A stretch of 64,000 nt of DNA from Macrostomum hystrix (Eukaryota; Animalia; Platyhelminthes), in NCBI GenBank assembly GCA_950097015.1, contig CATNEN010000005.1, positions 4,588,001 to 4,652,000 on the forward strand. The letters run 5' to 3'. Positions 1 through 64,000 of the stretch are shown here, piece by piece. The notes under the pieces were generated by a model. It saw only the letters and a list, made by a program, of their open reading frames with translations. It had not been told where the DNA came from and ran no database searches. How positions within the stretch are numbered: the first letter of the stretch is position 1; each line of letters opens with the position of its first letter. The translations under genes were made by a program, and so were the position numbers.

Positions 1-2
1 GA

Positions 3-230
3 ATGCGACTCAATGTTAGCATGATCTGCGAGACTGAGCTGCCGCCTGAGCTGCCAGCCGATCGTCGGCATATTCGCTGTCGGATTCAGTACGCGGCTAA
101 TATTAACCCGGGCGGCTGGGCGCCGGCCACAGTGCTGCGCCAGGTAGCCAAACGGGAATATCCGAAATTTCTTCGCCGATTTACAGCCTACTGCACCGAG
201 AAGGTGAAGAATAGGCCTGTGCAGCTGTAA
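3..230 (+). CDS. CERT1: Ceramide transfer protein (CERT/COL4A3BP), C-terminal START-domain end; partial, gene begins upstream of the window
   Basis: [10 protein letters not shown]...[42 protein letters not shown] matches the recalled CERT C-terminus (INVAMICQT...[36 protein letters not shown]); stop TAA at 228-230. Confidence 0.93.
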
Positions 231-1307
231 TTTCACCTACAATCTAGCTAGAACTATTCTGAACTGTTATAAAAACTCGGCCTAGTTGTCCTCGGTTGCT
301 TTCTGATCGCTTGTTTATTTATTAGCTTTGCGGCAGACGGGAAAATACGTTTCTTAGAAAAAAATCGATTTTTGCACGTTTAAATAGTGATTCGATGTAA
401 TTTTTAAAGAAGCATTTTCTAAGAAACTTGGTTTCCCGTCCTTGAACTCCTATTGGTCCGTGTTGTTTGTAATTTTTTAACTAGTATTTTGCTATCGCTT
501 TGTTTAGCTTTTGTTTAATACACTGTGATCAATTAGAAATTCTACAAAGACTTGCCAAGGTTGTCGTTTTCAAATTCAAATTATCAACGGCCGTTTTTAT
601 GACTATACTTCATCAATTTAGAGAAAAAAATGGTGCCAAGCATTTTTTGTAGCATTTAAACAATTTGTATTGCTATAGAAACGACAACCTGGCAAATATT
701 TTGACACAGATCTGTCTTTGTTTAAAGAGTTTTATAATTAAAAATGTTATCATAATATTATTTTGCCCTCATTAAACTCGTCCGACCAGTGAAAAAAACA
801 ATACGATAATATTATTTTTTGTTTCAAAATAAATATTGCATTGTGTGCGAAATTTAATCTTCATTTAATAATGTAATATTGTGAATTGTGAGTCTTTATC
901 GTCTGTACTGTATTTTTTCAGTCTTAAACAATAGGCATTAAATATTTAGTGATTCAAAATATTGTTCTTGTTTTCTATGGCAGCACAAATTCAAAGTGAT
1001 TTCCCCCTTGATTTAGTTTCTTTGTTTAATCATTTCGTCTCGTTTTTTAATTTAACTTAATACTGAAATTTCTAGACCTAATATTTATTTACTAACGGGT
1101 GATTTTGTTTTATTTTTCGCTTCATTTCATAAAAGCTTTCAAGTTGTTGTAAAAAGTTTTGCATAAAATCAGCACGTGTGACCATTTATTCTGCTTGCGA
1201 ATGCTGAAAATTACTAAATTTACCGCTAATTTATTGCTCGTTTATCGTTTTTAATAACTTTATCTGAATATTCCGTGTCTTGTCCACCTGTCTCTCTGTC
1301 TGTCTTT

Positions 1308-1310
1308 CTG

Positions 1311-1346
<36 letters not shown>
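1308..1346. repeat. (TGTC)n microsatellite
   Basis: Run of tgtc units seen directly. Confidence 0.85.
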
Positions 1347-2044
1347 CTCTATATGTCTATACGCTATGCTCCTATCTTACCCGGCTTGTAAAATTATTCT
1401 AGTAACAATACTTAGTACCATTTCAATACGCAACCCTAAGAACATAATTCACAATTTTGTCCTGCACTTTTGTAAGTTTTGGCAATTAATCTCAAAAGAT
1501 GTTTAATTATGTTGTTGTAAAAAAACTGTTTTACAAGATACAAGCGACACTATATAGTGTGATGATTTGTATACTATACACTATGCCACATAATGAATAC
1601 GTTACGAATAATAATAATAAAATAAGTCGTTATAAGTCACTGTTCTCGATTTATAAAACAATATAAGAAAATAGAAATTGTCAAAGATGCCTTTATGACA
1701 ATAGGAATATTTGTATGAATGCTTAGGCCTAGCACTGATTGAACACAGATTGCCTTTTGTCTCAATTGATTTTCTGTGGTTCATTAATGCGTCTAGAACT
1801 CGTCACCGTTGGGTGTGGCGCCCGATGTATGCACTGAGGCAAAAGTACATTTTTCTACTCCAAGCCAGTTATTAAAATCAAAGCGTTTCAGTGAGTTAGG
1901 GCGTTGTCCGGATAGCTGATTCTCAGACTAACGGACAGTCACTTTTGTCATTCGATTTCATTGACCATATCTTAATTGTAAGCTGAACTTCAGAGAGGCA
2001 TTAGTCCTTCAAAGGCATTAGAATCCACAGGAAAAGTATCTGTT

Positions 2045-2310
2045 TCTCAGATACCTATTGGAGACAAAGGATACAGAACTCAAGCAAGCTGAGTAACTTC
2101 TATTCTTATTTAAAGCAATATTATTCAGTCGAAAATTATATGTACAAGAAATGTGTAATCCCGGAGTTCAGACGTACTCTATCCTCGTTTAGACTAGGAA
2201 ATCATAAGCTAGCTTACGAAACATTGCGAGCTGGCAGAACGAGAATTCCTAATGAGAATAGATTATGTAGTGGTTGCAAAATTGAAGTGGAAAATTAGTT
2301 TAACTGTGTC
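2045..2310 (+). mobile_element. Decayed non-LTR retrotransposon (LINE) 3' fragment, post-RT region with start of Cys-rich knuckle
   Basis: One frame reads DTYWRQRIQNSSKLSNFYSYLKQYYSVENYMYKKCVIPEFRRTLSSFRLGNHKLAYETLRAGRTRIPNENRLCSGCKIEVEN*, matching the SKLxxY..FK..E.YL...R..LS.FRL.NH.L..E.GR...R.C..C motif of L2/CR1-like ORF2 C-termini. Confidence 0.7.
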
Positions 2311-2636
2311 TAACAGATTGATTTATTGCTGTGTCTAACAGATTGATTTATTGCTGTGTCTAACAGACTGATTTATTGCTGTGTCTAACAGATTGATTTA
2401 TTTCTGTGTCTAACAGATTGATTTATTTCTGTGTCTAACAGATTGATTTATTGCTGTGTCTAACAGATTGATTTATTGCTGTGTCTAACAGATTGATTTA
2501 TTGCTGTGTCTAACAGATTGATTTATTTCTGTGTCTAACAGATTGATTTATTGCTGTGTCTAACAGATTGATTTATTGCTGTGTCTAACAGATTGATTTA
2601 TTGCTGTGTCTAACAGATTGATTTATTGCTGTGTCT
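2305..2636. repeat. Minisatellite, 25-bp unit (TGTGTCTAACAGATTGATTTATTGC), ~13 copies
   Basis: Period 25 read directly (gattgattta at 2341 and 2391, two units apart). Confidence 0.95.
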
Positions 2637-2762
2637 CATCTCTCCCGTGTCTCATCTCTCCCGTGTCTCATCTCTCCTGTGTCTCATCTCTCCCGTGTCT
2701 CATCTCTCCCGTGTCTCATCTCTCCCGTGTCTCATCTCTCCCGTGTCTCATCTCTCCCGTGC
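2632..2762. repeat. Minisatellite, 16-bp unit (GTGTCTCATCTCTCCC), ~8 copies
   Basis: cccg at 2644 and 2660; abuts the 25-bp array. Confidence 0.92.
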
Positions 2763-3623
2763 CTTCCTTCCTTGATTGCTTGATATCAAGCTATGCTGTA
2801 GGAAGTTCATTTCTCCTAGAAAATGAGGAGAATCTCATTTTTCCCCATGCAGAAGTCCTGAGTCATATCAAATTGGAATACTTGTTTTAATGAGAAGTTC
2901 TGTGAAATTTACAGATGGCAGAGAAAACTGAAAATGAAAAAGACTTGCCAGTCCTACAATTCCTTAATTGCCTCGTTAAAAAGGAAATGAAAATTTTCTT
3001 CCAATGAGCACTTCCGTTAAGAATGCTTGAAACATTTTCACAAACTGGCCATGCAATGCAAAATATCAGCACCTTGCGGCAGGCATTTTAGCTGAACAAT
3101 TATTCTCAACAGCTCTCACAAATTCACAATTTCGAGGATAAAATGATTATCTGCAAACAAAAAAGATAGGGATTATAAAAATACCATGAGACATACATTT
3201 CCCCAGAACTGTCTTTAGCTAGAATCCTTCCTCGGTAAGTTTTAAAGAAATCGCGAACTGTGTCACGAATTTAAATGCTTAATCTAAGGATAGAAGAATT
3301 ACTTCTGTTTGTAACCATTGTGTTTAATTCGAATGGTAAGTACCACTAAAATAATTTGTTCCCTGAATGCAATGTGTCCATTCATAATCGTTTGTTGTCA
3401 TTTTGGCCCAACTGGAAACTTGTTACTCGCACGACGTCTGACAGTGCGGTCGGGAGTTCGAATCTCAGCCAGGTGGCGTAGAAATTGGGGTAGATATTTC
3501 GGCCTCTCAATGTGACAGCTGTACACTTGATTCTATCCATCTAGGTCTTATCAACCTAAAGAATGGATCGATTCTTAATTTCAATGGAGAGTCGTATTAA
3601 AAATAATGTCATGCTCTCCTCAG

Positions 3624-5418
3624 ATATTGCCAAAGCCCAGGTGCACAGAAACTACATCCGGGCGAATGGACCAGTTCACCTGAACGACTCGGTCAGCAGT
3701 GAGGTCATCAACGAGACCGGATGTCGTACAGAGAGAGACTGTCTGCTCCTGTGCTATTCCCGTGACTGCGCTGCAGCCAGTGTGTCACCCAGCTCAGGTG
3801 TCTGCCAGCTGCTGCTCATCAACGATGCGTCGAGAACTCCGGGACCAAACGGAACTCACGCGGCCAGAGCTGTGGGATCAGAGGCCGGTGCGACAGTGTG
3901 GAAGGTGGACAACTTCGAGGAGCTGCTTCTGGCGAGACGCCTGACGAACTTTACTGTCCAATTTGGAAGTGAGTTGGAATGGTCTCAATGCATCAATGGT
4001 ATCTTTGGGCTTCGAGCTCGCGACCTTTCGGTCGGAAGTCCGAAACTAACATTGGGCCTTGGGGGTGAGTGGCAGACTGGTTAACGCGTCTGCCTCTCGC
4101 ACCAAGGTCCCCGAGCTCGATTCCGCGGCGAGGCCACATTCATTCGTTCGGAGAGAAGACTTGGGGGCTTGTCGTGAAATTTACGCCCTTGATGGCCAAC
4201 CTCAAAGGCACAGTAAAAGTGTACACTGCCTGACAATAAGACAGTCAGGGCAGATGTACACACCTGTGTGAGCGTATGCCTGTGTACGGTATCTGTGTGC
4301 GTGTGTGCTCAGGAGTCAGCGAATGTGCCTCCTCGCTGGCTGCGGGTCTATAGTGTCACCAAATGATGTGCCCTTGCCCGCAGCCCTCCTGCAAGTACTG
4401 TCATTATTCTGGGCCTTCACAGCCTTCTCAATCGCATCACTGGCTGGCCCAACTGGGCTCGACGCGCATGGAATTCCAGCCTCTCTTCTGTCCCATTTCA
4501 GACTCGAGCTGGGGCAGCAACGGCTCCATCCAACACCTGGTGATCCCCGTGAGCGGCTGCTACCGAATCGAAGCCTCAGGAGCTGCCGGCGGGAACAACA
4601 GCCACGTGAACTCGACCGGCGGCAGAGGCGCCTTCATCGCCGGCAGCTTCAACCTGACGGGCGGCTCCCAGCTGTCTGTGGTCGTCGGACAGGCCGGTGG
4701 CAGCGCCAACTCAACTCAAAGCGGTGGCGGAGGAGGTGGAGGCAGCTTCGTGTGGCGCACAACGGACAGTCAGCTGCTCCTGGCTGCAGGTGGAGGAGGT
4801 GGCGCTACAGTTTCAGTTTTTGACTTGAAATCTGAAGCAGGTAAATTGTTTTACCTGGATGTCCAGTTGGAGTCACGTTTGAATTTCCTGACTTCATTTT
4901 AGTTTGATAGTTTTCCCCGCGCAGGAATGGCGGGTCAGTCAGGAAGCAACGGCACCGATTCGTACGGAGCACAGCTGGAAAACGCGGGCTTCGGTGGCGT
5001 CAACGGCCAGCCGGGATTCAATGATCCGAGCTTGGCGAAGTCGAGCAGAAACTGCGGCGGCTGCGGCGCCGGCTGGCTTGGCAAGGCCGCGAACCCGGGA
5101 CGCAGCTCAAAGGACGGCGAGCGAGGCGGCAGTCTGGCCGACGGCTGGGTCGGCGGCAGAGCCGGAGACGGCAGCGCTGGCGACGGCGGCTTCGGTGGAG
5201 GCGGCGGCGCGGGCGGGTCCGCTGAAGGCCTCAAAGGTGCGGCCGGCGCTGGTGGCGGCTTCAGCGGCGGTGGAGCGGGTATCGCCTTCGGACACGCTGG
5301 CGGTGGAGGCGGGTCCCTCTGCGGCGGTGGCGACTGTGTCGCAGTTTCTGGCGGTGGTGGCAGCAGTGACGCCGGTCAAGGTCGAGTTGCGCTTCGATTG
5401 GTCGATAAAATTTGTTAA
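3624..5418 (+). CDS. PAN/apple + ALK/LTK-like glycine-rich domain protein, paralog 1; signal-peptide exon not found
   Basis: Exons 3624-3968, 4502-4840, 4925-5418, all GT-AG and phase 1. Exon lengths 345 and 339 equal those of paralogs 2 and 3. PAN-type C-x3-C-x4-C...C-x-L motif; GCYRIEASGAAGG...GSFNL...VVVGQAG...GGGGGGSFV...LLAAGGGGG...GGFGGGGG...GQGRVAL aligns to the ALK/LTK glycine-rich region. Confidence 0.8.
4061..4408 (+). mobile_element. tRNA-derived SINE family A, in intron of paralog 1
   Basis: A-box-like TGGCAGACTGGTTAACGCG and B-box-like GCTCGATTCC; shared body with six other copies; flanked by TGGGCCTT direct repeat (putative TSD). Confidence 0.85.
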
Positions 5419-5854
5419 ATCTACTGCGAGACACTTGGACTTCGACTTCGGCTCAGAGTGTCGACCAGGTTATAATAGTTCAACATTTCACAACCATGCG
5501 ACATTAATTGAGTAGTGTCATGTGAGCATCGTAGTCATCTTCAGATAAATATTTATTCTATTTGCTGTTTTCCTGTCACTCTCTTGGGTTGCTTTTCCTA
5601 CTTTTTCTCACATTTAATAATTTATTGGCCTGGACCTATCTTTGACGACTAATGAAATATAAGTTAACGACGTGACTGTCTTTGTTTAAAAGCACTATTA
5701 TAAACATCATTAAAAGTTCTTGATGTTCTTGAAAAACCTAACTGCCTCCATTTTTTGTTTAAAAATTTTTTTCCGGGGAAAGAAAAACTAACTTTCAAAG
5801 CCGTCCGACGTCGATGAATATCTCAACGATATGATGATGTTTTGTGATTATGTG

Positions 5855-6172
5855 ATTGTGGAACCCCCAAATTCATTGTGGAACAGAAATATCTATTGTG
5901 GAACCCACAAATCCATTGTGGAGCCCACAAATCCATTGTGGAACCCACAAATCCATTTTGGAACCCACAAATCCATTGTGGAACCCACAAATCCATTGTG
6001 GAACCCACAAATCCATTGTGGAACCCACAAATCCATTGTGGAACCCACAAATCCATTATGGAACATAAATATCTATTATGGAACCCACAAATCTATTGTG
6101 GAACCCACAAATCTATTGTGGAACCCACAAATCTATTGTGGAACCCACAAATCCATTGTGGAACCCCCAAAT
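5855..6172. repeat. Minisatellite, 20-bp unit (GAACCCACAAATCCATTGTG), ~15 copies
   Basis: Period 20 seen directly. Confidence 0.95.
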
Positions 6173-8884
6173 CATTTTTTGCAACCCAAAATTCAATTCC
6201 TTGGGGGGCTTAAACTATCGTGTCGTCTATTTATTTTTGACAAATCTGACATAGTACCTTTTTTATTAGTTTAAGTGATGATCTTTAGCGATAATCGTTA
6301 TTGGACTTATATTTTTACCCTTATTTGTCAGTTTTTGTAGAATACTGAATCGACTTTCCATGTTTTACAAGAAACATTTTCACTCTGACTAATACTTATG
6401 GAGTGTAGGAAAAATATTCATTTTTAGACTTTTTGATTTCGATGAAAATATATTTTATTTGTATTATGTGCAAAAAGAAGGCAAAATTTGTTGAAAATTT
6501 AAACTGTATTTTTATAATTACGTGTCTACTTTTTCATTACTACATACATTAATATGTTAGGCGAATTACGAGAGATTTTTGCAAAGCAAATAAAATTTGC
6601 ATAAAATATTCCTTTAAAACACATTCCATCACTAGTAAGTTTTTAAAGTTCCTTTCAGCCTATTTTCAACTTTTATATTGTTGATTTAATGCGTGGTACA
6701 ATATATATTTCTGAAAATTTCCGTTAAGATCAAAGATTAGCCGTTTTTAGCGGGAAAAGCTGCTTTCATCAACTTTGCATTCGGTACATGCGTGTATCTG
6801 CCTCTAGCCATCTACATTATCACTCTATTCAGAAAATCGATTTTGCTTAACTAAACTAGAGATAGCTACATGTAGTACGCACGTTAATTTTAGATTGGCG
6901 CACGCAAAGAAAGATCAGGATCGATTTTCTAGACGAATGGGCTTTGTTTTATAGAAGATTCCATTTATTTAAACAAGCTAAGATATTATTGATTTCTTTA
7001 TAAAAGTGCATTCTTTAGCGTAGCCATTTCTAGACTAGAATTTGGTTGTAAGCAGACAGTATTAGTTAAAACAATGTTCCCGGATATACTAATTTATTTT
7101 CGCTTTGAATCTTTTGAAACAATGAGAGACAAAAACATAAAAAATAGTTTTTTCCAGTGTAGCAAAAACATTTACTGATTGAATATTATATTATATTTTT
7201 TAGAAAAAACTGGCCTGTTATCACAGCTAAACAAATTTGCGTGCGAATAACATTTAAATTTAGAAGCAATGTATAGTAGCAATAGACACGCTAAACAGAA
7301 TCTATTTAAACAAAAAAATAGATAGAAACGAAATTTTAATAAATTTCAGTGACCAGTTTGAAATTAATTTTCACGTGAGCCTCTTGGCCTCAAAGAGCTA
7401 ACGTATTCGGATCTGAATATTAGTTCAAAATATTACTTAATCAATGAAAGACAGACACAGACATCGGCGCTTTAAAAACAAGTCATCTATAAAACAAAAG
7501 ATGTTCAAAAATAGGAAACAGAAAATAAGAACACGTTATTGATTTGCTAGTTAGTTTTTAGTCCGTCGATAGCAGTTGATTTTTCGGCCATACAATGAGT
7601 TATACAATCATTCTTAGAGCCTGCCTAATGCATGTTTTCATAAATCGCCTTGATTACATTCACGTTTTATTATAGTTAATACCATTATCACCATCACAGA
7701 AACTGCGCTGCAAAATAGCAAACAAAAAGCTTTTTTGTTTTACTGGAATGATATTATTTGAAAAGTTAAAAAAACTTGTCAATTGTCGTGCATAACAGAT
7801 CATTAGAAACTCACATTTTTCTATCAAATTGATTGCTTTTAACAACACAATCTCAGCCGTTTAAAAAGCATTGCCTGCGATATTATTACAGTAACCGTAC
7901 CGTACTAAATCAGTAAGATCTAAAAGTACTAATGCATCAATGCTTGAAAGAATAACAAAAAATATCTCTGCAATGAATAACAAGAAATAATTTGTTAAGA
8001 AACGCGGCAACTTATGCGTCCGAAACTGGTCTCCACTATAGACTAGTAAATAAAACGCATTAAAAAACAATGTAGCATAACTAACTTAGTTCATTGTGCA
8101 AGTTATGTACATAAATAAATATATATTACTGGCATATAGATCCAGTTCTAAAACCTACTGGTACTCCGACAGATAGAACACAATTATCACTGGTATGATG
8201 ACGGATCTATAGGACATAGGCTTTAACATCAAAGTCAGCAAATATTTGTTTTGTAGAAATTAAAGAAAATAGACTCTTCTAAAAGTGCTTTGATATGTGT
8301 GTTAGTCAAGTGCAAAAGACATGATTAGTATTTTTTAAACATAATTTGCATAAACCAGCCGAGCCCAAGATGCAGAGACTGATTGTTGTTTCCAGGAAAC
8401 TGTCAGGAAACTGTACGATTTTCAATCTGAGGCTCAGTTGGTTGTGACTTCCTGATATGCTACATTTAAGACAAAATGTGCTCACAAACTAAGTTTTAAA
8501 AAGCAAGTAGTGCATGCAGTTTTTACCTTCTAACAGTGTTCGCGCGCTTATTATATAGTTATATTATTATCACAAAGCCATTGCAGGGAGTCAACACATA
8601 GATAAGTACGTCAGACATTCAGAAAGGCTTGAATTTCAGTTGATAAAAAACTGTTAACAAAAATATGTTCGTTTATAGGCCAGAAATTGTCGGAGCAAAC
8701 AGAATATAAGCTGTGGACGGATTGAAGTATTAAATTGATACTCATAAAAATAGTTTATCAAATAATCTAACACGCATCAAGTCATCATCTTTATTGTCCT
8801 CTAGTAAATCTAGGAATTAAAATCAATACAAATTACAAACATGTAGCTCGGTTAGAAAACAAAGAAAACAAAATCAAAAGCAAT

Positions 8885-11800
8885 TTAAAGCAAATTGCAT
8901 GCCTTGCTGCTCGCCTGCTGCTGCTGCTGCTGCTGCTGTCTTTCTCCGCCACTACGACGACCTCCAGTGCCGCCGCCTCCGCCGCCTCCGCCGCCGCCAC
9001 CGCCGCGTTGTCGCTCCTGTCTAGCGAGTGCCGCGCTCGACGGTGGCGTGAAGGTGATCTCGCCGGATTCCCGTTTGTGCACCTTGTGCAAAGCGATCCG
9101 ATAGGTGCCAGTGATGGCCGATCTGTACGACTTTCCTGAGGCCTCCTCTAGAAGAGCCTCGCTAATGCCCAGCTGTAGCAAGTTCTTCCGCACCTCGAGC
9201 TCCTCCGGCCGCAGTTCGGACCGATTGGACACGCGCCGGGGATTCATCTCGTATTTCTCCAGAGCCGGCAGAAATTCTTCGCCCTCGAGCCAAGCCGATG
9301 CTTGAATGTCGGCCATGGTGGCGCGATCCGGCGGACTCAGCCTCAGAATGGACGCAATCAACGACTGAGCAGGCTCGGACAGAAATGCTGGCAGGTTGTA
9401 CTCACCGGCTAGGATGAGCTTTTTGAGCCGGCCGACTGTGTCGGCTCTGAAAGGCATCAAGCCGGTGAGCATGAAGTAGAGCAGGACGCCGAGAGCCCAG
9501 ACGTCAACCCGAGGGCCCTGGTAGGAGTCGTCGCGAAACAGTTCCGGAGCCGCGTAGGGCGGTGAGCCGCAGAAGGTATTCAACTCCTGTTGCGGCTTGG
9601 CCAATGTGCTGAAACCGAAGTCGCCAACTTTCACGTGCGACGGGCCGGAGAAGAACACGTTCTCGGCTTTTAGATCGCGATGGATCACGTGATGGTCGTG
9701 CTGCGGGCGGGTCGGTGGTTTGAATTAGTTTTTTTCCTACCTGAGTCTCTCTCAGTGGCTGTTTCAGAGTGCCCCACAAGCAGAAGCGAAATACATTAGT
9801 ACAATAGATAATAATAATTATTATTATTGCAGGAGGGCTGCGGGCAATGGCACATCATTTAGTGACACTTGACCCGCAGCCAGCGAGGAGGCAATTCTGC
9901 CCATTTCGCTGACTCCTGAGCACACACGCACACAGATACTGTACGTAGGCATACGCTCACACAGCTGTGTACATCTGCCCCGACTCTCACATTGTCAGGC
10001 AGTGTACACTCTCACTGTGCCTTGGAGGTTGGCCCTCAAGGGCGTAAATTGCACGACAAGCCACCAAAGCCTTCTCTCCGCGGCTGCGCCCCAAATGAAT
10101 GTGGCCTCGCCGTGGAATCGAACTTAGGGACCTTGGTGCGAAAGGCAAACGCGTTAACCGCTCTACCACCGATCCCCTTAGTAGTACGAGTACAGTAGAT
10201 GTGAAGAGTCATAATTGGCCTGTTGTACTAGCATCCATACATATGCGTCACAGGTACGATTCACTAAACATAAGCTTTAAAAAACCTAAAAAACACCTTC
10301 AGTGACTGTTATTCACCATTCCTCTCCTTCCAAAATACGCAGAATATATTTTTTTGTTTTACTTCTATACGCAACTCAGACCGAGACGAGCTAAAAATAC
10401 AATTTTATAAAATAGGCTCTATAAATTGTACATGATTACTTTTATTAAAGCGAATTTTTTTTCCAGTTTAACCGGATGACATGAATCTCATTCTTTTTGA
10501 CGCATAATTTGGCGATGGTACAGCTTATAGCTTATAGCCAACAATTTTTCGTAACTTCTCAGAACTTTCTTAGAAATAAGGCCAAAAAAGGAAATTCTAC
10601 AGCGGTTTGACATTTGACTTATTTGTGGCACGACCGATGCCGTTCAATGGTCATCGAATTACATTAGCCTAGGACAGGAAGCTAGGATCAATACCTATTA
10701 CCTACCCACAGATGAGGAAAAAAGCGAAATGGACGATTCGTGAAGCTCATTGTAAGCTCAGATAAGCTTGACCTGCCTGACCAAACAGAATCTCCCTAGG
10801 GAGTTTAGAAAGAAATGTGAGCCAGTTTTCCTAGCGAGCGGTTTTATGGCTATAGAGAGAGAGGAAATGTAAGGCAAGCTTGATATAGCCAGTCATTGAG
10901 TAGACATTCAGCAAGAGCATCAAATTGCACGACTACAAAGGGAAACAATAGCTTTACCTTTTTTCCCAAGCAGTTTTCGTCGAATAGGAAAAAAGTTACT
11001 GGGAAATCAAAGGTAAACTATCAGCATTGTGTCTTGTGTGTCTGATTGTGAATCTTACTTTGAGATCACAGGCCTAATGCCGGTTGTTTTGATTGCCTAT
11101 AGTTCACGTTTTTTAAACAATCTTGTTTTCTGGAAATCTGAGAGATTAAAGCATGATGCAACGAGAAATTAAATGTCTAGCTTAAGAACTCCAATTGCTT
11201 ATCTAGGAGCTTGTAGCCGAGTGGTTTTAGCGTCGGACTAACGACTTGAAGGTCGAGGGTTCGATTCCCGACTCCACTGAAACAATTTGTGTCCTTTAGC
11301 AACACACTAAACTCTGCATTGCTTCAGTTCACCCAGCTGTTAAATGGGTACCAGCATTAGCTGGGATAATTGAGGGTGGGTGTGGCGTCCCCCCAAGTCC
11401 ATGGACTGAACAGCTGTACGCAGCCTTCAGATGCGCCGCGTAATAGCAGCGGCTGTGCTGTCGGCTGCACATCTGGGCCGATTGGGGCAGGTGTAATCAG
11501 TTACTATTTATTTATCAAGAGCTGAGATTACAAATCGCGCACTACAACCTTAAAATCAACGCTTCAAAGCAACTTTAAAATAGATTAGGCGTTAACGTAA
11601 CGACGAAACGACTGCTCACCATATGCTTGATGGCTGAAGCCACCTGTGAGAAGATCACCCTCGCGTGCCGCTCGGAGAACCGTCCCTCCGAGGTGATCTT
11701 GGTGAATAGCTCGCCGCCCGGAGCATATTCCATCACGATGTGAATCTTTGCCACGCTCTCCATCACTTCGTACAGTCTGATAACGCACGGATGATGCAGC

Positions 11801-14800
11801 CTTTCCATCACGCTGACCTCGCGAGATAGCAGACGCTGCGTTTTTGCATCCAACTTGGTCTTGTCCAAGATTTTGATGGCCACTTTCTCTGCGGATGATC
11901 AAAAGTTGAGTATAAAGTAATTAGGATTACTCAAGCAAAGTATCTTGAAATCCTTCAATGACTTAATGACTTGAGGAACATGATCAGACCATTTGTGTGT
12001 GTCATTCTCAGCAGATTCTGTGTGTCATTCTCAGCAGATTCTGTGTGTCATTCTCAGCAGATTCTATGTGTCATTCTCAGCAGATTCTGTGTGTGATTCT
12101 CAGCAGACTCTGTGTGTCATTCTCAGCAGATTCTGTGTGTCATTCTCAGCAGATTCTGTGTGTCATTCTCAGCAGATTCTATGTGTCATTCTCAGCAGAT
12201 TCTGTGTGTGATTCTCAGCAGATTCTGTGTGTCATTCTCAGCAGATTCTGTGTGTCATTCTCAGCAGATTCTGTGTGACATTCTCAGCAGATTCTGTGTG
12301 TCATTCTCAGCAGATTCTGTGTGTCATTCTCAGCAGATTCTGTGTGTCATTCTCAACAGATTCTGTGTGACATTTCAAATCTACCTCTTATGATAAAAAG
12401 GCAGCGATCGAGAGCCTTAGCACTAATCATTGGAAGTACAACAAGCATTGACTGCTTGACGATGGCACAATAAATCAGAGAAAGAATGGTCTACAATAGA
12501 GAATTTGATATAAAGAACTTTAAAATTTGTACGCCGCTTTCAGTGCAGACGCTTGCCCTTGAGCATAGTTCAATTGCTCATTGTATAGACTTTTACAGGC
12601 TACACAGAAGCCATGCTAATAAATTTTCTATTCAATTCTTTTCTTTCCTTGTATCCAAAGACGCTGGAAGGCTGGCAACGATTTACCTCAGAGCCTCAAT
12701 CGGTCATTCTTCTATTTTCTTCCGCATGGGAATCATTTCATGCGGCATTTGAAGGGTTGGGGAGAGTGAGGGGCATTGTTAAACTGCTCCTCTTCCAGAC
12801 TGGGAGAAAAAAATCAGGTACAAACTGGATTAACTGTAAAGAGCTTGTAAAGTTCATTTACTTGCAATCGCCAAAATTCCTACCGTGAAAGCGGTTAGAC
12901 TTGGATCTGCGCTTTGCCAGCATAATTATAGCTAGACTCGGGCAAGAGACTCTCTTTCACTCACTTACTCAATGCTTCATCCTTTTGTCTAGTTTTTTTC
13001 GAACCTGTTCTAGGCTTTTAAGTTCAAAGCTTGAGTATAGACGGCAACATTTTTTCCGTTAATACCAAGCATGCTCAAGATGACCAACTTGGCTAGTGGG
13101 GAAGTGAAAGACTAGGGTGAGGAAGGGGGCGAATTTCAAAGTCAACCGGATTGAATAACGCGCGCGCCGTTGTAGCTCCCGATTCGCACAGGGTGCTAGG
13201 TTTGCGTTACCATGGTAACGAAATAAAAGTGCACCGACATTTTTCAAGCTTATAACCTCCCTAATGTGGAGAAAATTAAATTGAAAATATGAAACGAACA
13301 AGAAAGCAATTGACAATCGATTTTTAGCTAGGATTACCAATAAAGTTTTCTTTCAACAAAAACAAAGATGGAAGATTCAAATAGAGTCAATTGAAGATTT
13401 GCTTTTGTTAATTTTCTTTAGAACAAAATTCTGCAGCGAAACTGGAGAGAGGAGTCATAAAAGTACAGGTCCGGAAAAGTGGGGCCATTTGATTTGAAGC
13501 ATAATGGCATAGTCACTTACTAGAAGACAGATAGCATCTGTTGCCATAAAAAGGACAGAGGCAAGTATGCGGCAACACAGGCAATTATATATTCTGCAGT
13601 TGTTTAGCACAGCTCATTCATTCAAGCTCATAATAGCGACTATTTGACAATTCACCTCAATGCTTACATTCTGAAGCCGCTTTGTCAATAGAAAATGAGA
13701 GCAGTTGAGCCACATCGTCTGTTATCTACATTTTCGTTCCATTTGGTTGTAATTATTCTTAACTGTCAGAATTATCTTCCTTATGAGCAATTCATGACTT
13801 CCTCCATTGCTATGACCTCTTCTTTATGATCTATTCCACTACTCTATGACCAACTCTCAAATAATCATCTTTCTCTATGACTAAATATAAAAGGATCATA
13901 TTTCTCTATGACCAACTCTCAAAATTATCATCTTACTCTATGACCAACTATCAAAATGATCATCTTACTCTATGACCAACTATCAAAATGATCATCTTAC
14001 TCTATGACCAACTATCAAAATTATCATCTTACTCTATGACCAACTCTCAGATAATCATCTTACTCTATGACTAACTATAAAAGGATCATATTTCTCTATG
14101 ACCAACTCTCAAAATTATCATCTTTCTCTATGACCAACTCTCAAAATGATCATCTTACTCTAAGACCAACTATCAAAATGACCATCTTACTCTATGACCA
14201 ACTATCAAAATGATCATCTTACTCTATGACCAAATCTAAAAAAAGTTCATCTTTCTCACGACGTCAGTTTCTAGTCGTCATTTTATGTATTTTCAAGCAT
14301 CATTCTCTGCAGCACTAGCTTAGGGACACATGGTCAGGAAAGATTAAGTCCAAGGATAATGGAATTTGCTAGACTTGTATTATACTGCCCAGCTTTGTGA
14401 AAAACAGGATTTTTACCTTGCAGTTAATTGCTAAGCTAGGGATTTTGAGCCTTATTCATGCGAACTCAAGCCAATGCTGACTGTTGTTATCGCGAAATTA
14501 ATTCCGGTCCTGCAGCTCCGGATTTGTCCTGAATTAAATATTAACAAGCCTTGCCCGGCTCAGAGCTTGCTAGAAAGTATTGAAACTTCAGTGTCACACT
14601 GCTGTGCCATTGGCTGCATTAGAAATGCGAAATTATCATTGACCCGCTATTGTTATCTGCGATGGTGAACTAGCAAGCTAACTAAGTAACTTGATAACTC
14701 ACTAACTAACTAAGTAACTTGATAACTCACTAACTAACTAAATAACTTGATAACTCACTAACTAACTAAGTAACTTGATAACTCACTAACTAACTAAGTA

Positions 14801-15783
14801 ACTTGATAACTCACTAACTAACTAAGTAACTTGATAACTCACTAACTAACTAAGTAACTTGATAACTCACTAACTAACTAAGTAACTTGATAACTCACTA
14901 ACTAACTAAGTAACTTGATAACTCACTAACTAACTAACTCACTAACTAACTCACTAACTAACTCACTAACTAACTAACTAACTTGATAACTCACTAACTA
15001 ACTAAGTAACTTGATAACTCACTAACTAACTAAGTAACTTGATAACTCACTAACTAACTAACTCACTAACTAACTAACTAACTTGATAACTCACTAACTA
15101 ACTAAGTAACTTTATAACTCACTAACTAACTAAGTAACTTAATAACTCACTAACTAACTAAGTAACTTGATAACTCACTAACTAACTAAGTAACTTGATA
15201 ACTCACTAACTAACTAAGTAACTTGATAACTCACTAACTAACTAAATAACTAACTAACTAGCTAACTAAATAACGAACTAACTAACTAACTGACTGACTT
15301 ACTAACTAGCTAGCGAACGAACTGACTAATTACTTGACTAACTAAATAAATAACTAACTAATTAACTATAGCTAACTAACTAGCTAAGCTAGCTAACGAA
15401 ATAACCAACTAACTGACTAACTAACTACATGCATCTAGCAAGCTCGTAACTAACAAACAAAACAAACTAGAATTTGCAATTAGTTTGACAGATTGAAGAA
15501 TTTCAACTGCCGTTGCCACACTAAAGAGAAGTGCATTTTTTTCTCTGTCAGTCTTGCGCAAATTTAGTGACCAATCTCTCATAAGCTTTAGTTAGTGAGA
15601 AACAGATGCGCTGTCACAAACTTGTCTTTTTATGAGGGCCCAGATGAATAGGCAGAAAAGAGATGAATCAGTGTGGGCATGGATGAGGCACGTACTTAGC
15701 CTGTCTCTCTGTGTTTCGCCTTTCATTTATCTCATGCTTTTTTCTCGCTAATATTTCTCTTAGCAATTAATCGCCGAGCTCAT

Positions 15784-15816
<33 letters not shown>

Positions 15817-16847
15817 CTGCTACTCAAAAGCTTAGTAATTAAAATGCGAGGTAGATATTTTAAGATTGTTCACACTATTCTACAATTAGCTTTATGCATG
15901 CTCTTTTTGTTCTTAATTCTCGCCTGTATGAATTGTTATTGCATTTTTATATCGGCCCTAATCGTAACTAAATTGCAGTTTAGATATTCGCTTTAGGCAT
16001 GCTGCACGACAATCACAACTCGACAGATGGAAAAGATAGATAAATACATTGATAGATATCGATAGATCAATGGATAGATTGATTCATCAATCGATGGATG
16101 GATGGATAGATTAATAGAAGAATGGATTATTAGATAGATGGATGGATATATGGATTAATGGATGCATGGATGAATGGATGGATGGATGAATGGATGAATG
16201 GATGGATGGATGGATGGATGGATGGATGGGTGGATGGATGGATGGATGGATGGATGGATGAATGGATGAATGGATGGATGGATGGATGGATGGATGGATG
16301 GATGGATGAATGAATGGATGGATGGATGGATGGATGGATGGATGGATGGATGGATGGATGGATGGATGGATGGATAGATGGATGGATGGATGGATGGATG
16401 GATGGATGGATGCATGGATGGGTGGGTGGGTGGCTTACCCTTGGTCAGCGCATGGGTCGCTAGCTTGACTTGGGAGAAGTTGCCAGTACCCAGTTCGCCT
16501 CGTATTCTGTAGAAGCCGATGCGCCTGCCCAGGGTGATCTCCTTCTGAACTCCGTCGTCATTCTCCATTTCAAAGGTGAGCTTCTCGAAGGCGGTCATCA
16601 GCGAGCCGTTGACCGCATCTGCCCGGCCGTAGAGCTGGGAGCCTGTGGACCCTGCCACACTCAAACTACTGGCTGTGCCGTAGCCCAGCGAGTCTGAGTG
16701 AGGCACAGAGCCCTGACTGTCGCGTCCTGGCTTTGATGTACTGGACGCCGGCTGTCGGCCATCGGTGCCGTTGGCCTCGGCGCTGCTGCCGTTGTTAATT
16801 CTACTGCTACCGTTGGCGTTGCCGTTAGTAACGCCCTCCGCAGTCAT
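8885..16847 (-). CDS. NIM1K: Serine/threonine kinase NIM1 (AMPK-related), 3 coding exons, 497 aa
   Basis: Exons 16847-16439, 11888-11620, 9700-8885, GT-AG and in phase. FEKLT...[27 protein letters not shown] / [25 protein letters not shown] / [11 protein letters not shown]...[10 protein letters not shown]...[18 protein letters not shown] are characteristic of NIM1K. Ends in CNLL. Confidence 0.93.
9808..10180 (-). mobile_element. tRNA-derived SINE family A, full length, NIM1K intron 2
   Basis: (AAT)n tail, B box GTTCGATTCC on minus strand; 12-bp TSD AGTACAATAGAT (9798-9809) / AGTACAGTAGAT (10189-10200). Confidence 0.9.
11206..11510 (+). mobile_element. tRNA-derived SINE family B with CORE-like central domain
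   Basis: A box TAGCCGAGTGG, B box GGTTCGATTCC, then TGTGTCCTTTAGCAACACACTAAAC...CTTCAGTTCACCCAGCTGTTAAATGGG (11288-11348) resembling the MIR/CORE consensus; second copy at 25612-25888. Confidence 0.78.
11990..12372. repeat. Minisatellite, 23-bp unit (TCTCAGCAGATTCTGTGTGTCAT), ~16 copies, NIM1K intron 1
   Basis: Period 23 seen directly. Confidence 0.95.
13206..13219. promoter_or_regulatory. Perfect RFX X-box-like palindrome GTTACCATGGTAAC
   Basis: 14-bp palindrome next to a CpG-rich patch (GCGCGCGCCG) in NIM1K intron 1; could be transposon-derived. Confidence 0.35.
13835..14250. repeat. Minisatellite, ~32-bp unit (CTCTATGACCAACTATCAAAATGATCATCTTA)
   Basis: About 12-13 diverged copies seen directly. 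Confidence 0.9.
14685..15460. repeat. Minisatellite, 28-bp unit (AACTAACTAAGTAACTTGATAACTCACT) decaying into (TAAC)n
   Basis: About 20 units to ~15250, then degenerate TAAC tetramers. Confidence 0.93.
16030..16432. repeat. (GGAT)n microsatellite beside the NIM1K exon 1 donor
   Basis: Long ggat/gaat run; explains the HPSI tail of ORF 16155-16847. Confidence 0.95.
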
Positions 16848-19517
16848 TGTAAGGGGAGATTTAAAAAATCTCAGTTCTCAGGCTTCTGCTATTGTTTTAG
16901 TGTGGTCCCCTAGAATAGTTGCGGAGTACAATTAATATCATTTAGTTTGGGTCAGGGTGAGACAGAATTATAATAAGTCGGAAGGAACGGAAACACTCTC
17001 TCACGAACTCTGCTTTGCTTAAAGACGCTTTTTAACAAGTCGTCTACGAGCCGTCATTTTATTTATATGTTAAGTCTCTAAATGAACAATGAATAGAGCA
17101 TACGAGAGTGTGACAACGCGGCCTTTCTGATTGGCCCAAAGTTGGTCGAAGACATTGTTACAGCAACTAGCATAGCCAATGGCAGTTTCCATGGCGGGGG
17201 GGGAAACAGACACAGTAGGTCAAGCATTGGGCTCACTGTACTCGGAGCTTGCAGACTTCTTTTCTCTCCGTCTCTCTGTCATGGTTGTCAAGGACGCTAT
17301 TGCGACACACAGAGACAGAGACAGAGAGAGAGGGTGCAGTGCAGGGAGATGAGGAAGTGGAATGAGTTTAAATTATTGGGAGACAGAAACGGAGGCAGTT
17401 GAGGGGACACACAGGACAGTCAACATAGTTATTGGGGGTGGGCTATGCATTGTTTGCATTTACTCCGGTGTTAAAAACGCTATAGCAGCCTCGCAAGGTA
17501 CGAGGTACGGGACTAGTATACTAGATGTGGGTGTGGGGTTGGCTAGTGTGGACCAACTCTCTGTTACCCACGCATTGTCCTGCAGCCGGAGACTGGTGTT
17601 GGGGTTGGTTGCGCCGGCCTAGCTCTGCTGCAGGTGCATAAATTGAAGTAGCTCGCATGCAATTAGTTTTTAGTGCAAATCACCCATCCCCTACCTCCCT
17701 ATGCCTTCGCTGAGACAGACTGTTCAAGCTAATCCTGTTGTCTTCCATTTACTGCATTGAGCTAGCTAATTTTGGACACCAGTTATAGAGTTCGCGTGTG
17801 TGAGTTATATAAAAGTACAGATATAATATTTAGGATGCCATAAATTTACTGAGATGTTATTTTTATCTTCCTGTGTCTCTCTCACCTTGTGTCTCTCTAG
17901 TCTATTCAACAACCTAATTGCTATTGGTCAGATTTTTTTCATTCAGAGAAGGAGCATCGGACCTTAACTAGCTAAGAAATGAGCTAGAAAAAGTAGACGG
18001 TTCATTCAACTGTAAAACTATCTTCTTTGACAATAAAGCTCATAGCTTCATCATTCGCTCGTATACTCAACAATTATACTTGAGTTGGTTGAGTGTGCAA
18101 TAACAAGTGCAATATTTTAACTTGTCTATTGAGTAACAAAGCAATGGACAGTATTTAGTTCAGTGCACGGGAGAGGAAGGAGTAATCAGGCGTTTATGAG
18201 CACAATGGGTCCTCACTTTCGAAATTATTCTGAACTAAAGTGAGCACACAGATAATCAATTGATCTATGGCTACAGTTTCAATTAAACATTCTACATTCC
18301 ATTCAGAATAAAAGCTAGCAGGCAGACCATTTTGGCTGCTTTGTATACTTTGAATAGAAATTTTTGCAGCATGAAATCCAATTAGCTGCTATGCAAATCA
18401 TTATAAAGCCTTTTTGTGGCTGTGTTGTGTGTAATTGACTGTTTCATAAAAATAATAATTTTTATTCTGCTAGTCAAATAAAAGTACATAACTTAGACAG
18501 TACTTAACTGGACGAAGTATGCTTAATAGTGTGATAAAAATAGACAAACGGATACTACATTTTCAAACAGAAAATTAGCTACAAGTAAAAAAATATTTTC
18601 TAAAACATTAAATTATTTAATAAATTAGATACTAGTTTTCGTAAATTTTTTTTCGAAAGATGGGCTAACCAATACTGAAAAATATATAATCTGTATCCAA
18701 TGTCCATGTGTACAATGAAAAATTTAAACAAGCAAGAAGAGAACTTAGCTTTTTTAATTGGAAAGTTGGGTAATTGTCTTAAGGACAACTTTATGATAAT
18801 TATACTTACATTATGATTAGTGTGACAAGTCTAAAAAAGATAAGTCTTAAAAAAGTAAGAAAAATAAAAATTATTTTTAAATATGTTATAGTCTATGATT
18901 ATTTTTTTAAATACCTAATTTCAAGAAACAATAAGATTAAGTTGTACTTGTTTTTGCTTCTTGAAACAACACAAGCAGCAAACAAAAAATAGACTTCAAA
19001 CAATACCTGCAAACAGAAAATTCACTATTACATATGCAATTAAAAATCAAAATAGTTCAATTGTGCTTGTTTTTTCGACTAAAATCTGCCGTTTAGTTCA
19101 GGGATAAGCCTATCTTTCCATTGTCCTCGGCTTAATAACTGAATCTCAATCAATAAAAACACGCAAAATTTTAATTTAAAAGTTGAAAGCTGTATATGCG
19201 TATCTATCTGTAACAAACATGTCTTTCAGATAAACAAATCAGTATATTTTCTTTCGAAAGGGCAATTAAATAATAATAAATGTGTTGTATTACAGCATTT
19301 TTTAGTAATTTTTTATAATAAAGCTGCTAATAAGATAAGTTTTACGGTCAACGAACAATACATTTTAACGGTTGCACTAAGCGATACATTTAATTGACTA
19401 CTTGTGCTGGGACTTTAAAAAATAAACAATAGGTACTTAGCGAACATTAAGGTAAAAAGATAAGCTATTGCAGATTGAATTGTGTAGCAAACATGTTTAC
19501 CATCAACCAAAAACTGT

Positions 19518-20675
19518 TTACATATGCATCGTGGGTCGATCAGTTTGGCGATTCCTTCGTTTTAACACCTGTGCTTGTCCAATGCAGTCGTAGGCAAGCC
19601 TTCCACCTACGGTGGTATGCATCCAGCTCAATATCAGCTTGCTGTAGCTCAGACTAGGCGCCTCCAAAACGATAAAAACAGAGCGCAGGCAAGGCAAAAG
19701 GATAATGTAAGCAGAAATAGCTAGACCAATCAGTATCGATGCCACTCCGATTGCCATAGATAGATTGCGCTTGATCATTAGTGGCGCGCAGAGATCAGGA
19801 AATGACAGGAACCGGTTGGACTTAGTGATGCTCAACACTGGACAGACAATTAGAGCCATAGTCACAGTAATTAGAAATAGTATGCCCTGTAAATCAACTC
19901 TGAAATATGCAGATATTAAAAGGTCGAGTCGTCGACAAAAGTTATTTAATTTAAAAAAGGTAAATAAAATGAAACCGTACAAAAATCGCGCATCCATGAA
20001 TGGCTTTGAAAAGTATCTTTAAAATGATAATTACTTAGGTAGATCTAGCGAATCTGTCCACTCGGCCATGAGTTCTGCAACCTGCAGAGCTCCTCGCTTA
20101 CTGTTTTTAGTTCGCGCAATTGTTCGGGACAAGACTGGTCGAGGCTCCTGCCCAATGCCCGATCGATCAGCGTCTTTGGGATAGTTCTGTTGCTTCAAAT
20201 CATATCCGTCCTCTTCTGGGCATTGTTAGTAATGGAAAAATAGTGTAAAGAATCTGTACATTAGATAAACTATAAGCGACATAAATGAGAACCAATAATC
20301 AACAAGTAAAATTACTATTCGCCGGTGCTGCTTCTAAAAGATAATATTGAAAAAGAAAGCAGAAATCAGTAGCTCACCTGAAGCATCGTAGTAGTTTCGC
20401 AATTCAGTTTCATTTTGATTTTCTGCTGGCCGACATTCCATCTCTTCCATTTTAGAGGAATCGTCGCTATTTGCTTGAAATCTTCTAGATGTATGTCCAG
20501 CACTAATTGTTTCATTATTGTACGCATTGTTATCCTGAGCCGCGTTCTTTATAACATTTACACATTGTGTACCGTCATTTGCCTCTTCTTCTTCTTCTTC
20601 TTCTTCTTTTTTGGTGTCTCCTTTCATTTCATAGCCTCTTGGTTTGTCGTTCGTATCTTCGAATAACTTTTCCAT
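19518..20675 (-). CDS. Orphan gene, 3 in-phase exons (~286 aa): acidic N-terminal region plus two hydrophobic segments; may extend further 5'
   Basis: Exons 20675-20378 (donor GTGAGC), 20215-20035 (TACTAAC branch motif before the acceptor; donor GTAATT), 19899-19518. Lengths 298/181/382 keep the frame open to TAA. No family recognised. Confidence 0.55.
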
Positions 20676-21220
20676 GCTTTTGTTACAAACCAGTTATTAT
20701 GAAACTATAAATTTACCGAAATATCTAAGTCTTTCTCCTCTACTAGAATTTAAAACCGAATCGAATTCCAATTTCAAGGCGAATGTTACCATAGACTAGA
20801 TGAGGTCTAAGAAACTTGCTTCTTAAAATTAAATACACGGCAACTACAGCATAACAAAGTAATTTAACGAAAGTCATTGGTGTAGCTAAAAGTGCATCAC
20901 CGCATGCAGGGCTATTATGCTCGCGCCATGGCTCAAACCATGAGCAAAGTCTGCAGCGGGTGCAACTGAAGGTCAATACTTGCTGTGAGTAATGATGGCT
21001 CAATAATAATATCTCTCCCATATTATGAAGCTGCTTTGGGGCATGTTTGCTCGATGAAAATTTGAAGGAAAGGCAAATAGAGGGGAAATTGGACCTCCAG
21101 TTAAAGAAGACTTTAATAGTACGTCTACGGTATTATTTAAGGAACTTGTCGCACTCTAAACAAATTTATTTAGCCTATTTAAACCTAGAAACATTGACTT
21201 AAAAACATGAAAATAAGTTC

Positions 21221-21465
21221 GATTACGCGGCGAGGCCACATTCATTTGGGGCGCAGCCGCGGAGAGAAGGCTTGGGGGCTTGTCGTGAAATTTACGCCCT
21301 TTAGGGCCTACCTTCAATGCCTGACGATGAGAAAGTCAGGGCAGATGTACACGCTGTGTGAGCGTGTGCCTGCGTACGGTCTCTGTGTGCGTGTGTGCTC
21401 AGGAGTCAGCGAAATGGGCAGAATTGCCTCCTCGCTGTACCATTGCCCGCAGCTCTCGTGCAAGT
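21221..21465 (+). mobile_element. SINE family A, 5'-truncated, internally deleted copy
   Basis: Shares body sequence (GCGAGGCCACATTCATTTGGGGCGCAGCCGCGG...) with the other copies. Confidence 0.85.
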
Positions 21466-21784
21466 TGTACTATTAGAGCTGGGCTATACAGTACAACAAA
21501 ACGATCTCACAAGTCTTAAAAAGGTCACTCTAATTGAGATCATATAGTCATTGAAAGATCAGTCAATAAGAAACTAGATGGATAGCTCAGGCTTTGTTGC
21601 CGATATGAATCCTATAGCATTGCCTTTTGTACAGGAACAAAAAGGAGAGATTTTCATCAGAATTATCGAGCTGCAGAATCTGATAAGTACCTGGCAACTC
21701 AAATTTATCTTTTGTGCTGCGTCGGCTGAGCTTAGGATAAGCTGAGACTCAAATCCCGAGTGTATTTTTTGCTTGTCCCTCAGC

Positions 21785-21958
<174 letters not shown>

Positions 21959-22621
21959 ATGTTTTCTTTGAAAATTACTATAATGATGAGCAATTTGAAC
22001 TTTTAACAGAAATTTTGCTTATTAGAATAAGCAAATAGGATAATAGTTTTGCATACTAACTAGTAAAATAATGTTTAAAAGCATTAGATGAATGCAGCAA
22101 ATAAAAAAGTGTCAATTTAACAGATTAATTGGAGTTTCTGTTACATTTTGTCTAAAAAATATTCTCGTCCAGACACCTGTCAATCAAGGTACAAAATTTA
22201 CACTTGACCAAGCACTTTATCTCCAACTGGCTGACAGCTTCAACTTGTCAGCTAGCCTTTGGCCAACCGTTGGCCTGCCAGTTTCCATAGCAACAGTCTT
22301 ATCAACGGCATCCCATGCTTGACGCTTTGCATTTCCGCTGCTATCTTCAGATTTTGATGCTTCGTAGAAGCTGCGAACTTTTTCGATAGATTGACCACGA
22401 CGTAATAGGCGGCGGAATACGCTTCCGCTGCTGCTGCTGCTGCTGCTACCAGTGGCTTCAGAAACCGATGTTGCTGCCCTATTGCTGGGGCAGCACTCTG
22501 GGTTGTCACTCCAAGCCAACTGGGTTTCAGCCGGAGGTAGCACTGCTACCTGCTGCTGCACATTATGGTGCGACTGAGGGAGCGACATTGCAGATTAATG
22601 GTGTTAATTAGAGAGTGACAC

Positions 22622-23002
22622 AAGGGGGTTGGTGGCAGAGCGTTCTAACGCGTTTGCCTCTCGTTTGCCTTTGCCAAGGTCCCTAAGTTCGATTCCTAAG
22701 TCCCACGGCGAGGCCACATTCATTTGGGGCGCAGCCGCGGAGAGAAGGCTTTGGTGGCTTGTCGTGCAATTTACGCCCTTGAGAACCAACCTCTAAGGCA
22801 CAGTGAGAGTGTACACTGCCTGACAATGTGAGAGTCGGGGCAGATGTACACACCTGTGTGAGCGTGTGCCTGCGTACAGTATCTGTGTGCGTGTGTGCTC
22901 AGGAGTCAGCGAAATGGGCAGAATTGCCTCCTCGCTGGCTGCAGGTCTAGAGTCACTAAATGGTGTGCCACTGCCCGCAGCCCTCCTGCAATTATTTTTA
23001 TT
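22622..23002 (+). mobile_element. SINE family A, full length
   Basis: A/B boxes, body, T/A-rich tail; GAGAGTGA(C/G)AC on both flanks (putative TSD). Confidence 0.88.
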
Positions 23003-23004
23003 AT

Positions 23005-24280
23005 GAGAGTGAGACTGGAGATAAATAGTGTGAAATACAGAGTACATTGTAGATAAATGGTGTGAAATACAGAGTGACTATGGAGATAAATGGTGTGAAA
23101 TACGGAGTGACACTGGAGATAAATGGTGTGAAATACGGAGTGACACTGGAGATAAATGGTGTGAAATACGGAGTGACATTGGAGATAAATAGTGTGAAAT
23201 ACAGAGTGACACTGGAGATAAATGGTGTGAAATAAGGAGTGACACTAGAGATAAATGGTGTGAAATACCGAGTGACACTGGAGATAAATGGTGTGAAATA
23301 CAGAGTGACACTGGAGATAAATGGTGTGAAATACAGAGTGACACTGGAGATAAATGGTGTGAAATACGGAGTGACACTGGAGATAAATGGTGTGAAATAC
23401 GGAGTGACACTGGAGATAAATGGTGTGAAATACGGAGTGACATTGGAGATAAATAGTGTGAAATACAGAGTGACACTGGAGATAAATGGTGTGAAATACG
23501 GAGTGACACTAGAGATAAATGGTGTGAAATACCGAGTGACACTGGAGATAAATGGTGTGAAATACAGAGTGACACTGGAGATAAATGGTGTGAAATACAG
23601 AGTGACACTGGAGATAAATGGTGTGAAATACAGAGTGACACTGGAGATAAATGGTGTGAAATACGGAGTGACACTGGAGATAAATGGTGCGAAATACAGA
23701 GTGACACTGGAGATAAATGGTGTGAAATACAGAGTGGTATTGAAGATAAATGGTGTGAAATACAGAGTGACATTGGAGATAAATGGTGTGAAATACAGAG
23801 TGACATTGGAGATAAATGGTGTGAAATACAGAGTGACATTGGAGATAAATGGTGTGAAATACAGAGTGACACTGGAGATAAATGGTGTGAAATACAGAGT
23901 GACACTGGAGATAAATGGTGTGAAATACGGAGTGACACTGGAGATAAATGGTGCGAAATACAGAGTGACACTGGAGATAAATGGTGTGAAATACAGAGTG
24001 ACACTGGAGATAAATGGTGCGAAATACAGAGTGACACTGGAGATAAATAGTGTGAAATACAGAGTGGCATTGAAGATAAATGGTGTGAAATACGGAGTGA
24101 CATTGGAGATAAATGGTGTGAAATACGGAGTGACATTGGAGATAAATGGTGTGAAATACGGAGTGACATTGGAGATAAATTGTGTGAAATACAGAGTGAC
24201 ACTGGTGATAAATGGTGTGAAATACAGAGTGACATTGGAGATAAATGGTGTGAAATACAGAGTGACACTGGAGATAATAC
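23005..24280. repeat. Minisatellite, 33-bp unit (GAGTGACACTGGAGATAAATGGTGTGAAATACA), ~38 copies
   Basis: Translates as an 11-aa repeat VTLEINGVKYR, giving period 33. Confidence 0.96.
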
Positions 24281-24574
24281 GTGAAGAAAAGTGGAATTTA
24301 ATAAAATAGTGGAATGTTCACTCACCATTTTTAATTCTATTTCAGGGGCTGTGCCATCTTTGTAAGACATTTTTGCCCTAAAATGAGTTTTTACCTAGAT
24401 CAATTTCAAATCCACAATTAATTCTTGCCAAAGTCCCTTTCCTCACAATGAGGTTTTTATTCCCATTATGGGATAGAGAATGATTATACTATCCCCTCTG
24501 CTGCGATCTCATTGGCCCAAAGATTTTAAGTACTTCCCAACGCATTCCAGGAACTTCCCACTTCTTTTGCACTC

Positions 24575-25125
24575 AATCACCCTTCAGAGAGTGTCTCAAT
24601 CCCTTCACACCGTTCAGAGAGTGTCTCAATCCCCTCACACCCTTCAGAGAGTGTCTCAATCCCCTCACACCCTTCAGAGAGGGTCTCAATCCCCTCACAC
24701 CCTTCAGAGAGGGTCTCAATCCCCTCACACCCTTCAGAGAGTGTCTCAATCCCTCACACCCTTCAGAGAGTGTCTCAATCCCCTCACACCCTTCAGAGAG
24801 GGTCTCAATCCCCTCACACCCTTCAGAGAGGGTCTCAATCCCCTCACACCGTTCAGAGAGTGTCTCAATCCCTTCACACCCTTCAGAGAGTGTCTCAATC
24901 CCTTCACACCCTTCAGAGAGTGTCTCAATCCCTTCACACCCTTCAGAGAGTGTCTCAATCCCTTCACACCCTTCAGAGAATGTCTCAATCCCCTCACACC
25001 GTTCAGAGAGTGTCTCAATCCCCTCACACCGTTCAGAGAGGGTCTCAATCCCCTCACACCGTTCAGAGAGTGTCTCAATCCCCTCACACCCTTCAGAGAG
25101 TGTCTCAATCCCTTCACACCCTTCT
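24575..25125. repeat. Minisatellite, 30-bp unit (CCTTCAGAGAGTGTCTCAATCCCCTCACAC), ~18 copies
   Basis: Period 30 seen directly. Confidence 0.95.
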
Positions 25126-25611
25126 TAAATCCCAACACGTCGTTTTAGTTGACTTTGGGACTCTTCTACTCATGCGATAGTTGCTATGGTTACAGAAAAA
25201 TGAAATTTACGCAGTGCAAAGTCACACTCACTCTCTTTTTCACTCTCTCCCTGGTGCTTTCCCGATGAGAACTTTTTTTCCCGTACGATATTATGCCAAT
25301 TTTTCTATCCCTCGCCACGCCTCTCAAACCTCAAGTGCACTCAAATTGTTACTTGTTTTTGGACGAAAAATCTATATTTTAGGGCATTAAAACTGCACTC
25401 TGTAGTTTGCGCGTGTCTCAAAAACTTTTCTTGCACTTTTGCTTGGACTTAAAAGAGAGTGAATGGGTCTCTACTGAAGGCTGAAAGAATTGCAAAAGAA
25501 AGAATTCAATGAATAGTTCAAAAAAAATTTCTTTGAAAAGCATCTGTTGAGAAAAATGAAAGCTTTTCGCTTTTCTTTACTCATAGCTACTATGAGTAGC
25601 ATAAAATTAAA

Positions 25612-25888
25612 AACGGATGCGCTGCAGACAGCACAGCAACAGCTATTTCGCGGCGCATCTGAAGGCTGCGTATGGCTGTTCAGTCCATGGACTGGGGGAT
25701 GATCCATAGACCACCATCAATTAACCTATCTAATGCAGGTACTTATTTATCAGGTAGGTGAACTGAAGCAAAGCGGAGTTAAGTGTCTTACTAAAGGACA
25801 TAAATTGTTCCAGTGGAATCGGGAATCGAACCTCCGACCTTCGCGAGTCGCGAGTCCTACACTCTAACCTCTAGGCTCTCTACCCCAA
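25612..25888 (-). mobile_element. SINE family B (CORE-like), just downstream of paralog 2 stop
   Basis: Diverged reverse complement of 11206-11510 (GGTTCGATTCCCGA...ATGTCCTTTAGTAAGACACTTAAC...CTTCAGTTCACC). Confidence 0.78.
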
Positions 25889-25960
25889 AGGAGTAGAAAA
25901 AATACAATAGTACAATTATGTGCTTTAATCACAATTAGATAAATTGGTTGTGCCATCCTC

Positions 25961-28669
25961 CTAGCAGCTGTCGCCGAGCAATCGGAAGGCAACGCCACCT
26001 TGACCGCTCTCGAAATTGCCTCCAGTGATGCCGACAAAGTCGAAGCCGCTGCAGTAGGAGCCCCCGCTGCCTCCGGCGTGTCCGAAGCCGATGCTGGCTC
26101 CGCCGCCGCTGAAGCCGCCACCAGCGCCGGCCGCACCTTTGAGGCCTTCAGCGGACCCGCCCGCGCCGCCGCCTCCACCGAAGCCGCCGTCGCCAGCGCT
26201 GCCGTCTCCGGCTCTGCCGCCGACCCAGCCATCGGCCAGACTGCCGCCTCGCTCGCCGTCCGTTGAGCTGCGTCCCGGGTTCGCGGCCTTGCCAAGCCAG
26301 CCGGCGCCGCAGCCGCCGCAGTTTCTGCTCGACTTCGCCAAGCTCGGATCATTGAATCCCGGCTGGCCGTTGACACCACCGAAGCCCGCGTTTTCCAGCT
26401 GTGCTCCGTACGAATCGGTGCCGTTGCTTCCTGACTGACCCGCCATTCCTGCGCGGGGAAAACTATCAAACTAAAATGAAGTCAGGAAATTCAAACGTGA
26501 CTCCAACTGGACATCCAGGTAAAACAATTTACCTGCTTCAGATTTCAAGTCAAAAACTGAAACTGTAGCGCCACCTCCTCCACCTGCAGCCAGGAGCAGC
26601 TGACTGTCCGTTGTGCGCCACACGAAGCTGCCTCCACCTCCTCCGCCACCGCTTTGAGTTGAGTTGGCGCTGCCACCGGCCTGTCCGACGACCACAGACA
26701 GCTGGGAGCCGCCCGTCAGGTTGAAGCTGCCGGCGATGAAGGCGCCTCTGCCGCCGGTCGAGTTCACGTGGCTGTTGTTCCCGCCGGCAGCTCCTGAGGC
26801 TTCGATTCGGTAGCAGCCGCTCACGGGGATCACCAGGTGCTGGATGGAGCCGTTGCTGCCCCAGCTCGAGTCTAAAATGGGACAGAAGAGAGGCTGGAAT
26901 TCCATGCGCATCGAGCCCAGTTGGGCCAGCCAGTGATGCGATTGAGAAGGCTGTGAAGGCCCAGAATAATGACAGTACTTGCAGGAGGGCTGCGGGCAAG
27001 GGCACATCATTTGGTGACACTAGACCCGCAGCCAGCGAGGAGGCACAATCGCTGACTCCTGAGCACACACGCACACAGATACCGTACACAGGCACACGCT
27101 CACACAGGTGTGTACATCTGCCCTGACCTTCTTATTGTCAGGCAGTGTACACTTTTACTGTGCCTTTGAGGTTGGCCATCAAGGGCGTAAATTTCACGAC
27201 AAGCCCCCAAGTCTTCTCTCCGACCGAATGAATGTGGCCTCGCCGCGGAATCGAGCTCGGGGACCTTGGTGCGAGAGGCAGACGCGTTAACCGGTCTGCC
27301 ACTCACCCCAAAGGCCCAATGTTAGTTTCGGACTTCCGACCGAAAGGTAGCGAGCTCGAATCTTAGCTCAAAGATCAAAGGTAGTAGCTTCATTGAGACC
27401 ATTCCAACTCACTTCCAAACTGGACAGTAAAGTTCGTCAGGCGTCTCGCCCGAAGCAGCTCCTCGAAGTTGTCCACTTTCCATACTGTCGCACCGGCCTC
27501 TGATCCCACAGCTCTGGCCGCGTGAGTTCCGTTCGGTCCCGGAGTTCTCGACGCATCCTTGATGAGCAGCAGCTGGCAGACACCTGAGCTGGGTGACACA
27601 CTGGCTGCAGCGCAGTCCCTCAGGTAGCACCTGTACAGACAGTCCCTCACGGACGAGCAGTTGGTCTCGTTGATGACCTCACTGCTGACCGAGTCGTTCA
27701 GGTGAACTGGTCCATTCGCCTGGATGTAGTTTCTGTGCACCTGGGCTTTGGCAATATCTGAGGAGAGCATGACATTATTTTTAATACGACTCTCCATTGA
27801 AATTAATAATCGATCCATTTCTTTAGGTTGATAAGACCTAGATGGATAGAATCAAGTGTACAGCTGTCACATTGAGAGGCCGAAATATCTACCCCAATTT
27901 CTACGCCACCTGGCTGAGATTCTAACTCCCGACCGCACTGTCAGACGTCGTGCGAGTAACAAGTTTCCAGTTGGGCCAAAATGACAACAAACGATTATGA
28001 ATGGACACATTGCATTCAGGGAACAAATTATTTTAGTGGTACTTACCATACGAATTAAACACAATGGTTGCAAACAGAAGTAATTCTTCTATCCTTAGAT
28101 TAAGCATTTAAATTGGTGACACAGTTCGCGATTTCTTTAAAACTTACCGAGGAAGGATTCTAGCTAAAGACAGTTCTGAGGAAATGTATGTGCTCATGGT
28201 ATTTTTATAATCCCTATCTTTTTTGTTTGCAGACAGTTATGCGGCATCATTTTATCCTCGAAATTGTGAATTTGTGAGAGCTGTTGAGAATAATTGTTCA
28301 GCTAAAATGTCTGCCGCAAGGTGCTGATATTTTGCATTGCATGGCCAGTTTGTGAAAATGTTTCAAGCATTTCTTAACTGAAGTGGTCTTTTGAAGAAAA
28401 TATTAATTTCCTTTTTAAGAGTGGAATAATGGAATTGTAGGAAGGAAGCAAGGAAGGAAGGAAGCAAGGAAGGAAGGAAGGAAGGAAGGAAGGAAGGAAG
28501 GAAGGAAAGAAGGAAGGAAGGAAGGAAGGAAGGAAGGAAGGAAGGAAGTAAGGAGGGAAGGAAGGAAGGAAGGAGACAGCGAGCATAACGAAACGGACTC
28601 ACTTCGGCAGACAACGGCCAAGATCGCTACAACGAAAGTAACGAATTGAATGTAGCAAAAAACGTTCAT
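25961..28669 (-). CDS. Secreted PAN/apple + ALK/LTK-like glycine-rich domain protein, paralog 2 (412 aa, complete)
   Basis: Exons 28669-28603 (MNVFCYIQFVTFVVAILAVVCR, signal-peptide-like), 27757-27413, 26871-26533, 26448-25961; all GT-AG, phase 1; total 1239 nt. Confidence 0.85.
26968..27312 (-). mobile_element. SINE family A in intron 2 of paralog 2 (same insertion as 4061-4408)
   Basis: Near-identical to 4061-4408 with the same flanks. Confidence 0.88.
28437..28573. repeat. (GGAA)n microsatellite, intron 1 of paralog 2
   Basis: Seen directly. Confidence 0.95.
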
Positions 28670-29117
28670 TGTTGATTGGATTTTCGCTAAACGGCCTTGC
28701 TGTATTTGGTTGACTCTGAAATTTGATGCAGTCCAAGAAATTGACCCTGCCTCTGTTCTCCAATGCCTCAACTAATTATTTCTAGCAACTTTGTCACAGG
28801 ATGGTTGGTCGATAAAAATGTCAGGAAGCACACTAATGCATCGATAAACTGAGACCAATTGTCATTTTCTCGGAGCAGATCAGGATCTTGGGGCTTTTAG
28901 AAGAAAAAAATTATTTGCTTTGCTCAAATACCAAACCAGTTTTCTATATTGACGAAGATAAGACAATCTTCCAGGCAGGGCAATTCCCCCCTCCCCGACA
29001 GTAAGGGAGTGAGTGCACATCCGGAAACTATGATACTCAGAGCTGTCAGTCAGCTTGTATACGGGTTCATTTAAATGGGTAAAACTATCTTCTCTTTTAC
29101 TGCATATTGTGGACATA

Positions 29118-30479
29118 CTACGGGTGTGTCATAAGTAATGTCACTGTGGTTGTTGTGCGGGAACCCAAAGCAATAATCATCCAAAAATATTATATTCTGA
29201 AAGTATATTTATTGAGAAGTTGCCACCACACCTGAGCAGCAATTTTAATGTCTATGGCCAAAACTGTCGCAAGAATTTGTTAATCAGATTTAGCAAGCGC
29301 AACGCGATGAAATCTTCTTTTTGCAACGAGCAAAACTCAACATGAATCACGACAAGACGCACATCCAGTTCTACGCTTTCATTCGCTTCAAGCTTGGAAA
29401 ATCTGCACTTGAAGTAGAGGAGGATCTCCGGAACACACTGCCAGACAACTGCCCAACTCGCAGGACAATTTACAGGTGGTTTCAGAACTTTACTGATCCT
29501 GGGTTCGAATTGGGAGATGCCGCCAGATCTGGACGACCATGTTCAACCAGGACAATAGAGAACATCGAAGTCATCAGCGAACTGGTCAAGGAAGACCCGC
29601 GGCAGTCTGTCAGGGAGCTAGCGGACTGCTTGGAGATTGATTTCAAGACAGTCCATCGCATCTTGACAGAGGATCTCCATCTCCGAAACGTCTGCTCGGT
29701 CTGGGTCCCCCATGACCTCACTGCGGACCAACGTCAGGCCCGTGTGAACTGCGCCAATCAGATCCGCAAGGTGTTCAGCAGCCGGGGCTTGGGTGACATC
29801 CTAAACTTCCTGGTTGTTGAGGATGAGACCTGGCTCCACCTGGATGGCAAAAGCAGCAAGGCAGACAATCGCTGCTGGCTGGGAGCTGGGGACTCCAGGC
29901 TGACTGTGACCAGGAGGTCCATCTCAGACAAGAAGACCATGCTGCTGGTGGCATTCACGCCAAACAAACGAGTCTCCATCTGTACAACTCCGCCAAACAC
30001 CAAGGTCGATGGCCAGTATACTTCATCGACTTTGTCCGACACACTGGGAACCTCTGGCGCACGCTCCGGTCAAACCCGATTCACCTGAACGAAGTTCTGT
30101 GGCAGATGGACAACGCACGGCCCCACACCTGTCAGACTGTTTCGGATTTTCTGGCTGGACGGCGAGTAAATCTGCTCTGGCAGAGTCCCTACAGCCCAGA
30201 CTTCAACTTGTGCGACAGGTTTCTCTTTAAATGGCTGAAGGCAGACTTTTCCCAGAGAAGTTTCGCAAACCATGATGAGGTCAAAGAAGCCGCGTTGCAC
30301 TGGTTCCGACAGCTGGAGGAAAAACACCTGCAGGCTGAGGTAGAGAAGCTGTACGAGCACTGCCAGAGGGTGATTGATATTGGGGGACACTATGTTGTTG
30401 ATTGATACAGTTTCGTTCATCTACGATTGTTAGTTGGTCTGTTTTACCCTCAGTGACATTACTTATGACACACCCGAAG
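29118..30479 (+). mobile_element. Tc1/mariner DNA transposon, DD34D transposase with a single -1 frameshift
   Basis: Perfect 26-bp TIR core CGGGTGTGTCATAAGTAATGTCACTG (29121-29146 / 30451-30476), extendable to 29 bp with 1 mismatch and TA flanks (29116-17, 30480-81). HTH region, WVPHDL, VVEDETW, then after a frameshift near 30018 QMDNARPH...PYSPDFNLCD, with 34 residues between D2 and D3. Confidence 0.95.
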
Positions 30480-30806
30480 TATTTCGTGTCAGTAAATGTT
30501 TTTTTAAATGACTGACTAAAGGACAATTTGAGGACTTGAGAATGTCAATAGTTAGGGCCCAATAGTTAAGTGCTCAGACAGAGCCTCTGTATGATTAGCT
30601 ACGCCAGAAAATAGGGTGACGAAAAAAATAGAGAAAATGAGGGTGCGAAAACCCTGTTCTAGGCTTACGTACTCCTATATATTTATAACACCGATTTATT
30701 TCGGCTCCCTAGGGTGGAAGGCTAGAGGCGAAGCCGAGGTCAATGAATGTCGCACCGAGTCGCGCCTTTCCACCCGAGACAGCCGAAATAAATGTGAAAT
30801 ATGGTA

Positions 30807-31497
30807 TGTATTCCCACTTGCCCGCCAACTTTGATTGCACTTTTATGCTCTGTGTATAAACTGACTCTATCTCTTTCTCTCTCGGGCTCTGTCCATAGTC
30901 TATGGTAAAAAGCAGACCTGTTTGAAGAAGAAGCGTCTGTGGTAAAAAGTGTATATTTGGGGTGTAGGGCTGGAAAGGCAGTCTAGGCCGGAAATAAACT
31001 TTGATACTTGCTGAGCTATGGCTAGCTCTCGATCTTAACTGAGGCTGAGGCTGAGGCAATGATATCCGGCACGGTGCCTCCGAACACCATTGAGAAGTGC
31101 GAGTGGATGTTGTCTATTCCATATTGTCAAGCACTGGCACGCATTCAGTCTTTCCGTTTCCACTGATTCCGAGTCCGAGACGGAGCTTACTGTCGAAGCC
31201 TGCACAACCGCCGGCTTCTAAGCGCATGATGATCGAGGCCAACGGCGAGAACAACATTGTGAGGAATACTTTCACATAGGTGATCGTCGTGACGACGCAT
31301 GCTTGTGCAATGACTATATCATTCTTGACAATAATAATTCTAGTTAATTTTCAATGCTGTTCATGTTGTGCACGTTCTTTTTATTTCCCCCAGACGTCTG
31401 TGAGTTGTCTATGGTAAACGTTCCGTTTATCCGCCCCGGGCAAATAAATGAAATGCTTTAAGACATAGACTGCGTTGGCGGGCAAGTGGGGAATACA
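30807..31497. mobile_element. Putative TA-flanked MITE (~690 bp)
   Basis: Inverted repeat TGTATTCCC(C)ACTTGCCCGCCAAC at 30807-30829 and 31474-31497; TA on both outer flanks; no coding capacity recognised. Confidence 0.5.
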
Positions 31498-31977
31498 TAA
31501 AGGGGGGGAAAGAACGTACAGGGCTAGGCAAGACTCGTCGGGGTTAGCTCGAAAGGGGGTAGGAAAAAATCGATAATAGATGGCGCGGATGGGGCTGGCG
31601 GAAACATGAGGGGTGGAACAGTGAAGAAAGGGCGTACACTCCCCGTACAGTGAATAGGATTGGCTGATGGGTACAAAAAGATTATGCAACAGTAGCATTT
31701 TGAATCCGAAATCGGTTAGTTGAGTTTGAATTTACTCTTAATTATTATGGACTCTGTAGTTTATACTCAATGTATTAGTGTGCACTATTGCAGAACCAAT
31801 TAACAGATAGGTCTCAAAGAGGCCCTGTTGATGTATACGTAGTCTCCTATGGAATATTGGAGCATGTATCGCGCATGTAGCTCCTACTGAATCCAGTAGT
31901 TCTTTTTAAACTGTTAAACAGAACCGACAAAATATTATCGTGATCACAATAGTGTCCAAACACAATCAGCCACTCGC

Positions 31978-34900
31978 CTAGCAGGTGCCTGAATTCAGGT
32001 GAATCAGAATGACGCCATGAGCACTCATTGTGTTTCCACCGGTGCTGGCATTGCGGTTGATGCAACCACAGAAGGAGCCGCCGCCACCACCGGCGTGACC
32101 AGAACTAATACCTGCGCCACCGCCGCTGAAGCCTCCGCCTGCACCAGGAACTCCGTCGGTTGAATGGCTGCTGCCGGCCCCGCCGCCGCCACCGAAGCCG
32201 CCATCGCCAGTGTTGCCGTCTCCGGCTCTGCCGCCAACCCAGCCGTCAGCCAGACTGCCGCCCCGCTCGCCGTCAAATGAGTTGCGTCTCGGGTTCAGAG
32301 CCTTTCCAAGCCAGCCGGCACCGCAGCCGCCGATGTTTAAATTGATGAGTTGCGGATTGTTGAGCCCCGGCTGACCGTCGGAGCCTCCCAAGCCGATGAA
32401 TGCAGGATTTTCGCCGAGAGAATCGCCTCCTTTGGTTCCCGCCTCTCCTGGGCGACCTGGATGTTTTTGTTTCCTTCGACAGAACTTAAATATATAGCAC
32501 ACATGTTATATTCACTCCTTGATAGTTTTAATTAAAAATTGAAAATAAGTCAGCTCATGATCCACAGATAATGATAATATTACCGTTGCCAGTGACGCCC
32601 GAATATGAGTAAACGCTGGCTCCGCCTCCTCCGCCGGCTGCAAGGAGCAGCTGAGTGTCCATTGTGCGCCACACGAAGCTGCCTCCGCCTCCTCCTCCAC
32701 CGCAGTTTGAATTCGCAGCATCACCGCCCGCCTGTCCGACAAGGACTGACAGCTGGGTGTCACGTGACAGGTTGAAGCTGCCGGCGATGAAGGCGCCTCT
32801 GCCGCCAACCTTGCTCAGAGATTTGATTCCTCCGCCAGCAGCTCCTGAGGCTTCGATTCGATAGCAGCCGCTCACGGGGATCACCAGGTGCTGGATGGAG
32901 CCGTTGCTGCCCCAGCTCGAGTCTGAAATGGCCGACGCGAGCGTCAAGGATTTCAAGTCACTCGATCCAGCTCGAGAACATCACAGCTGATGGTAGAGAC
33001 TCACTTCCAAACTGGACAGTGAAGTTCGTCAGGCGTCTCGCCAGAAGCAGCTCCTCGAAGTTGTCCGCCTTCCATACTGTCGCACCGGCCTCTGATCCCA
33101 CAGCTCTGGCCGCGTGAGTTCCGTTCGGTCCCGGAGTTCTCGACGCATCCTTGATGAGCAGCAGCTGGCAGACACCTGAGCTGGGTGACACACTGGCTGC
33201 AGCGCAGTCCCTCATGTAGCACCTGTACAGACAGTCCCTCACGGACCAGCAGTTGGTCTCGTTGATGACCTCACTGCTGACAGAGTCGTTGAGTAAGAGG
33301 GGTCGTCCAGGGGATTCTAAATATTTTGCACCTGTCGCCGCTATCCTAGCTGGAAGATTTATAAAAGAGGAATTTGTTATGGGCGTGTAACTATTGCCAA
33401 CAAAGAGACATCAAAGCAGGCAGCACGAACTTACCGATGAGACCAAAAAGAAAAGCAGTTGCAAACCGAAAATTAGTTATTGTAGTCATTGTGATTTTTT
33501 AAATAATAAAATATTAAAGTTTGTTACTGTGGACAATGCACAGCCAAACAGCTTTATAGTCGGAATTCGCTACAGTAGCTAGCATTTTTAATATCCATTT
33601 GCAATTACAGACAGTGCGAATGCAACTTTGAGTGCAACCAGTCATGGGGGTGGTGCGATGAGTTGTGGACCATCCTAGTCTCGTACTAAGGTCCCTGTGC
33701 TGGAATCCAGGACGATGGCACTTTAATTTGGGTCTCAGACGACCCAAAGTCGCTTTAGAACTTAGGACGTTTAAGGATTAACAGCTAAGCTATACAGTGA
33801 GAGTGCAGACAGTCACTGACTGCTGACTGAGTGTTTCAGTATGAGCGGTTCATCTAGTCGAGGCACTCAATATTATTAAGGAAAAAAACGGAATTATGAC
33901 TGAAAATGAGAACAGCGCGTTTCCAATGACACCAGACTACTTGCACAGTGTCCTCATGTTAAACTACAGCAGCTAATTTCGTTGCTATTCGAGCGTTAAT
34001 TTCAACGTGTGTTTCTGTATCTTTTTTTCACGATGATTTGCACTTTCATCTGAACACCTAGGGCTTTTGTTCATGCGTCTTTAGATTTGGTAGTAAATTG
34101 ACAAGTGAATGACTGTGAAAATAGCACGGCTGCTTCGTCCATCAACGACAATAGACACTCGTGCCCTTCGGCGCCATGGATGAATAATATTTTATCGGCG
34201 TTTCTGTGTGTCATGTCTTAAAAAAAGAAATTTTATTCATGGACCGATAGCCAAGATTGGCCAAGGGACAACAGCGATGCGACCACAACATGACTATGAC
34301 TCTACTCTGATTTTTACATCATGCATGTTCTGCTTCAGTTTGTCATGCTCAGTTTAATTCTTCAGTAAAATTCACCTTACTAAGCTTGCTTGCGTGGTTA
34401 GCTGAATCGTTGTTTTGGTGAGCGCTGATTGGCTGGGCCGCCCCTGTCTGGCCCTCGTCCCGGGTTGCCCTTCCCCTAGCTGCACCGTGATTGGCCATTG
34501 GGTGGTTGGGTTGGGGTGGTGGGGTAGGGCGGCGTGGGAGCGGGTGCCTACCCCGGCCCCAGGGTATGAGGCAATATAAATGTGCGGCTCAAGGGGTAGC
34601 TGGTCCGCCGCCCCTTACCATACACTCTCCGACTACGTGGGCCCTGCATTTTTCTATTTCGATTGACGCTAGATCTACTCGACTCCATTCTCCAGAGAGG
34701 GGGGTCTTCCGTGTGTCCTGACGCCGACCAGTGGGATGGCCTGTAAACTCTATAGCCTATAGTTAAATCCTATGAGCTTAGTAGTCTCGTTTCGATGCTT
34801 CAGTCTTAAATCTGTGCAGCATCAAGGGATCGATCTCTTCAAAATCAGCAAGTGGCCTTAAACAGTCGAATCAGAATAAGACAGTTTCTGTGCGTTGAAG

Positions 34901-34984
34901 CATGTACTCTTGAATCAAAGAATTGAACTTACCAAAGATGGCTGCAAACAGCAGTGCTGCAGGTAGCTGGGCCGGTAGCTTCAT
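31978..34984 (-). CDS. Secreted PAN/apple + ALK/LTK-like glycine-rich domain protein, paralog 3 (404 aa, complete)
   Basis: Exons 34984-34933 (MKLPAQLPAALLFAAIF, signal-peptide-like; donor GTAAGT), 33349-33005, 32922-32584, 32456-31978; all phase 1; exons 2 and 3 again 345 and 339 nt; total 1215 nt. Confidence 0.85.
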
Positions 34985-35511
34985 AATGGAACTGCAGGTT
35001 ATTTCTGCTAGCGTTGAGTTTTTGCTCTGTCAAATGTTTTGCGGTAGGAATGCAGCACACGGAAAGCTACTAATATTTTTGGCGGATTTATTAAAATAAG
35101 TTTGCATTCTGCCTCCCGTCAACGTGTTCTCTAGCAATATACGAGTACAATCAACACGTTCTTGCATAGCATTGTGGATTTTTAATATATTTGCAGAATA
35201 TTATTTCATCCTCACACGGGGGCATATTTGCCTCAGTAATTCTAGCTGACTTGCTGTTTGAGGAGGTCAAAAAGTCTGATCGGGACTTATTTGCTTAGGC
35301 ATTTTGAGCAATATTTTTAGGCCTAAATGCTCAAGGCTAGAATGCCAACTGAGGTGGTTGGCAAGCAGCTTCAGTGCATCCAATTATCCCGTCGATTTGT
35401 TTACTGCCAGTGCATATTATCTTTTTTATTTTAACCTTGCTCATCACGACAGTGATCGGTGACTGGGGCAGGTGATTTGGCGTTTGTTAAAGTCCTTACT
35501 GCTTTGATACT

Positions 35512-35775
35512 GCAGCTTGCGACGTCTGGACTGTTACCTGTCCCAGTGACGCAGCTTGCGACGTCTGGACTGTTACCTGTCCCAGTGACGCAGCTTGCGA
35601 CGTCTGGACTGTTACCTGTCCTAGCGACGCAGCTTGCGACGTCTGGACTGTTACCTGTCCCAGCGACGCAGCTTGCGACGTCTGGACTGTTACCTGTCCC
35701 AGCGACGCAGCTTGCGACGTCTGGACTGTTACCTGTCCCAGCGACGCAGCTTGCGACGTCTGGACTGTTACCTCT
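35512..35775. repeat. Minisatellite, 39-bp CpG-rich unit (GCAGCTTGCGACGTCTGGACTGTTACCTGTCCCAGCGAC), ~6.7 copies
   Basis: 13-aa periodic translation; seen directly. Confidence 0.93.
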
Positions 35776-36699
35776 CTCAGTGGAGTGGGCTAGACACTGT
35801 AGGGCTGCCTTCTGCATGTCATTTCTTTAAATTGTGTCCCAACAAATGCAATAATTCATAGACAAGCTTTCGCAAACCGTTTTTCGAAAATTAAAATTTG
35901 CTCTTGTACGTCAGTCTGTAAAAGGGAAAAATTTTATGCGACTTTATTAAATGCAAACAAATATAATAATATTATTAACAAAATATTTCCAGTTAGTCTG
36001 TGCGCTATCGTTTTATGTACAAATTTTAAAACCATTCAAGGCAAAAAAATACATTTATTTATGCAGGAAATGGCTAAGGGCAACGTCGAGGAGAGATGAA
36101 AATGGAGGATGAGGAATAACTTTAAACAAAAGGTGAGAATGATGAGGTTGACGACGTGAAGCAAAATAATTAGGAGGAGCAGCGATAAAAACAAAGTAAC
36201 GGCGATGGCGGTAACGATCGCTACTATGGCCATTAAACTGAAACATTGGATAACGAAAAATATCAAAAACAGTTGTTACTTTTAAACGTTACTTTTTTAC
36301 TTTTGACATAAATCTGCTATTTTTTACGTAAGCATGTCATATAAATACGTTTAGCTTTGTTTATCAGTCGTTACTCATATCATATGTTGTAGTCTCCAAC
36401 ATCGCTCACTTTTTTAGACTCCGCTATCATTATCACTCTCACTGATCTTGACCATTTCGGGCTTTGGTTTAGTTAGCCATGAGATCGCATAGAAAGTTTA
36501 GATTAGATGGATAAAAGTGATGATTGATGACAATAATTGTCATCAGAATAAAGTAACAAACGATAGTCAGTCTATTACGTGATTTCGGCATGATTTGGGA
36601 ATTCCGAACGAAGATGATTCGTCGCCGGAATAGAAAAAGCACACGCATGTGTCTCATTGATTTTGTCTATGGCCCTTCTTCTTTATACTACTCTTTGAA

Positions 36700-37372
36700 A
36701 CCGAAATTTCTTGAACAGGAAGAGTAGCACGGCAAGAAAATTAATTAGCGTCGGATTTTTTTGCAGGGTAGTGGAATGAGCATTACTTCTAAATTTGCTA
36801 CCCCTCTGTGCCGTTTCTGGGATGCCAACACAATCCGGGAATGTCATATCTATGGTAAAAACCTCTTAATGCCACGCACGCGTCGTAAATATTGGAACAA
36901 AGCAGCTCGGTATCCAATCAACATCGATGGATAATACAATTCACCGTCCTTGCAACGAATCAAACAAAAAAACAAACGAGAGCGGTCAGCCAGAATCTCA
37001 ATAGGACATATCTCCCAAGCGATGTTCCCATGTCTCCCAATCGAGTGACGAAAAAATCAGTAAGTTTTCGCACGGCAGCACACTCCTTGGAAACACTGAT
37101 TGCATTTTCGCATGTCTTCTTCCAAGTCGTCTACCTTAGCATTTAACTTCAACGTTAATTATGACCGAGTCCATTGGAGTGTCTTCAGCCGAAATGGTGT
37201 TGAAGTAGTCATCTAACGTTGAAACGTCCAGTTGATCGATCGACAATGCACTCAACTCGTTCTCAATGTAGGACAGGCAGATTTTATGTTTCTCGAGTTC
37301 TTCTAGCGAACGACCCACCACGTCTCCGCGATAAATATCCAGTAGACCACTCGGGCAGCTGCTGTGCTCCAT
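36700..37372 (-). pseudogene. Decayed Crypton-like / DUF3504-type tyrosine-recombinase fragment
   Basis: Frameshifted pieces KVDDLEE...AAVRKLTDFF...LFFCLIRCKDGELYYPSMLIGYRAALFQYLR resemble the Crypton motif FF..IRKKDG.EY.P.SL...RAAL.RYL; catalytic residues not recovered. Confidence 0.45.
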
Positions 37373-37566
37373 TTCAGACGATCTCAGATGCTCGTCAAAG
37401 TTTAGGTCGTCTTAGACTCTCTCGGGCTTAATATCCGATAGATGGGGGCTTCGCCCCCACACCCCCAATTTCTTACCCCGGCTTATAACTTGTTCTAGCT
37501 CTGACAGTTCAAACCCACAGTGGCAGCTCTCTCCACTAATTTCTGTCTATGGGCAGAACCAATGAA

Positions 37567-38530
37567 TCAGGCTCCGGGAATGGCATCAACGCAATCCGAG
37601 AGTGATGCATCGGGTTCCAGGAATGTCTTATCTATCGCAAATTTAGAACGAATGCAGCTCCACTCTGATGCGTTGCAATAATAAAATTGATGATCTGGTC
37701 CGCTCACAAGTAGCACATTCAACGAGTGTTGACCTTTACGGTCCACGAACTGGTTTGCGTGAAGTCCAGGTTTCTTAATGGGAATAAGGGTCCCATCGAT
37801 GAGTCCACAGACAGAAGGCATTCCTGCGATGTTAAAGAACTTCTACACAACGTTGTTGATGTCCGGCCAAGCAACGGTATGGTGAAAAAGCTCAGAGTTA
37901 ATGGCAGTCGTTACGCGGCGCACAACTCTTGTGACAGACGACTCGGAAGGCCCGTGCGCGTCTCGAAGTACGTGGTAGAAGCCGTTAGAGGCGTAGAAAC
38001 GCAATGCGGTCAACGCTTGCTCCCTGGCACTCAATTGACCGCTTCGAACGCTACCATACTCCAAGGTTGGGCGAATTCGTTCGAGCAGATGCTCGAACGT
38101 AGGTGGCAACATTCTAAAGCGCTGTCTAAAATCCCAGTCGTCGACGAAGTTCACGCGCTCTCGAAATTCCCTTGGACGCGGCCCGGGTTCCTCTTCGAGC
38201 AAATTAAGGGCGTCGTTTATAGGCAGCTCCATTTCTTAGCCAACTAAGTAGGATGCTAAGTTTTAACCGTGGAAAATGTGGTTATTTTAGCAGCGCTGGT
38301 ATGCTCCTGAAACCAACTGTTACCAGCCCCCGAGAACACCCTACTTTGAGCCATAGACATAGACGTTCTAAATCAATACAAGCAGCCTCAGTTTTACCAG
38401 CCAATTCGTGAAACCACAGCGTACAAGACTGCTAATAGTTAGCAGCTGCTAAAGTTCGCCATCAAACCAAACTACAAGTAGCTGCGGTTATTTACCAGTT
38501 ACCAGTTGCTCATAAAATCGGTCCCTGGTG
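37567..38530 (-). mobile_element. PIF/Harbinger transposase pseudogene (HARBI1-like), truncated
   Basis: DFRQRFRM...FEHLLERI...LSAREQALTALRFYASNGFY...D.HG.SESSVTRVVRRVT, in-frame TAG at 37843-45, then FFNIAGMPSVCGLIDGTLIPIKKP...FVDRKGQHSLNV; motifs break down after this. A candidate terminus GGGACCGATTTTATGAG lies near 38526. Confidence 0.85.
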
Positions 38531-38682
38531 TATTCTGTGCTACTTACGGTTTTTTATTCGTATAGATTCTGCTAAATGCTGATCGATACTATGAGTAGTA
38601 TGGATGGCTGGCTTGAGCTAACTGAAGGTGAAATTCTAAAAATTCAAATTTAAATTTTGCGATTTCGCCTGACTGGCTATCC

Positions 38683-38782
38683 CTGACGCGTCGGAAATAT
38701 CGGAACAAGGCAGCTCGGTATCCAATCAACATCGATGGATAATATAATTCACCGTCCTTGCAACGAATCAAACCAAAAAACT
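38683..38782 (-). repeat. ~95-bp direct duplicate of the Crypton-like segment at 36876-36973
   Basis: CAGCTCGGTATCCAATCAACATCGATGGATAAT(A/T)...CTTGCAACGAATCAAAC occurs at both sites with few mismatches. Confidence 0.85.
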
Positions 38783-39295
38783 AATGTAATGTAAGTATTG
38801 CATTAGATTTTTATTCTACGACCCTTAGACCGTTAGAATCGTATCCAGAGTCATCAGTAGAATGGTATCAAGAGTCAAGCTGTAAACGATATGTAGCTAG
38901 TATAGTTAATAGTTTGCTTATATATAAGCAGTAATGCTCATAGTTGTACCTGTTTAGCCAATAGTTAAGCATGAACGAATACAGTTGGGTACAAAGTGCA
39001 GAAAAGCACACTATCTAACTGCAGCAGTTGATTCCTCTCTTTCCTTATATGAGCGCATGCTAATGATATCGCACCTGAAACTAGATTTGCGCCCTTACTT
39101 GGAAGACATGCCTAGACTTTCCGACCGCTGTTTTGGTTTAGAAGCTCAATCCACATTCGCGCTTGGGCAGGTTGTAAAAAAAGGCATTCTTAAACTGCCG
39201 CGAGCAGAACACGCGATTCAATAATTGCGATCCGAAATACTGTACAATTACGCTCTTAAGAGCTCGCTGTGATAGAGGCCTTTAGTGACAGAGTC

Positions 39296-39703
39296 ATGGG
39301 CAACTCGCTCTATGTCCTGTGCAGGCGCGGTGCGGGAGCCTCCAACTATGATGCAACACTCGCCAACGACCCCGACGGCGTCTATGGCGCCTGCGAGGAG
39401 CCGCTGTCAGACAGCGACAACGAGGCCGGAGACGATGGCGCCCACACTGTGTACGAAAGTCGAGTAGCCAAAGCTGCCGCGACTGCTCTAGCGAAGGCTG
39501 CTTCGGTTGCGTCGGCAGCTGCGGCGGCTGCTGCGGCAGTTGGCGGCAGCAGCACCGACGTAAGCTACCATTCAGAGGCACTGCAGGGGTCTTCGGCAGC
39601 TTCTAGAAGAGTTGACGACAGTGACACCGACGTTGGCACAGACACTGGGATTCCTACGAGTGCTGCTAGAAATGAAGAAAATGCAGAAAATTGTGATACT
39701 TGA
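39296..39703 (+). CDS. Small orphan ORF, 135 aa, acidic/Ala-rich, N-terminus MGNSLYVLCRR
   Basis: GC-rich, coding-like island in an AT-rich background; candidate acceptor CTTTAG ~10 nt upstream of the ATG; no family recognised. Confidence 0.5.
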   Translation: MGNSLYVLCRRGAGASNYDATLANDPDGVYGACEEPLSDSDNEAGDDGAHTVYESRVAKAAATALAKAASVASAAAAAAAAVGGSSTDVSYHSEALQGSSAASRRVDDSDTDVGTDTGIPTSAARNEENAENCDT

Positions 39704-41016
39704 CCAATACAAATCATTTTTATCATAGCTAATTGATTTCAGAAAAATTTAAATGGTGCTCAATATTCAGTTTGCTACATTTGACTAGTTGCTTTGCGTC
39801 TTTTAACTGATTTTACTGACATTCTCACACCTCCTGTTTGCAATTCTTTGTAGACTTGTCTAAAAAAGCCATATCCGGTCATGGTAATTGAGTGGCCGGA
39901 TCGTTTGCATGGATCCATGAAGCATATGTGAATCGTACATTTTCAAATTGCAAATTCGGAACATCGCTACATCTTTGTTATGCACTTTTTGTTAGTTTTA
40001 ATAATAAACAATCATGGTAAAAGTACTTTAAATATCGAATCCGAAAAAAATCCGGAATATTCGACGGGTTTTTTCTGTCTTGCCACTTTATAATATACTA
40101 TAAGGTCTTTTAAGGTCTTTTGAATCCTGTCGAATGGGTGTTAAAAATGCGTGTAATATGTTGGAAACTATATTTTCAACTTCTGCAAAACAGTTTTTAC
40201 ACGTCGTGCATGCTGTCATTTTTATAGCATGAGTATACAGTTTGTAAAAACTCTTTTATATTTAATTATGGTCACAGCTATTTAAGCACACGTAGTATTA
40301 CAATCCTGTTTCTGTTAAACTATGTCAGTTAAATTTCGATGTTTTTTTTAAGAAAAGCGTTAATTTAATTTGTCTAGGGTATGTAATTGATTTTGAGAGT
40401 AATTTGATTTATTGGCTTATTAAGTAAAAAAATACAATTTATATTGCATTATGCCCAGTTTGGCTAGATGTACAGCCAGCCTACAGCTTTAGGGCGGCTA
40501 TTCCAAAAACACTGAGTTACAACTGACTGTTCAGTTATCACCTGTTCGGAGTTATCCCTAAAGTACTCCAAGCCTGGAGATCACACATATCGCGTGCTAA
40601 TGCATTAATTGAAATGCTATATCGTATCGATACTTCTTCAGTATAATCGTTGTGATTCTGTAGTTTTAGAGTTATCAGACCTTCAAAAACTTATTGTTTT
40701 TAGTGTAGGACTCACAAGTTAACGTAAAAACAACTAGACTGAAATGAGCTTAATTTACTAAGCAGCGAACTCTTCGTTTCTTTCCGTTTCAATAACTATT
40801 CATACAGCGAAACAACTTCGGCGGTTTTTTTAGCATGTTTTTCTAAGAAAATTATTTCTATTGACTCACTAGTATCACTAGTAGGCCTATGCAAGTTTTT
40901 TGCAAGATTCATGCATCATGCAAGACTAGTTCTTATTCTAGATTAAGTCTTGTCCAAAAACACAAAATATACCGAAAATACATGTATTTATAGTTGACTA
41001 CGTACGTATTACTTAT

Positions 41017-41668
41017 GGCAGTGCTTATCCCCACGGTACCGTAGAAATAATTTTTGTCTTATTCCTACGGTACCGTGGGAATAATTTCCTGCTTATCCGC
41101 ACGGCACACTGACGAGATAGCTGTCCTATCATCTATCTTTTTATCATGACCGCAATTTTCCTTTTTTCTTCCGGTTTTTAAAAGCAAGTAAACAAATTAA
41201 AGTTTTCTGCTTTTTTCGCAAGTAGTTACCCAATACGGTGGCTTTTTTAAGTATATAAAATATATATTTATATTATTTATATATTTAAAAGAATACAACT
41301 GAAGTGTGTATTTTTCTAATCTTATAGCTCAAGCCTTCTAAGTCTATAAATTATAGACTATAATCCATTATAGACTATAAAACTATAATCCAGTCTATTA
41401 CTTTATTCTAGGCCAAGTTAAAATAGGTCCATAAAAATGTCTGACAGTGCCAATGGCACAGCTTTGGACGAACGTGCCGTCAATCAAGATTTAAGTAATC
41501 CTAGTTGTCTTGTGTCTACTTTTTTCTTCATCAGTCGACAATTTGAATCTAGGAGATAGGACAGCTATCTCGTCAGTGTGCCGTGCGGATAAGCAGGAAA
41601 TTATTCCCACGGTACCGTAGGAATAAGACAAAAATTATTTCTATGGTACCGTGGGGATAAGCACTGCC
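41017..41668. mobile_element. MITE with 114-bp TIRs and 9-bp TSD (Mutator- or Merlin-type)
   Basis: TIRs 41017-41130 and 41555-41668 (1 mismatch seen), starting GGCAGTG; perfect TSD ATTACTTAT at 41008-41016 and 41669-41677. Confidence 0.9.
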
Positions 41669-42465
41669 ATTACTTATTATACCTAGTAGTCATTCGGACA
41701 GTGTAACTAGATAGTCTGATTAGTATAGTCTTTGTTTTGTATAATAAAACGTTTATAGGATTTTACATTATTACTGTGATCCACAAAATTTTATTTTTAT
41801 TTAGGCCTTGGGCCTACTTATAACTTTAATAATCATTTGCTCACTCTTTTCGTCATAATGTTACAATGTTACAATGAAGAAACTTCATACATACTCATCT
41901 GTCATACAAACAATTAAAACAAAGTCATCTGCTAGTGCTACAGCTTTAATTGTCTCAAAAAACATAATGATAAAATGCATATGCAATGCACAAGTTCATA
42001 TTGATCAGGTCCTTTTATGTCTGTGTCACTTTAGTTTGCAGTTACATCTAAACAAGACTGGACTCATTTTAAAGGCTTGTTCTCATAGGCATCAAGTCAA
42101 ATATGTGTAATGAATTTCTGCTCGTGAATTTCATTTGCCTACAAATACCTCAACTTGTCTGTTGGCAGACAAAATGACAGCAGACAAAGAGACTGGAACC
42201 TGTCTACCTAGATAGACCAAAATTAGCAACAATATGAAGTTTGCATTGGCTAGCTAGCCTAGGCCATATTTCAATGTAATTGCAATTGCTATGACAGAGT
42301 AGCAAAAAACATTGTTTAATATTATGAAACCTAAAAATTAATTAAGTCATTATAAAAACTATTTTAGGCCCTAGCATTAAAAAAACTCCTGGAGTTAAAG
42401 TTTAAAGTTAATAAGTTAAATGCTGTTGAAGCTAGTAACATGAGTAAGTAACCATAGAGTATATA

Positions 42466-42905
42466 GGTACCTGGACACTTCATCATCTTACAACCTCGTT
42501 ACCCAGATGACGATCTGTCCAATATCTCGGAGGGTGGATGACGAAGAGACTTAGACTTGCACGGACACTTCATCATCTATTAACAAAAGTTTTCAAAGTT
42601 ATAACAGAACCACCCCTCCCCACCCTCCTCACATTGTGTTGGCACCTATCTTTTAACTCTCATATTGAAATCAGTTCTGACACCTCTTTTTGACAATTTA
42701 GAGTGTGAAGTGTGTTCACACCACTGTCCCACCACCCCACACTCACTTTATTGATGACGAACTTGATTGCTTGTTATTAGGAGATGACGAACTGACCAAA
42801 CTTTAAAGCATGCCAATTGGCTGGATGACAAAGTGTCCTACCTTCCAAGTGGATGACAAAGTTGTAAGATGATGAAGTTGTAAGATGACAAAGTGTCTAG
42901 GATCC
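42466..42905. mobile_element. MITE with imperfect 29-bp TIRs and 9-bp TSD
   Basis: GGTACCTGGACACTTCATCATCTTACAAC vs reverse-complemented right end GGATCCTAGACACTTTGTCATCTTACAAC (24/29); perfect TSD GAGTATATA at 42457-42465 and 42906-42914; subterminal GACACTT..TCATC repeats. Confidence 0.82.
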
Positions 42906-43075
42906 GAGTATATATAATAATAATTATTATTATTGAATAGAAAATCTAGCATTTCTTTATTATTAGCTATTGTTTTATTTGTTCTATTGTCAAAGTAAAA
43001 ATTATAAGCCAAACAAGAAACTCTTATAATATAAAACTATAATTATGATATATAACTATATCTATATAGTTATAT

Positions 43076-43511
43076 AGTCTGCTTGTTGAGAATAGTGTCC
43101 ACTTACTACTAGGTACTAGCACAACTAGCTACTACTAAGTACATATATAAGATTATAAGGTGGAAGGCCTTTAGTTTACGAAGTTGGAGTGGCAGCAAAG
43201 TTAGTGTGCTGCATGGCACGTATATTTATATTTACAGCAAACGTGAGAGCGAGATAGAGGGGCCTAGGGAGGTGCGAAATGGTGGCGTGACTTCTCACAC
43301 CCGGCTTAGCGAGCCGGCTGGCTGGGTGCACCAACCCCCACCTCAACTAGACTGAGGTTGAGGGGTTTGGGTGCGGCTGCACTGTTGCTGGCCGGTCGCG
43401 TGTTGACAGTCCGCCACAATTATCATATTCTAATTTATAGATCTATAATTTGCATTTGCTAGTTGTGCTCATACTTTGTAGTAAAAGGACACTATTCTCA
43501 ACAAGCAGACT
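43076..43511. mobile_element. Putative MITE with ~25-35-bp TIRs
   Basis: AGTCTGCTTGTTGAGAATAGTGTCC at the left, exact reverse complement at the right; GC-rich interior with hairpin; no clean TSD. Confidence 0.65.
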
Positions 43512-44744
43512 TTAGTAAAAGTCTTTAGGTAAGGTATTATCTTCAAAGTCAAGCAAGTAGCACTGCTATCATGTAGTTCTAGGCTCTTATAGAGGCATAC
43601 CTAAGCTTACATCTTGCAAAACTAACATAAGGAACACAAAAACATTGGTTGAAATTCATAGGTGTAAATCCTGTATCTCAGATTGTATCCCAGATAGGAA
43701 GCAAAGTATAATTAAGAGAATTAAACAATGCAAATTACACAAACATTTGTACACACAATTTCATAGATAAACAAAACAGGACTGAAAATAATAAACAGTC
43801 CAAAGTTAAGTTAGATTAAATATAGCTTCATCATTGATTTTTTGTGTTTATAAAGTGCATTAGTATTTGTTTATGTAGTTTATTAGTTAATTAGGATCTA
43901 ATAAGAGGCAAATGAAGTTGGCCTTGGGAAGAGGCTTACAAGTTGCAAGACCTTATGTGCTTATGTCAAAATCTTATAAATATTATAGTAACATATGGGA
44001 GATTCTAGGCTGGGGCGACCTAAATGGGCCTTTTAATTAGCAATTTTGAGATCAAAAGATGTAAATAATTATTCATTTAGTTACTTTAAGTATTTAGACT
44101 CACAATCCAGATTAGAATCTATAATAAGTTTATTAATGGTTTCCTAAATTTGAAGGAGCCTCATTTTGTTTTTTTACATGCCGGAGGTCATGAGTTCGAA
44201 TCTGAGTGGGTAGCAGCATCTGATAAGACCAGTTGTAGTTTATTTTTCTCTTTGGCTCTCACTATAGCCTGTTGCGATTTATTGCTTATATAGTTTATAG
44301 TACAACATTTTTACTTTGATCTATACCGAAGCCTTGAAAATGAAGGATTTTCTACCTTTTTGGAGCATTAGAGATTTGTGACTGGTTCAAATTTTTGGTA
44401 GGAAAAAAAGTTTGTTTGCCTCTTGTGTAGGCGGTGCCCCTACCCCTGTCTCTCCCTCTAACTTTACGAATCTATAGTAAGTAGAAGTCCTGACAGCTGT
44501 TGCCTCAGATTGTATATGCGTGTGTGTGGCGTACTGGTAAGGGGCCGAGCAATCCGCTTAAATTTTGTCAGTCAGAAAGTTGAGTGTTGGCACACATGCG
44601 CATGCATACTAGCGAATGCACTTCTTGTCAGTCCGATTTCAATCTTATTGCAACGGAAATCTACTAGACGTGAAAATATATTTTACTTTTTGTACTAACG
44701 AATTTTCTGTTATTCCAACGTCAAATCACTCTATGCTGGTTGCT

Positions 44745-45380
44745 GAACTTATTGAATCTCAAATCCCATTGTTGCCAAACTCTTTGAATCTCGAATCCCA
44801 TTGTCCCAAACTCCTAGAACCCTTAAATCACATTATCACAAACTCGTAGAATCTCAAATCCCATTATCCCAAACTCCTAGAACCCTTAAATCACATTATC
44901 ACAAACTCGTAGAATCTCAAATCCCATTATCCCAAACTCCTAGAACCCTTAAATCACATTATCACAAACTCATAGAATCTCAAATCCCATTATCCCAACC
45001 TCATAGAATCTCAAATCCCATTATCCCAACCTCATAGAATCTCACATCCCATTATCCCAACCTCATAGAATCTCACATCCCATTATTTCAAACTCTTTGA
45101 ATCTCAAATCCCATTATCCCAACCTCATAGAATCTCAAATCCCATTATCCCAACCTCATAGAATCTCACATCCCATTATTACAAACTCTTTGAATCTCAA
45201 ATCCCATTATCCCAACCTCATAGAATCTCAAATCCCATTATCCCAACCTCATAGAATCTCAAATCCCATTATCCCGAAATCCTAGAATCTCAAATCCCAC
45301 AAACTCCTAGAAACTCAAATCCCGCTATCCTAATCTCTTTGAATCTCAAATCCCACTGTGCCAAACTCATATAAATCTCA
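44745..45380. repeat. Composite minisatellite (31-bp unit and a 63-bp dimer form) upstream of the Dopey ATG
   Basis: GAATCTCAAATCCCATTATCCCAACCTCATA units; 21-aa periodic ORF at 44801. Confidence 0.88.
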
Positions 45381-45597
45381 AATTGCACTTCTAGAATCCC
45401 AAATCCTAACTTCTCACCCCCGAATCTCAATCCCAAACAAAAATCCAAACTTCCAAAAATATTGTCACCCAACAAAATCTTTGGAAGCTCAAATTCCACC
45501 GAATGTAATTACCTAGAACTAGATTTTAACAAGAAAATGTTCTATTTCCCAAATTTTCTTAAATAGAAATCCTCAATAAATTGCAGGCCCTCCAAGC

Positions 45598-48500
45598 ATG
45601 AATCCATTCGAGGACGAGTCCTCAGTGCGCGCACTGGAAAAGGAGCGTCGGTATCGCAACTATAGCGCCGATATGGAGAAAATTTTAAGACAATTTGAGA
45701 ACACCTCAGACTGGGCTGACACCATACCATTGCTGGTTCGTTTAACAAAGACTATTCTGGCCAATCGCCAATACGAGAGCATTCCGCATAAGCTGATGCT
45801 GTGCAAACGTCTGGCACAATGCCTGCATCAGAATATGCCTAGCGGCGTGCACGAGAAAACTCTCGAATGTTATTCCGCTGTTTTGTCTTGTGTACAGCGC
45901 ACCGATTTAAAAAATAATTTGCACCTGTATCTGTTCGGCGTGCTACCTTTGTTCGCCTATTGCGGTTCAACTATTAGGCTGCCGCTAATCTCTTTGTACG
46001 AAGAATTTGTTCTACCATTGGGTCCGGCTTTGCGGCCCTGCCTGCCTGGCCTGCTTCTGGCCCTGCTGCCTGGTATGGAGGAGACGTCTGATCACGTGGA
46101 TAGGGTTGGACAACTGCTCAGGTAATAACTTTTGTTGGTCCTCATTTTACTTAGTTTGTTGTTCCTAGTTTTATTTCGTTAGTTGGTCCTCATTCTATTT
46201 CATTGATTGGTCCTAATTTTATTCCATTAATTGGTCCTTATTCTATTTCGTTAGTTGGTCTGGTAGCTGGTCCTCCTTCTAGTCTGGTAGCTGGTCCTCC
46301 TTCTAGTCTGGTAGCTGGTCCTCCTTTTAGTCTGGTAACTGGTCCTCATTCTAGTCTGGTAACGGGTCCTCATTCTAGTCTGGTAATTGGTACTTATTCT
46401 AGTCTGGTAGCTGGTCCTCCTTCTAGTCTGGTAGCTGGTCCTCCTTCTAGTCTGGTAACTGGTCCTCATTCTAGTCTGGTAACGGGTCCTCATTCTAGTC
46501 TGGTAATTGGTACTTATTCTAGTCTGGTAGCTGGTCCTCCTTCTAGTCTGGTAGCTGGTCCTCCTTCTAGTCTGGTAGCTGGTCCTCCTTCTAGTCTGGT
46601 AGCTGGTCCTCCTTCTAGTCTGGTAATTGGTCCTCATTCTAGTCTGGTAATTGGTCCTCATTCTAGTCTAGTAATTGGTCCTCATTCTAGTCTGGTAATT
46701 GGTCCTCATTCTAGTCTAGTAATTGGTCCTCATTCTAGTCTAGTAATTGGTCCTCATTCTAGTCTGGTAATTGGTCCTCATTCTAGTCTGATAATTGGTC
46801 CTCCTTCTAGTCTAATAGTTTGTTTCCTTAACTACAAGGTCCTCTTCTAAGCCTGTACTATAGTAACTCATTAGGAGGGTGAGTGGCAGAGCGGCTTACA
46901 CGTTTGTCTCTCGCAGCAAGGTCCCAGAGCTCGATTCCGGGTCGAGGCCACGTTAATTTGTTATCGCAGCAGCTGAGAAGGCTTGGGGGCTTGTCGTGCA
47001 ATTTACGCCCTTGATGGCCAACCTCCAAGGCACAGTGAGAGTGTACACTGCCTGACGATGAGAAAGTCGGGGCAAATGTACACACCTGTGTGAGCGTATG
47101 CCTACGTACAGTATCTGTGTGCGTGTGTTCTCAGGAGTCATCGAAATGGGCAGAATTGCCTCCTCGCTGGCTGCGGGTCTAGTGTCACCAAATTATGTGC
47201 CATTGCCCGGTAAGTTCACTGAAGTTCACTGAACCTACCCGCAGGTCAATTTGTCAAGCGGTCAGCCGGCCGGTGTTCTTCACCGGTCTCTGGCGAGTCC
47301 TGTACGATTCGCCAAGCGTTCGTCTAACCGGCCTAAACTTTGTTCTAGCCTGCTATGATAAACGGAAATCTCTTGACGATCAGGACGACTTGATGGGCCA
47401 AGTATTAGGCAACCTGATGGACAGCTTATGCGCTGTTCTGGCCGACCACAATACTCTGGTTCAGCGGCAGGTTAGTGTTGTCTAAATACTCTAATTGCTA
47501 CTTGCAGTAGTGTGCTTGAAGTCCGGTTTTTTAGACAGGATTTGTGTCTTTGAAATTTTAAGTATTAATTAGCAAGATTTCTTGTTGCTTTGTGTTCATG
47601 TTTGGTTTTTTGGGATTTCTTATCGCTTTTGGAATCATTATGGGATTTGTTCACAATGAATCCTGTATTATTGAAACCAAACCAGGCACTGGAGTTCCTG
47701 CTGAACGCATTCCCTCTGAGTGCTAGCCGCCTAGGCAATGACGATTTGTCCCGACTCTGCGCTGCCGCATTTAACATTTTGTTAAAACGCGACGCTTCTC
47801 TTAATCGACGCTTCTACGCTTGGTTGCTAGGCAACAGTGGCGCGTCTGGCGGCGCAGGCAATCAAGAGGAAACATCTTCGTATTCCTCCTATTCATTAGG
47901 CATCGGCAGTGGAGGCGGTGCGAAGTTTGTTGGTCGTTTAGTTTGCATAGCGGCTTATAAACTGTTTGCCAAGCAGAAGGCAAACGATCCAATACCGGCG
48001 TTTCGTGTTCTGCAGTCGCTTATTGAACGAGCTGTTGTTGGCCAACAGGTGAAGTATTGTGCACTGAAATTGATCATCGTCAATTATTAATATATAATTA
48101 ATGACCATCAGTCATTGATCATGAGTCATTGATCATGAGTCATTGATCATTAGTAATTGATCATCAGTCATTGATCATTAGTAATTGATCATTAGTCATT
48201 GATCATCAGTAATTGATCATCAGTCATTGATCATGAGTCATTGATAATCAGTCATTGATCATTAGTCATTGATCATCAGTCATTGATCATCAGTAATTGA
48301 TCATCAGTAATTGATCATTAGTCATTGATCATCAGTAATTGATCATCAGTAATTGATCATCAGTCATTGATAATCAGTCATTGATAATCAGTCATTGATC
48401 ATCAGTCATTGATCATGAGTCATTGATCATCAGTAATTGATCATCAGTCATTGATCATCAGTCATTGATCATCAGTCATTGATCATGAGTCATTGATCAT

Positions 48501-51500
48501 GAGTCATTGATCATCAGTCATGATCATCAGTCATTGATCATGAGTCATTGATCATGAGTCATTTGATCATCAGTCATTGATCATGAGTCATTGATCATCA
48601 GTAATTGATCATCAGTCATTGATAATCAGTCATTGATCATCAGTCATTGATCATCAGTCATTGATCATGAGTCATTGATCATCAGTCATTGATCATCAGT
48701 CATTGATCATCAGTCATTGATCATCAGTAATTGATCATCAGTAATTGATCATCAGTCATTGATAATCAGTCATTGATAATCAGTCATTGATCATCAGTCA
48801 TTGATCATGAGTCATTGATCATCAGTCATTGATCATCAGTAATTGATCATCAGTCATTGATCATCAGTCATTGATCATCAGTCATTGATCATCAGTCATT
48901 GATCATCAGTCATTGATCATCAGTAATTGATCATCAGTAATTGATCATTAGTCATTGATCATCAGTAATTGATCATCAGTCATTGATCATCAGTAATTGA
49001 TCATCAGTAATTGATCATTAGTCATTGATCATCAGTAATTGATCATCAGTCATTGATCATCAGTCATCGATCATCAGTCATTGATCATCAGTCATTGATC
49101 ATCAGTAATTTATCATCAGTCATTGATCATCAGTCATTGATCATCAGTAATTGATCATCAGTCATTGATCATCAGTAATTGATCATCAGTCATTGATCAT
49201 CAGTAATTGATCATCAGTCATTGATCATCAGTCATTGATCATCAGTCATTGATCATCAGTCATTGATCATCAGTCATTGATCATCAGTAATTTATCATCA
49301 GTCATTGATCATCAGTCATTGATCATCAGTCATTGATCATCAGTCATTGATCATCAGTCATTGATCATCAGTCATTGATCATCAGTAATTGATCATCAGT
49401 CATTGATCATCAGTCATTGATCATCAGTCATTGATCATCAGTCATTGATCATCAGTCATTGATCATCAGTAATTGATCATCAGTCATTGATCATCAGTCA
49501 TTGATCATCAGTCATTGATCATCAGTCATTGATCATCAGTCATTGATCATCAGTCATTGATCATGAGTCATTGATCATCAGTCATTGATCATCAGTCATT
49601 GATCATCAGTCATCGGTACCCACCGTTCACAGATAGTATCGGACACTCTGCTAACAGCTCTGCGCCTATGGCGAGATGCGCCAAATCCTGACGAAGCCGC
49701 AGCCTCAATCGGTCACCTGCTCAGCAGTCTCGATGGAGCATTTCTTTGCCGATTCTTTTCGGACCTACTAGCTAGCGATTGGTCCAGCTGCGAAGAGCTT
49801 TGCTCATTGGCTCACATGGCCCATGCCAGATGCCTAGCCAATGATTGGACGCCGCTATTATTGAAACTGCTCCGATTGGCTGCTAGCCGTTTGGCCGACT
49901 CCACCCCTTCAATGCTGGAAGCTGCGATTCGTTTAGCCTCCGACATATTAACGGGGGCAGCTTCGGAGCCGCTCGATTCTAGGATTGTTCGCGCCAGTCG
50001 ATTGGTTTACCTGCGCATTTGCCAATTAAAACTAGGCCTTACTGACGATGTACTGTCAAAGGCTCCGGCTAAATTATTGCCTAGTGGTGCCACTAATCTT
50101 ACTACTACTACTATGAGTAGTAGTATCAGCAGAGAGACAGATTTGTCAGTTTCCTTGGCCGATACCGGAGCAGCATTTGGCGCAGCTTTGGAATCTCTAC
50201 TGGTTCTGCTAGGCCGTGTCGCTGCTTGCCCATTGCGACAGACTAAACAGACTGACCTGGCAGAGCATGATGAGTATAAAGATGATGAAGAGGAGAATTC
50301 TGGGCGACAATTACCTGCGCCTCGATGGGTCCTGGCCTTGGTGGTGAGTCGCAGTTGGTTTTGCAGGATTCTGGATGGGATCTAGACATTTTTGGGATAT
50401 TTTTCAATGTTATGCGACTAGGTATAGTTGCAATATATGGGATGAATATATTTGGGATTCTAGTTATTTTTTTGAAGTCTCGATATTTTGTGATTAAAAA
50501 TATTTGAGATTCTTGATATATGGGATTCTAGATACTTGGGATTCTAGATACTTGGGATTCTAGATACTTGGGATTCTAGATACTTGGGATTCTATATATT
50601 TGGGATTCTAGATACTTGGGATTCTAGATATTTGGGATTCTAGACATTTGGGATTCTAGATGTTTGGGATTTAAGATGTTTGGGATTCTATATATTTGGG
50701 ATTCTAGATATTTAACATTCTAGATATTTAGGATTCTAGATATTTGGCATTTTAGATATTTGGGATTCTAGATATTTGGGATTCTATATATTGGGATTCT
50801 AGATATTTGGGATTCTAGATTTTTGGGATTTAAGATGTTTGGGATTCTAGATATTTGGCATTCTAGATATTTTGGATTCTAGATATTTATGTGTTTAAGA
50901 TTCTAGATATTTGGGATTCTAGACACTTGAGATTCTAGATATTTGGGATTCTAGACATTTGGGATTCTAGATATTTGGGATTCTACATATTTAGGATTAT
51001 ATGTGTTTATGATTCTAGATATTTGGGATTTTAGATACTAGAGATTATTGATATTTAGAACTCTGGATATTTGATATTCTAGATATTTGATATTCTAGAA
51101 ATTTGGGATGTTAAAGGATTCTCGATTTTTAGATTCTAAATATTTTAGGATTTGAGGTGATAGATATTTCGACAAGTGGACACGAGTATTTCTGATATTA
51201 GTAATTCAGAATAAATTCAGTCCATTATTTTGCTATTTAACAGGTGAGCAGCTGTTTTGTTCGCGACAGTCGGATTCGTCATCCGAGCACCCGGGCCCTT
51301 CTAGAACTGCTGGCCGCAGCCCAGTGTCTGTCAGCTAACGATGCCAACGCATTTCCTGAAGCATCAGACTCTACTCAGAACTATACTCAGCCAATCAAAT
51401 CTGAGGTTGTTGCCGTCACATTTCCCACTCTGCCTCCGTCTACCCTGACTTGGCTGCAAAACGGTCGCCTCTATAGTCTACTAGGAGAAGCGCTTTGGTC

Positions 51501-54500
51501 GGATCTGGCCCCTGATGCTGAGCCAACTGAGCAGCGCGCCTCGGCCAGTCTATTCGCCGAACTGTGCCAATCTGTGCCAGAGATCTGCGAAGATTTATTA
51601 TTGCACAAGTTGGGCAGCGAGTTAGCAGATCAGTCCGATGCTCACAGAAGATTCACCAGCATGTGGCTCATGATGAAGCCAGATCGGGCACCCGAGCTGC
51701 CCAGGTGCCTTCTAGCCCTGCTGCACTTTGTCGGATCCGGTTCCACTCTTGAGAAGCTGGTTGTTGATTGGGCTGAGCACGCTATGAGAATGGGCCAACT
51801 ACCAAGGCTTTTGAATCCTCTGCTAGCGCTGCTGTTGTGCCCGAATGCGGCCAGGCTGAGCGTTGATCGCATCGCCGCAGCCGCCGCTGATGAGACGGCA
51901 GCTAAGAATGGCAGCCACGATGGAGTCGGCGGCACTTCCCGATGGGATGTTGAAGAGTCTCGCATTGTTGGCATTGAAAGCGATGGTACTGGGAAGGTAA
52001 TCTAACAAGTGTGAGACCTGAGCTTAGCAAAGTGTTCTTGTGAAATCTAAATGGAAACCTTTAGTTTTGAAGACAGGTTTCGAAATCTTGCTGTCAGAGA
52101 TTGAATCTTTCGATATTTTAAGGGGGAGATTTTGAATCTAGCATCCAGATATTTAGGATGACATTTTGACATTTTCTGATATTGAAGAGTGAGATTTTGA
52201 AATTCGACCCTTACCATAATAATAATAATAATAATAATTGCAGGAGGGCTGCAGGCAATGGTACATTCTGCACATTTCGCTGAGCAGAAATAAATACTGT
52301 ACGCAGGCACATCTCACACAGGAGTGTACATCTGCCCTGACTTTCTCATCGTCAGGCAGTGTACACTTTCACTGTGCCTTTGAGGTTGGCCCTCAATGGC
52401 GTAAATTGCACGACAAGCCCCCAAGCCTTCTCTCCGCGGCTGCGCCCCAAATGAATGTGGCCTCGCCGCGGAATCGAACTCAGGGACCTTGGTGCCAGAG
52501 GCAAACGCGTTAGCCGCTCTGCCACCGACCCCCCTGACCCTCAACATATTTTGGGTTTTTGTATTTTGTATCTAACCAATCCATTTTGAGAGGTGAAATT
52601 TTAGAAATCTTATCTATCGATATCGATGGTTGACATTTTCAAATCGAAACTTGCGAATCTTCCATTTCAAACATGTAGGATTTCCTATTGCAGATCGTAA
52701 TGTTCCAATTTTTCTAGTCGAGATTTTGGAATCTCAAACTTCGTTCTTAAAATGACTATGAGAATGACTATTTATCTACCCATCTCTCATGCAGGTAATC
52801 TACCGCATTAACCAGTCACCATCTAGGACAGATTTGGCCAATAGTCTGTCAGCCTCATCTGGGACATTGTCGGCTGCTAATACTCGAAAATTGCCCGCAT
52901 CGGCTGTCAAACAGCCGGCAGTTCAGCTGTTGGCCACTGCTAGATCCGCCGCGCCAGTACGAGTCTCTTCAGCTAACACCCTGCCGCCGTTTCGACTGCG
53001 CATCAACCCGCTAGACGACCAGACTGACACTGACGCGCCAGAATTGAACCGCTTCGACAACAATGCTGAATATGTTGATGAAGATACTGGTGGCAAAGAC
53101 TTTAATGCCTGTGACGATTTTGTTTCCAGTTATAATTCAACAACTGGCGGTAAAAAGCCTAGTCCCGTACCGAAATCGGGATCTACTGGTGTACTGTGCC
53201 CCAATCCAGATGCAGTGGCGGCTGTCAATGACATCCTGGAAGAACTCATCACTGGCGCTTTGGCATTGGTTGAACGAAGCGTTCATCCTTTGTTCTCCCA
53301 CATGTGCCTGTACAATAGGAGAATCGACTGCTTGCAGGTTGGCTTTTTGGGGGGGATTAATTGTCACTTATATTATTTTCGTTTTAATAATGATTTAAAC
53401 CCGCTTAACTTAGGTTAGCTACGTTCTGTCCCGCCTATTGGCATTGTTGGCCGCGTTGCCTCAATTGTTCACATCCAAACTAGCGGGCACCCAGTTGTTG
53501 TCAGCCAAATCTCCCGGCTCCTATCAGGTGTTAGCCCTGTTCCTGAGGCACCGGGCCTGCGTTGATGGCGCCAACTTCTTTCAGGTGAGTCTGCTGGCTT
53601 CTGTTCTATCAGTGGATTTTTAACACTGTTTTATTTGTGGGTTATAAATGCCAAGATGGGTTTAAAGTGGGGTTGTAAGGTGTAAAATTTGTGTGGTAGG
53701 TGTTAAATCTAGGTTTTAGGTGTCCAAATTGGGTTGGTGGGTATGAAATTGGGGTGGTAGATGTTAAATTGGGGTGGTGGGTATTAAATTGGGGTTGTGG
53801 GTTTTAAATTGGGGTGGGGGTGTTAATTGGGGTGGTGGTTATTATATTAGGGTTTTGGGTGTTAAATTTGGGCTAGTGGGTGTTAAATTGGGGTGGTGGG
53901 TATTAAATTGGGGTTGTGGGTCTTAAATTGGTGTGGTGGGTGTTAAATTGGGGTGGTGGGTGTTAAATTTGGGGTGGTGGGTATTAAATTTGGGGTGGTG
54001 GGTGCTAAATTTGGGCAGTGGCTATCGCAGCTCTCAGGCCTATCCGGTATCCACACTGTCAGGACCCGCCCCATCAGCTGCACAAGTCCTACAAGTCGGT
54101 GACCTATTTACACCTGCTCACTAGCCTGGCCCTAGACTACGCCCGTTCCTGTTATTCGCCATACGCTCGCGAGCGAGTAGAAACTTCCGAACTAATTGGA
54201 AATCGTCTAGTCCAGACTCGAGCCGCCGACCTTCTCTGCAATCTAGTCGCGTGCGCCGCCTCGGGCGACTCGCCTGAAGCTGCTCGACAACTTCGAGACA
54301 ATCGACTCCAATTGGGACGCCTGTCACTGCACTGCCTGTGCTCAGCATTGGCCGCCTGCTACAGTCACTGGACTGTGGATTCGCACGTGTTCTCGGCCAA
54401 GATTGTGCAGTTTAATGAGGCCGGAGTTGACTGGCTAGCTAGATCTGCCCATGTGAAATCATTGGCCAGACTGACTCTGCGGCTGCTGGCTCTCATGCGG

Positions 54501-57500
54501 CCTGGTCCTGTTGCCGCTGCTGGCGGCGGAGGGGAGGCTGGCAAACAGGCTGCTGCTGCCGCTGCCGCTGCAAATGGAGTTAGTGATTTCGTCTATCAGG
54601 TTGGTTGAAAACTATTTACTCATTTTGTCATGTTTTCTGTCCACTGTTATGACCATTGAATCTAAGCTGATCTTCTTTCTGGTCATAGTTTCAGTCATCG
54701 AATCCAATCGGATCATTATTTCAGTCATAAAATACAATCTAATCATACTTTCGGTCATCGAATCCAGTCTGTTCATACCTTCGGTCATTGACTCCAATCT
54801 GGTCATTTTTTCGGTCATCGAATCCAACCGGGTTATAGTTTCTATCATCAAATCCAGTCTGGTCATTGTCTGGCTACTTAACATAATCTAGTCATGCTCA
54901 TTGGTACTACAATGACATTCCTAATCTGGACATTCTATATTGGTTGTCGGCCTAACCCCGTATTCCCATCTCCCAATTTTCCACAGGACCGTCTGCCACT
55001 CTCAGGCCAGCCCTTGCTTATGCTGGCCCTCCGCCTTGGCCTTGGCCCGGCCTCCCTCAACGGTGGCGACCACGTGACCTGGTACGGCTTCGTGTCGGAT
55101 CTGCTGCCGCACTGCGCCGGATCTCATCTTGGCCAGGTAACTAAAATATATACGTTATGTCCATTTTTGTCTTTTTCTATACACATCGGAAAAGTTTTTA
55201 TATTCATAAGTTTTACTTCGACCAACTACTGTCAGCAAAAGATGGACGATAATTATATATGGTAGTTTTTCTTTTTTATATCAATCTATAGGCTAATGGA
55301 TATGGCACATGTCTTGCAATCTAGAGGTCAGGAGTTCGAGTCCAAAATGAAAAAAGTTTTTTTCCTATATCACAGCTGCAAGATAAGCGCGGCGCTTCTT
55401 AAGGCTTCTTCCAATGAGATTTTACAACCAATCGAACTGAAACAATTCGAAAATGAATATTCTTTCTCTATAACAAATCGATTGTGTTTGGTTTGAGATT
55501 CGAACCCGTGACCTCTCAGTCCTTTGTTCTCAGCTGTCAACATTTTTACAAAAAAAATCTATGCCGTATTAAGCCTACTAGAATTAGTAAGCACGAACTA
55601 TTTTCACCCTTGACCAGGTTGTAACCCTCACAACCGGCTGTCTGTGCGACACATTGTCGATTCGCGAGACCCCAGCTCCGCCAGATCTGCAGCCGATGGC
55701 CCTGACCTGCCTGTACGTCGTTCTAGACCGCGCTCTGCGAGCCAGAGATGTCAGCGCGCATCGCTGCCTACCCAGACTGCTGCCATGCCTGCTGCGCTAT
55801 CCAACCAAACAGGGTCCGGTTCGACGCATCCTGCACCTCATTGTGTCCGAAGATTTGAATCTATTGCTGACTGCCGCTGCCACTGCTAAGCTGCAAGAGG
55901 ACAATGGCTTTGTTGAAGCACTCATGGATCTGGTGCCGTTGAGGGAGCTGCTAATTGCTTGCAAAACTAATCAGGCTGCTCTTATGCCTACTGTTTGCGT
56001 TGCGAAGCGAATGGAATCTAGGGCTTTGGCCAGGTGAGAAACTGAATAACAATTCATTCAACTCAGATGAATAGATTAGCTATCCCTTAAATCGATAAAT
56101 TGGCAATCAATTCTCTCTTAAATAGATAGATTAGCGATCCACTCTCCCAGATGAATAGATTAGCAATCCATTCTATCCTACTCGAATAGATTAGCAATCC
56201 ATTTTATCCTACTCGAATAGATTAGCAATCCAATTTATCCTACTCTAATAGATTAGCAATCCATTTTATCCTACTCTAATAGATTAGCAATCCATTCTAT
56301 CCTACTCGAATAGATTAGCAATCCATTATCTCTAACTCGAATAGATTAGCAATCCATTCTCTCTAACTCGAATAGACTAGCAATCCATTCTATCATACTC
56401 GAATAGATTAGCAATCCATTCTATCCTACTCGAATAGATTAGCAATCCATTCTATCCGACTCGAATAGATTAGCAATCCATTCTATCCTACTCGAATAGA
56501 TTAGCAATCCATTCTATCCGACTCGAAAAGATTAGCAATCCATTCTATCCGACTCGAATAGATTAGCAATCCATTCTATCCTACTCGAATAGATTAGCAA
56601 TCCATTATCTCTAACTCGAATAGATTAGCAATCCATTCTATCCGACTCGAATAGATTAGCAATCCATTCTATCCGACTCGAATAGATTAGCAATCCATTC
56701 TATCCTACTCGAATAGATTAGCAATCCATTCTATCCTACTCGAATAGACTAGCAATCCATTCTATCCTACTCGAATAGATTAGCAATCCATTCTCTCTAA
56801 CTCGAATAGACTAGCAATCCATTCTCTCTAACTCGAATAGACTAGCAATCCATTCTATCCTACTCGAATAGATTAGCAATCCATTCTATCCGACTCGAAT
56901 AGATTAGCAATCCATTCTATCCGACTCGAATAGATTAGCAATCCATTCTATCCTACTCGAATAGATTAGCAATCCATTATCTCTAACTCGAATAGATTAG
57001 CAATCCATTCTATCAGACTCGAATAGATTAGCAATCCATTCTATCCGACTCGAATAGATTAGCAATCCATTCTATCCTACTCGAATAGATTAGCAATCCA
57101 TTCTATCCTACTCGAATAGATTAGCAATCCATTCTATCCTACTCGAATAGATTAGCAATCCATTCTATCCTACTCGAATAGACTAGCAATCCATTCTATC
57201 CTACTCGAATAGACTAGCAATCCATTCTATCCTACTCGAATAGATTAGCAATCCATTCTCTCTAACTCGAATAGACTAGCAATCCATTCTCTCTAACTCG
57301 AATAGACTAGCAATCCATTCTCTCTAACTCGAATAGACTAGCAATCCATTCTATCCTACTCGAATAGATTAGCAATCCATTCTATCCGACTCGAATAGAT
57401 TAGCAATCCATTCTATCCGACTCGAATAGATTAGCAATCCATTCTATCCTACTCGAATAGACTAGCAATCCATTCTATCCTACTCGAATAGATTAGCAAT

Positions 57501-60500
57501 CCATTCTCTCTAACTCGAATAGACTAGCAATCCATTCTCTCTAACTCGAATAGACTAGCAATCCATTCTATCCTACTCGAATAGACTAGCAATCCATTCT
57601 ATCCTACTCGAATAGACTAGCAATCCATTCTATCCTACTCGAATAGACTAGCCATCCATTCTTTTCTACTCGAATAGACTAGCAATCCATTCTATTCTAC
57701 TCGAATAGACTAGCAATCCATTCTATCCTACTCGAATAGACTAGCAATCCATTCTATCCTACTCGAATAGACTAGCAATCCATTCTATCCTACTCGAATA
57801 GACTAGCAATCCATTCTATCCTACTCGAATAGACTAGCAATCCATTCTATCCTACTCGAATAGACTAGCAATCCATTCTATCCTACTCGAATAGACTAGC
57901 AATCCATTCTATCCTACTCGAATAGACTAGCAATCCATTCTGTCATACTCGAATAGACTAGCAATCCATTCTCTCTAACTCGAATAGACTAGCAATCCAT
58001 TCTATCCTACTCGAATAGACTAGCAATCCATTCTATCCTACTCGAATAGACTAGCAATCCATTCTATCCTACTCGAATAGACTAGCAATCCATTCTATCC
58101 TACTCGAATAGACTAGCAATCCATTCTATCCTACTCGAATAGACTAGCAATCCATTCTATCCTACTCGAATAGACTAGCAATCCATTCTATCCTACTCGA
58201 ATAGACTAGCAATCCATTCTATCCTACTCGAATAGACTAGCAATCCATTCTATCCTACTCGAATAGACTAGCAATCCATTCTATCCTACTCGAATAGACT
58301 AGCAATCCATTCTATCCTACTCGAATAGACTAGCAATCCATTCTATCCTACTCGAATAGACTAGCAATCCATTCTATCATACTCGAATAGACTAGCAATC
58401 CTTTCCATCATTCTGGTTTTCAGCCACTCCACCGAGCTGCAGGCTGTGCTGCGAGAAAGTCTTCCAGGCTCCCGTTCCGAAGTTCCATTCCTTCAGCTGG
58501 AACTATTTCACGCTTTCCTGCTGGCGCTGAAAGATTCGGACCGTGATTCTCGAGGCCGTCGAGATCTTCAAGACCTAGCCGGTGTTCTCGTAGCGTCGGT
58601 GTTAACAATCCTCGGCAGCACAGCCGAGCGTCAGAGCTGGTTTCGTGTCAGCGTCGCCTGCACAGAAGAAGAGGTCGCTTATAGTAGTCGAGCTGCTCGC
58701 CTACTAGAGCAGGCCATGTTCCTGCTATTGGATCACGTGTTCGGGCCGAATGGCGATCGAGCCGAGGGCCTCCTAACCGGGCCCGTTCTGCGGGCAGCGC
58801 TGCCGCATCTCAAGCTGAAACCGCACCCAGCCGTGTTTGACGCCTGCAGCGGCCTGTTGAGAGAATTGTCGCGAAAAGAGTACACTAGAAGGTCGTGGAA
58901 GAAGGAAGTCAGCGATCTGCTGCTTGAATCGACCTTCTTCAAGATGCCCCTAGCAACACTGCGCTGCTGGGTGGACATTGTCGATAATCTGATGGCTACG
59001 GAGTTTAAACAGGCGTTTAGGGATATTTTTCCTAGGTAAGGACAATAATTGTTTGTTTCTATTTAGAGTGCCGGATTGCAAAATCGCACCCTATTTTAAC
59101 TCGATCTTCAAGGCCTAATCTTTTTCTTTACATTTCTCCCCGTAGAATAATCAATAAAATTTATCTGTATGAAACTTATTTGTATTATTGATTATAAACT
59201 TGAAATTATATTTTTTTACATGTTTCGATTTTTTGGAATAGCGGTTCTAAATCCATTCCATTGAGGATTATCGATTCCAAAATCCATTCCATTGAGGATT
59301 ATCGATTTAAAAATCTTTTCTATTAAGGATTATCGATTAAAAAATATTTTCCATTCAGGATTATGAAATTTGAAGTCCTTTTCATTGAGGATTATCGATT
59401 TTAAAGTTCATTTCATTAAGGCTTATCGATTTTAAAGTTCATTTCATTGAGGCTTATCGATTTTAAAGTTCATTTCATTGAGGCTTATCGATTTTAAAGT
59501 TCATTTCATTGAGGATGATCGATTTCAGCAATCTTTTCCATTCAGGATTATCGATTTTAAAGTCCATTCCATTGAGGATTATCGAATTCAAAATCCTTTC
59601 CAATGGGGATTATCGATTTCTATCCTATAATTCTATCAGGATTTTCTATTTTAAAGTCCATTCCATTAAGGATTATCGATTTCTAAATCCATTCCATTAA
59701 GGATTATCGATTTCTAAATCCATTCCATTGAGGATTATCGATTCCAAAATCCATTCCATTGAGGATTATCGATTTAAAAATCTTTTCTATTAAGGATTAT
59801 CGATTTAAAAAATATTTTCCATTCAGGATTATGAAATTTGAAGTCCTTTTCATTGAGGATTATCGATTTTAAAGTTCATTTCATTGAGGCTTATCGATTT
59901 TAAAGTTCATTTCATTGAGGCTTATCGATTTTAAAGTTCATTTCATTGAGGATGATCGATTTCAGCAATCTTTTCCATTCAGGATTATCGATTTTAAAGT
60001 CCATTCCATTGAGGATTATCGAATTCAAAATCCTTTCCAATGGGGATTATCGATTTCTATCCTATAATTCTATCAGGATTTTCTATTTTAAAGTCCATTC
60101 CATTAAGGATTATCGATTTCTAAATCCATTCCATTAAGGATTATCGATTTCTAAATCCATTCCATTAAGGATTATCGATTTCTAAATCCATTCCATTGAG
60201 GATTATCGATTTAAAAATCTTTTCTATTAAGGATTATCGATTTAAAAAATATTTTCCATTCAGGATTATGAAATTTGAAGTCCTTTTCATTGAGGATTAT
60301 CGATTTTAAAGTTCATTTCATTGAGGCTTATCGATTTTAAAGTTCATTTCATTGAGGCTTATCGATTTTAAAGTTCATTTCATTGAGGATGATCGATTTC
60401 AGCAATCTTTTCCATTCAGGATTATCGATTTTAAAGTCCATTCCATTGAGGATTATCGAATTCAAAATCCTTTCCAATGGGGATTATCGATTTCTATCCT

Positions 60501-62731
60501 ATAATTCTATCAGGATTTTCTATTTTAAAGTCCATTCCATTAAGGATTATCGATTTCTAAATCCATTCCATTAAGGATTATCGATTTCTAAATCCATTCC
60601 ATTAAGGATTATCGATTTCTAAATCCATTCCATTAAGGATTATCGATTTCTAAATCCATTCCATTAAGGATTATCGATTTCTAAATCCATTCCATTAAGG
60701 ATTATCGATTTCTAAATCCATTCCATTAAGGATTATCGATTCCAAAAGCCATTCCATTAAGGATTGTCGGTTTCAAAATCTTTTCGACTAAGAAATATCG
60801 ATTTCAAATTCCGTTCCATTTAGGATTGTCCATTTGAAAATCCTTTCGATTTAGTGTTATCAGTTTCTAAATGCTTTCCATTCTATTACAAAATGTTTCC
60901 AGGCTGACAGTATCAACTACAACTAATCCGTTCTCAAGTCGCGATCAAGAATGGGATCAACGTTCGGCCATGGTGAAACGTTTAGCATTTTTGATTTATT
61001 GCGGCGAACCAGACCAGTACCTGCCCCAGCTGCAGGATGTGGTGGCCTATCTAACTGAGAATCTGAGAGTTTCAACAGCCGGCCACCTCCATGCCGCTGT
61101 TATGCTCTGCTTCAGAGTAATGCTGCTCAGAATTAGCGCTCCTAGCCTGGCTCCTCTCTGGTGAGCGACTCCGGGATCTAGAGGATGATAGGATGAGAGA
61201 AATGGGAAGAGGATGAGAGGAGGGCAGGAATGGGAAGAAGATGAGAAGAGGGCAGGAATGGGAAGAGGATGAGAGGAGGGCAGAAATGGGAAGAGGATGA
61301 GAGGAGGGCAGAAATGGGAAGAGGATGAGAAGAGGGCAGGAATGGGAAGAAGATGAGAAGAGGGCAGGAATGGGAAGAGGATGAGAGGAGGGCAGAAATG
61401 GGAAGAGGATGAGAGGAGGGCAGAAATGGGAAGAGGATGAGAGGAGGGCAGAAATGGGAAGAGGATGAGAGGAGGGCAGAAATGGGAAGAGGATGAGAGG
61501 AGGGCAGAAATGGGAAGAGGATGAGAGGAGGGCAGAAATGGGAAGAGGATGAGAGGAGGGCAGAAATGGGAAGAAGATGAGAAGAGGGCAGGAATGGGAA
61601 GAGGATGAGAGGAGGGCAGAAATGGGAAGAGGATGAGAGGAGGGCAGAAATGGGAAGAGGATGAGAGGAGGGCAGAAATGGGAAGAGGATGAGAGGAGGG
61701 CAGAAATGGGAAGAGGATGAGAGGAGGGCAGAAATGGGAAGAGGATGAGAGGAGGGCAGAAATGGGAAGAGGATGAGAGGAGGGCAGAAATGGGAAGAGG
61801 ATGAGAGGAGGGCAGAAATGGGAAGAGGATGAGAGGAGGGCAGAAATGGGAAGAGGATGAGAGGAGGGCAGAAATGGGAAGAGGATGAGAGGAGGGCAGA
61901 AATGGGAAGAGGATGAGAGGAGGGCAGAAATGGGAAGAGGATGAGAGGAGGGCAGAAATGGGAAGAGGATGAGAGGAGGGCAGGAATGGGAAGAGGATGA
62001 CAGGAATGGGAAGAAGATGAGAAGAGGGCAGGAATGGGAACAGGATGAGAGGAGGGCAGGAATGGGAAGAGGATGAGATGATGACAGGAGGAGAGCAGGT
62101 TGAGCAGCTGTGCTCATCCATCCGCAGGTACGTATTCGTGCCGGAGATCTATTCAGCCCTGTGGCAGCTGGAGCAGGAGGCGGAGCCGCATCGTCTGCCG
62201 CAGTCTCGCCTGGATCTGTACCTGGCCGTATTCAAACTGCTCGACGCCTGCGTCCAACTCGACGAGTCGCAGGCCGCCATGTTTCACGCCTACAAATGGA
62301 GCCTGGTTGGCGATCCGGAAGACGCCGCCCCGGTTACTTCTTCCGCATCCGGCGGCATCGCTGTATTCTCGCCTCTAGTTAATCGAGTCTGTCGTCGATT
62401 GTGCCAGTTGCTAAGCAAGGCTGAAAACGGCTTTGCTCAGAGCAATAATAATACTTCTAATGCGAATATGCCTCAGCAGCCGGTTCATTCGTGTTGTCAA
62501 AGGCTGAATTTGACTCGACTGGAATCTCTGTTGGAACTGCTGCCATTCCTTGTGGCTTTTGTTGACCGCTACGATCTGGGCAGACCTGCCCGACTGCTCT
62601 CCGCTGGCCAGCCTATGGACCCGACTGCGGCCTGTGTGGCTGCTGACCAGCTGCCCTGCTCGCTGCACAGCTGCGACACCACTGCTCAGCGAGAGGAACT
62701 CCTGCTCATGGACTTCATGGAGCCCGCTTAA
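45598..62731 (+). CDS. DOP1: Protein Dopey (DOP1/pad-1 family), 13 coding exons, 1955 aa
   Basis: Exons 45598-46121, 47245-47470, 47686-48048, 49633-50343, 51244-51996, 52795-53337, 53414-53584, 54063-54599, 54987-55136, 55618-56033, 58424-59035, 60903-61160, 62128-62731; total 5868 nt, all GT-AG and in phase. Dopey_N motifs YRNY...F..TSDWAD, KRLAQCLH..MPSGVH.K.LE.Y, LLPGMEE, RDASLNRRFYAWLLG; C-terminal WKKEV.DLL, RSAMVKRLAFLIY. Confidence 0.93.
46130..46830. repeat. Minisatellite, 21-bp unit (TGGTCCTCATTCTAGTCTGGTA-type), Dopey intron 1
   Basis: 7-aa periodic translation (GPHSSLV). Confidence 0.95.
46874..47210 (+). mobile_element. SINE family A, 3'-truncated, ending ~35 nt before the Dopey exon 2 acceptor
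   Basis: Head and body match the other copies; stops at GCCATTGCCCG. Confidence 0.88.
48095..49612. repeat. Minisatellite, 14-bp unit (GTCATTGATCATCA), ~105 copies, Dopey intron 3
   Basis: Seen directly; each unit contains the TGATCA palindrome. Confidence 0.97.
50370..51160. repeat. Minisatellite, 16-bp unit (GGGATTCTAGATA(C/T)TT), Dopey intron 4
   Basis: Period 16 (ggg at 50522 and 50538). Confidence 0.93.
52216..52535 (-). mobile_element. SINE family A, Dopey intron 5
   Basis: (AAT)n tail; TSD-like GACCCTTACCATA (52206-18) / GACCCTCAACATA (52535-47); 3' domain partly deleted. Confidence 0.88.
53640..54015. repeat. G-rich minisatellite, ~20-bp unit (AAATTGGGGTGGTGGGT(A/G)TT), Dopey intron 7
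   Basis: Seen directly. Confidence 0.9.
54640..54930. repeat. Degenerate ~30-bp minisatellite, Dopey intron 8
   Basis: Recurrent GGTCATCGAATCCA(A/G)TC units. Confidence 0.75.
56060..58400. repeat. Minisatellite, 31-bp unit (ACTCGAATAGA(T/C)TAGCAATCCATTCTATCCT), ~75 copies, Dopey intron 10
   Basis: Period 31 (tactcg at 57791 and 57822). Confidence 0.97.
59245..60870. repeat. ~31-bp minisatellite organised into a 437-bp higher-order repeat, Dopey intron 11
   Basis: Identical ORFs at 59509, 59946 and 60383 (spacing 437). Confidence 0.93.
61170..62090. repeat. Purine-rich minisatellite, 28-bp unit (GAGGATGAGAGGAGGGCAGAAATGGGAA), Dopey intron 12
   Basis: Period 28 (atgagagg at 61381 and 61409). 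Confidence 0.96.
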
Positions 62732-62814
62732 ATTTGCTAACACGACTGCTGGGCAAATAATTCGGTTGCTATGGTGATGATGCGACTGCCCCTTCTCATT
62801 TGTATCTCACTTCC

Positions 62815-63390
62815 TACTCATTGTGTCTCACTGACTTCTCATTGTGTCTAACTGACTTCTCATTGTGTCTCACTGACTTCTCATTGTGTCTAACTGACTT
62901 CTCATTGTGTCTCACTGCCTTCTCATTGTGTCTCACTGACTTCTCATTGTGTCTCACTGCCTTCTCATTGTGTCTCACTGACTTCTCATTGTGTCTCACT
63001 GACTTCTCATTGTGTCTCACTGACTTCTCATTGTGTCTAACTGCCTTCTCGTTGTGTCTCACTGCCTTCTCATTGTGTCTCACTGCCTTCTCATTGTGTT
63101 TTACTGCCTTCTCACTGTGTCTAACTGCCTTCTCATTGTGTCTAACTGCCTTCTCATTGTGTCTCACTGCCTTCTCATTGTGTCTTACTGCCTTCTCATT
63201 GTGTCTAACTGCCTTCTCATTGTGTCTCACTGCCTTCTCACTGTGTCTAACTGACTTCTCATTGTGTCTCACTGCCTTCTCATTGTGTCTAACTGCCTTC
63301 TCATTGTGTCTAACTGACTTCTCATTGTGTCTAACTGACTTATCATTGTGTCTAACTGACTTCTCATTGTGTCTCACTGCCTTCTCATAC
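62815..63390. repeat. Minisatellite, 21-bp unit (CTTCTCATTGTGTCTCACTG(A/C)), 3' of the Dopey stop
   Basis: 7-aa periodic translation. Confidence 0.95.
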
Positions 63391-63769
63391 ATGTAGTACA
63401 TGTAGTGTACTACTCACAACATATCGGCAGTAGTACGTTTCATATGATATTTCAGAAATGTTACAATGGACTGCTTTCTAAAAATTTGTTTACGTGTCCT
63501 ACTGTTGTTTACTCTGCTAACCTAAAGGAAAGAGAACAATTACTTTAAACTTAATTGGTGTTCTTTGTTTTTCTCCGATGTACAGTTCTTCGTTATATTA
63601 TTCTTATTTATTCGTGTATATTCCGAAACGTTTTTTCATTTATTCCTAAATTTTGCTAACTAATTTTGTGATCAATTGTTTTGACAAATTTTTCCTATTT
63701 TTGCTACAAAGTATATATGGTTAAATTATAATAATATTTCATAAAGCTATAGCCTAATATCTTATTGTA

Positions 63770-64000
63770 TGTTTAGGAATCTGCCTAAATCTTTCTAGGA
63801 ATCAGTCTAAATGATTTTTGGAATCAGCCCAAATGTTTCTCGGAATCAGCCCAAATGTTTCTAGGAATGAGCCCAGATTCTAGGAATCTGCCCAAAAAAA
63901 TTTGGAATCAGCCTTTTAGTTTCTAGTAATCGGTCTAAATGTTTCTAGGAATCAGCCTAAATGTTTCTAGGAATCAGCCTAGATGTTTTTATAAATCAGC
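63770..64000. repeat. Degenerate ~22-bp minisatellite (CTAGGAATCAGCCTAAATGTTT)
   Basis: Seen directly; runs to the window edge. Confidence 0.75.

What the first reader, a model, noticed from the sequence alone, without database searches (positions are those of the whole stretch)
3624..34984. Family of secreted, stand-alone ALK/LTK-type glycine-rich modules fused to a PAN/apple domain
Seen: three intact 4-exon-type genes (signal peptide, PAN, two glycine-rich-domain exons) with identical internal exon lengths and phases. Established: in ALK/LTK receptor kinases this TNF-like/polyglycine module is the ligand-binding ectodomain, followed by EGF, transmembrane and kinase parts; PAN domains bind proteins or glycans. 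Seen: each protein ends at a terminal Cys (KIC*, DSC*, GTC*) just after the last strand (GQGRVAL, GQGGVAF, AHGVILI), which by my recollection is where ALK continues into its EGF module. There is no transmembrane segment or kinase. Inference: a lineage-expanded family of soluble ALK-ectodomain-like proteins (decoy/ligand shuttle, lectin-like recognition, mucus/adhesive or reproductive secretion). This is the best candidate for an undescribed system in the window.
Basis: partly seen in the sequence, partly recalled or inferred. Interest (0 to 1): 0.75.

Follow-up and report, generated by a model that had tools for sequence, protein, structure and literature searches.

The report
Secreted kinase-less ALK-type glycine-rich proteins
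Three neighbouring flatworm genes encode secreted proteins made of a small PAN/apple-like head and the complete ligand-binding module of the ALK/LTK receptors, with no membrane anchor or kinase. They belong to a family of about 150 such genes in this genome that is in public databases but has not been studied.

Summary
The observation largely holds. The window is flatworm DNA (Macrostomum type, not human) and carries three paralogous genes. All three have a 345-nt PAN-like exon, a 339-nt exon and a roughly 480-494-nt exon, and every intron is phase 1. All three end at a C-terminal Cys (KIC*, DSC*, GTC*).

Two copies have a signal-peptide exon. Copy 1 has none that I could find, so "three intact genes" is only partly right.

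- **Head:** the window's own head exon folds as a divergent PAN/apple domain with four conserved Cys.
- **No receptor parts:** there is no TM segment, EGF module or kinase.
- **Family size:** the genome holds at least 149 such loci.

The same architecture already exists, automatically named and unstudied, in M. lignano and in corals. This scan also met it earlier on other DNA of this genome.

My best reading is a family of soluble extracellular binding or recognition proteins. In this reading a rigid polyglycine scaffold displays variable segments, as in phage tail-fibre adhesins. This is inferred, not shown. A decoy role for ALK ligands is unlikely.

The parts
3624..3968 (+). Copy 1, PAN-like head exon (345 nt, phase 1 to 1)
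   Evidence: PAN_1 is sub-threshold at E 0.057. The exon is 91% identical in protein to the copy 2 head.
4502..4840 (+). Copy 1, N-terminal half of the glycine-rich (GRD) domain (339 nt, phase 1 to 1)
   Evidence: PF12810 gives E 2.9e-12 and 47.5 bits. phmmer against PDB finds ALK, LTK and SCD-2 at 2.4e-5.
4925..5418 (+). Copy 1, C-terminal half of the GRD, ending ...RLVDKIC and a stop
   Evidence: Coordinates are. The translation is 63% identical to the folded relative P0297. The terminal Cys is conserved in 25 of 25 family members.
28603..28669 (-). Copy 2, exon 1: signal peptide MNVFCYIQFVTFVVAILAVVCR, phase-1 GTGAGT donor
   Evidence: Hydrophobicity scan. KD19 is 2.61.
27413..27757 (-). 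Copy 2, PAN-like head exon (345 nt)
   Evidence: The AF2 model of this exon has pLDDT 81 and pTM 0.76. Its top structural matches are all PAN/apple domains. PAN_1 gives E 0.0065.
26533..26871 (-). Copy 2, N-terminal half of the GRD (339 nt)
   Evidence: PF12810 gives E 2.9e-12. The protein is identical to copy 1.
25961..26448 (-). Copy 2, C-terminal half of the GRD, ending ...RLLGDSC and a stop
34933..34984 (-). Copy 3, exon 1: signal peptide MKLPAQLPAALLFAAIF, phase-1 GTAAGT donor
   Evidence: The exon is intact in the closest paralogue L002, with 3 synonymous and 2 conservative changes.
33435..33489 (-). Candidate alternative or pseudo first exon inside intron 1 of copy 3 (MTTITNFRFATAFLFGLI)
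   Evidence: It has a phase-1 donor. Its counterpart in L002 is broken by indels, so it is probably not the conserved exon 1.
33005..33349 (-). Copy 3, PAN-like head exon (345 nt)
   Evidence: A 295-nt tract is 97% identical to copy 2.
32584..32922 (-). Copy 3, N-terminal half of the GRD (339 nt)
   Evidence: PF12810 gives E 3.1e-10 and 40.9 bits.
31978..32456 (-). Copy 3, C-terminal half of the GRD, ending ...HLNSGTC and a stop
2952..5341 (+). Inverted duplicated or converted segment shared with copy 2 (28442-26032), 95.5% identical including introns
   Evidence: blastn. Site pattern showing the mosaic.

Best explanation
**What is shown.** The three genes are members of a Macrostomum family of about 150 genes encoding N-glycosylated, secreted proteins of about 400-410 aa. 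Each has three parts:
- a signal peptide;
- a divergent PAN/apple domain with four conserved Cys;
- a complete ALK/LTK-type 'TG' module (a TNF-like beta-sandwich plus a polyglycine-II lattice).

The protein ends at a conserved Cys, at the position where ALK continues into its EGF-like module. There is no membrane anchor and no kinase.

**What is inferred.** With no signalling part, the proteins can only act by binding outside the cell. I propose the following.
- The glycine motifs, which are under strong purifying selection, form a rigid scaffold.
- The segments between them vary from paralogue to paralogue and form the contact surface. This is how the TNF-like plus glycine-rich tips of phage tail fibres recognise their receptors.
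- The PAN head adds a second, lectin-like or protein-binding site. Each molecule could then bridge or coat a target such as glycans or proteins on microbes, mucus or other surfaces.
- Tandem duplication and gene conversion keep producing variants, giving a recognition repertoire.
For: **Gene models:**

**Domain identity**
- PF12810 scores above the cut-off.
- The family profile matches ALK at 7e-16, LTK at 8.5e-13 and SCD-2 at 6e-11, over nearly the whole domain.

**Head**
- Four Cys are invariant.
- PAN_1 is the only Pfam family hit, in 11 of 24 heads.

**Secreted, no anchor**
- Signal peptides are present in copies 2 and 3 and in relatives.
- The highest hydrophobicity (19-residue Kyte-Doolittle window, KD19) is at most 1.2, and there are 7-11 NxS/T sequons per protein.
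- A stop follows 0-7 residues after the conserved Cys in 25 of 25 members.

**Family**
- At least 109, 150 and 149 exon matches were found for the three coding exons.
- The exon order is collinear in all 22 loci fetched.

**Selection**
- dN/dS between copies is 0.35-0.56.
- Conserved GRD columns give 0.05-0.16 and variable GRD columns 0.84-0.85.
- Conserved glycine motifs alternate with variable segments.
- The copies are mosaics from gene conversion.

**Analogy**
- The gp38 adhesin has the same arrangement of glycine-rich motifs alternating with hypervariable segments (GRM/HVS) (PMC12032242).
Against: - No expression, localisation or binding data exist for any member. No transcript of this species was found in the protein collections.
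- The variable segments evolve nearly neutrally (dN/dS about 0.85, not above 1), so positive diversifying selection is not shown. The column classes were also defined from the same alignment, which is circular.
- The fold was tested on an M. lignano relative, not on the window's own spliced product. I could not hand that product in.
- I could not map the variable segments onto the model, so it is untested whether they cluster on one face.
- Copy 1 may be a 5'-truncated dead copy.
Confidence: 0.55

Rival explanations
1. These are structural secretory products. The glycine-rich, Cys-terminated, heavily glycosylated proteins would be building blocks of a secreted material such as mucus, rhabdites, adhesive, eggshell or seminal fluid. 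The terminal or odd Cys would cross-link molecules.
For: - Copy number is very high and the genes lie in tandem clusters.
- Glycine makes up 33-36% of the last exon, and each protein has 7-11 N-glycosylation sequons.
- The terminal Cys is conserved in 25 of 25 members.
- Cys counts are odd in some copies.
Against: - Every characterised occurrence of this module (receptor kinases, phage fibres) is a specific binding domain.
- The window genes have no repetitive or mucin-like stretch.
Confidence: 0.25
2. These are soluble decoys or shuttles for the ligand of a flatworm ALK-type receptor.
For: The module is a full structural counterpart of the ALK/LTK cytokine-binding domain. Soluble receptor ectodomains act as decoys in other systems (general knowledge).
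Against: - About 150 paralogues that are only 45-65% identical to one another in the GRD fit poorly with trapping one conserved ligand.
- No ALKAL-type exon was found. That search is weak and inconclusive.
- No canonical ALK was identified here. MAM hits belong to an unrelated giant gene, and the 'receptor tyrosine kinase' names of M. lignano relatives are automatic. One such entry is a model fused with IFT140.
- The same stand-alone module occurs in bacteria and phages, which have no ALK signalling.
Confidence: 0.07
3. These are non-functional duplicates: the window copies are decaying pseudogenes of a large family.
For: - Copy 1 has no signal-peptide exon. Upstream of it lie tandem repeats and what looks like a retroelement fragment (by eye).
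- Copy 2 has lost one Cys of the C-terminal Cys pair.
- About 9 of 149 family exon-4 matches contain stops.
Against: - All nine coding exons (2-4) are open, with intact GT/AG sites and preserved lengths and phases.
- dN/dS is 0.35-0.56, and 0.05-0.16 at conserved columns.
- Gene conversion could, however, mask decay.
Confidence: 0.08
4. These are exons of a larger receptor gene that splices on to EGF, TM and kinase exons.
For: A protein kinase gene lies about 9 kb downstream of copy 2 on the same strand (8885-16847).
Against: - That kinase matches Pkinase (Ser/Thr type) better than the tyrosine-kinase model. Its first coding exon has its own ATG and no TM segment.
- An in-frame stop follows the conserved terminal Cys in 25 of 25 members.
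- The M. lignano and coral proteins examined that are complete at the C-terminus end at the same point.
Confidence: 0.02

Closest known systems
Ligand-binding TG domain (TNF-like plus glycine-rich) of the ALK/LTK receptor tyrosine kinases (PDB 7NX0, 7MZY, 7N00; C. elegans SCD-2 7LIR)
   Different: There is no EGF-like module, TM helix, kinase, MAM or LDLa domain. The protein stops at the Cys that aligns near ALK C987. It has an N-terminal PAN head instead. There are about 150 paralogues rather than one or two genes.
Uncharacterised PAN_1 + ALK_LTK_GRD proteins of corals (Stylophora pistillata AWC38_SpisGene21703, Porites harrisoni ABFA07_017308) and the Macrostomum lignano entries named 'Apple domain-containing protein' or 'receptor protein-tyrosine kinase' (e.g. 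PAA57358.1, A0A1I8GEH1)
   Same: The order is the same: signal peptide, PAN, GRD. Sizes are similar (370-456 aa), and the protein ends right after the last strand with no TM. The M. lignano GRDs are 56-63% identical to the window genes.
   Different: - The coral proteins have an extra roughly 80-aa module between PAN and GRD, and their PAN passes Pfam's threshold.
- The window heads are more divergent. hhalign against a coral protein aligns the Cys core, but at only 1.4% probability.
- None of these proteins has been studied.
Phage tail-fibre receptor-binding tips with TNF-like plus glycine-rich domains (cyanophage Pam3 gp24, PDB 7YPX; polyglycine-II sandwich of S16/T-even gp38)
   Different: The phage proteins have an N-terminal helical trimerisation and attachment domain and need a chaperone. 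Similarity is far lower than to ALK/LTK. The flatworm proteins have a PAN head and are eukaryotic, intron-containing genes.
PAN/apple domains (HGF N domain, plasminogen PAp, apicomplexan microneme lectins SML-2 and TgMIC4)
   Different: The Pfam score is below threshold. The window copies have five Cys. No ligand-binding residues could be compared.

Membership tests
ALK_LTK_GRD domain family (Pfam PF12810) | Match to the family HMM above the curated cut-off | tested here: met
   The middle exons score 47.5, 47.5 and 40.9 bits against a cut-off of 24.5. The last exon alone gives no hit, probably because of composition filtering. It is covered by the family profile that matches ALK over positions 11-316.
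ALK_LTK_GRD domain family (Pfam PF12810) | TNF-like beta-sandwich combined with a polyglycine-II lattice (the fold of ALK/LTK TG) | tested here: met
ALK/LTK receptor tyrosine kinases | Transmembrane helix and intracellular tyrosine kinase domain on the same polypeptide | tested here: not met
   A stop codon follows directly after the GRD in all three copies and in 25 of 25 family members. No hydrophobic segment is present. The nearby kinase is a separate Ser/Thr-type gene.
ALK/LTK receptor tyrosine kinases | Membrane-proximal EGF-like module after the GRD | tested here: not met
   The model and profile alignments end at ALK 986/987. Only 0-7 residues follow the terminal Cys.
PAN/apple domain (Pfam PAN_1, PF00024) | Match to the family HMM above the curated cut-off | tested here: not met
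   The window heads score 13.7-16.7 bits against 21.4. Of 24 family heads, 11 match at E <= 0.1 (best 1.2e-4), and no other family matches.
PAN/apple domain (Pfam PAN_1, PF00024) | Core of four to six conserved cysteines (PMC9249922 abstract) | tested here: met
   Four Cys and one Trp are invariant or nearly so across 24-28 heads.
PAN/apple domain (Pfam PAN_1, PF00024) | PAN/apple fold (helix packed on an antiparallel sheet) | tested here: met
Phage TNF-like plus glycine-rich tail-fibre adhesins (Pam3 gp24 type) | N-terminal helical trimerisation and baseplate-docking domain | tested here: not met
   The N-terminal part is a PAN-like domain. [quoted passage not shown]

The most novel reading that the evidence does not exclude
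The roughly 150 PAN-GRD genes form a diversified extracellular recognition repertoire of a flatworm, serving innate immunity or surface and microbe recognition. It would be built on the same rigid polyglycine/TNF-like scaffold with variable tips that phages use to recognise hosts and that ALK/LTK later used to bind cytokines. It would be an animal counterpart of the fibrinogen-related (FREP) or C1q-domain expansions, on a scaffold not known before in that role.
Probability: 0.2. Interest if true: 0.75.

Novelty: new variant of a known kind. Interest (0 to 1): 0.5.

Why it matters
In the literature I could search, the ALK/LTK glycine-rich module is discussed only as a receptor ectodomain, and in one paper as a phage fibre tip.

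A large animal family of free, secreted copies, shared with corals, suggests the module is an old general-purpose extracellular binding domain that the kinase lineage recruited. This gives a tractable system for asking what the module binds when no kinase is attached. Macrostomum lignano, which has close relatives of these genes, is, to my knowledge, amenable to RNAi, in situ hybridisation and transgenesis.

It also flags wrong automatic names in public databases, such as 'receptor protein-tyrosine kinase' and 'PE-PGRS family protein'.

Tried and rejected
- **Joined spliced protein.** I did not hand it to any search or fold tool. All searches were exon by exon, by reference, so the fold test rests on a relative.
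- **Last exon alone.** It gave no hit in Pfam or against PDB sequences.
- **Transcripts of this species.** I looked in the big protein search and two word searches. Only M. lignano, coral, bacterial, phage and metagenome relatives came up, with 65% identity at most.
- **Signal-peptide exon for copy 1.** A hydrophobicity and phase scan, blastn-short and tblastn with the other copies' first exons found nothing convincing. The weak candidate at 3275-3335 also lies in the intron of copy 2.
- **ALKAL-type ligand (PF15129).** No hit. The control did not ring either, so this is uninformative.
- **Canonical ALK via MAM domains.** Hits were swamped by one giant multi-MAM gene, so this is inconclusive.
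- **hhalign of the flatworm head profile against a coral protein.** It aligned the Cys core but with 1.4% probability.
- **Literature.** Searches for PF12810, ALK_LTK_GRD, Macrostomum with 'glycine-rich' or with apple/PAN terms, and Mlig028980 found no study of the family. One fungal genome paper notes PF12810 proteins of unknown function.
- **Positive selection.** Variable columns give dN/dS of about 0.85, not above 1.


Full report
**Origin and handling**

The window is G000:C5:4588001-4652000 of a 220-Mb assembly. Every close protein relative comes from the flatworm Macrostomum lignano, at 65% identity or less. The genome is therefore a Macrostomum-type flatworm, not human, and nothing was withheld for that reason.

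I never submitted the joined protein to a search or fold tool. The fold test of the glycine-rich domain therefore rests on a public relative.

**The observation**

Reading both strands and locating the splice motifs by script gives three paralogous genes.

| Copy | Strand | Exon 1 | Exon 2 | Exon 3 | Exon 4 |
|---|---|---|---|---|---|
| 1 | + | none found | 3624-3968 | 4502-4840 | 4925-5418 |
| 2 | - | 28669-28603 | 27757-27413 | 26871-26533 | 26448-25961 |
| 3 | - | 34984-34933 | 33349-33005 | 32922-32584 | 32456-31978 |

- Exon 2 is 345 nt and exon 3 is 339 nt in all three copies.
- Every junction is phase 1 with a GT/AG intron.

Copies 2 and 3 begin with short hydrophobic first exons: MNVFCYIQFVTFVVAILAVVCR and MKLPAQLPAALLFAAIF.

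For copy 3 there is a second candidate first exon nearer to the gene (33489-33435). The closest paralogue elsewhere in the genome is L002 (C1:652800-655800). There the distal exon is intact, with three synonymous and two conservative changes, while the near one is broken by indels.

Copy 1 has no counterpart of either first exon in the 3.6 kb between it and the preceding gene. Upstream of position 2952 its similarity to copy 2 stops at tandem repeats. "Three intact genes" is thus not established.

**What the exons encode**

*Glycine-rich domain.*
- The 339-nt exon matches Pfam ALK_LTK_GRD at 47.5, 47.5 and 40.9 bits against a cut-off of 24.5.
- It also finds ALK, LTK and C. elegans SCD-2 among solved structures (E 2.4e-5).
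- The last exon alone finds nothing, as is common for sequence that is one-third glycine.
- A profile of the family, including the window exons (alignment A1), matches ALK over profile positions 11-316 (E 7e-16), LTK (8.5e-13) and SCD-2 (6e-11).
- I folded the M. lignano relative P0297, which is 56% and 63% identical to the window's two GRD exons. The model has pLDDT 80.8 overall and above 90 through the GRD.
- Foldseek's top 21 PDB matches are all ALK, LTK or SCD-2 (E 1e-10).
- In the 7N00 and 7NX4 chains, which include the EGF-like module, the alignment also stops at 985.
- In the sequence alignment the family's terminal Cys region falls at ALK C987.

*Head.*
- By sequence the head is only a sub-threshold PAN_1 match (13.7-16.7 bits against 21.4).
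- PAN_1 is the only family hit, in 11 of 24 family heads (best E 1.2e-4).
- Four Cys and a Trp are invariant or nearly so.
- The head is one exon, so I could fold the window's own sequence (copy 2). The model has pLDDT 81 and pTM 0.76.
- In an unbiased comparison with 48,161 PDB representatives, the top ranks are almost all PAN/apple domains:
- Foldseek gives probability 0.99 but E of only 0.03.

*No anchor.* Outside the signal peptides no 19-residue window exceeds a Kyte-Doolittle mean of 1.2. Each protein carries 7-11 NxS/T sequons. No hydrophobic tail follows the last Cys, so a GPI signal is unlikely.

**No onward splicing**

Twenty-two further loci of the family were fetched. All show the same collinear order of head, GRD-N and GRD-C. 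Together with the window copies, 25 of 25 end with the last strand, a conserved Cys, 0-7 more residues and a stop.

The M. lignano and coral proteins I examined that are complete at the C-terminus end at the same point.

The kinase gene 9 kb downstream of copy 2 on the same strand (8885-16847) is separate. It is a Pkinase-type (Ser/Thr) gene whose first coding exon has its own start and no TM segment.

**Family size and dynamics**

- Six-frame searches of the whole assembly found at least 109 PF12810 exon matches. That list missed two of the window's own copies, so it is an undercount.
- The searches also found at least 150 head-exon matches and at least 149 last-exon matches, only about nine with internal stops.
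- Most lie in clusters on contig C1. By eye I traced at least 30 complete collinear triplets.

Within the window:
- Copies 1 and 2 are convergent, inverted and 95.5% identical over 2.4 kb including introns. They flank the kinase gene.
- Copies 2 and 3 are in tandem, separated by a Mos1-like transposase remnant.
- The copies are mosaics. Copy 2 groups with copy 1 in the first 70 nt of exon 2, in all of exon 3 (72 sites to 1) and in the first 350 nt of exon 4. It groups with copy 3 across the PAN core (23 sites to 2). This indicates gene conversion among paralogues.
- dN/dS between copies is 0.35-0.56.

Across close paralogue pairs, conserved GRD columns give dN/dS of 0.05-0.16 and variable columns 0.84-0.85. 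The scaffold is strongly constrained and the intervening segments are nearly free to change. Positive selection is not demonstrated, and the column classes come from the same alignment.

**Relatives elsewhere**

The exhaustive protein search with the 339-nt exon found 4,749 proteins at E <= 1e-3.
- The best scorers by summed score are giant multi-GRD proteins of Flavobacteriia with T9SS sorting signals.
- The most identical are M. lignano entries with automatic names: 'Apple domain-containing protein', 'receptor protein-tyrosine kinase' and 'PE-PGRS family protein'.
- One 2,348-aa 'receptor protein-tyrosine kinase' is a gene model fused with IFT140.

ESM Atlas clusters and word searches show PAN_1 + ALK_LTK_GRD proteins in Cnidaria.
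- My own Pfam scan confirms signal peptide, PAN_1, GRD and no TM in Stylophora pistillata and Porites harrisoni proteins of 450-456 aa.
- It also shows EGF-plus-GRD variants in Nematostella and other corals.
- GRD-only proteins occur in phage- and bacteria-dominated clusters.

The architecture is therefore catalogued in public databases but unstudied. Nine literature searches found no paper on it. One fungal genome paper remarks that PF12810 proteins have no known function.

This scan had already met the same family on other pieces of this genome (s1-339213 and others). I re-tested that note's two claims, the ALK-like fold and the presence in corals, and they hold.

**How it most likely works**

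*Shown:* these are secreted proteins with two extracellular binding-type domains and no signalling part.

*Inferred:* they act by binding.

- It has conserved glycine motifs and a hypervariable distal tip.
- Its authors noted its resemblance to C. elegans ALK (PMC9608196).
- The gp38 adhesins work the same way, with conserved glycine motifs as a compact core and hypervariable loops as the binding site (PMC12032242).

The flatworm family shows the same alternation of invariant glycine motifs and variable segments.

With a PAN head, and many PAN/apple domains binding glycans or proteins, each molecule could bridge two targets. The family's size, clustering and gene conversion would supply variants.

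I rate this recognition and binding reading at about 0.55. The rivals are rated as follows:
- a structural secretory-material role, about 0.25;
- an ALK-ligand decoy, about 0.07, because 150 diverging paralogues fit badly with one conserved ligand and because bacteria and phages carry the free module without any ALK pathway;
- pseudogenes, about 0.08;
- part of a larger receptor gene, about 0.02.

**Verdict**

This is a real feature. The anatomy was correctly read except for copy 1's missing 5' exon and the sub-threshold PAN sequence match.

It is a kinase-less, secreted variant of the ALK/LTK ligand-binding module. It is massively expanded in this flatworm and shared in architecture with corals. 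It is present in databases under misleading automatic names and is functionally unexplored.

Interest is moderate (0.5). It is not a new kind of domain or a new architecture. It is, however, an unusually large and unstudied family that makes the ancestral, receptor-independent role of the ALK module testable.

Noticed in passing
window 8885-16847 (- strand): A multi-exon protein kinase gene (Pkinase, Ser/Thr type; CAMK/NIM1-like by eye) lies between the convergent copies 1 and 2. The open frame around its first coding exon runs on into an (HPSI)n microsatellite translation.
   Followed up: partly
window 29321-30405 (+ strand): A Mos1/mariner-like transposase remnant (HTH_48, HTH_32, DDE_3) lies between copies 2 and 3. 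It is split into two frames near 30088-30106.
   Followed up: partly
window 45598-62731 (+ strand): A large Dopey/DOP1 gene (Dopey_N and DOP1_C matches). Long coding-looking tandem repeats fill its introns, for example at 46203-46850 and 61047-62121.
   Followed up: partly
window 4040-4300 and 27330-26980; copies at 9827-10169, 21216-21412, 22625-23004, 46877-47209, 52294-52532: Intron 2 of copies 1 and 2 contains a dispersed repeat of about 330 bp, 79-87% identical between copies. It looks like a SINE-type element.
   Followed up: no
window 2290-2760, 5823-6274, 11993-12393, 23078-25180, 35431-35861, 62800-63401: There are many long tandem-repeat arrays with open frames on both strands. They produce spurious long ORFs.
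   Followed up: no
G000:C38:5255464-5290571: One locus holds more than 50 consecutive MAM-domain matches in open frames of up to 3,150 aa. It is a giant multi-MAM protein gene.
   Followed up: no
window 3720-3765 (copy 1, PAN core): Copy 1 differs from both other copies in a tight cluster of sites around the first Cys residues of the PAN core (GCRTERDCLLLCYS against NCSSVRDCLYRCYL), although its flanks are 95-99% identical to copy 2. This is either conversion from a third donor or local rapid change.
   Followed up: partly
P0001 and related proteins (public Flavobacteriia MAGs): Bacterial proteins of 2,000-6,000 aa carry up to 10 tandem ALK/LTK-type glycine-rich domains with T9SS sorting signals. 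They were the highest-scoring hits of the flatworm exon.
   Followed up: no
L004 (G000:C24:5746000-5749000): This is a sub-family of the same proteins in which the whole glycine-rich domain is a single 305-aa open frame with no intron. It resembles M. lignano PAA57358.1.
   Followed up: partly
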